64,000 bases of DNA from Lytechinus pictus. Taxonomy: Eukaryota. Shown in pieces: positions 1 to 64,000 of the stretch (positions within the stretch are counted from its first letter, which is position 1; each line of letters starts with the position of its first letter). The stretch is taken from positions 14,384,001 through 14,448,000 of the forward strand of contig NC_087258.1 of NCBI RefSeq assembly GCF_037042905.1, given 5' to 3'. The position numbers and the translations under genes were made by a program. The notes under the pieces are model-generated. The model saw only the letters and a program-made list of their open reading frames with translations. It searched no databases and had not been told where the DNA came from.

Positions 1-3000
1 AAATTGTTTTCCAATCATCAATCCTAACTTCCTTTAAATGAAGCTTTTTGATGACCTCCTTCCATAACTGTTTAACCTTTAAACAATCTAAAAATAAATG
101 TTGGTATGTTTCTACCTGTTGTTTACAAAAAGAACAAAAATTGTCTGACTCAAAACCAAATTGGAAGAGCTTCTCTTTTGTATACACTACCCCATGTAAT
201 AGTTTGTACTGAAACTCCCTTTGTTTACTACATATAAAAGCATTCTTCAATCTTGTAAAGGTTTCTTTCAACTCCCCTATTCCAAGATCATATTCACAAT
301 GTCCATCATAAACCTTTAGAGTGTACTCTTTTTGAAATTGCTCAATAAAGTAATTATATATATATCTGGCTTTTAAATCCATAAATTTATGTAGGTAACC
401 AAAGATCTTCAGTTCTATTTGAAAATTTTCACTATCTATAACTATAAAATCACTTTGTATCCATTCTTTTTTAATCACAGAAAAAATTCTTTGAATCATC
501 AGCAGATTATCAGCAGTGTAACCCCGGTTATGGAAATATGAGACTGGTCTTAGTTGACCTCCTACAATAATATCTGATGCTTGAAATATACCTTTCTGAA
601 AGAGTTCAACATCAAAAAACGGTTTATTATGAAGACATATAAATCTGTTGTTAAAAATCACAGGATTGATCTTGTTTTCCTCAAAGTTTCTACATTGATC
701 CAAATCTTGCCATGCTTTCAACATATCTTTATAAAATATTGGTATACCTTGTAAGTCCATTTTATTTGCATCATAATTACAAAGAAATATACTCCGGCCT
801 CCCAATGATCTAAAAAAGTAGTCAAAGGTTACTTTCCAACCTAAATATTTCTCACCGTACAGCAGCCTTTTAATCCACATAATTCTCTGAGTTTTAATGA
901 AAACTTCAAAATTAGTTACTTTGAGTCCCCCTGCACAATAATCTTGATATAGAATTTTCCGTTTTATTCTGTCATTTCCACCCCAAATGAAATTAAAAGA
1001 AATCTTTTCAATTTCTTTAAAGATATTTTGAGGAACTGAAATAAGAGAAGAAACATAATTTAATTTAGAAAATACATGCATTTTTAACAATCTAATTTTA
1101 CCAAACATTGTCAGATCTCGTTGCCTCCACCATCCAATTAATCTTTTGATTTTACTCAAAATTTCTTTATAATTTAGGTCATCTTTTATTTTGGAGTCTC
1201 GTGAAAAATATACCCCTAAAATTTGTATATATTGCATTCTATGTCCAAACAGAGGTAAAACCGGCCTATCACATTCTTCCCCCAACCACATAAAATTTGT
1301 CTTATCCATGTTTATTTTCAAACCACTCAATTTCTCAAACTCTCCGAAGACTTTCTTCACCCTATTAACTGAGTACGTGTCTTTTAGAAACAATGTACAA
1401 TCATCTGCGTACAATACTTGTTTTATTTTTCTTTCACCAAACCCAATCCCTTCAATACCCGGATCATTTCGAATAGAATTAGCAAGTAATTCAATAGCTA
1501 TAATAAATAAATAAGGAGAGAGGGGATCTCCTTGTCTTACTCCTCTTTTAACCTCAAAATATCCAGTTGAGTGTCCCCCATTCATCACACAGCTACTAAC
1601 GTCATTATAAAGAATTCTAACCCAAGAGCACAATGCATTACCAAAACCAAAAGATTTCAATGCTTTAAATAGAAGTCTATGTGATATACAATCAAATGCT
1701 TTTTCGAAATCTACAGCAATTACAAATCCTACTGGCTGATATAAGGATTGAAAGAATACATCGTCTATTAACCTCACTGCCTCTCCAATATTCCTATCTT
1801 TAACATACCCTACTTGGTCATAATGAATAATGTCCCCTAGTACCTCTTTTACCCTTTTAGCTAAAACTTTTGACAATATTTTGTAGTCTACATTAAGAAG
1901 TGTTATTGGTCTGTAGTTTTTCATATATAAATGATCTTTTCCATCCTTTTCAATTAGGGTAATTACTCCCTGTCTCTGCGAGTTTGATAACATTTCTGTA
2001 TCAAAACTTTCATTAAATGCTTCAACAATAAATTTCCCTAAAATTGGCCAAAACGTAAAATAGAATTCAGCTGTAAAACCATCATTACCTGGTGACTTAT
2101 TCCATTTCATTTCCTTTACCGCTTGATAGCATTCTTCAAATAATATTGGCCCTTCACAAAAATCTTTATTTTCTTCACTCAACTTGGGCAATTCATTAAA
2201 AAACATATTGTCAATATCTTCTGCACTATCACTATTTTTGTATTCATATAAATGCGCATAAAACTTCTTAATAGTGGTTAAAATATCTTTGCTATCACAC
2301 AAAATTTCCCCGTTTTCACTGTATATCTCCTTAATCACGCTTTTCCTTTTATTTGATTTCAATAATTGTTCAAAAAAAGCTGAATTCCTTTCACCTTCTT
2401 CGGACCATTCCACCCTCGATCTCACCTTTAATCCTTGACGAGAGTAATCGAAGAGCTGCTCTAATTCACTTTTTTTCGATTCGATTTCATCTTGAATTCC
2501 ATTGTGAAAATTAGTAACCAAATGATGTTCTAAATCTTTAATATCCTTTTCTAATTTTTCAACCTTTGTTTTTCTAATTGCTGCTTTTTTACGAGAGAAT
2601 TTCATAATATATTCTCTAAGTTTCATTTTCATAAAATCCCAAAATTTAATTTTACTATTTATTTGGTCTCGCCAGGTTCCCTCTATTTCAGAAACCTCCA
2701 TTTTTATCTCTTCTACAAATTCTTTATCATTACATAAGCTGCTATTGAACTTCCAATATGATTTCCCATAAATAAAACTCTCAACCAAGTTGCTAAATTC
2801 TACACAGACCCCAGCGTGATCAGGTGTAATAGAGGGTAAGATGTCAGATTTTTTTACAAGCTTCTCTAATTTCGAAGAGATGAAAATGTAATCTAATCTA
2901 CTCTGAACAAATGGCTGTTTCTGTCTAAAAGTAAATTCTTTTTTATTTGGATGACGCTTACGCCAAACATCAATCAAATCTAGCTTATCAAGAAAATCAC

Positions 3001-3520
3001 CTAATAAATCTTTGTATTTATTTTTTGAAACATTTCTCGCACCCATGTAATCTAAGTCATGGTCTATACTTAAATTGAAATCTCCCCCAATTATCAGAGA
3101 GCATTCTTCACTAAATACAGATGAAATTATTTTGTCCAAATCAGAAAGAAAATCACATTGGGCCTTTCCTTTATCTCCTGTTGGAAAATATACACTTCCT
3201 AGTATCAACTTTTCACTTTGACATTTACCTTTTATTATAATATATCTTCCGCCTTTGTCTATTAAAACTTTTTCTATCACAAAATCAACATTCGATTTAA
3301 ACATGAGAATAGTTCCCCTACTGTGATTACTCCCGTGACTAAAATACATCTCCCCTTCCCAATCAGCCTTCCAACTATTTTCAATATCTTGTGTGCTAAA
3401 TGTTTCCTGTAAAAATACTACATTTCCTGACCTTTTGCACCATTGAAAAATTTTCTTTCTTTTTACTTTATCTCTTAGCCCTCTTACATTGACTGTGAGT
3501 ATTTTTAAATTACCCCTCAT
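1..3520 (-). mobile_element. L1/Tx1-clade non-LTR retrotransposon ORF2 (APE endonuclease, reverse transcriptase, CCHC finger); runs off the left edge
   Basis: ATG at 3520 reads MRGNLKILTVNVRGL..VFLQETF (APE). RT motifs KSPGNDG (~2090), GVRQGDPLSPYLF (~1510-1545) and YADD (1400-1411), and the finger CSFCKQQVETYQHLFLDC (~85-135), were read; YADD and the finger are in frame with the ATG. The ORF track shows no stop-terminated minus-strand ORF here, consistent with 1173 open codons. Confidence 0.95.
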
Positions 3521-6117
3521 TGGTGAAGAGTTGCCACAGTGATAGGACACGAAATGGTGCATTCCCTACTTCAGAAATAAGAGCTTTTAAGTAAAGTTGA
3601 AAATAATACAAGTACAGACAGACACAGAAACTTCCAATTACACACATAGCACCCCACTCATTCACATCCACACCAGAACTGGAAAACATACCACCCAACG
3701 TATCACTCCACTTCATCCCAACAAACATAACACATACACTTCTGCAAACATACTCAAACACACGCCCATAGACTATCCTTTGCACGCACAAACACCCTAA
3801 GACACTCTCACAAACACCCCAACACACCCACACCAGCATGATTGACATATACTTTAGCATCATCCTATAGACCCGCAGTTCCGCCCCCCCCCCCCCCCCC
3901 GTTATAGAGCAGCCATTTGTATGCTGTCCATATTAACATTATCTCCCTTGTCTACAGAAAATATCTACCTATATAACGCTGAGAAAAAAAAAATAATAAT
4001 AAAAGAGTCCGAAAGAATAACCTGATTCTGTGTTTTAGCCCTTGTCCCATATCAAAGCTAGACTTAAAACGCTTAGACCTTCATAACATTTGGAGTGAAC
4101 ACATGTAAGAGTGAACCCAAATAAACCTACATAATAGGATATAACTCACTTGAAACGTATAGCATACTTAAAGATACCAGTCAAAATGAATACAGGACAT
4201 CCAAGAGGGTTCTTATTGTAAAAGGTATTATCTGACTGCACCGATAAAGGATACAGTTGATACTATGTTCCAACCTGTCCAAACTATTCCTATTCTTCTA
4301 CATCCTAATTGAAAAGCAAATGGCAAAAACTCTTCCGGATACACAAAAATTCCCAATAACAATAACACCGTTCCAATAAACATATACAGCAGGACTTGTA
4401 TACCTGCATTGGCATATTTGTTATTCTTCTGTAAACCAATATGAATGAGATTTGGTATGAGAAGAGCTACTACCATGTGTCCTCTATTTATAATAAGCAT
4501 GATAAGTGATACAATGAATGAAAGAAAAATCAAATCAAATGACAATACCAACAACAAAGTCATGATTATCCTTAAGAATGTATACGGGAATCTTTCAGAC
4601 TCGTTCTGTGATGTAGTCATGCATGTTCCACCCACTAGACCCATTACATTATGAATGCATGCATGGAACAAACATTTACCCCACACAATAAACGTCATTC
4701 AAAATCGCTCTGTCCCCCAGTTCATCAGAATAAATGACAAAACTCTTCAAAGTACTTGAGATCCCATATAAAATAGCGCCGTTCTAATCAGAACAATCAG
4801 AATCACTAAATCAATAAGTGTTTAAACGCCCTCTCGTGTTTTTATTTTTTAAGAAAATGCTCATGTATACAACGTAAACAGCGAGACCAGTCTCCTCTGT
4901 TATATTACATTCACGGATAGCAGTATAATATGTAAACATATGCATGTCGTTCGTTGTCCTGTCGATTAAAAAAATCAAAGTAAAGGTTTCCTAAATATGT
5001 TCAAAGGGTCACCATACTTGCAAAAATCTGCTTAATTTAAACATCGACATAAAGAGATAAACATAATTTTTCTTTGTTCTCAGAGATGCCGTGGGTTAAA
5101 GACTATCCTAGGGAACAGGTAGTGGCAGCATTCGTCAGAAAGGGCAATTATATTTCTGACAAGCAAAAAAAAGGAGCTTATTTTAATTATCTATTTTTTC
5201 ACCTTTCTCCCTCAACCTTTTTTTTAAATAAAAAAGTGGTAAAGTAGTGTCTCCGTCGGGCCTGTACAAACTGTTTGAAAAAATAAAGAAAGAAAATATA
5301 TGTTATAACTTGATGTTATTTTTCATGATCCAATATTGATGCAATGTGTAGAGAGTTTATAGCATTTTTTTTTTATCTTTGCAGTTTTTATTCGTCACAA
5401 AAACAATCAAAATATTCAAAACATTCGTTGCACTTCAATTAAACAGAACATTGATACAAACTGTGTAAGTACATAAAAATATCCTAAATAAATTGTTCTG
5501 TACTCAAAATAATTTACCTTGTACTCCAGTCCTGCCGACAGGACGATCCATAAACCGAAAAGAAAAGGGGTACGGTAATACCCGTCTGTCCACGGTCGTC
5601 CTGGGTATAGCGAAACCCCCAAAATATGACATTTTCATGTACTTACATTACCGAACGTATGACAAAAACACCACTACAACATGAACAGAAGACAAAACAA
5701 ACTTACAAAAAGACGATTAAAAAAACTAGTCTACAGTGGTTACAATTTATGCATAATATATAGCATAATTTTACTTTATTTATTCAATATGGTTGATTTT
5801 AGGCTACAGGACCAAGTGAAAGGTTATATTCGAAACCTTATCCATAATAACATAAGAGAAGCTTATAGGAAAAACATTCTCATGAGCGATCAGTCACACC
5901 TACTAAACCGCCTCCAGACCGATCAAAACTATTACGTCACTATCGCATGACATGTCGGTCAGTGTGTAGTCAGTTTTTGTACGTGTGACTTGTATGGCCG
6001 TACTCTGAACTCGGGTTTAGATTAACCCTGGTTTCAAGTTGTGGTTTAACTATGGAGAGCCGATCGGGGTACAAATCCCTTAACAGCACACACTCAATTT
6101 ATTAACCCGTTTGACAC

Positions 6118-6453
6118 TCAAATTGTCCATCTCGCTACCCCAAATAGCGATTTCGCCGAGATCCGGGAAAATCCCTGTAACGCGCATTGCATTATGGGAT
6201 AGCTTTTCGGTATTACAACTTCCTGTTCGGAAGTCCAATGCACTGTTTTGCCATTCAGATCAACAGTGCCGTCATGCACAACAACACAACGTCGCTTTCG
6301 CTCGGAAAGCTCGTGATCACAACCCTCTCTTTCACGATACAGTTTAACGGCCTTTTCTGCTAAAGTCACTAATTCTGCCCGACGCTTTCCATTGCACGGT
6401 ATTCCTCTGTCAGTTAAGATTTTTTTAAGTTCCGAAACTGATTTTTTATCCAT
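6118..6453 (-). pseudogene. Truncated SAP-domain-like ORF carried by the nested transposon
   Basis: N-terminus SVSELKKILTDRGIPCNGKRRAELVTL fits the SAP motif pattern (xVxELKxxLxxRGLxxxGxKxELVxxL); the frame runs out through the left TIR. Confidence 0.55.
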
Positions 6454-6870
6454 TTTGTGGTCGACGAAAAATTTAACGGAATGAATGCTGTATATATTTA
6501 GCGTCTAGTCGAATACGATCGTGATGTCAGGCCGGTCGCTATTAAAATCAAAATTTTAAGATATTCATTTTTTGTTAATTTTTTTTATAACCAAATAAAA
6601 ACATGAATAAAAATTATTTTCACGTGAAATATATTTTTTATTTTTATTTATACTTCAAATGGAATCAAAACTGACCAAATTAAATAAAAAGTATTATAAT
6701 CTGTACATATTACGCTGATTGGCATCGATTTCAGCGTGGTGGAAAACTCAGTATCGCGAAACTCGCGCAAGCATTACTCTGAACCGGAAGTGGTGATGAC
6801 GACCCGACGGAGTGAAAATTATCTCGTCTCGCGCATTATGAGATTTTTGTTCCTATTTGGGGTAGCGAGA
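6130..6870. mobile_element. Nested non-autonomous DNA transposon with 18-bp perfect TIRs
   Basis: TCTCGCTACCCCAAATAG (6130-6147) is the exact reverse complement of 6853-6870; flanks ATTGTCCA / ATTGTCAA may be an 8-bp TSD with one mismatch. Confidence 0.75.
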
Positions 6871-9037
6871 ATTGTCAAGGAATGGTAACAAGTATTATTT
6901 TTTGGCTCCCCATATTTTTAACACAGAGTTAGGCCTTGGTCTAAGTTAAACCTGACTTCAGAATACGGGCCTATAAGTTCTCTAGATGAAGCTTTAATCA
7001 TGAATAGTAAGATTATCTTATACGTCCAACTAAATCTGTAATCACCTTTCAGAGATAGGATTTTATTTAATGCAGGCCTTGCCAGCGTCGGATTACAAAT
7101 AAATCGGGGAAAATACAAAGGGGTTTATATACCAAAAAGGTTGTATGAAAGAGAATCACAGGTCTCTTTTTTATCTGTTACTTTTAAGCTTTTAATCCGC
7201 TGCGCAAAAACTATTGGTCCGTAGTACGAATGGTTTTGACCAATTTGGTTCGGCGCTATACTGCTATTTTATGCTAAATTCTTACACGATGCTGCCATCT
7301 GGTTCGCCGGGGGCGATTGTGGCATATTACAATAAATACAATGCACATCTCATTACAGAATTCAATGAATACCCTTTTTTCAATTCAATTCAATTAATTT
7401 TTTTTGATGATCAAACATGTTAATAACTATGTCACTTTAAAAAAAATTGCCGGAGCTGGAAAATTCATGTTTACAAGTTTGTGTTGGCACAATGAATTAC
7501 AAGTTAAAACATATTTCGACACAATCTCAGCGGGTCAAGCTCAATACTCACAATGACCACTAGTAAAAATGATCACTAGTTTTAATGTTCATTAGTCAAA
7601 ATAAAGACCACTAGTCATAATGAACATTTGTCATAATGACCACTAGTCACAATGACCACTAGTCATGATCTCCGAGTAACTGTAGGGAAATATGAATTGG
7701 GCACCCGATCAAAATAAAATTTCATATGAAATCAAAATGGTTGTGAAAACAAACACACGCACTTTTATATATTCCACATCATGACTGTTTTCGGGCATGT
7801 ATATTCACGTAATAAAGTTACCATGTTGTCAGAATGAATTACACATAACACAAAAAACTATGACATGTAAATAAGTGACCTTTTCTGGACTTTAAGGTAC
7901 ATTATTTGAGATCTTTTCATCAGATTGACGTCAATAACCCGTTTTTTTAATACTGGATTTACGGTCACATTTGAATGAATCAGAACAAGACAACAAATAA
8001 AGTTCCTTTACCCCAAATCAATTCGTGACAAGTGAAGGTAAGAATTTTTTTAAGTCTCGATAAAGCTCCAAATGTTTTTCAAGGATTTTCCCCTCCAAGG
8101 AAAGGAAATGAAAGTTTATGAATATCAAATTCTTTGAAAAGGGAGGCACTATTAAATAGCTATATTATTGTTTTTATATCAACATATGTCCCTTATTACG
8201 CACAATTTAATTTTGTTTTAAACGTGTCAAGTACTAACTCAATGGCCTTTTTATACTAGCTTCTTTTTTATCTCTGGATCTCTCGTCATGATACTTTCAC
8301 TTTCTCTTCGTCTTCCTCCTACTCTCTATTCCTCCATTTCCGACACCCACCCGCCACGGTCACTCTAGGATCACGCGCGTAAAACATTTCCAATAGACTC
8401 GTGCGGTAAAATTACACTGTTTAAAAAATCATAAAAAATGAAGTTGAAATTAGAGGGTTGAATATTTACTACCAGTAGATATGATACATATCAGACATTC
8501 CATATCTGACCAGAATAGGTTAGCTTAGCCAGCTCATTTTTAAAATAAATCGGCATTTATGCAGACATCTCCTCACGGGATCAAATTCATCACCTGAGAC
8601 AGCAAAATAGCCCTATTCTTCCGCCAGCCCCCAAAAAGTTCCAAAATCATCAATATTTCGTCAAACTTTGGGCAAAGGAAGTTCAGTAGTTGCCCTTCCT
8701 GTAATCAGTGTTAGATGGTCAATCATATCATACTCTTGTCAATCAGCAATATCAAATTTAAACAAATTCGAATAGGTGGAGACGAATTAATATATTTTTC
8801 CTTCCTGTTGTAATTAGGCTCGTGGCACCTGTATCTCTCTCACTACCATGTACCTATCACACCCACACCAACATACACAAACACACACTCTCACCCCCAT
8901 GCCCTTTCACCATGTTCGCTATACAGAACAAACCTCAGTCTTACATTTCCAGCTAGCGAGAGATGTTTTCCTCAAACAAAATATTCCAAGCTTCCATTTC
9001 GTACATTATATATTTTTTTTTCTAAAAGTTTATTGAT

Positions 9038-9366
9038 AAATTTAAGACCAGTTGTTAGTTGCACCTGGGGGTGACATGTTTGGAGTGTGAATGTGTGTGT
9101 TTGTCGTGTGTATGCGTGCGTGTGGGTAATATTCCTGTTGTGATCTTTAAAATTCCTTGTATTTTTTTTATTCTTCTCATAGTTATTCCATGTTTGAGTA
9201 AAATATCATATGCAGGGGCACCTGATTACAAGCTGTGCTTTTTGGGGGTCCCAAACCTGTCATTTGTTTCAGTTCTTTATAATGTAACCATTTATTTTGT
9301 TTGTACTTTGTTCTCCTTTGACTGGTTTGAATACATTCAATTCAATTCAATTCAATTCAATTCAAT
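9038..9366 (+). mobile_element. 5'-truncated LINE 3' end with (TTCAA)n tail, present only in copy A
   Basis: Copy B reads TTTATTGATCATACATGG without interruption; copy A has 329 extra bases there ending in TTCAATTCAATTCAATTCAAT, a CR1/L2-type tail. Confidence 0.75.
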
Positions 9367-9653
9367 CATACATGGGTGTCACTTCAGTGTGACGTAAATG
9401 ATTCAATCTACAGGTAGGGCTGAAAGAAGCATTGTAGAACAAATAACTAAATAAAAAGGATGAATAAGAGGTGATTTGCATACTGCAAATGTAACGCATA
9501 ACGCGAATGTAACGTAAGTAAATGATTCAATACGCCATTTGTATACATTTTGGGCATCGATAACAATTATGTTCTAAACTAAGTGCTTAACATAGTACGA
9601 CAAGATACAACATCAATTTCTCGGTCGTATAACGTTGCGAAATTAGATAAAAA

Positions 9654-9927
9654 TCAGTCTAATTTTGACTTTCTACTGTTTAAGCATCGGGATGGACATC
9701 GTATACAGCATGAATAAACAAGGAAGGTGGTAACGAGAAGAATGGCGCTGATGAACGCTAAGACGTCAATGGAATTAAGTTGGATGAAGTTGAGTTGCAG
9801 TGCTCTAGATCTCAGGTGTGATCCGCCATGTTTGAGGATATGTTCAACCCAGTAGACTATAGTTTCCTCAGGGTCAGATTGGGTATCTTTGTAGATTCTT
9901 GAATATTTGATGATATTATCCCTGTAA
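9654..9927 (-). CDS. UGT last exon, distal duplicate (exon 5b), intact
   Basis: Acceptor TTTGTTTTCAG, 274 nt, encodes YRDNIIKYSRIYKDTQSDPEETIVYWVEHILKHGGSHLR..DVLAFISAILLVTTFLVY..RKSKLD*. It differs from exon 5a by G>S in the TM helix and a terminal E>D. Confidence 0.8.
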
Positions 9928-9967
9928 CTGAAAACAAATAAAGTACGGACGAATTATGGAGTACTTG

Positions 9968-10136
9968 CATTGGCGGCGGAAGCCAAAAATTTTAGGGGGG
10001 GGGGGACCTAAAAAAAAAAATTGACAAGCAAAAAAAAAAAAAAAAAAAAGGTAATCAACAAAAAATTTAGGGGGGATCGTCCCCCACCTAAAATTTAGGG
10101 GGGACACGTCCCCCCCCCCCGCTTCCGCCGCCTTTG
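9968..10136. mobile_element. hAT-like MITE
   Basis: TIRs CATTGGCGGCGGAAGC / GCTTCCGCCGCCTTTG; perfect 8-bp TSD AGTACTTG (9960-9967, 10137-10144). Confidence 0.85.
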
Positions 10137-11299
10137 AGTACTTGGCAATCTTAATAAGCAAGCGAACAAACTTGTTGTATTTTTAAAATGGAAAGATCCA
10201 CGCCTATTTTGTTTATTTATTTTTGTTTTTATTTTATATCATTTTCAGGTATACATTATACTCGTAACAATTATAGTCAAATTCATTACATTGACAATAA
10301 TCATCATACAATATCTAATATAAAATATAAGAAAAAAAAATTAAAACATTAAACAAAGGAAAGAACACCAGCTAATGCCTGGGGATAATCAAAAGAAATC
10401 AAGTTTCTGTTAAAAGACTCTCCTCATTAGCTGGTGCTAAAAAGAACACTAACACTAAAATACAGTTCAACAAAAAGCAAATAAAAATGATAGTTGAAGA
10501 CATAATAATGACATTTGAAGACATAATCGCATATGACAGAACTGAATAGAAGATAAACAGCGATGTATATAGAAAGCTGGCCACCCTGGATAAAATTGGC
10601 TAACATGTGTTAGCATGCATAGTGAAATATCAAACTGCTGCCATTAATTATCCACAAGAAATGAGACAGTGTGAGGTAAATAGTAATAATGATAATAATA
10701 GTATATTAGTAGTAATAATCATAATAATAGTAGTAGTAATAATAATAATGATAGTAGTAATGATACTATAATAGCGTTTAACACCTACTTTATTAGAGTC
10801 TCTAAGAGCTCTACAGTGATTTTTGAGAAGAAAACACGTGGACAAATGATATGCCATTGCTCGCCGTTTTAATAATTCCGTACGAGGCATCAAAACACAG
10901 AGGCAATATGCCTAAATAACATAAGAGGTGATAAACCTCAAAACAGTCTGAACAATGTCGTAAGACATAACGAAAAACTACATATGTGGCATCCTATTAA
11001 TCTTACTGAAAGATATGGTCACGTGATCGCCAGGAAGGGTAGTAACTCCTCCCTGGGACTGTTGATCACGTGACCCACCCGCACGATAGTGGTTCCCACG
11101 GGTGTTTCCCTAAATCTTGGTAAACAACATCTTTGGAGCATATACTTTGATATCAATATTGGTGATCTGTCAGGTTTCAAACAAATTGTTTCTGAACAAA
11201 AACCTTCTACACTTCTAAAGCAATGTATCCTGACATGCTCCTCCTTACCATTTACATATAAAAGTCATAATTAGCCACATAATGCTCTATGCTGCCTGT

Positions 11300-12417
11300 C
11301 CTTAAGTCCTACCCAACCTCCCAGCCATATTGTAGGCCTAGTCAAATTTAATATGACTATCTGGACAGTGGACTTCTTTAAACCTGAGAATATAATATGT
11401 ATGACATATAAAAGTATACCTCTATCCTATGGCCATCTATCCAACAATGTTGTATATCTGCCTTCTTGATAAACTCGTAAGTGCCCTGCCCAACCTTCCA
11501 ACCTTATGCAGGCCAAAAAAGTTACCTCCAGATGTCCTTGTTCCTAATCTAAAACATAAAATCATAGAATAATTCAATATCTCTCCCAACCTCCCAACCA
11601 TGATGAATGACTGTCTAAATTCTGCCCAACCTCCCAGCCTTAAAGGGATGGTCCGGGCTGAAAGTATGTATAGCTTAATAAAAAGAGTAGAATTCACTGA
11701 GCAAAATGTCGAAAATTTCATCAAAATCGGATAACAAATAACAAAGTTATTGAATTTTAAAGTTTAGCAATATTTTGTGAAAACAGTCGTCATGAATATT
11801 CATTAGGTGGGCTGATGATGTCACATCTCCACTTGTTCTTTTGTATTTTATTATATGAAATTAGCTTTATCCAAATTTTTCCTCCAAGAACTAGAAAAAT
11901 TGGATTGACAACTGATTTAGTGCATTAGATATTTATTGCTGCAACTTATTTCATTATAAGGGAGACATATTATTCACACAAGTATGAAATAATGAAAAAA
12001 TTGTGATTTTATGTAATAACATAAGAAAACGGAAAGTGGAGATGTGACATCATCAGCGCACCTAATGCATATTCATGAGGACTGTTTTCACAAAATATTG
12101 CTAAAATTTAAACTTCAATAACTTTATTATTTGTAATCCGATTTTGATGAAATTTTCGGCATTTTGCTCAGTGAATTCTACTCTATGTATTAAGATATAA
12201 ATATTTTCAGCCCGGACCATCCCTTTAATGCAGAAAATCAATGTCTTTCCAACCTACCAACCATGCTGATCTACTGTCGTAACTCTGCCCAACCTCCCAA
12301 CCATGATGACTGTCTAAATTCTGCCCAACCTCCCAGCCTTAATGCAGAAATCAATGTCTTTCCAACCTACCAACCATGCTGATCTACTGTCGTAACTCTG
12401 CCCAACCTCCCAACCTT
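11300..12417. repeat. Dispersed/tandem CCCAACCTCCCAACC motif array interrupted by a MITE
   Basis: Repeated CTGCCCAACCTCCCA(A/G)CC motifs, including a ~110-bp direct duplication at 12229-12417. Confidence 0.7.
11644..12224. mobile_element. Kolobok-type MITE
   Basis: Long TIRs AGGGATGGTCCGGGCTGAAA..TTTCAGCCCGGACCATCCCT (~180 bp imperfect) with TTAA on both flanks. The empty site CTCCCAGCCTTAATGCAG is seen in the neighbouring repeat at ~12330. Confidence 0.85.
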
Positions 12418-13320
12418 GAGATGTTTAATAAGAAAATCATAAATCGTGATACACAAAATTTCCTACACACGGTAATTCTCAACAGTAATTCAGCTCTACG
12501 CATGGACTAAGATATCAGCTTGTATGCCAGCGTCGGATTACAAATAAATCGGGGAAAATACAAAGGGGTTTATATACCAAAAAGGTTGTATGAAAGAGAA
12601 TCGCAGGTCTCTTTTTTATCTGTTACTTTTAAGCTTTTAATCCGCTGCGCAAAAACTATTGGTCCGTAGTACGAATGGTTTTGACCAATTTGGTTCGGCG
12701 CTATACTGCTATTTTATGCTAAATTCTTACACGATGCTGCCATCTGGTTCGCCGGGGGCGATTGTGGCATATTACAATAAATACAATGCACATCTCATTA
12801 CAGAATTCAATGAATACCCTTTTTTCAATTCAATTCAATTAATTTTTTTTGATGATCAAACATGTTAATAACTATGTCACTTTAAAAAAAATTGCCGGAG
12901 CTGGAAAATTCATGTTTACAAGTTTGTGTTGGCACAATGAATTACAAGTAAAAACATATTTCGACACAATCTCAGCGGGTCAAGCTCAATACTCACAATG
13001 ACCACTAGTAAAAATGATCACTAGTTTTAATGTTCATTAGTCAAAATAAAGACCACTAGTCATAATGAACATTTGTCATAATGACCACTAGTCACAATGA
13101 CCACTAGTCATGATCTCCGAGTAACTGTAGGGAAATATGAATTGGGCACCCGATCAAAATAAAATTTCATATGAAATCAAAATGGTTGTGAAAACAAACA
13201 CACGCACTTTTATATATTCCACATCATGACTGTTTTCGGGCATGTATATTCACGTAATAAAGTTACCATGTTGTCAGAATGAATTACACATAACACAAAA
13301 AACTATGACATGTAAATAAG

Positions 13321-15354
13321 GGCTTATTATAATCACTCGGGTCGCGTTCGCGTTCGAAATCACTCGGGTCGCGTTCGTAATCACTCGGGTTTTGGATTTT
13401 TGGCGATTTTTTTTATTTCGATGCGATTTGATGTCTTCAATGGGACAAACACGCTGGGAAAATGAAATGAAATTGAAATTCTAGTTTCGTGTTAAGCCGG
13501 CAAGTGCCTTAAATAAAATGCACTCGCCTACTGCTTAACATAACAAACAAGCAAATCAGCCATGTGGCTCAACTATCCTAGAATACATCCAGACTTCTAC
13601 TGTTTTTATACGAGGACTCCGAGTCGGAACTTGCCATATCTGCCACATCGATATTACATCGTCATTCCCATGTGCGGACATGCATGCCTGCATGCAATGG
13701 CCCCAAGGCGGGACCCGGCCACGGTCGGACACGGCGTGCATTGGTAGCATGGAGCAAGGTAACGTGATCTACGCCGATATTTTATATCCGATTTTCCCTT
13801 CAAGGGGCATGATCGAAGATTGGCAGGTGATCGCCGATTGTGGTAAAATCGGGAGCCGATTTAAAAATCGGTTAATTAGAACAGGTACAATTACGATTTT
13901 AAAATTAATTTAAAATCGATTTCCAAAATCAATTTTAAGATCGATCTAAGATCAATTTTAGATCAGTTTTAGTATTAGTTTTTAAAAACCCATTCACATT
14001 TTTACTGATGCTGACGAAAAGTTAGTTTGGTTGTCAGAGCATTATTTGTCCTGCGTCTAAATAACTATGTCCGATCGAGGGACCGTTTTAATTTCGGAAA
14101 GGTAGGAGAGACAGAGAGAGAGAAAGACTGATCCCCGTTCAGCTCAACGTATACGTTTGGCACGCGAGCACAAAGAAGATCAATTAAGCACATCACCTAA
14201 TGCAATGTTTCGAGAATTTAGGTAGGGAAATTTTTAAGTCTCCAGTTACTTAAAACATGATATGGCCATTTTATCTATAAAATAAGACAAATTTTATGAG
14301 AAATGGACAGTAATTAAGAGAGCAGAATTTTAAAACGCCTATCGGAAAGATCGTCCTCAAAGCTCATTACGTATTAGACAGCTGGCAGCCGTCTGTTTCG
14401 AGTTTTTTAACATTTTTATTTCTCCTCGTACACAGACGGCTCGCTATGGTGCAACCATCATTACGGGGTTAACAATGCAAAATCCCCCAGACGGCGCTCA
14501 TCGATTTTTGTCTTTATTTCATAAAAATATATGAAAAGAACTGTATTGGTGAGTGGAGCTAACGAAGTTCAGCGGAACAACGAACATTGCAGAGACCGAA
14601 GCTCTTGGTCTAAATACGTATATATGCATTAAACCACGGATGGCTGGCTATGCATACCGCTGAATTAAATACTTTTGGACGAGCTGCGGACTGACTGGCA
14701 CTGTAACGTGGGATCTAACTCGGCTCGACTCACGTTACCTTGCTCCATGCTACCGATGCACGCCGTGTCCAACCGTGGCCGGGTTCCGCCTTGGGGCCAT
14801 TGCATGCAGGCATGCATGTCCGCACATGGGAATGACGATGCAGGGGCCGCGGAAGCGGGGGGGCTGAGGGGGCTTCAGCCCCCTCCCACTTTTTTCCAAA
14901 ACCGTGTACAAAAACGTAAAAATTACCATATGATTGTGATTTTTTGCATGGTCAGTCCCCCCCCCCACTTTTGGCTCAGCCCCCCCACTTTGAAAACCGT
15001 TCCGCGGCCCCTGCGATGTCATATCGATGTGGCAGATATGGCAAGTTCCGACTCGGAGTCCTCGTATAAAAATAGTAGAAGTCTGGATGTATTCTAGGAT
15101 AGTTGAGCCACATGGCTGATTTGCTTGTTTGTTATGTTAAGCAGTAGGCAGGTGCATTTTATTTGAGGCACTTGTCAGCTTAACACGAAACTAGAATTTC
15201 AATTTCATTTCATTTTCCCAGCGTGTTTGTCCCATTGAAGACATCAAATCGCATCGAAATAAAAAAAATCGCCAAAAATCCAAAACCCGAGTGATTACGA
15301 ACGCGACCCGAGTGATTTCGAACGCGAACGCGACCCGAGTGATTATAATAAGCC
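13321..15354. mobile_element. 2034-bp non-autonomous DNA transposon with ~450-bp TIRs (Merlin- or MULE-like)
   Basis: Termini GGCTTATTATAATCACTCGGG / CCCGAGTGATTATAATAAGCC; TIRs 13321-13767 and 14730-15354; 8-bp TSD TAAATAAG (13313-13320, 15355-15362). The empty site is present in copy A at ~7868. Confidence 0.92.
14841..15013. mobile_element. MITE nested in the right TIR of the 2-kb element
   Basis: 14-bp perfect TIR CAGGGGCCGCGGAA / TTCCGCGGCCCCTG; CGATG duplicated on both sides; absent from the left TIR. Confidence 0.9.
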
Positions 15355-16794
15355 TAAATAAGTGACCTTTTCTGGACTTTAAGGTACATTATTTGAGATC
15401 TTTTCATCAGATTGACGTCAATAATCCGTTTTTTTAATACTGGATTTACGATCACATTTGAATGAATCAGAACAAGACAACAAATAAAGTTCCTTTACCC
15501 CAAATCAATTCGTGACAAGTGAAGGTAAGAATTTGTTTAAGTCTCGATAAAGCTCCAAATGTTTTTCAAGGATTTTCCCCTCCAAGGAAAGGAAATGAAA
15601 GTTTATGAATATCAAATTCTTTGAAAAGGGAGGCACTATTAAATAGCTATATTATTGTTTTTATATCAACATATGTCCCTTATTACGCACAATTTAATTT
15701 TGTTTTAAACGTGTCAAGTACTAACTCAATGGCCTTTTTATACTAGCTTCTTTTTTATCTCTGGATCTCTCGTCATGATACTTTAACTTTCTCTTCGTCT
15801 TCCTCCTACTCTCTATTCCTCCATTTCCGACACCCACCCGCCACGGTCACTCTAGGATCACGCGCGTAAAACATTTCCAATAGACTCGTGCGGTAAAATT
15901 ACACTGTTAAAAAAATCATAAAAAATGAAGTTGAAATTAGAGGGTTGAATGTTTACTACCAGTAGATATGATACATATCAGACATTCCATATCTGACCAG
16001 AATAGGTTAGCTTAGCCAGCTCATTTTTAAAATAAATCGGCATTTATGCAGACATCTCCTCACGGGATCAAATTCATCACCTGAGACAGCAAAATAGCCC
16101 TATTCTTCCGCCAGCCCCCCCAAAAGTTCCAAAATCATCAATATTTCGTCAAACTTTGGGCAAAGGAAGTTCAGTAGTTGCCCTTCCTGTAATCAGTGTT
16201 AGATGGTCAATCATATCATACTCTTGTCAATCAGCAATATCAAATTTAAACAAATTCAAATGGGTGGAGACGAATCAATAAATTTTTCCTTCCTGTTGTA
16301 ATTAGGCTCGTGGCACCTGTATCTCTCTCACTACCATGGACCTATTACACCCACACCAACATACACAAACACACACTCTCATCCTCATGCCCTTTCACCA
16401 TGTTCGCTATACAGAACAAACCTCAGTCTTACATTTCCAGCTAGCGAGAGATGTTTTCCTCAAACAAAAAATTCCAAGCTTCCATTTCGTACATGATATT
16501 TTTTTTTTCTAAAAGTTTATTGATCATACATGGGTGTCACTCCAGTGTGACGTAAATAATTCAATCTACAGGTAGAGCTGAAAGAACCGTTGTAGAACAA
16601 ATAACTAAATAAAAAAGGATGAATAAGAGGTGATTTGCATACTGCAAATGTAACGTAAGTAAATGATTCAATACGCCATTTGTATACATTTTGGGCATCG
16701 ATAACAATTATGGTCTAAACTGAGTGCTTTACAAAGTACGACAAGATACAACATCAATTTACCGGTCGTATAACGTTGCGAAATTAGATAAAAA

Positions 16795-17068
16795 TCATTC
16801 TAATTTTGACTTTCTACTGTTTAAGCATCGGGATGGACATCGTATACAGCATGAATAAACAAGGAAGGTGGTAACGAGAAGGATGGCGCCGATGAACGCT
16901 AAGACGTCAATGGAATTAAGTTGGATGAAGTTGAGTTGCAGTGCTCTAGATCTCAGGTGTGATCCGCCATGTTTGAGGATATGTTCAACCCAGTAGACTA
17001 TAGTTTCCTCAGGGTCAGATTGGGTATCTTTGTAGATTCTTGAATATTTGATGATATTATCCCTGTAA
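16795..17068 (-). CDS. UGT: UGT last exon, proximal (exon 5a): TM helix and ER-retrieval tail
   Basis: Acceptor TTTGTTTTCAG, phase 2 matches exon 4; ..VYWVEHILKHGGSHLRSRALQLNFIQLNSIDVLAFIGAILLVTTFLVYSCCIRCPSRCLNSRKSKLE*; AATAAA on the minus strand at 16516-16521. Confidence 0.93.
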
Positions 17069-17108
17069 CTGAAAACAAATAAAGTACGGACGAATTATGG
17101 AGTACTTG

Positions 17109-17270
17109 CATTGGCGGCGGAAGCCAAAAATTTTAGGGGGGGACCTCAAAAAAAAAATTGACAAGCAAAAAAAAAAAAAAAAAGGTAATCAACAAAAAAT
17201 TTAGGGGGGATCGTCCCCCACCTAAAATTTAGGGGGGACACGTCCCCCCCCCCCGCTTCCGCCGCCTTTG
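17109..17270. mobile_element. hAT-like MITE (duplicate of 9968-10136)
   Basis: Same TIRs and AGTACTTG TSD (17101-17108, 17271-17278). Confidence 0.85.
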
Positions 17271-17874
17271 AGTACTTGGCAATCTTAATAAGCAAGCGAA
17301 CAAACTTGTTGTATTTTTAAAATGGAAAGATCCACGCCTATTTTGTTTATTTATTTTTGTTTTTATTTTATTTCATTTTCAGGTATACATTATACTCGTA
17401 ACAATTAAAGTCAAATTCATTACATTGACAATAATCATCATACAATATCTAATATACAATATAAGAAAACAAATTAAAACATTAAAAAAAGGAAAGAATA
17501 CCAGCTAATGCCTGGGGATTATCAAAAGAAAGTTTCTGTTAAAAGACTCTCCTCATTAGCTGGTGCTAAAAAAGAACACTAACACTTAAATACAGTTCAA
17601 CAAATAACAAATACAAATGATAGTTGAAGACATAATAATGACATTGAAGACATAATAATGACATTTGAAGACATAATCGCCTATGACAGAACTTAATAGA
17701 AGATAAACAGCGATGTGTATAGAAAGCTGGCCACCCTGGATAAAATTGGCAGACATGGCTTAAATTCTTTCGAAATTGAGTAGAGAGGTAAGATTTTCAA
17801 TCATCAGTGAGTGAGGATGTGTTAGCATGCATAGTGAAATATCAACCTGCTGCCATTAATTCTCCACAAGAATG

Positions 17875-18176
17875 NNNNNNNNNNNNNNNNNNNNNNNNNN
17901 NNNNNNNNNNNNNNNNNNNNNNNNNNNNNNNNNNNNNNNNNNNNNNNNNNNNNNNNNNNNNNNNNNNNNNNNNNNNNNNNNNNNNNNNNNNNNNNNNNNN
18001 NNNNNNNNNNNNNNNNNNNNNNNNNNNNNNNNNNTAACACCTACTTTATTAGAGTCTCTATGAGCTCTACAGTGATTTTTTTGTGTGCGGCATATTTACC
18101 CTGGTTTTAGCAGAATACCTACCAAGTACAGATTCCCCTCACCTGGGTTGAGTGTAGCACAATGTGGATAAACTTC
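17875..18176 (-). mobile_element. Degenerate SINE 3' half with simple-repeat tail (tail N-masked)
   Basis: The reverse complement TTATCCACATTGTGCTACACTCAACCCAGGTGAGG resembles the core of the SINE at 21041; the (TAT/TAC)n tail is visible in copy A at 10680-10770. Confidence 0.6.
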
Positions 18177-18254
18177 AACTAAACGACATAAGGTAATTTC
18201 ATTAGTTATTTTTTTATTTGAACAAATTATTGCTATTGGTGTTGGTCCTCTTAC

Positions 18255-18474
18255 CTTTGATTTACCAGGACATCCGTGATCACTTCCCTCACGTTCTCGT
18301 CGGTAGCGTAGAATCTGTTGAGAATCCTTCCAATTCCCTTAGTCTTGACCTTGACAGCATTGGACGCTTGATCAAATATCACTGGCATGACGACCAGTGG
18401 TACAGCATGGTATATAGCTTCTAGAATGCCTCGCAAACCGCCATGATATATCATCAATCTTGCTTTAGGGTGAC
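18255..18474 (-). CDS. UGT: UGT common exon 4 (UDP-sugar-binding signature)
   Basis: TGACAG acceptor, AG/GTAAGA donor, 220 nt; GHPKARLMIYHGGLRGILEAIYHAVPLVVMPVIFDQASNAVKVKTKGIGRIL. Confidence 0.95.
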
Positions 18475-18691
18475 CTGTCATTAAACATAGCAAACATTTA
18501 CATATATTAAAAAAAATAACATCCCCTCATCAAATTCATGGGAGAGTATTATTAAGCAAAGAGTGATTTGTCACTGATAAGTTTGCTCTGAAAATGAAAA
18601 TATATTGACATCCTATAACAATATAGCTATATGAAAACACTGAAATTTTCTTTAATATGATACCCTCCCCGGTTAGGCGTTGAGTTGCGTC

Positions 18692-18883
18692 CAGTGGCGG
18701 ATCCGGGGGGGGGGGCACATCCGGTCCGTGCCCCCCCCCCCCCTCTTTTGAGAGACATAGTCAATATTTTTAATGTAAACATGTCGTTCATATACACAAG
18801 TGATGACCTTTGGTTTTTTTTGTAATTTTTTTTCTAGAAAAAATGTGCCCCCCTTTAAAAAAAAAATCCTGGATTCGCCCCTG
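18692..18883. mobile_element. hAT-like MITE in UGT intron 3
   Basis: TIRs CAGTGGCGGATCC / GGATTCGCCCCTG; 8-bp TSD GTTGCGTC / GTTGCATC. Confidence 0.8.
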
Positions 18884-20100
18884 GTTGCATCTAATGTTTC
18901 ATTTCTGTTTATATCCAACACGAATTATATACTGGGTTTATGCGTATTCAGATAAATAGTTTTCTATTTGAAAAGTGCATTATGATTTTAGCCATACACG
19001 ACCCCAAAGAGTAAGGAAGGAAGCAGGAACTACATATTGCATTATAATTATTGCTTTCTTCGCCGTGAGTGTGGGAGGAAGAGGGGGGGGGGGGTGATCA
19101 TCACATCTATGTTTTTTCCTCAAGTTTGGGTAAATCATCTAGACACATTTTTAGCGGTTCCGTTACATTTTTTTCGGCGACAATGGTTCCGCTGGAAAAC
19201 CTGTATGCTAAGCTAAACATGGGCCTGAAACTTAACCTCCAATTCTAAATCCCAATACTTATCTTAGCATAAATCTAAAACCAAATACTTTATCACAATC
19301 CTAACTCTAACCCTATGCCCTCTGAAATATTAAGACAGGAGCAAAGTTCGCACGAGAAAAATATCGTGTCACTGTTTTGAGCAGTATTGTGTATGGTGTG
19401 TTGGCGTATTCTTCAATAGGGGCAACAGAAAAAAATTATTTTTTTTAATGATAAAGTCGAACGTTTCGGTAGCACAATGAGTTAAAAAAAGTTGAGGGCC
19501 TGGGGCAACATAAGTCGTCTGGGGCAAAATTTATCGATCAACCAAAATGTTGACCTTTTGAATACACAAATCCAATTCTGTGATAGATTTCGACATAATA
19601 TTCAGAAAATAGAATAATATATTACCCCATTTTCATTTCATTTTCACCCCCTTTCTCCCTATATTCCGGGGTTGAGATAGATTTGGGGTCCATGTCACCC
19701 CCACCTCCTTGCGCCCCCATCTGTACCAGTGTTGTCAGGTCCAAACTGAAGAAAATCCCCTAAAGGCACTAAAAAATCCCCCAAATTGAATTCCAAATCC
19801 CCAAATTTTTCAAATCACAATTTCTTTCGTTGCCAACTAACTAGTTCGCTGAGGTACAATCTCTGTGTTAACTATATCTACAGTAGATCGTATATTATTA
19901 GCGTTATCGCCGGATGCGTCGGACGTTATATAACTGAAAAATAACACTTTTTTTTTTGCTTTTCAACAAAACCTTCCAAAATCCCCTAAAATAGACAAAA
20001 AAACCAAAAATTTAGTTTGATTCCCAAATATTTTTTCATCCCCAAATGCTTCTGGAAATCCCAATTTGTTTAATGGCAATGCCAATATCGAGCAGCTTAC

Positions 20101-20263
20101 CAAGTATGTCGTTCTGGGGTATCCAGTCTACGATCAACGTGTTATTGCCAAGGTGACGGGGGCGTGGCCCAATATACCGCCAGATCACTCTCTGTGGAAG
20201 CTCACTGAAGACTCTGGCGAAGACCTCTGCCATATGTAATGGCACCCGCGTAAAATAAGAGCC
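20101..20263 (-). CDS. UGT: UGT common exon 3
   Basis: Acceptor CTTCTCTCGTACATCAG, donor GTAAGC, 163 nt; GSYFTRVPLHMAEVFARVFSELPQRVIWRYIGPRPRHLGNNTLIVDWIPQNDIL(G). Confidence 0.95.
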
Positions 20264-20345
20264 CTGATGTACGAGAGAAGATACAAACTTTAACTGAAGG
20301 ATAGTCTATTAAGGAAGGCCTCCATGGTTATTCGTATCTATAGAA

Positions 20346-20564
20346 GGCGCGATAGCTCAGTCGGTAGAGCGGGGGATTCGTATTCCGGTGATCCGGGTTC
20401 GATTCCCACTTGGTGCGCTAGTTCCCTTTGGTAAGGCATTAATCCTCAGTACCAGGTCCTTCGGAGAGGACCTTCAGCCGTCGGTCCTCTGGTTGCTTGC
20501 TTACAAGCATTCATGCTTTCTTAGCAATCAGGTAAAAAAATCCCCACCAATCAATCAACCAATC
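20346..20564 (+). mobile_element. tRNA-derived SINE
   Basis: Pol III A box TAGCTCAGTCGG and B box GGTTCGATTCC, followed by a non-tRNA body and a (CAAT)n tail. Confidence 0.8.
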
Positions 20565-21040
20565 TAGCGGTTAAGGTGAGATTTTTAATGAAAAAAGGTA
20601 ACCCTTTTAATATGATCGAACATATCATGTGCACTTAAAATGATGATAATGAAATATAAACCTGTGTATATTAGGTAGATTATGGGGGAGGGATCTCTGT
20701 ATCAAATTTAAATTATGATATATATTCACTTTTCAGTGGTTTATAATTAGTTAGGCATTATTGTTGCTGTTTTTATGTAAATCGAATGGCAAATGAGAAA
20801 TATGGAATAAATGAAATGAAAAAGAACACAAATAATATTCATGAAGAAATGCATACAACTGTTTCACTGAAATAATGCAAAATTTTCTTTTATAGAATGC
20901 CATGTCTTTGTTATCCCTTCTCCGATTTTGAAGAAATGTTCAGTGTTTTGATGTCTGATTTTACTTTTATTTGTTCCAAACATTATTTTCACCCAGGAGT
21001 ACCCCAATAATTTGAATGTATCAAGATTTGACTGTCATGT

Positions 21041-21375
21041 GGGTGCGTCGTGGTCTAGTGGTTCTGACTCTCGCCTTTCAAACACAGGGTCGTGGGTTCG
21101 AATCCTAGCCATGGCGTGTTTTCCTTCAGCAAGAAATTTATCAGCACTGTGCTGCACTCGACCCAGGTGAGGTAAATGGGTACCGGCATGAAGTAATTCC
21201 TCAAAAAGCTGTGCGCACCAGAATCGGTAGACTAGCATAGCCGGGGTAATAAAGGAGCGCCTTGAACACCTAGCAAGGTGGATACGTGCGCTATACAAAT
21301 CCTATATTATTATTATTATTATCATTTTTATTATTATTATCATTATTATTATTGTTATTATTATTATCATTATAA
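21041..21375 (+). mobile_element. tRNA-derived SINE with L2-like 3' end and (TAT)n tail
   Basis: A box TGGTCTAGTGG, B box GGTTCGAATCC, core GCACTCGACCCAGGTGAGGTAAATGGGTACC, end GCGCTATACAAAT plus (TAT)n. Confidence 0.88.
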
Positions 21376-21396
21376 AAATAATTGGAAATATCTTAC

Positions 21397-21453
21397 CAGT
21401 GAGAATATGATGAAACCATGTTCTCCAGATCCCTCAATAAATTCTTTGTATTT
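21397..21453 (-). CDS. UGT: UGT common exon 2
   Basis: Acceptor TCTCTCATCTTTTGTAG, donor GTAAGA, 57 nt, phase 0/0; KYKEFIEGSGEHGFIIFSL, homologous to the conserved SGEHGxVVFSLGS motif. Confidence 0.92.
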
Positions 21454-21571
21454 CTACAAAAGATGAGAGAAAAATTATGAGGATCAACTTGATAATCATG
21501 TCTACCCTATATACGCGTAGAGTTATTGAGTATACTCTGTATATTGTAGCCTCAATAGAGCCATATTTCAA

Positions 21572-22103
21572 AATTCTTCTTCTCCCTCTTCTTCTCCTTT
21601 TTCTTCTTGAAGTTGTTGTTGTTCATCTTCNNNNNNNNNNNNNNNNNNNNNNNNNNNNNNNNNNNNNNNNNNNNNNNNNNNNNNNNNNNNNNNNNNNNNN
21701 NNNNNNNNNNNNNNNNNNNNNNNNNNNNNNNNNNNNNNNNNNNNNNNNNNNNNNNNNNNNNNNNNNNNNNNNNNNNNNNNNNNNNNNNNNNNNNNNNNNN
21801 NNNNNNNNNNNNNNNNNNNNNNNNNNNNNNNNNNNNNNNNNNNNNNNNNNNNNNNNNNNNNNNNNNNNNNNNNNNNNNNNNNNNNNNNCTTCTTCTTTTT
21901 CTTATTTCCTTCTTCNNNNNNNNNNNNNNNNNNNNNNNNNNNNNNNNNNNNNNNNNNNNNNNNNNNNNNNNNNNNNNNNNNNNNNNNNNNNNNNNNNNNN
22001 NNNNNNNNNNNNNNNNNNNNNNNNNNNNNNNNNNNNNNNNNNNNNNNNNNNNNNNNNNNNNNNNNNNNNNNNNNNNNNNNNNNNNNNNNNNNNNNNNNNN
22101 NNN
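21572..22103. repeat. (CTT)n low-complexity tract, largely N
   Basis: CTT-rich flanks around N runs 21631-21888 and 21916-22103. Confidence 0.7.
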
Positions 22104-22417
22104 TCCGTCACTTTGTATTCGGCTCCCTCAGCGCTTCGCGCAAATCTACAAATGAAATTGTTAATTCACAAGAATTCTGTATGTATTATTATCATTTCGA
22201 TTTGAAAATATCAATGTCGAGTCCGATACTGCATTAGGAATATGTAGGGCCTGGAGTGTAAAATTCTTGATAGATCACAATCGATATAGGTTTGAATTCT
22301 AGTCATATCAATTTGGAAAACTTTCATCCACACTTGCATTTGCTCCACCCACACGTGTACAGGAAAGAAAGTATGGGTATAGCCATAAGCTATAGATATA
22401 ATCATCATGTAGTTTAC

Positions 22418-23269
22418 CTTGTCTAACGGTCTTGCTGGGACACCGACCGTATTTCCGATAGCTACCCAGTTGGGTGCTGTTGGGTGAGGGAAATCAAAGG
22501 CAAAGCTCGTCATGCACATCCACAACTCTGCATCTCCTACGAGCTCTTGGGTGCTTCGTCCTGGAGCAATACCATGCGCGTCCTTTATCTCGTCTAAAGC
22601 TCCGAAGTGAACCCACCCTAAAAATCTCGACACAAGGTTATGGTCCATGAAGCTGGCAACCCGCTCCAGAAACGTCATCTGATCTGATAAGGGGAGTGAA
22701 TATTGTACGTACGATGAAGGCGCTGGAATCCCGTAGAGGCGTTCGTGAAAAAGAAAATATCTCGTTGTCGTCGTCACAGCTATGTGCGGTATACCTAGGT
22801 AACTACTGAGGATCGCATCACATCCGTCAACGACATCCCCGATCAGGATATCAAAATGTGATTCCTTCAGCCGAAACAGAACAGCGGAGTCCTCAAGGAG
22901 ACTTTGGCAAGCTAACCTTATCCAAGAGTACAGTTTCCCTATATCTATCATATTACTTAACGGACCCTTCTGAAAGAAATCCTCTATCATGGTGTCCAGG
23001 GTGCCCTCGTATCCTGAAGGAACATCGAAGCGGTAGTGGAGGGCGGTGTTGTAGGTGTCCCTCGGGAAGCCTTCTGTTCCTACAAATGAGCAGGTCAGGA
23101 TGGTGACGTTGTGGCCGCGACTGCTCAATGCTCCTGTTATAGCGGACATGCTTTTAGGATGACTGGTGTATTCTGGAACTAAGACAGTAACAAGGATATT
23201 TGCAGCATTGGTCAAAGAGGTGAATGCTATAGTCAGTAACGTGAACTTGGTGAATGTTACGAGTTTCAT
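22418..23269 (-). CDS. UGT: UGT variable exon 1, copy 1 (most proximal)
   Basis: ATG, signal peptide MKLV..TNA, 284 codons ending PARPLDK, donor AAG/GTAAAC in phase 0; R70 N74 G218. Confidence 0.93.
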
Positions 23270-23370
23270 CTTGCCCGTAGCGATTCCTTGTAGATTTCAA
23301 TTGTATATTATGAGTGGCATTCTTTAAATCATGCCAATCCACCGAACATGCCGAACAGATTGTCATCAAA

Positions 23371-23377
23371 TGAGTCA
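23371..23377. promoter_or_regulatory. AP-1 consensus ~100 bp upstream of the exon-1 ATG, present in every unit
   Basis: TGAGTCA is kept even in the diverged upstream flank of copy 10; a 7-mer match only. Confidence 0.25.
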
Positions 23378-23700
23378 CAGTAAAGCTCTACAGATCACTC
23401 ATTCATGTCATTATTCACTCCTTTTTTGGTTTGCAAACGTTTCCGCTGAGCCATATACATGTAGATATGCTTCAGCACCCCCGATTCCCAGGGCCATTAT
23501 GTGGAAGAGCTGTATTCACATCATATTTCTCATGCGCATGTTTTGCAAGAAAACATCTTGTTGATTGGATCGTAGACCTCTTGGTCTACGAGTAGATGGT
23601 CTAATTCTCAGGGTTAGGATTTCTTTTAACCTCCTTTTTAGTCCTTAAATATACTTTGTTATTCTGATCCGCCTTCACTCCCTTCAGTGTATGAAAAGAA

Positions 23701-24546
23701 AACAGAGGAACAGCTACAGCTGAACTATCTACAAAATCTATTTATCATGCATTGAAACGCTGATTGAACAGTTATTATTCATCATTTCCTTCATTCTGGC
23801 ATGAAAATGGAATTATCTCAAGTAGCAAGAAAATAAACTGGACAGAAATATATGCCCCACCAAAGATAAAAAAGGGCGGAGACACACAATATAAGCTACT
23901 CCACAATGTTTGCCATCTTTACCAGTTCTTCACCATTTTAACAAGGACATTCCGATACAGTTCAGATGGTGCTTTGAGACTGGGACCATCATCCATCTAT
24001 TCATACAGTGCCCGGCCATCCAGTAATCCCTCAACGTTTTACATCGTCTGATTCACCGACTCATTCCGAACATTAATATCGACTTCGATTTATACTGGGC
24101 ACTGGTTCCTCATGCTTCGGGCCGCTGCAAGGAAGCCGTGCGTTTATGTAACTTTTTGTTAATTAGTTTCAAAAGTACCATTTATTGGCTGTATCGTACT
24201 TTGAATCTTTCAGATCCCCTATTGGTTTGGAAATTCAAATTGAAAAGCATGAATTTTCTTGATTATGAGTTTTTTAAGTTACAAAATAACGATACTGCCT
24301 TCTCAAAGCGATGGTTCGTGAACAATGCCCTTTGTTCTGTCGGCACTTCTTTTGAGTTAGTTTGGTCATTTTGAATGTAGGAATGTAGGCCTACTGTTAC
24401 TTTACTGGTTGTTAAACGTTATTTCTTGGTTTGTTTTTAATGAGTCCTTATTTGTACTTACGAAGTATATTATTCTGATATTTTATTTGTATATATGTTA
24501 TAGTTTGCTTGTAAATAAAGTTTCATTTTGAAAAGTAAAAAAAAAA
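23701..24546 (+). mobile_element. Tx1-clade LINE 3' fragment with polyA, one per array junction (also from ~26310, 28883, 31453, 34024, 36595, 39166, 41740, 44348)
   Basis: Frameshifted ORF2 C-terminus WTEIYAPPKIKKGGDTQYKLLHNV/LPSLPVLHHF..WCFETGTIIHLFIQCP..FSKRWxVxNALCSV, then a T-rich UTR, AATAAA and an A-run joined to (CTT)n. Confidence 0.8.
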
Positions 24547-25029
24547 GTCTTCTTCTTCTTCTTCCTCTTCTTCTTCATGTTCTTCTTCATATCTTCTTCT
24601 TCTTCGTCGTCTTCTTCTTCTTCCTCTTCTTTTTCTTCTTAACGTTTTCTACTTTTTCGTCTTCTCCTTCCTTTCTTTTTCATTCTTCTTCTTCTTCCTA
24701 TATTTCATCTTTCTCTGTCACTTTGTATTCGGCTCCCTCAGCGCTTCGCGCAAGTCAAAAAATGAAATTGTTAATTCACGAGAATTCTGTATGTATTATT
24801 ATCATTTCGATTTCAGAATATCAATGTCGAGTCCGATACTGCATTAGGAATGTGTAGGGCCTGGAGTGTAAAATTCTTGATGGATCACAATAATCATATA
24901 GGTTTGAACTCTAGTCATATCAATTTGGAAAACTTTCATCCACACTTGCATTTGCTCCACCCACACGTGTACAGGAAAGAAAGTATGGGTATAGCCATAA
25001 GCTATGTATATACTCATCATGTAGTTTAC

Positions 25030-25881
25030 CTTGTCTAACGGTCTTGCTGGGACACCGACCGTATTTCCGATAGCTACCCAGTTGGGTGCTGTTGGGTGAG
25101 GGAAATCAAAGGCAAAGCTCGTCATGCACATCCACAACTCTGCATCTCCTACGAGCTCTTGGGTGCTTCGTCCTGGAGCAATACCATGCGCGTCCTTTAT
25201 CTCGTCTAAAGCTCCGAAGTGAACCCACTCTAAAAATCTCGACACAAGGTTATGGTCCATGAAGCTGGCAACCCGCTCCAGAAACGTCATCTGATCTGAT
25301 AAGGGGAGTGAATATTGTACGTACGATGAAGGCGCTGGAATCCCGTAGAGGCGTTCGTGAAAAAGAAAATATCTCGTTGTCGTCGTCACAGCTATGTGCG
25401 GTATACCTAGGTAACTACTGAGGATCGCATCACATCCGTCAACGACATCCCCGATCAGGATATCAAAATGTGATTCCTTCAGCCGAAACAGAACAGCGGA
25501 GTCCTCAAGGAGACTTTGGCAAGCTAACCTTATCCAAGAGTACAGTTTCCCTATATCTATCATATTACTTAACGGACCCTTCTGAAAGAAATCCTCTATC
25601 ATGGTGTCCAGGGTGCCCTCGTATCCTGAAGGAACATCGAAGCGGTAGTGGAGGGCGGTGCTGTAGGTGTCCATCGGGAAGCCTTCTGTTCCTACAAATG
25701 AGCAGGTCAGGATGGTGACGTTGTGGCCGCGACTGCTCAATGCTCCTGTTATAGCGGACATGCTTTTAGGATGACTGGTGTATTCTGGAACTAAGACAGT
25801 AACAAGGATATTTGCAGCATTGGTCAAAGAGGTGAATGCTATAGTCAGTAACGTGAACTTGGTGAATGTTACGAGTTTCAT
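25030..25881 (-). CDS. UGT: UGT variable exon 1, copy 2
   Basis: Intact 852 nt, same donor; M70 S74 E218. Confidence 0.88.
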
Positions 25882-27602
25882 CTTGCCCGTAGCGATTCCT
25901 TGTAGATTTCAATTGTATATTATGAGTGGCATTCTTTAAATCATGCCAATCCACCGAACATGCCGAACAGATTGTCATCAAATGAGTCACAGTAAAGCTC
26001 TACAGATCACTCATTCATGTCATTATTCACTCCTTTTTTGGTTTGCAAACGTTTCCGCTGAGCCATATACATGTAGATATGCTTCAGCACCCCCGATTCC
26101 CAGGGCCATGATGTGGAAGAGCTGTAATCACATCATATTTCTCATGTGCATGTTTTGCAAGAAAACATCTTGTTGATTGGATCGTAGACCTCTTGGTCTA
26201 CGAGTAGATGGTCTAATTCTCAGGGTTAGGATTTCTTTTAACCTCCTTTTTAGTCCTTAAATATACTTTATTCTGATCCGCCTTCACTCCCTTCAGTGTA
26301 TGAAAAGAAAACAGAGGAACAGCTACATCTGAACTATCTACAAAATCTATTTATCATGCATTGAAACGCTGATTGAACAGTTATTATTCATCATTTCCTT
26401 CATTCTGGCATGAAAATGGAATTATCTCAAGTAGCAAGAAAATAAACTGGACAGAAATATATGCCCCACCAAAGATAAAAAAGGGCGGAGACACACAATA
26501 TAAGCTACTCCACAATGTTTGCCATCTTTACCAGTTCTTCACCATTTTAACAAGGACATTCCGATACAGTTCAGATGGTGCTTTGAGACTGGGACCATCA
26601 TCCATCTATTCATAGTGTGCCCGGCCATCCAGTACTCCCTCAACGTTTTACATCGTCTGATTCACCGACTCATTCCGAACATTAATATCGACTTCGATTT
26701 ATACTGTGGGCACTGGTTCCTCATGCTTCGGGCCGCTGCAAGGAAGCCGTGCGTTTATGTAACTTTTTGTTAATTAGTTTCAAAAGTACCATTTATTGGC
26801 TGTATCGTACTTTGAATCTTTCAGATCCCCTATTGGTTTGGAAATCCAAATTGAAAAGTAGGAATTTTCTTGTTTATGAGTTTTTTAAGTTACAAAATAA
26901 CGATACTGCCTTCTCAAAGCGATGGTGCGTGAAAAATGCCCTTTGTTCTGTCGGCACCTCTTTGAGTTAGTTTGGTCATTTTGAATGTATGAATGTAGGC
27001 CTACTGTAACTTTACTGGTTGTTTGACGTTATTTCTTGGTTTGTTTTTAATGAGTCCTTATTTGTACTTACGAAGTATATTATTCTGATATTTTATTTGA
27101 ATATATGTTATAGTTTGCTTGTAAATAAAGTTTCATTTTGAAAAGTCAAAAAAAGTCTTCTTCTTCTTCTTCCTCTTCTTCTTCTTCATATTTTCTTCTT
27201 CGTCTTCTTCTTGCTCTTCTTCTTATCTTTTTCTTCTTTGTCGTCTTCTTCTTCTTTTCTTTTTCATTCTTCTTCTTCCTATATTTTCATCTTTCTCTGT
27301 CACTTTCTATTCGGCTCCCTCAGCGCTTCGCGCAAATCTAAAAATGAAATTGTTAAGTCACGAGAATGTATTATTATCATTTCGATTTCAGAATATCAAT
27401 GTCGAGTCCGATACTGCATTAGGAATGTGTAGGGCCTGGAGTGTAAAATTCTTGATAGATCACAATCGATATAGGTTTGAATTCTAGTCATATCAATTTG
27501 GAAAACTTTCATCCACACTTGCATTTGCTCCACCCACACGTGTACAGGAAAGAAAGTATGGGTATAGCCATAAGCTATAGATATAATCATCATGTAGTTT
27601 AC

Positions 27603-28454
27603 CTTGTCTAACGGTCTTGCTGGGACACCGACCGTATTTCCGATAGCTACCCAGTTGGGTGCTGTTGGGTGAGGGAAATCAAAGGCAAAGCTCGTCATGC
27701 ACATCCACAACTCTGCATCTCCTACGAGCTCTTGGGTGCTTCGTCCTGGAGCAATACCATGCGCGTCCTTTATCTCGTCTAAAGCTCCGAAGTGAACCCA
27801 CCCTAAAAATCTCGACACAAGGTTATGGTCCATGAAGCTGGCAACCCGCTCCAGAAACGTCATCTGATCTGATAAGGGGAGTGAATATTGTACGTACGAT
27901 GAAGGCGCTGGAATCCCGTAGAGGCGTTCGTGAAAAAGAAAATATCTCGTTGTCGTCGTCACAGCTATGTGCGGTATACCTAGGTAACTACTGAGGATCG
28001 CATCACATCCGTCAACGACATCCCCGATCAGGATATCAAAATGTGATTCCTTCAGCCGAAACAGAACAGCGGAGTCCTCAAGGAGACTTTGGCAAGCTAA
28101 CCTTATCCAAGAGTACAGTTTCCCTATATCTATCATATTACTTAACGGACCCTTCTGAAAGAAATCCTCTATCATGGTGTCCAGGGTGCCCTCGTATCCT
28201 GAAGGAACATCGAAGCGGTAGTGGAGGGCGGTGCTGTAGGTGTCCATCGGGAAGCCTTCTGTTCCTACAAATGAGCAGGTCAGGATGGTGACGTTGTGGC
28301 CGCGACTGCTCAATGCTCCTGTTATAGCGGACATGCTTTTAGGATGACTGGTGTATTCTGGAACTAAGACAGTAACAAGGATATTTGCAGCATTGGTCAA
28401 AGAGGTGAATGCTATAGTCAGTAACGTGAACTTGGTGAATGTTACGAGTTTCAT
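27603..28454 (-). CDS. UGT: UGT variable exon 1, copy 3
   Basis: Intact 852 nt; M70 S74 G218. Confidence 0.88.
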
Positions 28455-30172
28455 CTTGCCCGTAGCGATTCCTTGTAGATTTCAATTGTATATTATGAGT
28501 GGCATTCTTTAAATCATGCCAATCCACCGAACATGCCGAACAGATTGTCATCAAATGAGTCACAGTAAAGCTCTACAGATCACTCATTCATGTCATTATT
28601 CACTCCTTTTTTGGTTTGCAAACGTTTCCGCTGAGCCATATACATGTAGATATGCTTCAGCACCCCCGATTCCCAGGGCCATGATGTGGAAGAGCTGTAA
28701 TCACATCATATTTCTCATGTGCATGTTTTGCAAGAAAACATCTTGTTGATTGGATCGTAGACCTCTTGGTCTACGAGTAGATGGTCTAATTCTCAGGGTT
28801 AGGATTTCTTTTAACCTCCTTTTTAGTCCTTAAATATACTTTATTCTGATCCGCCTTCACTCCCTTCAGTATATGAAAAGAAAACAGAGGAACAGCTACA
28901 TCTGAACTATCTACAAAATCTATTTATCATGCATTGAAACGCTGATTGAACAGTTATTATTCATCATTTCCTTCATTCTGGCATGAAAATGGAATTATCT
29001 CAAGTAGCAAGAAAATAAACTGGACAGAAATATATGCCCCACCAAAGATAAAAAAGGGCGGAGACACACAATATAAGCTACTCCACAATGTTTGCCATCT
29101 TTACCAGTTCTTCACCATTTTAACAAGGACATTCCGATACAGTTCAGATGGTGCTTTGAGACTGGGACCATCATCCATCTATTCATACAGTGCCCGGCCA
29201 TCCAGTACTCCCTCAACGTTTTACATCGTCTGATTCACCGACTCATTCCGAACATTAATATCGACTTCGATTTATACTGGGCACTGGTTCCTCATGCTTC
29301 GGGCCGCTGCAAGGAAGCCGTGCGTTTATGTAACTTTTTGTTAATTAGTTTCAAAAGTACCATTTATTGGCTGTATCGTACTTTGAATCTTTCAGATCCC
29401 CTATTGGTTTGGAATCCAAATTGAAAAGTAGGAATTTTCTTGTTTATGAGTTTTTTAAGTTACAAAATAACGATACTGCCTTCTCAAAGCGATGGTGCGT
29501 GAAAAATGCCCTTTGTTCTGTCGGCACCTCTTTGAGTTAGTTTGGTCATTTTGAATGTATGAATGTAGGCCTACTGTAACTTTACTGGTTGTTTGACGTT
29601 ATTTCTTGGTTTGTTTTTAATGAGTCCTTATTTGTACTTACGAAGTATATTATTCTGATATTTTATTTGAATATATGTTATAGTTTGCTTGTAAATAAAG
29701 TTTCATTTTGAAAAGTCAAAAAAAGTCTTCTTCTTCTTCTTCCTCTTCTTCTTCTTCATATTTTCTTCTTCGTCTTCTTCTTGCTCTTCTTCTTATCTTT
29801 TTCTTCTTTGTCGTCTTCTTCTTCTTTTCTTTTTCATTCTTCTTCTTCCTATATTTTCATCTTTCTCTGTCACTTTGTATTCGGCTCCCTCAGCGCTTCG
29901 CGCAAATCTAAAAATGAAATTGTTAAGTCACGAGAATGTATTATTATCATTTCGATTTCAGAATATCAATGTCGAGTCCGATACTGCATTAGGAATGTGT
30001 AGGGCCTGGAGTGTAAAATTATTGATAGATCACAATCGATATAGGTTTGAATTCTAGTCATATCAATTTGGAAAACTTTCATCCACACTTGCATTTGCTC
30101 CACCCACACGTGTACAGGAAAGAAAGTATGGGTATAGCCATAAGCTATAGATATAATCATCATGTAGTTTAC

Positions 30173-31024
30173 CTTGTCTAACGGTCTTTCTGGGACACCG
30201 ACCGTATTTCCGATAGCTACCCAGTTGGGTGCTGTTGGGTGAGGGAAATCAAAGGCAAAGCTCGTCATGCACATCCACAACTCTGCATCTCCTACGAGCT
30301 CTTGGGTGCTTCGTCCTGGAGCAATACCATGCGCGTCCTTTATCTCGTCTAAAGCTCCGAAGTGAACCCACCCTAAAAATCTCGACACAAGGTTATGGTC
30401 CATGAAGCTGGCAACCCGCTCCAGAAACGTCATCTGATCTGATAAGGGGAGTGAATATTGTACGTACGATGAAGGCGCTGGAATCCCGTAGAGGCGTTCG
30501 TGAAAAAGAAAATATCTCGTTGTCGTCGTCACAGCTATGTGCGGTATACCTAGGTAACTACTGAGGATCGCATCACATCCGTCAGCGACATCCCCGATCA
30601 GGATATCAAAATGTGATTCCTTCAGCCGAAACAGAACAGCGGAGTCCTCAAGGAGACTTTGGCAAGCTTACCTTATCCAAGAGTACATTTTCCCTATATC
30701 TATCATATTACTTAACGGACCCTTCTGAAAGAAATCCTCTATCATGGAGTCCAGGGTGGCCTCGTGTCCTGAAGGAACATCGAAGCGGTACTGGAGGGCG
30801 GTGTTGTAGGTGTCCATCGGGAAGCCTTTTGTTCCTACAAATGAGCAGGTCAGGATGGTGACGTTGTAGCCGCGACTGCTCAATGCTCCTGTTATAGCGG
30901 ACATGCTTTTAGGATGACTGGTGTATTCTGGAACTAAGACAGTAACAAGGATATTTGCAGCATTGGTCAAAGAGGTGAATGCTATAGTCAGTAACGTGAA
31001 CTTGGTGAATGTTACGAGTTTCAT
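30173..31024 (-). pseudogene. UGT: UGT variable exon 1, copy 4, pseudo-exon (L119*)
   Basis: TTA>TAA at 30668-30670; otherwise carries the copy-10 variant block plus Y53 and E279. Confidence 0.88.
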
Positions 31025-32743
31025 CTTGCCCGTAGCGATTCCTTGTAGATTTCAATTGTATATTATGAGTGGCATTCTTTAAATCATGCCAATCCACCGA
31101 ACATGCCGAACAGATTGTCATCAAATGAGTCACAGTAAAGCTCTACAGATCACTCATTCATGTCATTATTCACTCCTTTTTTGGTTTGCAAACGTTTCCG
31201 CTGAGCCATATACATGTAGATATGCTTCAGCACCCCCGATTCCCAGGGCCATGATGTGGAAGAGCTGTAATCACATCATATTTCTCATGTGCATGTTTTG
31301 CAAGAAAACATCTTGTTGATTGGATCGTAGACCTCTTGGTCTACGAGTAGATGGTCTAATTCTCAGGGTTAGGATTTCTTTTAACCTCCTTTTTAGTCCT
31401 TAAATATACTTTATTCTGATCCGCCTTCACTCCCTTCAGTGTATGAAAAGAAAACAGAGGAACAGCTACATCTGAACTATCTACAAAATCTATTTATCAT
31501 GCATTGAAACGCTGATTGAACAGTTATTATTCATCATTTCCTTCATTCTGGCATGAAAATGGAATTATCTCAAGTAGCAAGAAAATAAACTGGACAGAAA
31601 TATATGCCCCACCAAAGATAAAAAAGGGCGGAGACACACAATATAAGCTACTCCACAATGTTTGCCATCTTTACCAGTTCTTCACCATTTTAACAAGGAC
31701 ATTCCGATACAGTTCAGATGGTGCTTTGAGACTGGGACCATCATCCATCTATTCATACAGTGCCCGGCCATCCAGTACTCCCTCAACGTTTTACATCGTC
31801 TGATTCACCGACTCATTCCGAACATTAATATCGACTTCGATTTATACTGGGCACTGGTTCCTCATGCTTCGGGCCGCTGCAAGGAAGCCGTGCGTTTATG
31901 TAACTTTTTGTTAATTAGTTTCAAAAGTACCATTTATTGGCTGTATCGTACTTTGAATCTTTCAGATCCCCTATTGGTTTGGAAATCCAAATTGAAAAGT
32001 AGGAATTTTCTTGTTTATGAGTTTTTTAAGTTACAAAATAACGATACTGCCTTCTCAAAGCGATGGTGCGTGAAAAATGCCCTTTGTTCTGTCGGCACCT
32101 CTTTGAGTTAGTTTGGTCATTTTGAATGTATGAATGTAGGCCTACTGTAACTTTACTGGTTGTTTGACGTTATTTCTTGGTTTGTTTTTAATGAGTCCTT
32201 ATTTGTACTTACGAAGTATATTATTCTGATATTTTATTTGAATATATGTTATAGTTTGCTTGTAAATAAAGTTTCATTTTGAAAAGTCAAAAAAAGTCTT
32301 CTTCTTCTTCTTCCTCTTCTTCTTCTTCATATTTTCTTCTTCGTCTTCTTCTTGCTCTTCTTCTTATCTTTTTCTTCTTTGTCGTCTTCTTCTTCTTTTC
32401 TTTTTCATTCTTCTTCTTCCTATATTTTCATCTTTCTCTGTCACTTTGTATTCGGCTCCCTCAGCGCTTCGCGCAAATCTAAAAATGAAATTGTTAAGTC
32501 ACGAGAATGTATTATTATCATTTCGATTTCAGAATATCAATGTCGAGTCCGATACTGCATTAGGAATGTGTAGGGCCTGGAGTGTAAAATTATTGATAGA
32601 TCACAATCGATATAGGTTTGAATTCTAGTCATATCAATTTGGAAAACTTTCATCCACACTTGCATTTGCTCCACCCACACGTGTACAGGAAAGAAAGTAT
32701 GGGTATAGCCATAAGCTATAGATATAATCATCATGTAGTTTAC

Positions 32744-33595
32744 CTTGTCTAACGGTCTTGCTGGGACACCGACCGTATTTCCGATAGCTACCCAGTTGGG
32801 TGCTGTTGGGTGAGGGAAATCAAAGGCAAAGCTCGTCATGCACATCCACAACTCTGCATCTCCTACGAGCTCTTGGGTGCTTCGTCCTGGAGCAATACCA
32901 TGCGCGTCCTTTATCTCGTCTAAAGCTCCGAAGTGAACCCACTCTAAAAATCTCGAGACAAGTTTATGGTCCATGAAGCTGGCAACCCGCTCCAGAAACG
33001 TCATCTGATCTGATAAGGGGAGTGAATATTGTACGTACGATGAAGGCGCTGGAATCCCGTAGAGGCGTTCGTGAAAAAGAAAATATCTCGTTGTCGTCGT
33101 CACAGCTATGTGCGGTATACCTAGGTAACTACTGAGGATCGCATCACATCCGTCAACGACATCCCCGATCAGGATATCAAAATGTGATTCCTTCAGCCGA
33201 AACAGAACAGCGGAGTCCTCAAGGAGACTTTGGCAAGCTAACCTTATCCAAGAGTACAGTTTCCCTATATCTATCATATTACTTAACGGACCCTTCTGAA
33301 AGAAATCCTCTATCATGGTGTCCAGGGTGCCCTCGTATCCTGAAGGAACATCGAAGCGGTAGTGGAGGGCGGTGCTGTAGGTGTCCATCGGGAAGCCTTC
33401 TGTTCCTACAAATGAGCAGGTCAGGATGGTGACGTTGTGGCCGCGACTGCTCAATGCTCCTGTTATAGCGGACATGCTTTTAGGATGACTGGTGTATTCT
33501 GGAACTAAGACAGTAACAAGGATATTTGCAGCATTGGTCAAAGAGGTGAATGCTATAGTCAGTAACGTGAACTTGGTGAATGTTACGAGTTTCAT
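32744..33595 (-). CDS. UGT: UGT variable exon 1, copy 5
   Basis: Intact 852 nt; M70 S74 K211 E218. Confidence 0.88.
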
Positions 33596-35314
33596 CTTGC
33601 CCGTAGCGATTCCTTGTAGATTTCAATTGTATATTATGAGTGGCATTCTTTAAATCATGCCAATCCACCGAACATGCCGAACAGATTGTCATCAAATGAG
33701 TCACAGTAAAGCTCTACAGATCACTCATTCATGTCATTATTCACTCCTTTTTTGGTTTGCAAACGTTTCCGCTGAGCCATATACATGTAGATATGCTTCA
33801 GCACCCCCGATTCCCAGGGCCATGATGTGGAAGAGCTGTAATCACATCATATTTCTCATGTGCATGTTTTGCAAGAAAACATCTTGTTGATTGGATCGTA
33901 GACCTCTTGGTCTACGAGTAGATGGTCTAATTCTCAGGGTTAGGATTTCTTTTAACCTCCTTTTTAGTCCTTAAATATACTTTATTCTGATCCGCCTTCA
34001 CTCCCTTCAGTGTATGAAAAGAAAACAGAGGAACAGCTACATCTGAACTATCTACAAAATCTATTTATCATGCATTGAAACGCTGATTGAACAGTTATTA
34101 TTCATCATTTCCTTCATTCTGGCATGAAAATGGAATTATCTCAAGTAGCAAGAAAATAAACTGGACAGAAATATATGCCCCACCAAAGATAAAAAAGGGC
34201 GGAGACACACAATATAAGCTACTCCACAATGTTTGCCATCTTTACCAGTTCTTCACCATTTTAACAAGGACATTCCGATACAGTTCAGATGGTGCTTTGA
34301 GACTGGGACCATCATCCATCTATTCATACAGTGCCCGGCCATCCAGTACTCCCTCAACGATTTACATCGTCTGATTCACCGACTCATTCCGAACATTAAT
34401 ATCGACTTCGATTTATACTGGGCACTGGTTCCTCATGCTTCGGGCCGCTGCAAGGAAGCCGTGCGTTTATGTAACTTTTTGTTAATTAGTTTCAAAAGTA
34501 CCATTTATTGGCTGTATCGTACTTTGAATCTTTCAGATCCCCTATTGGTTTGGAAATCCAAATTGAAAAGTAGGAATTTTCTTGTTTATGAGTTTTTTAA
34601 GTTACAAAATAACGATACTGCCTTCTCAAAGCGATGGTGCGTGAAAAATGCCCTTTGTTCTGTCGGCACCTCTTTGAGTTAGTTTGGTCATTTTGAATGT
34701 ATGAATGTAGGCCTACTGTAACTTTACTGGTTGTTTGACGTTATTTCTTGGTTTGTTTTTAATGAGTCCTTATTTGTACTTACGAAGTATATTATTCTGA
34801 TATTTTATTTGAATATATGTTATAGTTTGCTTGTAAATAAAGTTTCATTTTGAAAAGTCAAAAAAAATCTTCTTCTTCTTCTTCCTCTTCTTCTTCTTCA
34901 TATTTTCTTCTTCGTCTTCTTCTTGCTCTTCTTCTTATCTTTTTCTTCTTTGTCGTCTTCTTCTTCTTTTCTTTTTCATTCTTCTTCTTCCTATATTTTC
35001 ATCTTTCTCTGTCACTTTGTATTCGGCTCCCTCAGCGCTTCGCGCAAGTCTAAAAATGAAATTGTTAAGTCACGAGAATGTATTATTATCATTTCGATTT
35101 CAGAATATCAATGTCGAGTCCGATACTGCATTAGGAATGTGTAGGGCCTGGAGTGTAAAATTATTGATAGATCACAATCGATATAGGTTTGAATTCTAGT
35201 CATATCAATTTGGAAAACTTTCATCCACACTTGCATTTGCTCCACCCACACGTGTACAGGAAAGAAAGTATGGGTATAGCCATAAGCTATAGATATAATC
35301 ATCATGTAGTTTAC

Positions 35315-36166
35315 CTTGTCTAACGGTCTTGCTGGGACACCGACCGTATTTCCGATAGCTACCCAGTTGGGTGCTGTTGGGTGAGGGAAATCAAAGGCAA
35401 AGCTCGTCATGCACATCCACAACTCTGCATCTCCTACGAGCTCTTGGGTGCTTCGTCCTGGAGCAATACCATGCGCGTCCTTTATCTCGTCTAAAGCTCC
35501 GAAGTGAACCCACTCTAAAAATCTCGACACAAGGTTATGGTCCATGAAGCTGGCAACCCGCTCCAGAAACGTCATCTGATCTGATAAGGGGAGTGAATAT
35601 TGTACGTACGATGAAGGCGCTGGAATCCCGTAGAGGCGTTCGTGAAAAAGAAAATATCTCGTTGTCGTCGTCACAGCTATGTGCGGTATACCTAGGTAAC
35701 TACTGAGGATCGCATCACATCCGTCAACGACATCCCCGATCAGGATATCAAAATGTGATTCCTTCAGCCGAAACAGAACAGCGGAGTCCTCAAGGAGACT
35801 TTGGAAAGCTAACCTTATCCAAGAGTACAGTTTCCCTATATCTATCATATTACTTAACGGACCCTTCTGAAAGAAATCCTCTATCATGGTGTCCAGGGTG
35901 CCCTCGTATCCTGAAGGAACATCGAAGCGGTAGTGGAGGGCGGTGCTGTAGGTGTCCATCGGGAAGCCTTCTGTTCCTACAAATGAGCAGGTCAGGATGG
36001 TGACGTTGTGGCCGCGACTGCTCAATGCTCCTGTTATAGCGGACATGCTTTTAGGATGACTGGTGTATTCTGGAACTAAGACAGTAACAAGGATATTTGC
36101 AGCATTGGTCAAAGAGGTGAATGCTATAGTCAGTAACGTGAACTTGGTGAATTTTACGAGTTTCAT
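35315..36166 (-). CDS. UGT: UGT variable exon 1, copy 6
   Basis: Intact 852 nt; K5 M70 S74 F121 E218. Confidence 0.88.
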
Positions 36167-37885
36167 CTTGCCCGTAGCGATTCCTTGTAGATTTCAATTG
36201 TATATTATGAGTGGCATTCTTTAAATCATGCCAATCCACCGAACATGCCGAACAGATTGTCATCAAATGAGTCACAGTAAAGCTCTACAGATCACTCATT
36301 CATGTCATTATTCACTCCTTTTTTGGTTTGCAAACGTTTCCGCTGAGCCATATACATGTAGATATGCTTCAGCACCCCCGATTCCCAGGGCCATGATGTG
36401 GAAGAGCTGTAATCACATCATATTTATCATGTGCATGTTTTGCAAGAAAACATCTTGTTGATTGGATCGTAGACCTCTTGGTCTACGAGTAGATGGTCTA
36501 ATTCTCAGGGTTAGGATTTCTTTTAACCTCCTTTTTAGTCCTTAAATATACTTTATTCTGATCCGCCTTCACTCCCTTCAGTGTACTAAAAGAAAACAGA
36601 GGAACAGCTACATCTGAACTATCTACAAAATCTATTTATCATGCATTGAAACGCTGATTGAACAGTTATTATTCATCATTTCCTTCATTCTGGCATGAAA
36701 ATGGAATTATCTCAAGTAGCAAGAAAATAAACTGGACAGAAATATATGCCCCACCAAAGATAAAAAAGGGCGGAGACACACAATATAAGCTACTCCACAA
36801 TGTTTGCCATCTTTACCAGTTCTTCACCATTTTAACAAGGACATTCCGATACAGTTCAGATGGTGCTTTGAGACTGGGACCATCATCCATCTATTCATAC
36901 AGTGCCCGGCCATCCAGTACTCCCTCAACGTTTTACATCGTCTGATTCACCGACTCATTCCGAACATTAATATCGACTTCGATTTATACTGGGCACTGGT
37001 TCCTCATGCTTCGGGCCGCTGCAAGGAAGCCGTGCGTTTATGTAACTTTTTGTTAATTAGTTTCAAAAGTACCATTTATTGGCTGTATCGTACTTTGAAT
37101 CTTTCAGATCCCCTATTGGTTTGGAAATCCAAATTGAAAAGTAGGAATTTTCTTGTTTATGAGTTTTTTAAGTTACAAAATAACGATACTGCCTTCTCAA
37201 AGCGATGGTGCGTGAAAAATGCCCTTTGTTCTGTCGGCACCTCTTTGAGTTAGTTTGGTCATTTTGAATGTATGAATGTAGGCCTACTGTAACTTTACTG
37301 GTTGTTTGACGTTATTTCTTGGTTTGTTTTTAATGAGTCCTTATTTGTACTTACGAAGTATATTATTCTGATATTTTATTTGAATATATGTTATAGTTTG
37401 CTTGTAAATAAAGTTTCATTTTGAAAAGTCAAAAAAAGTCTTCTTCTTCTTCTTCCTCTTCTTCTTCTTCATATTTTCTTCTTCGTCTTCTTCTTGCTCT
37501 TCTTCTTATCTTTTTCTTCTTTGTCGTCTTCTTCTTCTTTTCTTTTTCATTCTTCTTCTTCCTATATTTTCATCTTTCTCTGTCACTTTGTATTCGGCTC
37601 CCTCAGCGCTTCGCGCAAATCTAAAAATGAAATTGTTAAGTCACGAGAATGTATTATTATCATTTCGATTTCAGAATATCAATGTCGAGTCCGATACTGC
37701 ATTAGGAATGTGTAGGGCCTGGAGTGTAAAATTATTGATAGATCACAATCGATATAGGTTTGAATTCTAGTCATATCAATTTGGAAAACTTTCATCCACA
37801 CTTGCATTTGCTCCACCCACACGTGTACAGGAAAGAAAGTATGGGTATAGCCATAAGCTATAGATATAATCATCATGTAGTTTAC

Positions 37886-38737
37886 CTTGTCTAACGGTCT
37901 TGCTGGGACACCGACCGTATTTCCGATAGCTACCCAGTTGGGTGCTGTTGGGTGAGGGAAATCAAAGGCAAAGCTCGTCATGCACATCCACAACTCTGCA
38001 TCTCCTACGAGCTCTTGGGTGCTTCGTCCTGGAGCAATACCATGCGCGTCCTTTATCTCGTCTAAAGCTCCGAAGTGAACCCACTCTAAAAATCTCGACA
38101 CAAGGTTATGGTCCATGAAGCTGGCAACCCGCTCCAGAAACGTCATCTGATCTGATAAGGGGAGTGAATATTGTACGTACGATGAAGGCGCTGGAATCCC
38201 GTAGAGGCGTTCGTGAAAAAGAAAATATCTCGTTGTCGTCGTCACAGCTATGTGCGGTATACCTAGGTAACTACTGAGGATCGCATCACATCCGTCAACG
38301 ACATCCCCGATCAGGATATCAAAATGTGATTCCTTCAGCCGAAACAGAACAGCGGAGTCCTCAAGGAGACTTTGGAAAGCTAACCTTATCCAAGAGTACA
38401 GTTTCCCTATATCTATCATATTACTTAACGGACCCTTCTGAAAGAAATCCTCTATCATGGTGTCCAGGGTGCCCTCGTATCCTGAAGGAACATCGAAGCG
38501 GTAGTGGAGGGCGGTGCTGTAGGTGTCCATCGGGAAGCCTTCTGTTCCTACAAATGAGCAGGTCAGGATGGTGACGTTGTGGCCGCGACTGCTCAATGCT
38601 CCTGTTATAGCGGACATGCTTTTAGGATGACTGGTGTATTCTGGAACTAAGACAGTAACAAGGATATTTGCAGCATTGGTCAAAGAGGTGAATGCTATAG
38701 TCAGTAACGTGAACTTGGTGAATTTTACGAGTTTCAT
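37886..38737 (-). CDS. UGT: UGT variable exon 1, copy 7
   Basis: Intact 852 nt; protein identical to copy 6. Confidence 0.85.
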
Positions 38738-40456
38738 CTTGCCCGTAGCGATTCCTTGTAGATTTCAATTGTATATTATGAGTGGCATTCTTTAAATCAT
38801 GCCAATCCACCGAACATGCCGAACAGATTGTCATCAAATGAGTCACAGTAAAGCTCTACAGATCACTCATTCATGTCATTATTCACTCCTTTTTTGGTTT
38901 GCAAACGTTTCCGCTGAGCCATATACATGTAGATATGCTTCAGCACCCCCGATTCCCAGGGCCATGATGTGGAAGAGCTGTAATCACATCATATTTATCA
39001 TGTGCATGTTTTGCAAGAAAACATCTTGTTGATTGGATCGTAGACCTCTTGGTCTACGAGTAGATGGTCTAATTCTCAGGGTTAGGATTTCTTTTAACCT
39101 CCTTTTTAGTCCTTAAATATACTTTATTCTGATCCGCCTTCACTCCCTTCAGTGTACTAAAAGAAAACAGAGGAACAGCTACATCTGAACTATCTACAAA
39201 ATCTATTTATCATGCATTGAAACGCTGATTGAACAGTTATTATTCATCATTTCCTTCATTCTGGCATGAAAATGGAATTATCTCAAGTAGCAAGAAAATA
39301 AACTGGACAGAAATATATGCCCCACCAAAGATAAAAAAGGGCGGAGACACACAATATAAGCTACTCCACAATGTTTGCCATCTTTACCAGTTCTTCACCA
39401 TTTTAACAAGGACATTCCGATACAGTTCAGATGGTGCTTTGAGACTGGGACCATCATCCATCTATTCATACAGTGCCCGGCCATCCAGTACTCCCTCAAC
39501 GTTTTACATCGTCTGATTCACCGACTCATTCCGAACATTAATATCGACTTCGATTTATACTGGGCACTGGTTCCTCATGCTTCGGGCCGCTGCAAGGAAG
39601 CCGTGCGTTTATGTAACTTTTTGTTAATTAGTTTCAAAAGTACCATTTATTGGCTGTATCGTACTTTGAATCTTTCAGATCCCCTATTGGTTTGGAAATC
39701 CAAATTGAAAAGTAGGAATTTTCTTGTTTATGAGTTTTTTAAGTTACAAAATAACGATACTGCCTTCTCAAAGCGATGGTGCGTGAAAAATGCCCTTTGT
39801 TCTGTCGGCACCTCTTTGAGTTAGTTTGGTCATTTTGAATGTATGAATGTAGGCCTACTGTAACTTTACTGGTTGTTTGACGTTATTTCTTGGTTTGTTT
39901 TTAATGAGTCCTTATTTGTACTTACGAAGTATATTATTCTGATATTTTATTTGAATATATGTTATAGTTTGCTTGTAAATAAAGTTTCATTTTGAAAAGT
40001 AAAAAAAAGTCTTCTTCTTCTTCTTCCTCTTCTTCTTCTTCATATTTTCTTCTTCGTCTTCTTCTTGCTCTTCTTCTTATCTTTTTCTTCTTTGTCGTCT
40101 TCTTCTTCTTTTCTTTTTCATTCTTCTTCTTCCTATATTTTCATCTTTCTCTGTCACTTTGTATTCGGCTCCCTCAGCGCTTCGCGCAAATCTAAAAATG
40201 AAATTGTTAAGTCACGAGAATGTATTATTATCATTTCGATTTCAGAATATCAATGTCGAGTCCGATACTGCATTAGGAATGTGTAGGGCCTGGAGTGTAA
40301 AATTATTGATAGATCACAATCGATATAGGTTTGAATTCTAGTCATATCAATTTGGAAAACTTTCATCCACACTTGCATTTGCTCCACCCACACGTGTACA
40401 GGAAAGAAAGTATGGGTATAGCCATAAGCTATAGATATAATCATCATGTAGTTTAC

Positions 40457-41308
40457 CTTGTCTAACGGTCTTGCTGGGACACCGACCGTATTTCCGATAG
40501 CTACCCAGTTGGGTGCTGTTGGGTGAGGGAAATCAAAGGCAAAGCTCGTCATGCACATCCACAACTCTGCATCTCCTACGAGCTCTTGGGTGCTTCGTCC
40601 TGGAGCAATACCATGCGCGTCCTTTATCTCGTCTAAAGCTCCGAAGTGAACCCACTCTAAAAATCTCGACACAAGGTTATGGTCCATGAAGCTGGCAACC
40701 CGCTCCAGAAACGTCATCTGATCTGATAAGGGGAGTGAATATTGTACGTACGATGAAGGCGCTGGAATCCCGTAGAGGCGTTCGTGAAAAAGAAAATATC
40801 TCGTTGTCGTCGTCACAGCTATGTGCGGTATACCTAGGTAACTACTGAGGATCGCATCACATCCGTCAGCGACATCCCCGATCAGGATATCAAAATGTGA
40901 TTCCTTCAGCCGAAACAGAACAGCGGAGTCCTCAAGGAGACTTTGGCAAGCTAACCTTATCCAAGAGTACAGTTTCCCTATATCTATCATATTACTTAAC
41001 GGACCCTTCTGAAAGAAATCCTCTATCATGGTGTCCAGGGTGCCCTCGTATCCTGAAGGAACATCGAAGCGGTAGTGGAGGGCGGTGTTGTAGGTGTCCC
41101 TCGGGAAGCCTTCTGTTCCTACAAATGAGCAGGTCAGGATGGTGACGTTGTGGCCGCGACTGCTCAATGCTCCTGTTATAGCGGACATGCTTTTAGGATG
41201 ACTGGTGTATTCTGGAACTAAGACAGTAACAAGGATATTTGCAGCATTGGTCAAAGAGGTGAATGCTATAGTCAGTAACGTGAACTTGGTGAATGTTACG
41301 AGTTTCAT
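40457..41308 (-). CDS. UGT: UGT variable exon 1, copy 8
   Basis: Intact 852 nt; R70 N74 A147 E218. Confidence 0.88.
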
Positions 41309-43067
41309 CTTGCCCGTAGCGATTCCTTGTAGATTTCAATTGTATATTATGAGTGGCATTCTTTAAATCATGCCAATCCACCGAACATGCCGAACAGATT
41401 GTCATCAAATGAGTCACAGTAAAGCTCTACAGATCACTCATTCATGTCATTATTCACTCCTTTTTTGGTTTGCAAACGTTTCCGCTGAGCCATATACATG
41501 TAGATATGCTTCAGCACCCCCGATTCCCAGGGCCATTATGTGGAAGAGCTGTATTCACATCATATTTCTCATGCGCATGTTTTGCAAGAAAACATCTTGT
41601 TGATTGGATCGTAGACCTCTTGGTCTACGAGTAGATGGTCTAATTCTCAGGGTTAGGATTTCTTTTAACCTCCTTTTTAGTCCTTAAATATACTTTGTTA
41701 TTCTGATCCGCCTTCACTCCCTTCAGTGTATGAAAAGAAAACAGAGGAACAGCTACAGCTGAACTATCTACAAAATCTATTTATCATGCATTGAAACGCT
41801 GATTGAACAGTTATTATTCATCATTTCCTTCATTCTGGCATGAAAATGGAATTATCTCAAGTAGCAAGAAAATAAACTGGACAGAAATATATGCCCCACC
41901 AAAGATAAAAAGGGCGGAGACACACAATATAAGCTACTCCACAATGTTTGCCATCTTTACCAGTTCTTCACCATTTTAACAAGGACATTCCGATACAGTT
42001 CAGATGGTGCTTTGAGACTGGGACCATCATCCATCTATTCATACAGTGCCCGGCCATCCAGTAATCCCTCAACGTTTTACATCGTCTGATTCACCGACTC
42101 ATTCCGAACATTAATATCGACTTCGATTTATACTGGGCACTGGTTCCTCATGCTTCGGGCCGCTGCAAGGAAGCCGTGCGTTTATGTAACTTTTTGTTAA
42201 TTAGTTTCAAAAGTACCATTTATTGGCCGTATCGTACTTTGAATCTTTCAGATCCCCTATTGGTTTGGAAATTCAAATTGAAAAGCATGAATTTTCTTGA
42301 TTATGAGTTTTTTAAGTTACAAAATAACGATACTGCCTTCTCAAAGCGATGGTTCGTGAACAATGCCCTTTGTTCTGTCGGCACTTCTTTTGAGTTAGTT
42401 TGGTCATTTTGAATGTAGGAATGTAGGCCTACTGTTACTTTACTGGTTGTTAAACGTTATTTCTTGGTTTGTTTTTAATGAGTCCTTATTTGTACTTACG
42501 AAGTATATTATTCTGATATTTTATTTGTATATATGTTATAGTTTGCTTGTAAATAAAGTTTCATTTTGAAAAGTAAAAAAAAAAGTCTTCTTCTTCTTCT
42601 TCCTCTTCTTCTTCATGTTCTTCTTCATATCTTCTTCTTCTTCGTCGTCTTCTTCTTCTTCCTCTTCTTTTTCTTCTTAACGTTTTCTACTTTTTCGTCT
42701 TCTCCTTCCTTTCTTTTTCATTCTTCTTCTTCTTCCTATATTTCATCTTTCTCTGTCACTTTGTATTCGACTCCCTCAGCGCTTCGCGCAAGTCAAAAAA
42801 TGAAATTGTTAATTCACGAGAATTCTGTATGTATTATTATCATTTCGATTTCAGAATATCAATGTCGAGTCCGATACTGCATTAGGAATGTGTAGGGCCT
42901 GGAGTGTAAAATTCTTGATGGATCACAATAATCATATAGGTTTGAACTCTAGTCATATCAATTTGGAAAACTTTCATCCACACTTGCATTTGCTCCACCC
43001 ACACGTGTACAGGAAAGAAAGTATGGGTATAGCCATAAGCTATGGATACACTCATCATGTAGTTTAC

Positions 43068-43919
43068 CTTGTCTAACGGTCTTGCTGGGACACCGACCGT
43101 ATTTCCGATAGCTACCCAGTTGGGTGCTGTTGGGTGAGGGAAATCAAAGGCAAAGCTCGTCATGCACATCCACAACTCTGCATCTCCTACGAGCTCTTGG
43201 GTGCTTCGTCCTGGAGCAATACCATGCGCGTCCTTTATCTCGTCTAAAGCTCCGAAGTGAACCCACTCTAAAAATCTCGACACAAGGTTATGGTCCATGA
43301 AGCTGGCAACCCGCTCCAGAAACGTCATCTGATCTGATAAGGGGAGTGAATATTGTACGTACGATGAAGGCGCTGGAATCCCGTAGAGGCGTTCGTGAAA
43401 AAGAAAATATCTCGTTGTCGTCGTCACAGCTATGTGCGGTATACCTAGGTAACTACTGAGGATCGCATCACATCCGTCAACGACATCCCCGATCAGGATA
43501 TCAAAATGTGATTCCTTCAGCCGAAACAGAACAGCGGAGTCCTCAAGGAGACTTTGGCAAGCTAACCTTATCCAAGAGTACAGTTTCCCTATATCTATCA
43601 TATTACTTAACGGACCCTTCTGAAAGAAATCCTCTATCATGGTGTCCAGGGTGCCCTCGTATCCTGAAGGAACATCGAAGCGGTAGTGGAGGGCGGTGCT
43701 GTAGGTGTCCATCGGGAAGCCTTTTGTTCCTACAAATGAGCAGGTCAGGATGGTGACGTTGTGGCCGCGACTGCTCAATGCTCCTGTTATAGCGGACAAG
43801 CTTTTAGGATGACTGGTGTATTCTGGAACTAAGACAGTAACAAGGATATTTGCAGCATTGGTCAAAGAGGTGAATGCTATAGTCAGTAACGTGAACTTGG
43901 TGAATGTTACGAGTTTCAT
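43068..43919 (-). CDS. UGT: UGT variable exon 1, copy 9
   Basis: Intact 852 nt; L41 K66 M70 S74 E218. Confidence 0.88.
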
Positions 43920-45638
43920 CTTGCCCGTAGCGATTCCTTGTAGATTTCAATTGTATATTATGAGTGGCATTCTTTAAATCATGCCAATCCACCGAACATG
44001 CCGAACAGATTGTCATCAAATGAGTCACAGTAAAGCTCTACAGATCACTCATTCATGTCATTATTCACTCCTTTTTTGGTTTGCAAACGTTTCCGCTGAG
44101 CCATATACATGTAGATATGCTTCAGCACCCCCGATTCCCAGGGCCATGATGTGGAAGAGCTGTAATCACATCATATTTCTCATGTGCATGTTTTGCAAGA
44201 AAACATCTTGTTGATTGGATCGTAGACCTCTTGGTCTACGAGTAGATGGTCTAATTCTCAGGGTTAGGATTTCTTTTAACCTCCTATTTAGTCCTTAAAT
44301 ATACTTTATTCTGATCCGCCTTCACTCCCTTCAGTGTATGAAAAGAAAACAGAGGAACAGCTACATCTGAACTATCTACAAAATCTATTTATCATGCATT
44401 GAAACGCTGATTGAACAGTTATTATTCATCATTTCCTTCATTCTGGCATGAAAATGGAATTATCTCAAGTAGCAAGAAAATAAACTGGACAGAAATATAT
44501 GCCCCACCAAAGATAAAAAAGGGCGGAGATACACAATATAAGTTACTCTACAATGTTTGCCATCTTTACCAGTTCTTCACCATTTTAACAAGGACATTCC
44601 GATACAGTTCAGATGGTGCTTTGAGACTGGGACCATCATCCATCTATTCATACAGTGCCCGGCCATCCAGTACTCCCTCAACGTTTTACATCGTCTGATT
44701 CACCGACTCATTCCGAACATTAATATCGACTTCGATTTATACTGGGCACTGGTTCCTCATGCTTCGGGCCGCTGCAAGGAAGCCGTGCGTTTATGTAACT
44801 TTTTGTTAATTAGTTTCAAAAGTACCATTTATTGGCTGTATCGTACTTTGAATCTTTCAGATCCCCTATTGGTTTGGAAATCCAAATTGAAAAGTAGGAA
44901 TTTTCTTGTTTATGAGTTTTTTAAGTTACAAAATAACGATACTGCCTTCTCAAAGCGATGGTGCGTGAAAAATGCCCTTTGTTCTGTCGGCACCTCTTTG
45001 AGTTAGTTTGGTCATTTTGAATGTATGAATGTAGGCCTACTGTAACTTTACTGGTTGTTTGACGTTATTTCTTGGTTTGTTTTTAATGAGTCCTTATTTG
45101 TACTTACGAAGTATATTATTCTGATATTTTATTTGAATATATGTTATAGTTTGCTTGTAAATAAAGTTTCATTTTGAAAAGTCAAAAAAAGTCTTCTTCT
45201 TCTTCTTCCTCTTCTTCTTCTTCATATTTTCTTCTTCGTCTTCTTCTTGCTCTTCTTCTTATCTTTTTCTTCTTTGTCGTCTTCTTCTTCTTTTCTTTTT
45301 CATTCTTCTTCTTCCTATATTTTCATCTTTCTCTGTCACTTTGTATTCGGCTCCCTCAGCGCTTCGCGCAAATCTAAAAATGAAATTGTTAAGTCACGAG
45401 AATGTATTATTATCATTTCGATTTCAGAATATCAATGTCGAGTCCGATACTGCATTAGGAATGTGTAGGGCCTGGAGTGTAAAATTCTTGATAGATCACA
45501 ATCGATATAGGTTTGAATTCTAGTCATATCAATTTGGAAAACTTTCATCCACACTTGCATTTGCTCCACCCACACGTGTACAGGAAAGAAAGTATGGGTA
45601 TAGCCATAAGCTATAGATATAATCATCATGTAGTTTAC

Positions 45639-46490
45639 CTTGTCTAACGGTCTTGCTGGGACACCGACCGTATTTCCGATAGCTACCCAGTTGGGTGCTG
45701 TTGGGTGAGGGAAATCAAAGGCAAAGCTCGTCATGCACATCCACAACTCTGCATCTCCTACGAGCTCTTGGGTGCTTCGTCCTGGAGCAATACCATGCGC
45801 GTCCTTTATCTCGTCTAAAGCTCCGAAGTGAACCCACCCTAAAAATCTCGACACAAGGTTATGGTCCATGAAGCTGGCAACCCGCTCCAGAAACGTCATC
45901 TGATCTGATAAGGGGAGTGAATATTGTACGTACGATGAAGGCGCTGGAATCCCGTAGAGGCGTTCGTGAAAAAGAAAATATCTCGTTGTCGTCGTCACAG
46001 CTATGTGCGGTATACCTAGGTAACTACTGAGGATCGCATCACATCCGTCAGCGACATCCCCGATCAGGATATCAAAATGTGATTCCTTCAGCCGAAACAG
46101 AACAGCGGAGTCCCCAAGGAGACTTTGGCAAGCTAACCTTATCCAAGAGTACATTTTCCCTATATCTATCATATTACTTAACGGACCCTTCTGAAAGAAA
46201 TCCTCTATCATGGAGTCCAGGGTGGCCTCGTGTCCTGAAGGAACATCGAAGCGGTACTGGAGGGCGGTGTTGTAGGTGTCCATCGGGAAGCCTTTTGTTC
46301 CTACAAATGAGCAGGTCAGGATGGTGACGTTGTGGCCGCGACTGCTCAATGCTCCTGTTATAGCGGACATGCTTTTAGGATGACTGGTGTATTCTGGAAC
46401 TAAGACAGTAACAAGGATATTTGCAGCATTGGTCAAAGAGGTGAATGCTATAGTCAGTAACATGAACTTGGTGAATGTTACGAGTTTCAT
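45639..46490 (-). CDS. UGT: UGT variable exon 1, copy 10 (most distal, unique upstream flank)
   Basis: Intact 852 nt; M10 K66 M70 Q78 H87 A89 S93 M113 G126 A147. Confidence 0.92.
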
Positions 46491-46728
46491 CTTGCCAGCG
46501 GCGATTCTTTGTAGACTCCTATTGTATATTGTAAGTGGTATTCTTCAAATCATGCCAATCCACCGAACATGCCGAACAAATTGTCATCAAATGAGTCAAA
46601 GTAAAGCTCTACAGATCACTCATGTATGTCATTATTCACTCCTTTTTGGTTTGCAAACGTTTCCGCTGACCCCATAGAGCACTCCTTGTATTTATAATCA
46701 ATTAAAACGTTATTGATCACAATTCAAT

Positions 46729-47922
46729 TAGTGGCGTACCGTGGGTCAAGGCATCGGGGGGGGGGGGACACCAGCAAAATTTTTGAGTCACTTGGTGAGC
46801 GCGCTTGGCGCGCTCAGTTGCCAGGTATACTGACCTAATAGAGGCGTTTTAAGGACAGTACCATTAATCGGATATGTATCCCTCTGATCAAAAGCGAGCG
46901 CGAAGCGCGAGCTGAAAATTTTTGATATTCAGACCTAAAAGGGGATATTATAAGCAAATTTATGTAATCATGATACGTACCTGTCTCGCTAAACAAACAA
47001 TGCGAGCGTGAAGCATGAGCTGAAATTTGTATTTATACATTGACCCCAAAGAGGGACATTTTAAGGACTATATTTTAGGAATCCATTAAGAGTATACATA
47101 TCTCACAGCTGGTGCAAGTGCCAAGCGCTTGCTGATTTTGTTGGAATTACATCTAAATACATCTGTACATGAAGCAATTGTAGTCATTGTAATCACGATT
47201 AACATACGCATTTCACTAATCAAATATTGCGAGCGCGAAGTGTGAGCTGAAAATTTAGGAAATTCGGACCTGAAGAGGGGCATTTAAAGGCTTTTTTGTA
47301 GGAATTCATGAAGACCATACGCATTTCACTAACCAGAAGATGCATGTGCGAAGCGCGAGCTGAATTTTTTTTTTAATTCAGATCAGAAAAAGGGAAATTT
47401 TGAGGATTGATTTTAGGAATTCATTAAGAGCGGACATCTCTGACTGATCCACTTATGCGAACGTAAGCACGGACATGAAATGATTTATATTAATACCTTA
47501 AAATGGGGCAATCACTTTAAGTAGCCATGAAAAAGAAGCATATGTCACGAAAGAAAACAATAATAACTCGAAGTGCGAGGAAATATATTTGGTGAATATT
47601 GACTTGAAAACGGGAGGTTTAAGTACAACAGGATTACCGTATAAATCTCTTTAAACAGACAATGCGAGCACCAGGAACAATAAAGACATAGGCCCCGAGT
47701 AAATTATGTTTCATAAAGTTACGGAAAAATGTAATATAACATAATATAATTATACTATGATATTACATTATAATGAACAATAATTTATTCTTTCCCACTA
47801 CGTTTCTCTTCCTTTCCCCCTCCTTTTCTCCTTTTACCCGTTTTTTTTGGCCCGCCGATGGGGGGGGGGGGGGGGGGGGACGTGCCCCCATGCCCCCCCC
47901 CCCCCCCGTAGTTACGCCACTG
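46729..47922. mobile_element. Old non-autonomous DNA transposon (hAT-like termini)
   Basis: Termini TAGTGGCGTAC / GTTACGCCACTG; internal repeats GCGAGCGCGAAGCGCGAGCTGAAAATT; TSD degenerate. Confidence 0.7.
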
Positions 47923-48712
47923 TCTACAATGACTTTCAATTGAAATTGACATACAAACAAAGGGCCATGTTGCATAAAAACGCTGTCATGGTAACTTTAC
48001 CAACCAATTTTAATACTGCTCATCAGCCAATGAAAATCAAGGATTTTATATATTTCCAATTGGATGGAAAAGTTATCATCAAAGTAACTTTTGTACAATA
48101 TGGCCCCGCCAAATGCGCAGGTTTGCTTTCTCTGCCAGCCATAGTCAACCTGCGGTTTCCCAAAGAAAACAGTCCTTGCCCGATAAGTTTGATCAAGAAG
48201 GAAGTCACTAAAATGTTTTCGGGATCAGAACGGCGAATGAGATACAAAGAGTTAAACTAGTTTACCTGAGCTTTAGACAAACGAAATCGATTTTCCTGAA
48301 GAAAAAGTTAGATGAGAGGGGCATGTAGTTTCTCCATAATTTAATAAGGATATTGTCAGGTATAAGAGCACATATTCCATTGAGGACTATGAGAAGTATA
48401 TGCTGAATACTTATGAAAGAGCATCGACCTGGGATAGATTTTCGAACAGAAACCCTTGCTGGTTTGGAAGTAGATTCGACAAGCCCCCCCCCAAAAAAAA
48501 AAAAATAATAATAATAATAACAATAATAAATAAAATAAAATAATAATAAAAAAATAAATATAAAAAGTGATTATGGTCAGATTCATTTTTTACAAGTAAA
48601 AAGAAAGTAAGAAAGAAAAAAGCTCCAAAATGCAAAATGAAAGTGATTTGGGGAAAAAATGTAGCATACCAGCCTAGTTTCCAGGGGATGCTGTCTAGAC
48701 GGTGTATAACAT

Positions 48713-49064
48713 CCCGGGGGGAGTCAAGGGTATCTAAAACACCGATTTTCAAGAAAGTGGTCTTGAAAGACTGGTCAATGGTCAATCGCGGGGTCATGTC
48801 ATTACTTAGGGTAGTTTTTTTTCTAAAGCTCTTTTTTAAGACTAGCCAAACGTGTTTAGGGTATGTTTTCCCCCAAGCTTTCCCCCGGGGTCATATTCTG
48901 GCGACAACTTGTTTAGGGGCCAAAATGTGTAAAGTAAAGCCCGCGAAGAACTTGTTCAGGTGGTTGTTTTACACACAGAGACAAAACTCGTTTAGGGGGT
49001 GTTTGGAAATGATATGGTCACGCATGTATACAGCAATACATTTGACTGCACCCCCCCCCCCGGG
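48713..49064. mobile_element. MITE with CCCGGGGGG termini
   Basis: CCCGGGGGGAGTCAA / TTGACTGCACCCCCCCCCCCGGG inverted ends. Confidence 0.6.
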
Positions 49065-49095
49065 TGCACGCAGCAACCCCAGAAAACTCTTGGGG

Positions 49096-49366
49096 GATAT
49101 GCTTCAGCACCCCCGCTTCCCAGGGCCATGGTGTGGAAGAGCTGTATTCACATCATATTTCTCATGCGCATGTTTTGGAAGAAAAAAATCTTGTTGAAAG
49201 GATCGAAGACATGTGTAACCATGCATTCCTCATGGTCTACGAGTAGATGGTCTAATTCTCAGTGTTAGGATTTCTTTTATCCTCCTTCTTAGTCCTTAAT
49301 CAGATCTCGAAGTATATACTTTGTTATTCTGATCCGCCTTCACTCCCTTCAGTGTATGGAAAGAAA
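49096..49366. repeat. Diverged single homolog of the array-unit upstream block (23463-23700)
   Basis: GATATGCTTCAGCACCCC..GATCCGCCTTCACTCCCTTCAGTGTATG matches every unit, with indels; homology stops where the Tx1 fragment begins in the units. Confidence 0.9.
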
Positions 49367-50711
49367 TCCCGACCCAATGTCATCATATGCCTACCATGAT
49401 ACTAATCATCGAATGATTTGACCATTATGCCAAGAACCCCCCCCAAAAAAAAAAAAAAAAAAAAAATTGCTAAAACATGCTTAAACAAAAACAAACAAAA
49501 AAGAAAGAAAGAAAGAAAGAAAAGGGGGAAAAAAGACACAGAAAAAGTCTGTTTTACCTCCAATATTCAATTAAATGAAAACTTGTGGACTTACGTGAAC
49601 ATTGGTATGGATTTGTCGAATAAAAAACAACGCGCGCAGCTACCACATGAGCCTCAACGTTTCAGAAATGTTTTACTTTTTTATATGTCCAAGTTGTTCG
49701 AACATTATATTCTTCATGTTTTATAAGTGTAAAACGTCAACGTTTGGTGTTTTTGAAAAAATTGAAGTTTCAAGAATTCATAAAAAATTTAATAACATTT
49801 TGCTCAAAGTTAATCTTGATTAAATTACAGCAATACATTTTGACATTTTCAAATGACCATGTAATACTAGGATATTTTAAAAAATATTTTTTTGTGTGCT
49901 GGCAACACATGTGTACAATGGGGTTGATTTGCACCCCCCCCCCCCCCCTCTCAAAAAATATGTATAAATAAATAGGTATACAATTTGAAGATAAAAATCA
50001 ACGACCAGGAAAAGGAAGAATAAAAAAGTAATTGAAAGAATAAAATATAAAATGAATGAAATATTTTGTTGAATACTGAAGTCTATCCTATCACAAGATT
50101 ATATTTTTACTTTAAAAAAAGGTCCCGATTTGTGTTCGCTCGCTTCGCTCGATCTCAAATTATTTTTGAATAACCTTTTCTCCTTGTGTACCGTCAAAAG
50201 TTTTTGGTTTATTACGGTATCATAATATGGAGGTTGGGTTCGAAAACATGAAGTCATCATGATATAATTGGATGCCCCCCCCCAGGAAGTCAATTTCACT
50301 TCCTCATTTGAATTGATTACTGACATTTTACATAATAAATGGTCTCGTCAATCTGCCTCTAGAAAAGCAAAGAAATGTTATGGCTAGCAATCCACCTTAA
50401 TGCAATTTAGGCTTATTGGAGCATGTAGGTCTCTTTTCTCAGACGTACGTCAGCTCCAATAATTAACAAAGGAACCATGTGTACTGAGGCCCAGCAAAGA
50501 AGCTTTCTGTCCAAGTGCATCTAGGTGTTCAATAAGACGTCAACTTTTTTTTTCAAACTGAACCTATTCAATTGGACTTAATTTTATGGAACGGAGAAAC
50601 GGCTTCTTCTGAAAGATCGATTGTGCGTCGACGCCTAGTGGCAACGACGATTTCTCGCCAATTCAAGACAGTTTGTTATTGGAGATAAGGACATAGACTA
50701 CGAGAACGAGG

Positions 50712-50796
50712 ATGATGTGGAAGATTTCTTTGATCATCACATTAACTGTGATCATCCTCAACACGCAACGCGTCACCAGTGACGAGCATGCGGAAT
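50712..50796 (+). CDS. HGSNAT: HGSNAT-like (heparan-alpha-glucosaminide N-acetyltransferase) exon 1, signal peptide
   Basis: MMWKISLIITLTVIILNTQRVTSDEHAE, donor GTAAGT, phase 1, compatible with the next exon. Confidence 0.7.
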
Positions 50797-51540
50797 GTAA
50801 GTAATGTTGGACATATGGGAAGCTGGGGATGGCACCAAAACCCACATTGGGAAGAGTTCATTTTGCGACAGCCACCCAAACTCCAAAGTGGAAAAATAGG
50901 CATGTAATTATCTCTAGGGTTAGGGGTAGGGTTAAGGTTACCTCAGAATTTTCCTACCGATATACGTCGGGTAGACAAAGCAGGAATTGATTCCGGTCGC
51001 TTTTCTAATGTTCTTGTATGTAGTGATACGACATTTTGATATATTGATGGCCCATTGTGCCTATCGGTATGGACGAATATCGAGTGCATGTAGTTAAGTT
51101 TTGCGCGTCTCTGAACTGCTATATGTACGAAAGATGCGATTTCTGGGAACCTTGTAAAGTTTAACTTCAACCTGTAAGTCTGGATCTGGATCTCGGTATT
51201 GTATTCTGAAAAGATCTACCGCGAAGTCAAGATTGATCATACCAGTAAGAACTACATGATAAAGACTGGAATATACATAATTTGCATTCATTACTCGTTG
51301 CTATGTCGGCAAGGCCCGGGAAGTGTCCAGGTTGTCACGAAGAACCTTTGTTTTAAAGGGATGTTTAAAATTTTAATATGGAACAATTAAACTATTCTAC
51401 CGCAAAAATTTATAACAAACGGCATTATCAAAGACATTTTTTAATATATACCGTCACTTTGTATTTGTAGTAAATGCAAATTGTGTCGTCGACAATTGTA
51501 CTTATATTATTTTAAACGGATTATTATTATTATTATTATT

Positions 51541-52113
51541 AAATGTTGATTTGAATCAATAGAGAAAAATCAGACAAGAATAATGTTGAAAATTTCATCA
51601 AAAAATCGGATGTAAAATAAGAAAGTTATGACATTTTGAAATTTCGCTTATTTTTCACAAAATAGTTATATGCACAATTTTCGTCACATGTAAATGAGAG
51701 AATGGATGATGTCCTTCACTCACTATTTCTTTTGTTTTTTATTGTTTGAATTAGACAATATTTCAATTTTTAAGGATTTGAAAATGAGAACCAACTTGAC
51801 TGAACCATAAAATGTTAAACAATGGTAATTCCACATGTTCAGGGAGAAATAAAACTTTGTTTCACAGGTCAATGAGGAGAAAATTAGAATATTTCATATA
51901 AGGAAATACAAAAGAAATAGTGAGTGAGTGATGTCATCAGTTCCCTCATTTCCATATCGAGCGTGATAACTGTTTTGTGAAATTAAGCGAAGCTTCAAAG
52001 TGTCATAAATTTCTTATTTTACATCCGATTTTGATGAAATTTTCAGTGCTATGCTTGCTGGATTTTTCTCTTTTTATTCAAATCGACTTTTAGTTGGAGT
52101 GACTTGTCCTTTA
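51541..52113. mobile_element. Kolobok-type MITE, left end eroded
   Basis: Inverted arms GAAAATTTCATCAAAAAATCGGATGTAAAATAAGAAA / TTTCTTATTTTACATCCGATTTTGATGAAATTTTC, ending CCTTTAA; related to 11644-12224. Confidence 0.75.
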
Positions 52114-53476
52114 ATGATCCATAATCATTGCTTTATCAGTATTACTCTAAGTATGATGACAATATTCAATTGATGAACACAAAGTTTCAAGAAAGCTCTC
52201 TATCTATTTTTAAATCTCGATCCCAAAATGTTTATTGGTATAGTTGCGTCTTGTCACGTCACGATTTGTCGAGCACCATTGAGATCTATACATCTTTTCA
52301 GTCATTTAACATCTGATAATTTCATATTCTGTTAATTTGATGTACAAAGAATATCCTTCCAAATTTTCTCTTGAATAATTAACAAAGATGAACTGTATTT
52401 CTGTCAAATTTTACAAGCGATGAACAGTCCGATGAATTTCTTTATTTGTTAGTAAGGGGTGGAGGGAATTCGCCTTCATATTCGGAAGACATTTTGAACA
52501 ATTATTTTTGACTGGGGATCACCAAACCCTTTACATTTACAAGTTCTATGTTAATTTGATCCCCTAAACTTACTCCATTTCGAGAATGAGCAAATAAAAA
52601 AAAAGGGGGGGGGGGTCAAATATAAGAAGAAAAAAGGATCGATATCCACTTCACTTTTGGTCGTGCCCTAATGACTGCGACCTTCACGAATCAGAAATAA
52701 GCCAGTTCGTTTTTCCACTCTGCGCATGATAATGAGATAAGCACCAACTTTGATGTCTTGATTATATTATTTTGAACTGTGTTCTTCATTTACATCCACA
52801 AAAAACCCAACTATGCGTCCACGAACGGCTGGTATTTCACAGTTTGCCAAGTACACTGTAAAACATGTTCTAATATATGCATTAAAAAAGTAGAAATGCA
52901 TCGAACACCTTTATAGTGTACATTGGTGTGTTATTCTAGTCACCTAGGCCATTCAATTTCTTCATCCTGCTATGTAAGGCATGCTTATGTAATGACCGAA
53001 ATGAAAGGTCATTTGACCAAAATTGTCCATGAAGTAACTACGAACTGGTCTATTACAATCAACCACCACAGTATCACCTTTCAGACAGATTCGTGAAGCT
53101 ATCACAGACGAAAACTTATCATGCCGCCCTTTCACACGGTAAAAAAAAAATCGTAATTTCAATGATGATTCCAGTGAAAAATAAGGCTAATGACAATATT
53201 TAGCACGTGTGAAACCAAACATTAGAATCACCATGGACTAGGGTCCATTATCACGAACGCTTATCACAGTCACAATTACAATAGCAATCATCATTACAAT
53301 GATGATTCATGATTCACGTGTGAAAAGGCCCATGAATAGGTGTAATCTGTGATTCCAGAGAAGATTAGAATTGATCCATAATCTATAATCGGCTTGGTGA
53401 TGCCATCAGAAATAATGAGATACGGCTCTACAGGGGAGGGTGGGGTGTGGGGGCGGGGAGGGGAGGCAATCACCAC

Positions 53477-53798
53477 AAAATCCAAGATCTTGCCATCTTA
53501 TCATCTCTTCTATAAGATGTAGACCTGACGAGATCCAAGATTTTGCCATTTGATCATCTCTTCCACAGGATGTAGAAATGACGAGTCTGATCATCTCTTC
53601 CACAGGATGTAGACATGACGAGATCCGAGATCTTGCCATCTGATCATCTCTTCTAAAAAAAAATGTAGACATGACGAGATTCAAGATCTTGTCATCTGAT
53701 CGTCTCTCACACGGGATGAAGACATGACGAGATCTAAGATCTCATCTTATCATTTTCTCTAAGAGATGTAGAAAGGACGAGATGATTATATGACCATC
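53477..53798. repeat. Minisatellite, ~52-bp unit, about 6 degenerate copies
   Basis: TGATCATCTCTTCCACAGGATGTAGACATGACGAGATCCAAGATCTTGCCATC-like units. Confidence 0.8.
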
Positions 53799-53933
53799 TG
53801 GGTGGCAAAATGACGTTGTACAGGATGACTAAAACATTTGTGTATGTGTCCTGAATCCCCCCCCCCCTGCTCGTACGCAATGATCTGAAAACAATATTTT
53901 TCTTGCCGCTCCCCCTTCTCTCGCTCTCCTCAG

Positions 53934-54070
53934 ACACGTCAGATGGATTTAGACCTGGACGGGATGTCCTAGATATCCACTCTAGCAGTTATGGCATCGC
54001 TTACGTTCAGTTCAACTTCGATCAAGAAAAGACTGTCCTAGTTTGGATACAAACTGAAGAGTGTGTCGGG
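53934..54070 (+). CDS. HGSNAT: HGSNAT-like exon 2
   Basis: Strong polypyrimidine-CAG acceptor, donor GTATGT, phase 1/0; TSDGFRPGRDVLDIHSSSYGIAYVQFNFDQEKTVLVWIQTEECVG resembles HGSNAT ..LTVYWKSECCYH. Confidence 0.8.
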
Positions 54071-54663
54071 GTATGTTTTTTTTCCCAACATGATATCATG
54101 TTTTGTTTTTGCTTTCTTTTATTTGTATATTTATTTATTCATTCATTCATTTTATTTTATTTCATTAGTTGCTTTCCCCCCCCCTTTTTTTTTTTTTTTG
54201 GGGGGGGGGGGTGGGGGTAATCATTTGCATTATTTATGTTTCCATTTGCTGGAAAGAGAGGTTTTGACATGGCAAGTAAAACATATTACGAAATAGTGAA
54301 ATGATTGAGTTGGCCTTTGACAGAAACACTTCGGCCTTCAGAAAAATCAAAATGTTATATAATACCTTAATGATTTTGTTTGCATATTTGTATCTAATGT
54401 TTTCTTTAGAAGTTGACGCTTGACTAAATTTCCTTCACTTTTAACCTACCCTAGACAAAGTATGCATTAAACGTAGCACTTTTGTTTGCGATAATACATG
54501 GAATTTATTTTGAATGTGCTGATCAAAATTGAGTGTCTATTATCTGCTTAAGCATTAAGAGGTCTGAAATTTCATGATATTTGCCCGCAATTTGTTTTGT
54601 TTTTGTTTATATTCAATGACTAAATCTCAAAGATAAGAGCTCAAATAACCATTTTAGCACAAA

Positions 54664-54792
54664 TAGTATAGTAGCAGCAGCAGCAGTTGTAGGAGTAGTA
54701 GTAGTCATAGTAGTCGTAGTAGTAGTAGTAAAAGTAGTAGTGTTAGTAGTAGTTGTAGTAGTAGTAGTCGTAAGTAGTAGTGAGTAGTAGTG

Positions 54793-54844
<52 letters not shown>

Positions 54845-55255
54845 AAGTAGNNNNNNNNNNNNNNNNNNNNNNNNNNNNNNNNNNNNNNNNNNNNNNNNNN
54901 NNNNNNNNNNNNNNNNNNNNNNNNNNNNNNNNNNNNNNNNNNNNNNNNNNNNNNNNNNNNNNNNNNNNNNNNNNNNNNNNNNNNNNNNNNNNNNNNNNNN
55001 NNNNNNNNNNNNNNNNNNNNNNNNNNNNNNNNNNNNNNNNNNNNNNNNNNNNNNNNNNNNNNNNNNNNNNNNNNNNNNNNNNNNNNNNNNNNNNNNNNNN
55101 NNNNNNNNNNNNNNNNNNNNNNNNNNNNNNNNNNNNNNNNNNNNNNNNNNNNNNNNNNNNNNNNNNNNNNNNNNNNNNNNNNNNNNNNNNNNNNNNNNNN
55201 NNNNNNNNNNNNNNNNNNNNNNNNNNNNNNNNNNNNNNNNNNNGGCGTCGTCGTA

Positions 55256-55292
<37 letters not shown>

Positions 55293-55310
55293 CAGTAGTA
55301 GTAGTAGTAG
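54664..55310. repeat. (TAG)n microsatellite, partly N
   Basis: AGT triplet runs flank N run 54851-55243. Confidence 0.9.
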
Positions 55311-55371
55311 GCCGAGTATAGTAATTGCATATGACGAAGCTCTTCAATTCATTTTTTGTTTTTCATTTAAG

Positions 55372-55514
55372 TGCAAGTTACTACCTATTGCCTATTTATC
55401 GAGGAAAACGGAGAAAGAAAAAACAGTTGCTTTGATCGACACATCATGGGCGACTAGTATCAAAGTAACTACAGCCACTGCGACTTATCCATCGATAAAT
55501 AACACGTATTGCGA
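55372..55514 (+). CDS. HGSNAT: HGSNAT-like exon 3
   Basis: Acceptor TTTTTCATTTAAG, donor GTAAGT, phase 0/2; CKLLPIAYLSRKTEKEKTVALIDTSWATSIKVTTATATYPSINNTYC. Confidence 0.8.
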
Positions 55515-56571
55515 GTAAGTGTGTTCATATTACAGTGCAAAGACATTTATATTTAAAAAAATAGGCATTCATTAATGATTATACAGTGCGTATCAATAAA
55601 AAGTATAAGGTCCTGGCAAATAAAAAAAATTACAATAAGGAATAATTTGTTTTAAATATATTCCTGGGCTTCGTTTTCTTCTATCAGATGCCAACATGAA
55701 TATTGGCCGAATATTACGCTTGAGTGAGCACTGCCTATTTTGCTAAAGCTCGCAGAAACTGGTGTGCGTAAACAAGCTGCACGCTGTGACAAAGAATAAG
55801 AGAATAAAACGAATCGTCCAACATTGTTCCATAATCTATTTGCATGTTTTGATCCATGAAAATTCAAATTATACATTGCAACTTCTTTGAACAGTTTGAC
55901 CCGAGGTAAAGATAACGTTAGCTTGTTCTGTTGTTAGTGACAGTTAGATCTGTGGGGACATGAATTGAAACAAAATATTAGAGTAAATGAACATTCATTT
56001 CACATTTCTCGAGCTTTTTTTTCTCGACGTTTTGTCATTTGATAAGGTGTTTATATTTCATACTAATTTTCCACACATTCTCAAGCATGAAAATTACAAT
56101 AAAAAGGGAAACAAAGAAGTAACAAAAACAAAAAAAATCAAGCCTATTTCATGCGGTTCACAACTTCATGTATAACGCAGTATGTCACAATGGTCTACAC
56201 GTTTGCAGGGTTTGTTGATCGATCGTGTTGGGCAAGGAAAATGGTTAAAAATGGGGGGGGGGGGGGTAACTGCAAATCAATCACCTTAGCTAAAGTGCAT
56301 GTGATATTCGTGATTTTAAACATATCATTTTATAGGATTTTTCACAATTTAAACTTATTTTACATAAGTAATCTATAATTTTACATAATTTCGTGTATAT
56401 TTCTTATGATATATCTAACCCATAAATAAAAGCATCTAAAAAATAAGAATTTTGCTTATTCATAACTCCGATCGTTTTGGACAGATTTTTTTTCCTTTTC
56501 TGCCTTTATTATATATGACCAACCATTCGTCGGGGGAACTTCTCCCTTTAATTTGTTTCATTCTTGTACAG

Positions 56572-56690
56572 GTTGAGGCATCATTTTGGACTCATTGGAG
56601 AATATAATTTGACCATACCAGCCACCATACACAACACGACTGCAGAATGCACTTTAGTAATATTGAAGAAACCATTTTATGAAAATACAG
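56572..56690 (+). CDS. HGSNAT: HGSNAT-like exon 4
   Basis: Acceptor TTCTTGTACAG, donor GTAAAT, phase 2/1; LRHHFGLIGEYNLTIPATIHNTTAECTLVILKKPFYENT resembles HGSNAT LEYRFGEFGNYSLLV..ACDLAVNEDP. Confidence 0.82.
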
Positions 56691-56727
56691 GTAAATGATA
56701 TGAAAAAAAAAATAACATCATGCCATC

Positions 56728-56872
56728 TACGAAACTCTCTCTTTTTCGATCCCTAAAATCTTGAAATACCACCCTTCCGAGTGTTTTCCAAACTTAAGTT
56801 TGCAAAATTTTGAAGACGTTCGGAAGGGTGATCTTTCAAGATTTTAGGGATCGAAAAAGAGAGGTTTTGGTA
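56728..56872. repeat. Short hairpin-forming inverted repeat (small MITE)
   Basis: ~50-bp arms CTCTTTTTCGATCCCTAAAATCTTGAAA..ACCCTTCCGA and its reverse complement around a ~37-nt spacer. Confidence 0.8.
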
Positions 56873-57980
56873 TATCTAAATTGATGTGAAAAGAATACGG
56901 TAATGGTTTAGAGATGACATCCTGTATACATTAGCATTATTTTATTTATTTAACCGTGATCATTAGTGATGTGAATATAAATATTACAATAACTGTCAGA
57001 CTTGAAAAATCATCACCCTGCCTATATAGAAAAAAAAACCTTTCTTAAAAACAAGTACAAAGACAAAGAGATACCAAAATGTACTAAATTTTATGAATGA
57101 TACCCACTGCACCACCAAAATTTTTTATTTTTCTAGCAATATGAAGAGATAAATCATTATCAATTGCATACTTCTCGACTAGGGCCCCGGTACCACGATT
57201 TCTTTATTAGGGGTACTGATTTAAAATTGACATCCCCCCCAAAAAAAAAAAAATAATAATAAATAAATAAATGAATAAATAAATACATAAATACATCAAT
57301 AGATAATAAATAAATAAGTTTCACTGAAAATGAAGGTTAATTTGGAAAAATTAGACTAGTAAAAAACGATAAAAACAAAATAACGAAAAATTGGTTTCAC
57401 TACAAAATAAAGGTCATTTCTATTGAATTTCTCCATTTTTAAACACCTACCAGAATTCTAGGGGGTGCTGCCCATGCAATATACTACACGCAGCAGCCCC
57501 CAGGATTTTTTTTTTTTAAATAAGATGAAATATTTTAAGACACCATATCTGTCTGTTAACTTCATCGGGCAATTTGATGAAATTTCAGCGCCATACTTAT
57601 TATATCTATTTTATATTTCATTCAGATCACCTTTATGTCGTGGTTAACTTTGACATTAGGGCAGTTTTGCAATCACTACGCACATGCTTTCTGGAACGTA
57701 GAGAATCTATTGTCAAAAGCCATTCATGACAAAGAAGCCAATGTCGAAAATCAGTGAACCAGAACAGCAGTGTCATATTTGCAATTTTTCGTCAGCTCCG
57801 AATCTTAAGAAGGTCTGCTGTCCTTGTTCAACAATTTTCGATAATGACGTTTAATCTGTCCATGTGATTTGACGGGCATTTTCAATAGATTCTCAATGCT
57901 CCAGAAAGCGTCCGCGGAGTGTCTGCGAAAACACGCTAATAAATAAAGACGCACATATTTTGTCGTTGCAAAATTGTATG

Positions 57981-59199
57981 GTTACACTTCGTAATTCCGA
58001 AACACGTAAATTGCCTGTAGGCCTAAACCTCGATGTTCGTTGATCCGAAAACGAAAAAGGGTTCATTAATCCGAACATTTGTGGCGTTATTCCGAAGGAT
58101 AGGGTTCGCTATTCCGAAGGTTCGTTAGTCCGAAAACGAAATAAGGTTCGTTATTCCGAAAGATCGTTAATCCAAAAATGAAATAAGGTTCTTTATTCCG
58201 AAGGTTCGTTGGTCCGTAAATGAAATAAGGTTCTCTATTCCGATAAATAAATTAAAATCTGACGAAGCCGGGAAAACAGAAAGGGCAAGCGTGTTGGAGG
58301 GGGAGGGGGCGGTAACACCGTTGCTGTTTAATTTTTATGAAGATGGGAAGGCAGGGACGGCGGAACGTATTTTAGTTTTGTGGGGAGGGGGGGGGGGGGG
58401 CAAATTAAAAAAAGAGCACTTGTATATCGAAATGGGCATTTTGGTGCAAACGGATATTTTCACCATGAAATCATATGCTTGAAGTCGCGTGGTTTGTAGT
58501 AATGAAGTTGAGCAAAGCCTTTTTAAGTGATTTCTGATTGTGCAAAAAATATACCTGAAGTTGTAAAATCACATTTTGGTTAGGTATGGCGTCTAATTAC
58601 TGTTAAAATGGCATCCTATCGAGATGTTGCGAGCGCGAATCACAAGCTCAAACTTTTGCACATGTCAGTACGAAATGAAAATTAATTATTCCGAGCAGCT
58701 CTGTTATCATAAAAAGATTTGGGGTGGGGATTGTTTGGACCAGAATAGGAGCGATTAAAACCTCAAAAAGGGACATCGATCCCCCTTTTTTCCTGGGGCG
58801 GTGCATATTATAAGGTCTTTGGGCAAAACATCCACCAGCTTTGCTCATCTTAATAACTACAAAACACACCACGACTCCACGGAGATGATATTCTCATTGT
58901 AAAAATATCCGTTTACACCAAAATGCACATTTTGATATATAAGTGCCCCTTTTGGCTTCGCCCCCAAACAAAAATACGTTCCACCGCCCCTGCCTTCCCA
59001 TCCTTATGAACAGCAACGGTGTTTCTACCACCCTACCCACCACGCTTGCCCTTCCTGTTTTCCCGGCTTCGCCACAGATGAACGAACCTTATATCGTTTT
59101 CGGACTAACGAACCTTTGGAACTACGAGCATTCGGAATAACGAACCTTCGAAATATTCGAACCATCGAAAAAAACGAACCTTTGGAAGAACGAACGTAA
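57981..59199. mobile_element. Foldback-like modular element
   Basis: Outer arms of tandem GGTTCGTTATTCCGAA units, mirrored as TTCGGAATAACGAACC; inner non-repetitive inverted arms 58257-58372 and 58972-59077. The right terminus is split by the next element. Confidence 0.7.
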
Positions 59200-61659
59200 T
59201 AGTCGGGTTCACTGTGTTAATATTTGGGCTTTCGCCGGATTTTTTTTTTGAGAAATTGAAAACTATACATTTTTGGAAAGGTTATTTTATGAGGATTCAG
59301 AATAACAGTGTTTTCATTTGCAACGTGACCTATATGGCCGCCATCTTGGATTTTTCATAATGGCCGCCAAAAGCAGGGTTTACGACAATATCTCAACTTC
59401 CAAGTAACCTAAAATCGCGATTTTGACACCTAAACCACCATTCTGAGGTCAAGGAATCTATTATTATAAAAATAATCAACTTTATTCAAGAAATAAAATC
59501 ATTTTCATTATATTTTCTGTCTTTTTTTTACGTATTTCCAGACTCGAACTCATATTAAAGTCAAAATTAAGTATTCCAAATTAAGGAACCTGAACATATA
59601 CCTTTTAATAAGGAAGACGTTAAACCAATGTGTCATACATGCTCTTTCTAATCATTTATCATGTGTTTCAAGTTACGTGATCAAGGTCAAAGGTCACATA
59701 GGGTCACTGAACTTTGACCATGTTTGGGTAAATCTTAACCAAGGTTACTTTTTTGAAAGGTCATAATAACCTAGAGAGGATATGGGTAATAAAGTATCAT
59801 AGATCATCTTGCATGAATTTCAAGTCACACGATCAAGGTCAAGGGTCATTAGGGGTGAATGTACTTTGACCATGTTGTGATTTCTCTACCCAAAAACTGA
59901 AGCATTGCTAAGAATTTGATATTTCAAGCTAGGCCTAATTTTTGCAAGTCCCTAATCTATAAAACTTCCATATAATGTATCAAGTATCAGCAAATGGATA
60001 AATGACTTTTAGTTCTCCATGTGAAGGTCAGTGGTCAATAGGGGGTCAAAATTGAAGAAATTAAAAATAGATTACATTAGATTGTAGATTTTCAGCAAGT
60101 TTGAAATTATCAATGAGTATTGAGTTAAAGATGTATATAATGATTAACAGGTATCTGGAATTCAATTACTATGATTTCAGGTTACTGGGTCAAGGTCAAG
60201 GGTCATTTCAGATCTGTTAATTTGGATAAGAATGTATATTTTGGTCATAATGTTTAAATACTTCATCACAGTAAATGAAACTATTATAAGATCTGTTTTG
60301 GATCACAAATGGTATCAAGTGAAAGTAATTTTGTTCATTCAAGGTGAAAGGTCACTTGAGGTCAATGAACTTTGGATGTAAGATGAAGTTCCTTTTCTCT
60401 TTTTGAAAAATCATTAATCTTACATTGATGGTATTTGTTTTTAAGTCAGCACTGGTGCTATATTTAATTATTTAGTGCAGGTGATGTTGCCAGAAGCGTT
60501 CCCCTTTGTTTAAGTTGAAAACAATATTCCCCAAATAACCTTTGACCTCCTGCTGACCTGAAATTTCATTCATCAATTTACTTGATAATTTTTTTTCATT
60601 AAATATGTCCTTCCACTTTCAGAGTTATGTTGACACTTTAAAACCTCACATTGGTTAAGACTTCAATGTTGATACCACGAACAACTTCATTAACCCTAAA
60701 TGGTCTTTGGCCTTGATCAGGTGACAGCCTGAAACTCATGGAAGTAGATTAACCAAGGATTAGTTTTTGAAATTGCATTACAACTCTGAGAGTACAAGGA
60801 CATATTTCATGAATATTACATATAACAGTTATCAAGTAAATATGTTACCAAATCGACTGGCTTGTCTGGTCACTTAGAGAAGATCAATGGTCATTTGGTG
60901 TCAATAAATTGTTGTCAACTTAAACTAAGTTAAATTCTGACAGGTCGCCCGCACTACACAATCCAGTAAACATGTAGCAGCAGCAGCATTGACTTTGAAA
61001 AGAACCTTTGACCTTGATCATGTGACCTCAAACTGATGCAACATGATCATTGATACTGTCTGTATCACCCTTATTTCTCTCAAGGTTATGGTGACCTTTC
61101 AAACACTTAACATTAATTGGTTAAGATTTCAAGTTGATACCCAAATATAGTCAAAGTTGATTGACCCTAAGTGACCTTTAACCTTTCTCATGTGACCTGA
61201 AACACATGATAAATTATTATAAAAAGCATGTTTGACACATTTGTTTAACATTTCCCTTAGTAAAAGGTATGTTGAGGTCGCTTAATTTGCAATATTTGAT
61301 TTGGACTTTAATGTGTGTTTGAGTCTAGAAATACTGATAAGAAAAGACAAAAAATATCATAAATATGATTTTCTTTCTTGATAAAAGTTGATTATTTGGA
61401 TACCAACAAATTCATTGACCCCATAAATGGTGGTTTAGGTGCCAGAGTCATGATTCTAGGTTACTTAGAAGCCGATATATTGTCGAAAACCCCGTTTTGG
61501 GCGGCCATTTTGTAAAAAAATCCAAAATGGCGGCCATATATGTATCGGTGCAAATGAAAACATTTTCATTCTGATTCCTTATACAATAACCTTTCCAAAA
61601 ATGTATAATTTTCAATTTCTCCAAAAAAATCCAGCGAAATTACATAGTGAGACTAACTA
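59200..61659. mobile_element. 2.46-kb non-autonomous DNA transposon with ~250-bp diverged TIRs
   Basis: Termini TAGT..ACTA with TAA on both flanks; arms share ATGGCCGCCATCTTGGATTT and ACCTAAACCACCA with their reverse complements; interior rich in AGGTCA/TGACCT. Confidence 0.8.
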
Positions 61660-61697
61660 TAACCCGTTTTGATAATTATGTTTTCTATTTAATACAG

Positions 61698-61755
61698 CTG
61701 TACTCCTTGGTTATACAGTGGGCGCCGTTTGGATCTTAGGGGCTTTAATATGGTA
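61698..61755 (+). CDS. HGSNAT: HGSNAT-like exon 5 (first TM helix); gene continues beyond
   Basis: Acceptor TTTAATACAG, donor GTAAGT, phase 1/2; AVLLGYTVGAVWILGALIW is hydrophobic. Confidence 0.7.
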
Positions 61756-61930
61756 GTAAGTACTTATCATGCTTCATTTTCTAGTCTCGATGAAACAGAT
61801 ATTTTCATACACCAAACAGGACTTGTCAAAGAACAAGGAAAAGAATTTAATTTGCCAATGTCTAACCCTATCTCGCCTCCTTGCATGCAATATGTACCAT
61901 CACATTATCCTGACTATAACACCCTGCTGA

Positions 61931-62360
61931 TACGGAGCATTTAAAGACTTGACGACTTGGCGAGATACTTTATCTTGCCATGTTGACATAATAACCTTAT
62001 TATGTCAGCATGGCGAGATATTTGGACTCTCGCCGGGCCTTGGACACTTCATATCTCGCCATATTGACATATAATGTTTTGTAAATCAACTTGGCAAGAT
62101 AACGTATCTCGCCATGTCGACATATAACTTTTATAAGTCGACTTGGCGAGATAACGTATATCACCATGTCGATAAATAAATTTCTATAAGTCGACTTGGC
62201 GAGATAACGTATCTCGCCATGTCGACATTAAAATTTCTATAAGTCAACTTGGCGAGATAATGTATCTCGCCATGTCGACATAATAAGGTTATTATGTCGA
62301 CATGGCAAGATAAAGTATCTCGCCAAGTCGTCAAGTCGATGGCACTTTAAAGGCTCTGTA
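61931..62360. mobile_element. Palindromic MITE, IS3EU-like termini
   Basis: TACGGAGC..GCTCTGTA ends, 6-bp TSD TGCTGA, interior of ~47-bp self-complementary units GTCGACTTGGCGAGATAACGTATCTCGCCATGTCGAC. Confidence 0.8.
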
Positions 62361-64000
62361 TGCTGATGATCGAGATCCACGAGATAAAGTTAATTGTACA
62401 CCAAAATTACACTTCCTACACTGTAGGAATACAAAAGCATCCCAATCATTGACATATCAATCCAATGGTAGCCATTGTGCCATTTTCATGCCAACTTGAA
62501 CATAATAAAAAGAATCGTGAAAAAGAGACATGTACAATTAAAAAAAGATACTTACAAAATTGATAAATTTCAGTTTTTTATCGAAATTTTGCGCTTTTGT
62601 TTAGAGCTCAGTCATTATGAAAGATGTATTATGAATGTATTTGGTAAATAATCTATAATCTTTCATATCAATATTTTCGTTAATTTTCTTTCGTGTTGAA
62701 TGCTGATATTTTGCATTAGATGCTGATGTTTACATGCATTTTTTTTTCAAAAAAAAAAACATTATGGCACAAATTCTAGTTTTTTACAAAAACAATCACC
62801 CTGAATGTCCAAAACACAATTGCAATCCATTTCTAATATCAAAATCATAGTGAAAACGAATTTATTTGTAATTTTCCAATTTTCTGTGTAAAATGCAAGA
62901 TAATTGATTTCCATTAAAATCCAAGATGACAGCCAAAATTACAAATCTTTACCCCCATGGAACATGATGTGGCATGATGAACACCGTGACCAAGATTCAC
63001 TAACTATACCCTTCTCAGTCAATACGAAAAGGTTGGTTTAAAAAAATCTTCGTTGGTACTGGGGTACCCATTTTCGACTCAAGTACATCATGGACTGGGC
63101 TGAAAATTTCAGGATATAATCTTTGTAGCAACTTGATCTCCATTCCGATATACGTTTTAAAGATTTATATACCCCCAAAAGAGCCCAATATCGCCGATAG
63201 AGGGCTCTAGATATATTATGAATAATATTTAAATTTTTACAGAGAATAGACGGTTGAAAAAATACCAAACGGCTACTTTACACGTTTAAGATGTTTAATT
63301 TGAATTATTGCCCCTTGCCAAAGCTAACGAAGGCGTTATATATTGGGTGATTTTTTTTTCTTTTCTTTTTACAACAGTTATTGTATAAAAAGGCATTGTC
63401 TTGGGAAGAAGTCAACTCAATGCAATGGGAATGGGCATGTGGTAAGTAACATTAAAAGTATAAGGGTTGACAGTTGTCATAACAAAATGCCATTTCCGTT
63501 CTCCTTTGCAGCGCATTATTGCTCTAGTTATTGTAAGGTGTACATGATTATGAAGTAGATTAAAATTATGAAGTATGATTAAATGAGAATGGAAAAGTTA
63601 GCTCACATTGATGAACAAAATATTATAAAATTGAAAACAATATTGGACAAGCAATTAGAATGTAATGAGCATTTGAATTTGGAGATCAACAATGGTATGG
63701 AGAATTGTCAACATGGGAAATGAGACCAATAATCATGATAATATTGACGCCATTCATAATTTAAAAATTTTACGACTTAGCCTAGAGCTGGGTCTAGACC
63801 AGCGAGCTACTGAAAGTGGAATTAGATCATTCGTTTTACCGATTTCAAAACGGAAAAAGCAAAAACGAAATATTGAATGAAAACCTGATCTAGAATAATG
63901 AATTATAAAAGAAAATACGAGAAGATGTCTTGTTTACTATGCATCAAAGAGGTATGTTGTCTTTTATGGAATAAAGAGTTGACACTTTGAAAGGAGAACT

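Follow-up and report, generated by a model that had tools for sequence, protein, structure and literature searches.

Clusters in which several variable first exons share one set of constant exons, such as UGT1A and the clustered protocadherins, are the textbook vertebrate route to protein diversity from one locus. In human UGT1A, exons 2 and 3 total 220 nt and exon 4 is 220 nt. Among the UDP-glycosyltransferases (UGTs), vertebrate UGT1A (human UGT1A1-1A13P) and zebrafish Ugt1a, Ugt1b, Ugt2a and Ugt2b contain tandem first exons of ~850 nt; every such exon codes for a signal peptide plus acceptor-binding domain, carries its own ATG and donor, and stands before one set of small shared exons. Protocadherins alpha and gamma form an unrelated protein family with stochastic promoter choice in neurons. 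Their variable first exons have individual promoters and are cis-spliced to shared exons (PMC2819257). The variable/constant UGT state is lineage-specific even within vertebrates, and in zebrafish the Ugt clusters have yielded short cDNAs in which a variable exon is read through (PMC2819257). In a review-style statement, variable/constant clusters have been called unique to vertebrate genomes (PMC2819257). In Helicoverpa, UGT33F2Av1/v2 and UGT46A3v1/v2 each combine distinct first exons with shared exons 2-4 (PMC13623160); these genes have just two first exons, belong to unrelated UGT families and show no near-identical tandem amplification. Our literature searches, whose incomplete coverage does not prove absence, found no variable/constant UGT cluster in an echinoderm.

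The layout known from UGT1A is found here in a ten-copy sea-urchin instance in Lytechinus pictus. The window (the entire 64,000-nt stretch of L. pictus DNA that was analyzed) contains a gene on the minus strand that encodes a UGT (UDP-glycosyltransferase, Pfam PF00201), and the closest protein matches of the locus are L. pictus UGTs. In the assembly, exon 1 is present in ten copies on the minus strand, each of 852 nt and each ending GACAAG/GTAAAC (the slash marks the exon boundary). The copies, U1 to U10, and the features bordering them are given below by window position; the ATG of each copy lies at the higher coordinate.

46491 to 49366, minus strand: upstream region of U1, with partial matches to internal units
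45639 to 46490, minus strand: U1, the most distal first exon, 852 nt, intact
45192 to 45314, strand not assigned: (GAA)n/(TTC)n microsatellite of U1; one such tract per unit, at the 3' edge of the repeated unit, beside exon 2
43068 to 43919, minus strand: U2 first exon, intact, with an intron/spacer of the diverged U2/U9 type
40457 to 41308, minus strand: U3 first exon, intact
37886 to 38737, minus strand: U4 first exon, intact, identical to U5
35315 to 36166, minus strand: U5 first exon, intact
32744 to 33595, minus strand: U6 first exon, intact
30173 to 31024, minus strand: U7 first exon, with a premature stop (TTA>TAA) in codon 119, window 30668-30670
27603 to 28454, minus strand: U8 first exon, intact
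25030 to 25881, minus strand: U9 first exon, intact, with a spacer nearly identical to that of U2
22418 to 23269, minus strand: U10, the proximal first exon, whose sequence both the NCBI 521-aa model and the spliced X1 RNA contig carry

Units are spaced at 2570-2573 nt, or at 2611/2612 nt for U2 and U9. First exons are 97.6-99.8% alike and full units show 6-21 differences per ~2571 positions, which bears out the suggestion of the first-pass annotation that the array is young or actively homogenized. U2 and U9 diverge from the other units by ~2.4% plus a 42-nt indel, while only 6 differences separate the two from each other. The amplified module comprises ~1.3 kb of upstream sequence that includes the 5'UTR, then the 852-nt exon 1, and then the initial 0.3 kb of intron 1 as far as (GAA)n. 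The DNA upstream of U1 resembles the final 428 nt of the internal units in two segments, 46491-46676 and 49096-49366, where identity reaches only 84-93%. Between them lies ~2.4 kb of repeat-rich DNA that is absent from the internal units; ORFs in this segment gave no Pfam match, and its very high contig depth points to dispersed repeats.

The ATG, H37, D145 and the donor AAG/GTAAAC were found in 10/10 copies, as first described. The earlier remark that no polypyrimidine acceptor precedes the ATGs also held, the 20 nt before each ATG containing 35-40% pyrimidine compared to 60-85% at genuine acceptors. Each variable exon thus brings its own ATG and donor but no convincing 3' splice site. The view that all ten exons are intact had to be given up, since the stop codon in U7 leaves nine reading frames intact. 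Downstream of the array are the shared exons, with a second copy of exon 5 and three assembly gaps.

21916 to 22103 and 21631 to 21888, strand not assigned: two assembly gaps, separated by a 27-nt GAA-rich island, within the intron 1 (GAA)n tract that lies between U10 and exon 2
21397 to 21453, minus strand: exon 2, 57 nt, phase 0 at both ends, skipped by NCBI isoform X2
20101 to 20263, minus strand: exon 3, 163 nt
18255 to 18474, minus strand: exon 4, 220 nt, with the UGT donor-binding signature
17875 to 18034, strand not assigned: third assembly gap, in intron 4
16795 to 17068, minus strand: exon 5 copy A, 274 nt including the stop codon, encoding the transmembrane segment and tail
9654 to 9927, minus strand: exon 5 copy B, intact, with the same acceptor, 98% identical, within a segmental duplication

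All introns are GT-AG. A tblastn search of the window with the annotated 521-aa protein retrieved ten copies of exon 1 and one each of exons 2, 3 and 4, and found no exon 2-5 sequence in the spacers; exons 2-4 are also single in the whole genome. The first-pass annotation was accordingly right about a single set of exons 2-4, and its broader description of one shared C-terminal half applies to these three exons and not to exon 5, whose second copy lies in a duplication (12525-17757 matches 7080-10607). The constant half is thus not strictly single because exon 5 is duplicated. With that exception, tandem first exons of similar size stand before a single shared set, which is the arrangement of a variable/constant cluster.

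Membership in the UGT family is evident from both halves of the protein. Residues 30-283 of exon 1 align to positions 5-262 of the PF00201 profile (E = 1.4e-28), and exons 3, 4 and 5 align to positions 283-497 (E = 1.6e-14 to 1.8e-19). The N-terminal acceptor-binding domain contains the expected His and Asp, and the C-terminal sugar-donor domain contains the UGT signature and a transmembrane anchor. By analogy with other UGTs, H37 and D145 would be the catalytic His and Asp, and the N-terminus resembles a signal peptide. Joining U10 to exons 2-5 yields the exact translation of NCBI XP_063965565, a complete 521-aa protein.

The resemblance to UGT1A extends beyond the family to the content of the first exon and to the exon 1/2 boundary, which at both loci falls just before the ..SGEHG motif. 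Exons 2 and 3 of the window locus total 220 nt and exon 4 is 220 nt, the same sizes as in human UGT1A. Unlike UGT1A, the copies are 96-100% identical in protein and the repeating unit is only 2.6 kb. We regard the locus as an analogue of vertebrate UGT1A and not as its descendant.

The locus is a real UGT gene. In our assessment, its 5' module was probably amplified to ten head-to-tail cassettes upstream of one set of exons 2-4, and the intact distal cassettes would splice to exon 2. For U10, an mRNA exists in which the AAG/GT donor is joined onward, and the joined exons encode the complete enzyme. The other intact cassettes, with the same upstream sequence and donor and without a usable acceptor, would behave alike: a transcript from any cassette would have its own exon 1 spliced to exon 2, and the downstream cassettes would be removed as intron, in the manner of UGT1A or the clustered protocadherins. 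NCBI annotates such distal-exon splicing at the two-cassette locus of L. variegatus and at another L. pictus UGT cluster. In the first instance, such an array would supply extra promoters for nearly the same enzyme.

RNA data bear most directly on U10. A contig from run X1 (1692 nt, depth 41) comprises 222 nt of 5'UTR, the 852 nt of exon 1 and 618 nt beyond the donor, and departs from the genome exactly at that donor. Its exon matches U10 at every site where U10 and U1 differ, including three minority alleles; as this is the only clearly spliced contig, U10 appears to have dominated in that sample. Alleles private to distal copies are 14A/362T (U4 and U5), 633A (U6) and 29T/377G (U1), along with 639C and 121T, whereas U10 is recognized by 209G/221A/440T/653G. 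In run X26, a contig extends from 1262 nt of spacer through a U8-like exon 1 and stops precisely at the donor; because the run may be RNA or DNA, we did not count it as proof of distal-exon use. Aligned to U1 and the DNA upstream of it, the raw RNA-seq runs X21 and X22 gave no reads on exon 1, a result that is silent on other tissues. Splicing onward to the shared exons is seen for the U10 haplotype only, in the RNA contig and the NCBI model; we infer that the intact ones among the nine distal cassettes would also serve as alternative first exons.

These data leave room for a serious, though on balance doubtful, alternative, in which only U10 makes the enzyme and U1-U9 are redundant partial duplicates, either silent or giving short read-through products (345-352 aa, without the sugar-donor domain), that are starting to decay. 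Both the spliced contig and the full-length NCBI model carry the U10 haplotype, as this alternative predicts, and NCBI models the remaining copies as separate, truncated read-through products of 345-352 aa and not as isoforms. An earlier NCBI annotation likewise listed several non-identical read-through products from the locus, while an NCBI gene-call look-up for the window's own 352-aa products returned none. The zebrafish read-through cDNAs provide a precedent, and the stop codon in U7 would be decay already under way. The spacers also contain AATAAA/ATTAAA motifs, four in each, which could terminate upstream transcripts early and in this respect count against splicing from distal cassettes. 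On the other hand, the 259 nt or more that precede the ATG are identical in U2-U10, scattered differences appearing only farther up, and these cassettes are by sequence equally fit to start transcription; the 5'UTR of at least 222 nt in the mRNA contig falls within this common stretch. Distal-exon isoforms are annotated both at the L. variegatus locus and at the L. pictus C20 cluster. In addition, runs X1 and X26 both have contigs that reach into the spacer beyond the 5' end of the 5'UTR; should these be RNA runs, such coverage would require transcription from an upstream cassette. If the distal exons are indeed spliced onward, current gene models give them wrongly as separate truncated genes.

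Variation among the copies bears on the same question. The first exons differ at 0-13 of 852 nt, and 19 of 20 exon differences are nonsynonymous (1 synonymous), compared to 10 nonsynonymous and 18 synonymous among 28 fixed differences from L. variegatus (Fisher p = 2.5e-5). This shift indicates relaxed constraint or diversifying selection. Constraint clearly relaxed relative to the between-species pattern is what decay of U1-U9 would produce, and the excess is compatible with plain loss of constraint; against neutrality, however, for which 77% nonsynonymous differences are expected, the 19:1 ratio is more extreme than decay predicts (p = 0.04), and among seven units variation is twice as high in the exon as in the spacer (p = 0.036). 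Residues 66-126, in the acceptor-binding half, hold 11 of the 19 protein-changing sites. The surplus of amino-acid-changing differences may thus mark diversification, or decay, under way. A stronger version of the preferred reading, in which each of the nine intact cassettes is in use as an alternative first exon and diversifying selection acts on a variable region at its birth, can be put forward only tentatively.

The substrate diversification proposed by the first-pass annotation does not fit the present copies, which at 96-100% protein identity do not encode diversified domains and would be too alike for substrate diversity today; diversification may be beginning. The same near-identity (U4 equals U5), together with identical putative promoters and an array that appears recently expanded or homogenized, could instead reflect dosage amplification of essentially one enzyme from cassettes that are all active, as in detoxification-gene amplification. 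We consider this fairly unlikely. The single informative RNA contig, in which U10 dominates, speaks against equal use of the cassettes, and nearly all differences between copies alter the protein, with the clustering in residues 66-126 noted above.

An array of near-identical units may also be inflated during assembly, with two to four true cassettes stretched by a long-read assembler or by the joining of haplotypes. Assembly gaps directly adjoin the array on the exon-2 side, the passage from the U2 spacer to the start of U3 recurs seven units away as that from the U9 spacer to the start of U10, and the nearby duplication holding exon 5 could itself be a haplotype artifact. Yet 24 kb of the array is without N, and the copies lie in 32.7 kb without N. 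Substitutions fall into nested, shared patterns (U2 with U9, U1 with U7, U4 equal to U5) and do not resemble artifact-type indel noise, which together with the unbroken 32.7 kb argues against assembler stutter. The unique flanks, namely the region upstream of U1 and exons 2-4, each occur once. A contig from another sample joins exon 1 to 1262 nt of spacer orthologous to the intron of a preceding cassette, and that sample must therefore have at least two tandem cassettes. All 3 assembly gaps are intronic and interrupt no exon, and L. variegatus is colinear across each of them. An inflated array is thus very unlikely.

The origin of the array was traced through other sea urchins. The L. variegatus ortholog (CM031028.1, locus L001) has two first exons, 3385 nt apart, and one set of exons 2-5, and NCBI annotates both first exons as isoforms (521 and 550 aa) sharing exons 2-5. 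The five-exon structure is shared by both species, as is the microsatellite that follows every first-exon cassette. The two L. variegatus cassettes are 92% identical in protein, compared to about 99% for the ten of L. pictus. Over its positions 1-2143, the L. pictus unit aligns colinearly, at 91% identity, with the distal exon and intron of L. variegatus. In a tree, that distal exon groups with 10/10 L. pictus copies (support 99/99 and 90/91). Bases 196-337 of U1 retain ancestral states of the L. variegatus distal type. A proximal-type exon 1 is present in L. pictus as a broken fragment on C4, and the L. pictus unit corresponds to the ancestral distal-to-proximal period less about 0.8 kb. By this comparison, the ancestor of the two species already had a distal and a proximal cassette, which makes the two-cassette version older than the species split. 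The ten copies are a recent amplification of a distal-type cassette from an older two-cassette locus. Since no copy departs from the distal type, unequal crossing-over or gene conversion between cassettes is the most likely route by which the array expanded and its copies were homogenized.

In S. purpuratus, the ortholog has the same five-exon structure with a single exon 1. The multi-exon-1 state therefore arose within sea urchins, independently of vertebrate UGT1A, and was not inherited from a common ancestor with it; the first-pass annotation had proposed such an independent origin. Its description of a system caught early is apt for the ten-copy array, which is young or homogenized, and not for the two-cassette state, which predates the species split.

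Counted by first exons, the sea-urchin UGT series runs from one (the S. purpuratus ortholog) through two (L. variegatus) to ten near-identical copies (L. pictus), and older clusters elsewhere extend this series of cluster ages. It offers material on the birth of such a cluster, on the establishment of promoter choice and of splicing across copies, and on the onset of diversification. As a genetically workable laboratory species, L. pictus would allow these questions to be tested at the bench.

The window array is no lone case among sea-urchin UGT loci. Two older clusters with diverged first exons lie in L. pictus at C11:19908649-19929159 and C20:12451568-12457761, and the 'UGT 2C1' locus of S. 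purpuratus (L011) has four first exons. Like the window locus, all three have multiple first exons with their own ATG, the same donor position and one shared set. They differ from it in having three shared exons in place of four and in the age of their first exons, which are old and diverged (42-89% protein identity), and their enzymes are distant paralogs, ~25% identical to that of the window. Should all nine intact cassettes of the window prove live and diversifying, these clusters together would mean that sea urchins repeatedly build variable/constant UGT clusters. Distal-exon isoforms are annotated by NCBI at C20 and at the S. purpuratus locus. At C20, isoform XP_054754852 joins a distal first exon to the shared exons and skips the proximal one; in S. 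purpuratus, the products all end at the same place, and two that were compared directly share their last 243 residues.

The window corresponds to positions 14384001-14448000 of Lytechinus pictus contig C14. Its UGT gene combines ten tandem first exons, U1 (distal) to U10 (proximal to the shared exons), with a downstream run of exons 2 to 5, arranged as follows:

22418-46490, minus strand: array of ten 852-nt open exon copies
46490, minus strand: ATG of U1, the distal first exon
23269, minus strand: ATG of U10, the proximal first exon
21631-21888 and 21916-22103: assembly gaps between U10 and exon 2, within the intron-1 (GAA)n tract
21453-21397, minus strand: exon 2, 57 nt
20263-20101, minus strand: exon 3, 163 nt
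18474-18255, minus strand: exon 4, 220 nt
17875-18034: assembly gap in intron 4
17068-16795, minus strand: exon 5, 274 nt

As the first-pass annotation had it, all ten 852-nt copies begin with an ATG, carry H37/D145, and share the donor GTAAAC (GACAAG/GTAAAC at the exon end); these residues are catalytic by analogy, and Pfam UDPGT matches all parts of the gene. One of its ten alternative first exons, U7, is broken by a stop at codon 119 (TTA>TAA), leaving nine intact. The repeat has a period of 2570-2573 nt (2611/2612 nt for U2 and U9), and 6-21 positions separate whole units; U2 and U9, with 6 differences between them, are set apart from the other units by 2.4% plus one 42-nt indel. Ten is the copy number counted in the assembly. 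Several observations speak for a real array: the 32.7-kb stretch that holds it contains no N, substitutions between copies form nested, shared patterns, several non-identical read-through products were already present in an earlier annotation, and in another sample one contig extends upstream of exon 1 across 1262 nt of spacer that is orthologous to the intron of a preceding cassette.

Given that exon 1 comprises 284 whole codons with a phase 0 donor and that AG lies immediately 5' of every exon-1 ATG (e.g., window 23270-23271), splicing of one exon 1 to another would be in frame. Such splicing is unlikely because a pyrimidine tract is missing: pyrimidine makes up 35-40% of the 20 nt 5' of each ATG, compared to 60-85% at the four real acceptors, which agrees with the claim that no polypyrimidine acceptor precedes the ATGs. 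No exon 1-to-exon 1 joint was seen.

Exons 2-5 all have GT-AG borders, and U10 joined to them translates exactly to XP_063965565 (NCBI; 521 aa). The claim of a single set of exons 2-4 was confirmed: none of the array spacers contains exon 2-5 sequence, and exons 2-4 occur once in the whole L. pictus genome. The notion of one shared C-terminal half holds for these exons but not for exon 5, which is present twice. The second intact copy (window 9654-9927) has the same acceptor and two amino-acid differences, and lies within a segmental duplication (window 7080-10607 versus 12525-17757, 93-99.7% identical). This copy may serve as an alternative last exon, or the assembly may have duplicated a haplotype here; exon 5 is single in L. 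variegatus. Exon 2 (window 21397-21453) is phase 0 at both ends and is skipped in annotated isoforms of the window gene (502 aa) and of a paralogous L. variegatus gene, with loss of 19 residues that include the SGEHG motif. None of the three gaps cuts an exon, and colinearity with the orthologous locus in L. variegatus extends through each of them (the counterpart of the first two is microsatellite only, that of the third about 1 kb of intron), which supports the exon order and frame.

In L. variegatus, a single exon 2-5 set follows two first exons that lie 3385 nt apart and share 92% protein identity; in the NCBI annotation they give two isoforms of one gene, 521 and 550 aa long, with a common end point. 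Over positions 1-2143 the L. pictus unit is colinear (91%) with the distal exon of L. variegatus and the intron that follows it; the unit's last 428 nt correspond to sequence upstream of the first exons in that species, with about 0.8 kb missing. In a maximum-likelihood tree, the ten L. pictus copies form one group (support 99/99) whose sister is the distal exon of L. variegatus (90/91); the proximal exon of that species is paired with a lone, broken L. pictus copy on contig C4 (86/81). In S. purpuratus, the ortholog shares this five-exon structure and has a single exon 1. The locus comparison and the tree therefore place a two-cassette locus before the L. pictus/L. variegatus split; L. pictus amplified the distal-type cassette to ten copies after it. 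The C4 copy (C4:23102538-23109818) consists of the broken first exon together with 172 nt of intron and some 6 kb of upstream sequence. Its identity to the array is 95%, it belongs with the proximal-type exon of L. variegatus, and there are no shared exons nearby in a gap-free region.

At the edge next to exon 2, the array ends in a (GAA)n tract. At the other end, the U1 exon is 98-99% identical to the other exons, whereas its upstream region is only 84-93% identical to the internal promoters, a contrast that would be the expected trace of homogenisation within the array but not at its edge. Within the 2.4-kb segment upstream of U1, window 46725-47285 and 48595-49155 show contig depths in the hundreds to thousands for two samples and are therefore high-copy dispersed repeats; open reading frames in this segment gave no Pfam match.

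The locus has the anatomy of the UGT1A locus of vertebrates and the Ugt clusters of zebrafish. There, every variable exon carries a promoter of its own and is joined to the shared exons by splicing; short read-through cDNAs of such exons are also known (PMC2819257). Insect UGT genes can have two first exons with exons 2-4 common to both (PMC13623160). Our literature search found no paper on echinoderm UGT variable/constant clusters. As first proposed, this UGT1A-like layout arose independently of the vertebrate one; that it was caught early holds only in part, as it is an amplification of an older two-cassette locus. Structurally it belongs to the variable/constant class, with a promoter and splicing to the shared exons predicted for each copy; its first exons are not diversified, and enzyme production is shown from U10 only.

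The window locus is one of several such UGT clusters in sea urchins; a search of the whole L. pictus genome gave runs of exon-1-like matches without shared exons between them. At C11:19908649-19929159, one set of three shared exons lies behind four intact first exons and two broken ones; the first exons are 42-68% identical in protein, and NCBI enters them as separate products of about 286 aa. The S. purpuratus counterpart (AAGJ06000003.1:19236456-19277686) has four first exons and one set of three shared exons; its four NCBI products (524, 531, 522 and 583 aa) have a common end coordinate, and the 524- and 531-aa products, the two compared, have their last 243 residues in common. At C20:12451568-12457761, two first exons (49% identical) precede one shared set, and the NCBI isoform XP_054754852 joins the distal one to the shared exons across the proximal one. 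By contrast, the nearest paralogs (on C5 and C2) are duplicates of the entire gene, each having a single exon 1.

Among 20 variable sites in exon 1, 19 are protein-changing (one being the U7 stop) and one is silent, against a neutral expectation of 77% protein-changing (p = 0.04). Fixed differences from the L. variegatus distal exon number 10 nonsynonymous and 18 synonymous (between-species omega about 0.25), a ratio that differs from that among copies (Fisher p = 2.5e-5). Constraint has clearly changed since amplification, either by diversifying selection or because redundant copies are decaying. Exon variability is twice that of the spacer among seven units (p = 0.036), but not among five core units.

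Clear RNA evidence of splicing comes only from a 1692-nt contig (depth 41) of run X1: after 222 nt of 5'UTR and the whole of exon 1, its match to the genome stops precisely at the donor, and another 618 nt follow. Its differences from U1 fall at the very ten sites that distinguish U10 from U1, and it carries three alleles found in a minority of the ten copies, which makes U10 the dominant source in that sample. The NCBI full-length models, including the exon-2-skipping isoform, are likewise built on U10; the remaining copies appear there as separate read-through proteins of 345-352 aa. Splicing of distal copies is favored by the identity of U2-U10 for at least 259 nt upstream of the ATG and by distal-exon isoforms annotated by NCBI for the L. 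variegatus ortholog and the C20 cluster. Low-depth X1 contigs and one contig from a second run, X26, cover the spacer upstream of the 5'UTR. Should both runs be RNA, an upstream cassette must have been transcribed, but they may contain DNA. Two raw RNA runs gave no reads on exon 1. A pile-up of raw RNA reads at window 47859-47908 shows strand-switch joints as well as poly-G and poly-C loose ends, which suggests a sequencing artefact of low complexity.

Follow-up and report, generated by a model that had tools for sequence, protein, structure and literature searches.

Tandem gene and exon arrays are usually ascribed to unequal crossing-over, and the first duplication, which supplies the homology, is rarely explained. 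How such a first duplication came about is the question raised by a locus of the sea urchin Lytechinus pictus, where ten copies of exon 1 of a UGT gene lie on the minus strand between positions 22104 and 49366 of the window, i.e., the whole 64,000-nt stretch of DNA analysed here (NC_087258.1, positions 14,384,001 to 14,448,000; all coordinates below are those of the window). Here the first joint seems to have been kept at every unit, and it has the hallmarks of a LINE insertion: the target motif of the LINE family borders it on one side, and the other side is the end of a truncated cDNA. One abnormal retrotransposition event, by a Tx1-like LINE specific for (TTC)n, probably (with a probability of roughly 0.55) turned one ancestral segment, X′, into X′-LINE-X′, and this LINE-mediated origin is, with the same caution, the most economical reading of the locus.

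The array, made up of units 1 to 9 and the left part of copy 10, occupies 22104-46676 when read along the plus strand. BLAST of a unit against the window, together with anchor searches, delimited nine full units of 2571-2621 bp each from 22104 to 45165, followed by the tenth copy at 45166-46676; the organisation given in the first-pass annotation, an array of a segment X with a piece of LINE between the copies, was recovered by the same searches. The nine units are 98.3-99.96% identical in pairwise comparisons. Each consists, in order, of an A-run with GT, a CTT-rich tract, the 5′ end of intron 1, exon 1, 429 bp of upstream sequence and the LINE fragment. On the minus strand, unit 1 comprises the intron piece (22104-22417) with its conserved donor AAG/GTAAAC, exon 1 (22418-23269, 284 codons), a proximal upstream region (Uprox, 23270-23456) and a distal one (Udist, 23464-23701) that ends in GTATGAAAAGAAA. 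On the plus strand, these are followed by a two-base filler, AC, at the 5′ joint (23702-23703), the 5′-truncated Tx1-like LINE fragment (23704-24548) and a CTT-rich tract right after the LINE 3′ end (24549-24718), the canonical target of the LINE family. The intron piece of unit 2 begins at 24719, and this second copy of X (24719-26310, minus strand; intron piece, exon 1 at 25030-25881, Uprox and Udist) completes the pattern X-LINE-X. The upstream sequence, noted earlier as ~430 bp, is composed of 186 bp of Uprox and 235 bp of Udist, joined by a deletion scar (in unit 1, ccata + catgtag + atatgc).

What was deleted at this scar can be seen in copy 10, where the intron piece, exon 1 (ATG at 46490) and Uprox (45337-46676, minus strand) are followed by a largely repeat-derived segment of 2419 bp, M (46677-49095), and by an outer Udist (49096-49366, minus strand) that ends in GGAAAGAAA, beyond which lies the unique, LINE-free flank R. 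The homology up to 49366 had been recognised earlier and assigned to a separate outer homologue; the homology itself stands, but the sequence is copy 10's own distal upstream region, set apart from its exon by the 2.4 kb of M. Identity between copy 10 and the units is 99.7% in the intron, 98.8% in the exon and 89% in Uprox. The BLAST identity of the outer Udist, 82%, is largely a gap effect, because 33-36 gap columns are scored as non-identities, and rises to ~92% at aligned bases. M is absent from units 1-9 and present both in copy 10 and in a paralogue on another contig (C4), so it is ancestral. A late insertion of the 2.4-kb segment into copy 10 is rejected, as the C4 paralogue is colinear across both M boundaries; this paralogue carries neither CTT nor LINE, and its stretch stops short of both duplication boundaries. 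With M ancestral and lost later from units 1-9, the putative duplicated stretch becomes ~4.2 kb rather than 1.8 kb.

The same ~835-bp 5′-truncated LINE tail is present at all nine joints, always between copies, with starts at 23704, 26313, 28886, 31456, 34027, 36598, 39169, 41743 and 44351. BLASTN and TBLASTN searches of the 64 kb with a full-length element found no other piece of this LINE, in agreement with the earlier observation that it occurs only between copies. The fragment consists of degenerate ORF2 sequence starting near codon 1078, followed by the 3′ UTR, an A-run and GT, and shows 86-88% identity to the living family of this LINE. Its 3′ joint, A(n)GT/CTTCTT, at the CTT tract in UGT intron 1, is identical to that of the family and thus its normal joint. 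The 5′ joint is abnormal in that the fragment there adjoins unique DNA, which is atypical for the family; the match to longer LINE copies ends abruptly at 26313, corresponding to position 7413 of element L032. The AC filler matches neither the element (..GGTG) nor, fully, flank R (TC..). All nine joints are identical, AC filler included, indicating one event. Microhomology at the 5′ joint, which the first-pass annotation had suggested looking for, is rejected: the joint holds only the 2-nt filler, and a 14-21-nt patch of homeology sits 12-30 nt upstream. The score of this patch is reached by 1-4% of shuffles or genomic 45-mers, and an anchored banded test gave p values of 0.004-0.17 depending on filler treatment; the patch is not robust and is not counted as evidence.

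The family from which the fragment derives is of the APE+RT type. ORF2 of L032 (1300 aa) matches Exo_endo_phos and RVT_1, and a separate ORF1 of 524 aa carries a CCHC knuckle. ORF2 aligns end to end with the “transposon TX1 149 kDa protein” (32% identity over 1180 aa), its best named match at 573 bits, compared with 232 bits for human L1 ORF2p; judged by such pairwise protein matches, the family appears Tx1-like. All seven full-length copies lie in a single orientation with CTT to either side; their 5′ ends have (CTT)n followed directly by AACGTGGAGGG (7/7), and their 3′ ends all read A(n)GT/CTTCTT. Among six short 5′-truncated copies, the 5′ flank is CTT-rich in four and T/C-rich in one, and the remaining copy has a 19-bp target-site duplication (TSD). 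The family thus shows specificity for (TTC)n. Among Tx1-clade LINEs, Koshi and its relatives have microsatellites as targets, namely (TTC)n, (TC)n, (TTCC)n or (TTTC)n; Koshi was described from pufferfishes (PMC3812793, PMC4494074). The present family is from an echinoderm; it resembles Koshi as an APE+RT LINE inserted in one orientation in (TTC)n tracts, and its best named relative is a Tx1-named protein.

The edges of the array bear on where the LINE entered. The CTT-rich tract at the left edge (21577-22103) is ~527 bp long, against ~155-182 bp for the internal CTT-rich tracts, and is partly masked by N runs at 21631-21888 and 21916-22103. These were correctly noted to be shorter than the fragment (258 and 188 bases); no LINE is visible in the left-edge tract, where the N runs could hide a remnant of 258 bp or less. 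On the right, homology to the unit ends at 49366, reading GTATGGAAAGAAA up to the break and TCCCGACCC beyond it, and runs straight into unique R, so that the earlier report of no LINE after this point holds. The direct repeats on either side of the LINE are arranged as in a TSD: the left copy ends where the outer copy continues into unique R, and the right copy starts at the target motif. The distal break lies directly after GAAAGAAA, an endonuclease-like motif that is purine on the plus strand. Such a motif precedes 0.12% of background positions; the argument is post hoc, and the motif is (GAAA)2, not (GAA)n.

The event appears to be old. In a related organism, one contig has the end of M and Udist joined to the LINE from the equivalent of window position 44348, while another has Udist joined to R without LINE. 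The presence of both joints there indicates that the event is older than the split between the two. Between the end of the Udist repeat and the LINE, the related organism has only 12 nt vs. 65 nt in L. pictus, a difference that counts against a LINE-mediated origin. The upstream region of the units diverges by 8-11% from that of copy 10, and the LINE fragment by 8-14% from other genomic copies, so the two ages are similar. No single-copy orthologue was recovered, the related organism examined already having the LINE-bridged duplication; in the protein collection exon 1 clusters with L. pictus sequences only, and searches with the left and right flanks for a second locus or alternative haplotig matched only the window itself and dispersed repeats.

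The order of events that we infer for a LINE-mediated origin begins in the family's normal mode, in which the endonuclease nicks the GAA strand of CTT tracts and primes reverse transcription there. The 5′-truncated cDNA would then not have been joined ~19 bp away, as is usual, but to a 3′ end of the top strand immediately following GAAAGAAA, ~4.2 kb downstream. A distant second nick in the same duplex, giving a giant TSD, could have supplied this end, as could a sister-chromatid break bridged by the cDNA. Fill-in would have duplicated X′, comprising the CTT tract, the 5′ end of the intron, exon 1, Uprox, M and Udist, before L. pictus and the related organism split. Subsequently, M would have been lost from the left copy in the L. 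pictus lineage through a 2.4-kb end-joining deletion. Unequal crossing-over and gene conversion would then have multiplied the shortened unit to nine copies and kept these alike. Every amplified unit would then necessarily carry the LINE fragment, and copy 10, at the edge, would keep the ancestral upstream region. A giant TSD made by a Tx1 LINE, as first proposed, is compatible with all the tests made, and it is favoured by the (TTC)n specificity of the family, the normal 3′ joint of the fragment, its atypical 5′ flank, the endonuclease-like motif before the distal break and the pair of joints in the related organism; the size of the stretch had to be revised to ~4.2 kb with M, and 5′ microhomology was not found. 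The fuller version, a ~4.2-kb TSD made by a Tx1-type LINE that nicked cognate-like, purine-rich motifs on opposite strands, duplicating a promoter and first exon in the germline before the two Lytechinus lineages split and so seeding the array, is put forward tentatively, at somewhat less than even odds.

A LINE-mediated origin has against it the rarity of kilobase TSDs in repair-proficient cells, together with the missing 5′ microhomology, the post hoc character of the GAAAGAAA argument and the partial masking of the left edge. The mechanism is plausible because human cells and tumours provide documented cases of both kilobase TSDs and L1-bridged tandem duplications. In human L1, a canonical first nick combined with a far second nick yields TSDs of more than 1 kb that may include exons (Servant et al., 2017, PMC5223499). 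In tumours and L1-expressing cells, L1-bridged tandem duplications have been described (PMC7058536, Figs. 7 and 7b; PMC11702581, Fig. 5), and in the model given a second, downstream break on the sister chromatid is bridged by the cDNA (PMC7058536, PMC11702581).

The same final structure would result if duplication came first. An ordinary tandem duplication somewhat larger than X′ would have been followed by LINE insertion into the right-hand CTT tract, and a target deletion on the 5′ side would have taken away the left portion of this tract together with the original joint; as there would have been just two copies at that stage, all later units would inherit the LINE. In tumours and cultured cells, LINE insertion is more often associated with target deletion than with duplication (PMC7058536, PMC11702581), and an endonuclease-like top-strand nick at GAAAGAAA suits a deletion equally well. 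However, two independent rare events are needed at one spot, the initial duplication goes unexplained and its joint has left no trace; a LINE-free joint is found at none of the nine joints in L. pictus, and none was seen in the limited view of the related organism. We regard this course as unlikely, at about one chance in five.

Less probable again is that the LINE came first. A LINE of full length, or at least longer than the present fragment, would have lain in the intronic CTT tract to the left of exon 1 and been caught in a non-homologous tandem duplication with breakpoints in the LINE (ORF2 codon ~1078) and at the boundary between Udist and R, and the leftmost LINE would have been lost through CTT-tract recombination. 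The family normally lies between two CTT tracts, which could recombine, and the left-edge tract is unusually long (~527 bp); a 2-nt filler without microhomology also suits end-joining. Against this, three events are needed, the presence of GAAAGAAA at the distal break becomes a coincidence (~0.1-1%), and the left edge has no visible LINE.

Although recombination readily uses CTT tracts and LINE copies as substrates, an origin by homologous exchange is highly improbable: unequal crossing-over between CTT tracts predicts LINE and CTT after the last copy, which instead enters unique R, in L. pictus as in the related organism, and Bar-like exchange between LINEs flanking X′ needs a second CTT-specific insertion at the boundary of Udist and R, a site without CTT target, so that both forms are rejected by the LINE-free right edge. 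Generation of the CTT tract by read-through of the LINE 3′ end is rejected, since a long LINE-free CTT tract precedes copy 1, and a chimeric retrocopy, in which the reverse transcriptase switched from LINE RNA to an antisense UGT transcript, is unlikely, as copying would need to begin within that very CTT tract, and resolution of a homologous cDNA would be less likely to leave a duplication.

To our knowledge, the process envisaged in a LINE-mediated origin has so far been seen only in cancer genomes, repair-deficient cells and engineered L1 assays. With the human kilobase TSDs, the urchin locus shares the geometry TSD, 5′-truncated LINE, poly(A), TSD; those cases arose de novo from engineered L1 in repair-deficient human cells (PMC5223499), whereas the sea-urchin case is fixed in the germline, involves a microsatellite-specific Tx1-like element and was later amplified into an array. 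With the L1-bridged duplications, it shares a short LINE exactly at a direct tandem joint and an endonuclease motif at the 3′ breakpoint; those are somatic and span 64 kb to 22.6 Mb, in contrast to a heritable duplication of ~4.2 kb that would predate a species split and contains a promoter and first exon (PMC7058536, PMC11702581). If the LINE-mediated origin is true, the locus would be a heritable, species-level example of this process and would connect microsatellite-specific LINEs with the origin of clusters of alternative first exons in a family of detoxification genes; clear predictions for related urchin genomes follow from it. In the fuller version, with its ~4.2-kb TSD, the locus would be a natural, fixed counterpart of the kilobase TSDs, and would suggest site-specific LINEs at intronic microsatellites as a recurrent source of exon and gene arrays.

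Vertebrate UGT1A-type clusters have several promoter and exon-1 cassettes upstream of shared exons 2-4. The L. pictus gene resembles them in having multiple such cassettes, shared exons 2-4 and a conserved donor in each cassette. Its exon 1 is 852 nt long, on the minus strand, and matches Pfam UDPGT (E=1.5e-29); splice donors are conserved in 10/10 cassettes and ORFs are open in 9/10. UGT1A cassettes have diversified, whereas those of L. pictus are nearly identical (0-11 amino-acid differences), and any use of cassettes 2-10 is putative; the NCBI model XP_063965567.1 splices cassette 1 alone to exons 2-4. The gene's constant exons, 2 at 20266-20099 and 3 at 18475-18242, lie within 18242-20266 on the minus strand, and exon 4 is present twice, at 17070-16798 and 9929-9657.

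Exact-sequence cluster members bearing L. pictus RefSeq names place the window DNA in Lytechinus pictus. Its minus strand carries a UDP-glycosyltransferase (UGT) gene, with exon 2 at 20266-20099, exon 3 at 18475-18242 and exon 4 present twice, at 17070-16798 and 9929-9657; these two copies of the last exon (100 and 97.8% identical to the NCBI model, respectively) lie inside a larger duplicated block (7080-10824 and 12525-18080). Exon 1 (284 codons, Pfam UDPGT) occurs in ten copies, likewise on the minus strand, whose ATGs are at 23269, 25881, 28454, 31024, 33595, 36166, 38737, 41308, 43919, and 46490. A one-unit BLAST against the window, together with anchor searches, delimited nine full array units of 2571-2621 bp (22104-45165), 98.3-99.96% identical in pairwise comparison, and a tenth copy at the right edge. 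Read on the plus strand, each unit consists of an A-run plus GT, CTT-rich sequence, ~310 nt from the start of intron 1, exon 1, two upstream pieces (Uprox, 186 bp; Udist, 235 bp), the two bases AC and a ~835-bp LINE fragment, which is the order that the first-pass annotation had described.

That annotation had also placed the LINE piece only between copies, and this holds: each of its nine occurrences lies between exon-1 copies, and BLASTN and TBLASTN searches of the window with the full-length element found no further pieces. At the right edge, Udist of copy 10 ends ...GTATGGAAAGAAA at 49366 and gives way to unique sequence (TCCCGACCC..., flank R), beyond which point neither the LINE nor a CTT tract was found. 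At the left edge, a ~527-bp stretch that is CTT-rich and partly masked precedes copy 1, with unique intron farther left; no LINE is visible there, and the two runs of masking, 258 and 188 bases long, are too short to conceal a whole fragment. The array piece is truly 5′-truncated, at ORF2 codon ~1078 of an element of ~5.8 kb, since nine longer copies from a whole-assembly search (86-87% identical) lose homology to it exactly at 26313 yet themselves extend upstream. A different, unrelated non-LTR retrotransposon, with an ORF2 only 28% identical to that of the CTT-specific family, occupies 707-3508 on the minus strand.

The array LINE family is called Tx1-like here from pairwise protein matches. 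A full copy at locus L032 encodes an ORF1 of 524 aa with a CCHC knuckle and an ORF2 of 1300 aa with APE and RT domains; for this ORF2, a fish protein under the name Tx1 149 kDa gives an end-to-end alignment (32% identity, 573 bits) and human L1 ORF2p a weaker match (232 bits). In 7/7 full-length copies the 5′ end is (CTT)n followed directly by AACGTGGAGGG, and in all copies the 3′ joint is ...GAAAAGT(C)A(n)GT followed by CTTCTT, identical to that of the array. Short truncated copies have a CTT-rich 5′ flank in 4/6 cases; the flank of one (L065) is T/C-rich, and another (L060), within a short CTT motif, has a 19-bp target-site duplication (TSD). The family is accordingly (TTC)n-specific and of the Koshi type, which was described from pufferfishes and has crocodilian relatives (PMC3812793, PMC4494074); the specificity is common to the pufferfish and echinoderm families. 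Judged by its family, the array fragment has a normal 3′ joint and an abnormal 5′ joint, which abuts unique DNA. At L032 (C12:10726000-10735999) one CTT tract holds two head-to-tail copies, 98-99% identical, and because ORF1 and ORF2 are both open in one of them the family looks recently active.

The layout that preceded the array can be approached through a paralogue on contig C4 (C4:23096000-23125999, loci L052-L054). This is an orphan exon 1 (reverse-complement coordinates 16182-17235; 95% identity) with a frameshift close to codon 192; exons 2-4 were not found within 30 kb of it. Its colinearity with copy 10 extends from exon 1 over Uprox and a 2.4-kb segment M (46677-49095) into Udist, crossing both boundaries of M. 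Its homology stops ~135 nt inside the left and ~67 nt inside the right end of X′ (CTT tract, 5′ end of intron 1, exon 1, Uprox, M, and Udist), which makes it a dispersed copy that corresponds nearly exactly to the unit later tandemly duplicated. Across Uprox and Udist, identity is 83-86% between C4 and copy 10, 80-83% between C4 and the units, and 89-92% between copy 10 and the units, which makes C4 the outgroup; since it shares M with copy 10, M is ancestral. Units 1-9, which carry a scar with short filler (ccata + catgtag + atatgc), derive from a single copy that lost M by deletion, and the stretch first duplicated would therefore have been ~4.2 kb rather than 1.8 kb. High-copy repeats, with word depths of 10^3-10^6 in whole-genome contig sets, occupy 46700-48000, 48700-49299 and 21038-21340 (the last with dozens of copies at 92-97% identity), and most of M, and Udist up to 49299, are thus transposon-derived. 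Inverted ends with G/C homopolymers bound 46731-47925.

A sequencing-run search yielded organism A (whole-genome contig sets sharing only 5-13% of words) and organism B (small runs, 26-35%), whose short contigs were compared with 43900-49899 by alignment positions. A 2116-nt contig of organism B runs through exon 1, U, the LINE and the A-run, with 5 differences in 1282 bases, and bears out the unit structure, M-deletion scar included, in a separate run set possibly from the same individual. With a divergence of ~2-4% for exon 1 and of 6-11% for the LINE and flanks, organism A is presumably a congener. Its first contig (698 nt, depth 56) matches 49068-49299, which comprises the final 28 nt of M and repeat-derived Udist, and, after 12 unaligned letters, 44348-44641, the LINE fragment from three bases before AGAGG, so that the AC filler seems to be shared with L. 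pictus. The second (868 nt, depth 33) matches 48983-49428 and 49556-49825, running from Udist into R without the LINE. Organism A thus has both joints of X′-LINE-X′, with M retained in the LINE-linked copy, which makes the bridged duplication older than the split from organism A, and the loss of M and the unit-type upstream region later. The distance from repeat end to LINE (49299/44348) is 12 nt in organism A and 65 nt in L. pictus; a secondary deletion, or a joint that differs slightly, could account for this.

The first-pass annotation had proposed a giant TSD made by a Tx1 insertion at a (TTC)n tract. Target and 3′ joint favor this, as does the X′-LINE-X′ geometry, which is that of a TSD; the duplicated length is revised as described, and the mechanism is what we infer. 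The last bases of X′ at the 5′ joint are ...GAAAGAAA, followed by AC and the element's AGAGG; ahead of AGAGG the element itself has ...CTGGTG. The microhomology suggested as a check was not found when the joint was compared with longer and full-length copies, AC filler standing there instead, and a patch of homeology nearby was not robust. The 3′ joints of the family and the TSD of L060 imply that its endonuclease cuts the purine strand 3′ of GAA-type runs. The distal break comes directly after GGAAAGAAA on the plus strand; among background positions, only 0.12% come after a (GA2-3)x2 motif and 0.8% after a 9-nt purine run. The motif fits an endonuclease-made top-strand nick, in an argument that is post hoc. 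A bottom-strand nick at the CTT tract and a top-strand 3′ end 4.2 kb downstream could then have been bridged by the truncated cDNA, the second end belonging to the same duplex or to the sister chromatid, with either of which the sequence is compatible. Comparable events are on record: in human cells deficient in NER, L1 TSDs often exceed 1 kb, whereas in HeLa cells TSDs >100 bp make up <10% of events, and such long TSDs can, according to the authors, duplicate exons and are then recombination-prone (PMC5223499). In tumors, L1 inserts occur at joints of direct tandem duplications, for which cDNA invasion of the 3′ overhang of a downstream sister-chromatid break was proposed (PMC7058536, Fig. 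7b), and L1-joint tandem duplications were likewise reported in L1-expressing cells (PMC11702581).

A single LINE-mediated event is given a probability of roughly 55%. LINE insertion with 5′ target deletion into a pre-existing duplication would yield the same structure and accommodate the GAAAGAAA motif equally, but is unlikely in that it requires two rare events and leaves the first joint unexplained. Less probable still is a breakpoint inside an older intronic LINE, the leftmost LINE then being lost by CTT-CTT recombination; the long left tract is compatible with this, but three events are needed and the distal-break motif becomes a coincidence. Homologous exchange, whether CTT tracts or two LINEs were the partners, conflicts with the right edge and is very improbable. 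The class of mechanism is known from somatic and experimental systems, and (TTC)n-specific Tx1-clade LINEs are known too; what would be new, if the single-event reading is true, is a fixed germline, pre-speciation case in an echinoderm, seeding a first-exon array.

Later amplification by unequal crossover, also part of the earlier proposal, is supported by the high similarity of the units, their higher-order pattern and a mosaic unit 4. The pattern pairs units 1 and 8 (99.6%), 2 and 9 (99.55%), and 6 and 7 (99.96%), and suggests block duplication or a seven-unit-offset exchange; in units 1 and 8 ancestral states survive (Udist GTT, LINE CAGCTACAGCTG) that have been lost from the remaining units. 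The exon-1 copy of unit 4 (30173-31024), alone in having a premature stop (codon 119), has seven amino-acid variants in common with copy 10, which indicates a conversion or crossover mosaic. Identity of copy 10 to the units falls from 99.7% in the intron piece to 98.8% in the exon and 89-92% upstream, a gradient expected if homogenization by crossing-over is confined to the inner part of an edge copy. Gaps largely explain the 82% BLAST identity of the outer Udist, 33-36 gap columns being scored as non-identities.

Follow-up and report, generated by a model that had tools for sequence, protein, structure and literature searches.

Replacement-biased variation in a young, recombining array of UDP-glycosyltransferase first exons in the sea urchin Lytechinus pictus

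Vertebrate UGT1A clusters consist of tandem first exons, each encoding a whole N-terminal acceptor domain, upstream of one exon set that supplies the UDP-sugar domain and transmembrane tail (PMC1885805). This variable/constant organization of UGT genes was termed vertebrate-specific by Li & Wu 2007 (PMC1885805). Replacement-biased divergence of the variable first exons is established in vertebrates, where the N-domain segments concerned map to the acceptor pocket and are positively selected, and F153 of UGT1A1 is a predicted pocket residue (PMC1885805). A literature search for echinoderm UGT first-exon arrays returned nothing specific. In Lytechinus pictus, ten UGT first exons (c1–c10) were found on the minus strand of the 64,000-nucleotide stretch of DNA analyzed here (the window), arranged in tandem units of ∼2.57 kb upstream of common exons 2–5 (Table 1). 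As in the vertebrate clusters, each encodes the whole N-terminal acceptor domain, ends at the same point (...PL.K|E/K-Y/F-.-.F) and is followed by a single downstream set for the UDP-sugar domain and transmembrane tail. Every first exon is 852 nt long with the 3′ end AAG|GTAAAT, all ten have an intact ATG and splice donor upstream of the one constant set, and the copies are 98.4–100% identical. The constant exons are single-copy apart from the last, a second copy of which lies at 9654–9926. Copy c1 provides the first exon of RefSeq isoforms X1 (521 aa) and X2 and is the sole copy used by the RefSeq full-length isoforms. The echinoderm array arose independently of the vertebrate one.

Table 1. 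Coordinates of the first exons, shared exons, and representative spacers within the window
Feature	Positions	Strand	ATG	Characteristics	Located by
Exon 1 copy c1	22418..23269	-	23269	Closest to shared exons; R70, N74, G218	
Exon 1 copy c2	25030..25881	-	25881	Majority type, E218; then B-type spacer	
Exon 1 copy c3	27603..28454	-	28454	M70, S74, G218	
Exon 1 copy c4	30173..31024	-	31024	Pseudo-exon; c10-type block plus private H53Y, L119* (TAA), A279E	
Exon 1 copy c5	32744..33595	-	33595	Private N211K and sole synonymous variant (nt 639, G>C)	
Exon 1 copy c6	35315..36166	-	36166	T5K, C121F	
Exon 1 copy c7	37886..38737	-	38737	Exon same as c6	
Exon 1 copy c8	40457..41308	-	41308	R70, N74, A147; B-type spacer upstream, as for c1	
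Exon 1 copy c9	43068..43919	-	43919	M41L, K66; then B-type spacer	
Exon 1 copy c10	45639..46490	-	46490	Distal edge copy	
Shared exon 2	21397..21453	-		57 nt, KYKEFIEGSGEHGFIIFSL	tblastn with 523-aa homolog P0010
Shared exon 3	20099..20263	-		Limits ±2 nt	tblastn with P0010
Shared exon 4	18254..18481	-		UGT donor-binding signature region; limits approximate	tblastn with P0010
Last exon	16795..17067	-		Transmembrane tail and stop	tblastn with P0010 (17067-16798)
A-type spacer, representative	43920..45638	-			
B-type spacer	41309..43067	-		c9-c8 interval	
B-type spacer, twin	23270-25029	-		c2-c1 interval	

The exon 1 product belongs to the UDP-glycosyltransferase GT1 family: residues 30–283 matched positions 5–262 of the 499-position Pfam profile PF00201 (UDPGT) with E = 1.5e-29. 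An AlphaFold2 model (pLDDT 90.8) resembled GT1 enzymes, among them OleD, GtfB, and TuUGT202A2, in Foldseek at probability 1.00, and the predicted structure is a Rossmann-like fold of the GT-B N-terminal type, in which a catalytic His follows β1 and an Asp follows β4. H37 is conserved in 57 and D145 in 46 of 69 family sequences. The downstream exons supply the donor-binding domain of the C-terminal half, which carries the UGT signature, and the transmembrane tail. Searching by sequence turned up no N-domain structure from an animal UGT, and the search by fold returned distant GT1 enzymes at most. In L. variegatus and S. purpuratus the closest proteins are 62–63% identical, and L011 (contig C4), the sole close paralog in this assembly, is 95% identical. 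The sister species has a locus of roughly 95% similarity.

As in vertebrate UGT1A, a first exon, here of c3 type, is joined to constant exon 2 in a transcript. The contigs of two RNA studies (runs X1 and X2), which report the exon type rather than the physical copy (arrays may differ between individuals), matched the c3-type exon base for base and continued from the predicted donor exactly into exon 2; the loose end of these contigs at the donor is the first 30 nt of exon 2. Spacer variants were also matched in the contigs, namely B-type positions 17 and 24, c2-private position 23, and position 152. No c10-type exon was found in the RNA contigs of either study. Exons of c10-like, c3-type, and c2-type sequence also occur in older RefSeq models. 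One such model has the c10-type haplotype with its distinctive residues, a recurrence suggesting that the isoform is stable and not decaying. The same data bear on an assembly or polishing artefact, by which the variation would consist of errors or of heterozygous alleles misplaced over a collapsed or expanded array. Units that are 98.5–100% identical, with c6 and c7 indistinguishable across the exon, lend themselves to such misplacement; the older annotation gives only three such read-through models (310–352 aa), and singletons such as E126G of c10 are provisional, P0002 having E126. However, random errors cannot produce shared variants, contigs of two other studies contain the c3-type exon together with several of the spacer variants, and the c10, c3, and c2 types all occur in the older models. 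An artefact is a very improbable source of the pattern.

Alignment of the ten exons gave 20 variable sites, 19 of them non-synonymous (including L119* in c4) and one synonymous (nt 639, GTG>GTC in c5; paralog L011 likewise has C here). These totals match the original prediction, made from the sequence by eye, and its fear that synonymous sites had been under-counted was unfounded, the full alignment adding none. Exactly 10 nucleotides differ between c1 and c10, all of them replacements, as claimed (T10M, E66K, R70M, H78Q, Y87H, G89A, T93S, L113M, E126G, and V147A), and the claimed placement of 12 of the 19 non-synonymous sites in codons 66–147 was borne out (binomial p = 0.002). This concentration of replacements in N-domain hypervariable segments is a further likeness to vertebrate UGT1A. 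If chance alone makes 73–77% of changes non-synonymous, the probability of at least 19 in 20 is 0.016–0.038, and the same exact test with the spacer substitution spectrum gave p = 0.032. Set against the differences from the closest paralog (20N:15S) in a McDonald-Kreitman-like test, the counts gave p = 0.002. Codon-model estimates of ω were 7.6 for all copies (likelihood-ratio p = 0.006) and 6.2 without c4 (p = 0.011), both under a single tree that ignores the demonstrated recombination, an assumption that fails because there are seven four-gamete violations. When changes private to the c4 pseudo-exon were removed, 16N:1S remained (p = 0.06). The replacement excess is real and ω is clearly not below 1; the evidence against neutrality for 19N:1S is modest.

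Ten changes were private, that is, present in one copy or in the c6/c7 pair. Their ratio (9N:1S versus 7.6:2.4 expected, p = 0.27) and their rate (10/852 in the exon versus 20/1719 for private changes in the spacer, odds ratio 1.0) did not set them apart from neutral change. They include the stop L119* (c4), together with H53Y (c4) and C121F (c6 and c7), which alter columns at least 90% invariant among the 69 family sequences; Cys at 121 is conserved in 67 of the 69. Private changes look like unconstrained decay, reflecting relaxed constraint rather than adaptation, because they arise at a spacer-like rate, include a stop, and replace the near-invariant residues H53 and C121. A set of functional variants free of degenerative changes, with both exon types expressed, was not what was found, given the stop, H53Y, and C121F and the c10-type RNA unseen.

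Exon and spacer histories disagree across the array. Copies c4 and c10 have five exclusive exon changes in common and 0 spacer changes; c4 and c5 differ at 14/852 exon positions versus 1/1718 in the spacer (p = 2e-6), and c2 and c3 at 1/852 versus 53/1719 (p = 8e-9). The A-type spacer comprises an intron-proper part (positions 1–309), a fragment of a dispersed retroelement that includes a (GAA)n tract (310–1288), and upstream-derived sequence that takes in the following copy's 5′ UTR (1289–1719); a 149-aa spacer ORF had no match in a Pfam scan. B-type spacers differ from the A type by 46 substitutions plus indel columns (2.7% divergence), and the differences begin 17 nt past the splice donor and stop 228 nt before the next ATG. 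Purifying selection was rejected as the cause of exon identity between A- and B-type units, since synonymous sites are identical too where 5.2 differences were expected (p = 0.005). The 5′ flanks of interior copies are identical; c10 alone has a distinct 5′ flank, ∼90% like the interior spacers and with 16 differences in the 134 nt before its ATG, and c1 has six private changes within its 316-nt 3′ flank. The array thus shows the marks of concerted evolution: neighboring segments with incongruent histories, site patterns produced by recombination, and edge units that have diverged. Gene conversion or unequal crossover therefore shuffles the units. Because the exons of c6 and c7 are identical and three upstream spacer changes are common to both, the pair would appear to descend from a recent whole-unit duplication.

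The ten shared sites (10N:0S, p = 0.064) define two or three exon haplotypes: a majority type, a c10/c4 type, and a c1/c8 type. The c10 haplotype reads M10, K66, N74, Q78, H87, A89, S93, M113, G126, A147, and G218. Polarized with L011, the c10 lineage and the amplified unit each show ∼4 derived replacements and 0 synonymous changes. In the predicted fold, sites 66, 70, and 74 would lie in the loop after β2, site 78 in β3, sites 87, 89, and 93 where the following helix begins, site 113 in helix 103–126, site 147 two residues past the catalytic Asp, and E218G in helix 200–231. V147 is the equivalent of UGT1A1 F153 by D..C anchors, and pocket proximity was judged by topology and this single anchored equivalence. 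The most variable stretch of the UGT family is residues 61–120, and the shared sites have a mean column entropy of 3.46 versus 2.66 overall. Such a placement would be expected under diversifying selection, but also if the segment with the least constraint simply tolerates change.

Diversifying selection on substrate range, as the original prediction proposed, accordingly held up in part: the replacement excess favors it, half of the changes are private decay at a neutral rate and speak against it, and the remaining shared sites fit either selection or tolerance. In its present form, such selection on acceptor range would have fixed replacements separately in c10 and in the amplified unit after homogenization, and two isoform types would now be kept distinct despite ongoing conversion. 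It would account for the replacement-only shared sites with derived changes on both lineages, for a dN between c10 and c3 at four times the neutral divergence (p = 0.004), for the codon-model ω, for the clustering in segments that are pocket-mapped and positively selected in vertebrates (PMC1885805), for V147A at the F153 equivalent, and for the recurrence of the c10-type haplotype in a second RefSeq model set. Against this, the numbers are small, 10:0 by itself not reaching significance; the likelihood-ratio test takes no account of recombination, and shuffling creates homoplasy that swells the number of replacements; and the clustered sites are not independent because they fall together in one haplotype block and in the part of the family sequence under least constraint. 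Moreover, c10-type RNA is unseen in two contig sets, c4, one of the two c10-type copies, is a pseudo-exon, private changes behave neutrally, and spacers may have been homogenized later than the exon block. Diversifying selection is thus a possible but doubtful explanation. A tentative extension of similar standing is that the locus is a UGT1A-like variable-exon cluster at birth, in which selection holds 8–10 replacement-only pocket-segment differences between c10 and the amplified unit. Conversion would keep exons and proximal promoters near-identical, with c10 under its own diverged promoter, and functional diversification would, if this is true, start within ∼1% sequence divergence.

A further explanation is that nt 196–440 of c10 and c4 were converted from an unsampled diverged allele or paralog, the replacement-only pattern being chance in a short tract with ∼56 synonymous sites. 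Differences between c10 and c3 do end after nt 440, with nearly identical flanks, and conversion tracts typically have the implied length of 245–475 nt. Polymorphism is high in sea urchins, and at the 2.7% divergence of A- and B-type spacers ∼5 replacements and 1.5 synonymous changes would be expected, making 8N:0S not extreme (p ∼ 0.12). However, no donor is present in this assembly, and the tract mixes ancestral and derived states relative to L011. Paralog L011 was itself rejected as the donor because its 11 fixed differences inside nt 196–440 (nt 204–389) are all absent from c4 and c10. An imported tract is improbable, though less so than an artefact. The block was also rejected as an unconverted relic of the 10% divergence seen in the c10 5′ flank, for which a Poisson estimate gives ∼5.6 synonymous changes and 0 were seen.

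The reading placed ahead of these, at roughly even confidence, is that of a very young recombining array with ten redundant UGT first exons before one constant-exon set, in which private decay and shuffled shared haplotypes, with tolerance and small numbers, explain 19N:1S. Private changes pile up at the neutral (spacer) rate without purifying selection, such copies drifting or decaying, and gene conversion or unequal crossing-over carries shared haplotypes between units independently of spacers. The shared replacements all lie at positions free to vary across the UGT family; change tolerated in the least constrained segment, combined with small numbers, would be enough for the observed ratio, and selection on the haplotype block would be possible and not needed. 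The data themselves show the counts, the rates, the mosaic ancestry, the conservation profile, and the splicing of exon 1 to exon 2; from these we infer the neutrality of the shared sites. Several observations run against a neutral account: 19:1 is still unlikely under ω = 1 (p ∼ 0.03), with codon-model estimates well above 1; replacement divergence between c10 and c3 (10/657) exceeds the neutral value (7/1914, spacer plus synonymous sites; p = 0.004); the shared sites are 10N:0S; the c10-type haplotype recurs in an older RefSeq model; and V147A falls at the F153 equivalent.

On the favored reading, a new detoxification-gene array at ∼1% divergence would show mostly neutral decay and shuffling, with one haplotype block as a functional candidate. 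Should the block alter acceptor range, it would offer an experimental view of how small a number of residues suffices to begin a new UGT specificity and would indicate that the variable/constant layout recurs outside vertebrates; if it has no acceptor effect, the case cautions that in a young recombining array even 19 replacements to one synonymous change say little for adaptation.

Despite the shared layout, the urchin copies are 98.4–100% identical where vertebrate UGT1A first exons are ∼40–95% identical, a near-identity that marks the array as newborn. Gene conversion or unequal crossover is evident in the urchin array, unlike vertebrate Ugt1, in which little conversion was found (PMC1885805). 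One pseudo-exon, two copies changed at an invariant Cys, and a duplicated last exon also distinguish it from UGT1A. The neutral-rate private mutations, the stop, and the near-invariant replacements are reminiscent of relaxed constraint after recent tandem duplication, as in the birth-and-death of detoxification genes; unlike plain relaxed constraint, the shared block (10N:0S) is more replacement-biased than neutrality predicts (p = 0.06). Primate red/green opsins similarly combine concerted evolution with retained functional differences. Homogenized copies with a few replacement sites kept different are likewise a feature of the variable exons in protocadherin clusters (Noonan et al. 2004, cited in PMC1885805). 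As in the protocadherin and opsin cases, exon and flank genealogies conflict and edge copies are more diverged; unlike them, the urchin array is far younger, its variation is partly degenerative, and its retained differences are candidates for functional ones. In vertebrates the UGT arrays are so old that their beginnings can no longer be traced, whereas exon, spacer, and edge can still be compared site by site in the urchin.

The ten near-identical UGT first exons (c1, nearest the constant exons, to c10, distal) are spaced 2570–2612 nt from ATG to ATG, and each comprises 852 nt with the 3' end AAG/GTAAAT and encodes 284 aa that match Pfam UDPGT (PF00201, E=1.5e-29) across the N-terminal half of the profile. 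Constant exons were located by tblastn with a 523-aa homolog as query, and the remainder of the UGT was found once downstream of c1, except for the last exon, which is present in two copies. A single downstream exon set behind ten ATG exons indicates ten alternative first exons joined to shared constant exons. Between the two last exons (9654–9926 and 16795–17067) there are 3 nt differences, two of them replacements (G60S and E90D) and the third synonymous, and the blocks around these exons are 93–99.7% identical to each other. A tRNA-like (SINE-like) sequence occupies 20330–20420 on the minus strand, immediately upstream of the exon-3 acceptor. Among current RefSeq models, the full-length isoforms X1 (521 aa) and X2 (502 aa; lacks the 57-nt exon 2) use c1 only as first exon, and the other nine are annotated (22211–46490) as 345–352-aa ORFs that continue past the splice donor into intron sequence. 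The closest exon-1 paralog, L011, lies on contig C4 of the same genome; its 172 nt of retained intron start mark it as a DNA-level duplicate, and it is the apparent source of RefSeq protein XP_054753591 (211 aa).

Positions of the UGT exons, a representative spacer, and the paralogous first exon
Feature	Coordinates	Strand	Remark
c1 ATG	23269	minus	exon 1
c2 ATG	25881	minus	exon 1
c3 ATG	28454	minus	exon 1
c4 ATG	31024	minus	exon 1
c5 ATG	33595	minus	exon 1
c6 ATG	36166	minus	exon 1
c7 ATG	38737	minus	exon 1
c8 ATG	41308	minus	exon 1
c9 ATG	43919	minus	exon 1
c10 ATG	46490	minus	exon 1
Exon 2	21453-21397	minus	tblastn, 57 nt
Exon 3	20263-20099	minus	tblastn
Exon 4	18481-18254	minus	tblastn
Last exon	17067-16798	minus	tblastn
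Last exon, second copy	9926-9657	minus	tblastn
Representative spacer	43920-45638		1719 nt, three parts
L011	G000:C4:23108796-23109646		95% identical to exon 1; 1-nt deletion and in-frame stop

In a full alignment of the ten first exons, 20 sites vary: 19 differences are non-synonymous, among them L119* of c4, and the sole synonymous one is GTG>GTC at nt 639 of c5. The same counts had been reached by eye in the original prediction, and the full alignment added no synonymous site; likewise, comparison of c1 with c10 gives precisely the ten replacements listed there and no other difference. With ∼195 synonymous and ∼657 non-synonymous sites per exon, 73–77% replacements are expected at random, and the probability of at least 19 replacements in 20 is 0.016–0.038 from site counts or 0.032 with the spectrum of 72 spacer substitutions. 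A Goldman-Yang codon model gave an omega of 7.65 (2dlnL=7.46 versus omega=1, p=0.006), or 6.2 (p=0.011) without the c4 pseudo-exon, under a single tree in both cases, an assumption broken in this array that renders the test anti-conservative. Divergence from L011 is 20N:15S, against which the within-array ratio is clearly shifted (Fisher p=0.002). Purifying selection is absent among the copies; omega >1 is only suggested.

Each spacer combines intron-proper sequence (the first 309 nt), a dispersed retroelement fragment (positions 310–1288, ∼980 nt, in every spacer) that starts with a (GAA)n/(TTC)n tract and shares ∼86% identity with numerous sites across the genome (1169 first-look candidates), and a final 430 nt with similarity to the sequence upstream of c10. 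A 149-aa plus-strand ORF within the retroelement fragment had no Pfam match. The two B-type spacers (c9–c8 and c2–c1) differ from the seven A-type spacers by 46 substitutions plus indels, beginning 17 nt past the donor and stopping 228 nt short of the next ATG, and the exons beside them are nearly majority sequence despite this divergence (c2 versus c3: exon 1/852, spacer 53/1719, p=8e-9). Exons flanking A- and B-type spacers exhibit 0 synonymous differences, with 5.2 expected (p=0.005). The opposite imbalance occurs between c4 and c5, with 14/852 differences in the exon and 1/1718 in the spacer (p=2e-6). Five exclusive exon changes are common to c4 and c10, or as many as nine when non-exclusive ones are counted, all of them inside nt 196–653, and zero spacer changes are. 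Four gametes were present at seven pairs of exon sites. Edge copies of the array are more diverged: the 316 nt 3' of c1 carry six private changes, and the 5' flank of c10 matches interior spacers at 90% for 187 nt (46491–46676) before a 2.4-kb insertion. Upstream of c10, ∼2.4 kb of unrelated sequence (46677–49095) is followed by ∼100 nt at 93% (49096–49197). This upstream homology is old, and, being interrupted and diverged, it leaves the distal copy with a 5' flank unlike that of all other copies. The overall pattern bears the hallmarks of unequal crossing-over and gene conversion, with tracts spanning exon and proximal promoter; as a consequence of this shuffling, the exon variation fits no single tree and the spacers no simple clock. 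Conversion might also have imported a tract from an unsampled allele, an explanation that we regard as unlikely.

Logan contigs from RNA runs X1 and X2 (organism A, different studies) were placed on c10. In each run a single contig covered the whole exon and differed from c10 at exactly the ten c10-versus-c3 sites, identifying the expressed exon as c3-type, base for base. At the last exon base (45639, c10 coordinates) a contig continues with 30 nt identical to the start of exon 2 (21453), so exon 1 is transcribed and spliced from the predicted donor to the shared exon 2; depth was three- to six-fold higher over exon than intron. In low-depth unspliced contigs, intron variants that are B-type or private to c2 recur (spacer positions 17, 23, and 24), as does the position 152 variant, and the assembly's spacer variants are therefore real. 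Older RefSeq models contain a c10-like exon with E126 instead of G126 (XP_054768274), a c3-type exon (XP_054768275), and a c2-type exon (XP_054768276), indicating that the main haplotypes exist outside this assembly; E126G of c10 is a putative variant. No c10-type alleles were present in the X1 and X2 contigs, which drop minor variants, so that absence is unproven. Two raw RNA runs (X21 and X22) yielded zero depth over the exon. That the differences among copies are an assembly artefact is very improbable. A run X1 contig of 2116 nt with exon 1 (at 45639–46669) extends >1 kb upstream of the ATG into the spacer, which suggests read-through or pre-mRNA from upstream copies, i.e., transcription over several units. 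A second species (organism B, runs X9–X20) contains approximately one-fifth of the 31-mers from the c10 exon region, implying a putative ∼95%-similar locus; annotated proteins of that species are ≤62% identical, and the ortholog may be unannotated.

Ten changes are private to one copy or to the c6/c7 twin pair (T5K, T10M, M41L, H53Y, L119*, C121F, E126G, N211K, V213V, and A279E). They are exactly as dense as private changes in the spacers (10/852 versus 20/1719, odds ratio 1.0), and their N:S of 9:1 compares with 7.6:2.4 expected (p=0.27). In an alignment of 69 family N-domains, H53 (H in 65/69) and C121 (C in 67/69) are among the twelve columns ≥90% invariant, and A279 is also fairly conserved. 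Neutral density, neutral N:S, and hits on invariant residues together indicate that recent mutations are wholly unfiltered. The c4 copy is a pseudo-exon, and the enzymes encoded by c6 and c7 are probably impaired. We give roughly even chances to a composite explanation, in which redundant first exons decay neutrally after recent amplification and a shuffled haplotype polymorphism is confined to the family's most tolerant segment; relaxed constraint and small numbers would then account for the 19:1 ratio.

The ten sites shared by at least two copies (E66K, M70R, S74N, H78Q, Y87H, G89A, T93S, L113M, V147A, and E218G) are 10N:0S (p=0.064 under neutrality) and split the exons into a majority type, a c10/c4 type, and a c1/c8 type. 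With L011 as the reference for polarity, the majority lineage carries about four derived states (S74, H78, G89, V147) and the c10 lineage another four or so (K66, H87, S93, M113). These sites occupy high-entropy family columns (mean 3.46 bits versus 2.66 overall), and residues 61–120 are the family's most variable stretch. Twelve of the 19 replacements fall within codons 66–147, as first counted by eye, and this clustering (p=0.002) involves sites linked within one haplotype block; because codons 66–147 are also the least constrained segment, it does not separate selection from tolerance. Replacement divergence between c10 and c3 (10/657) exceeds neutral divergence in spacer plus synonymous sites (7/1914; p=0.004), a comparison valid only if spacer and exon block share a history, which is doubtful because the array is mosaic.

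A confident AlphaFold2 model of the exon-1 domain (pLDDT 90.8) matched GT1-family GT-B enzymes; no solved animal UGT N-domain was found by sequence or fold search. In the model, T5K and T10M fall within the helix of the signal peptide, residues 66, 70, and 74 in the loop after beta2, 78 in beta3, 87, 89, and 93 at the start of the helix following beta3, the 113–126 sites in a long helix (103–126), and 147 in the loop after beta4. By position, the regions after beta2 and beta3 presumably match the first two vertebrate hypervariable regions. D145-V-V-D-G-C150 aligns with the family consensus D-P-F-x-x-C, such that V147A falls on the equivalent of F153, a pocket residue of human UGT1A1, in whose numbering H39 and D151 are catalytic and C156R is a disease mutation (Li & Wu, PMC1885805). 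Positively selected vertebrate UGT sites lie in four hypervariable N-domain regions forming the acceptor pocket (PMC1885805). Topology and this one anchored residue suggest that the variable sites would be near the pocket.

Diversifying selection on substrate range, as proposed in the original prediction, stays viable for the ten shared sites, where we hold it as a tentative possibility, less probable than the composite explanation. These sites are replacement-only on both lineages, occupy segments important for acceptor choice in vertebrates, and set the distal copy, with its own diverged 5' flank, apart from the amplified unit, and the c10-type haplotype was found again in a second model set. 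Against this, the private changes are unfiltered. The observation of replacement bias is sound and its adaptive reading unproven; an imported tract and an assembly artefact both rank below these two explanations.

In vertebrates, variable/constant UGT clusters are well established, as is positive selection on the hypervariable regions that form their pocket; there, this organization was called vertebrate-specific and gene conversion was found to be rare (PMC1885805). In contrast, the Lytechinus pictus locus is an echinoderm array of independent and very recent origin in which conversion is evident, and it is a good system for testing the adaptive reading.
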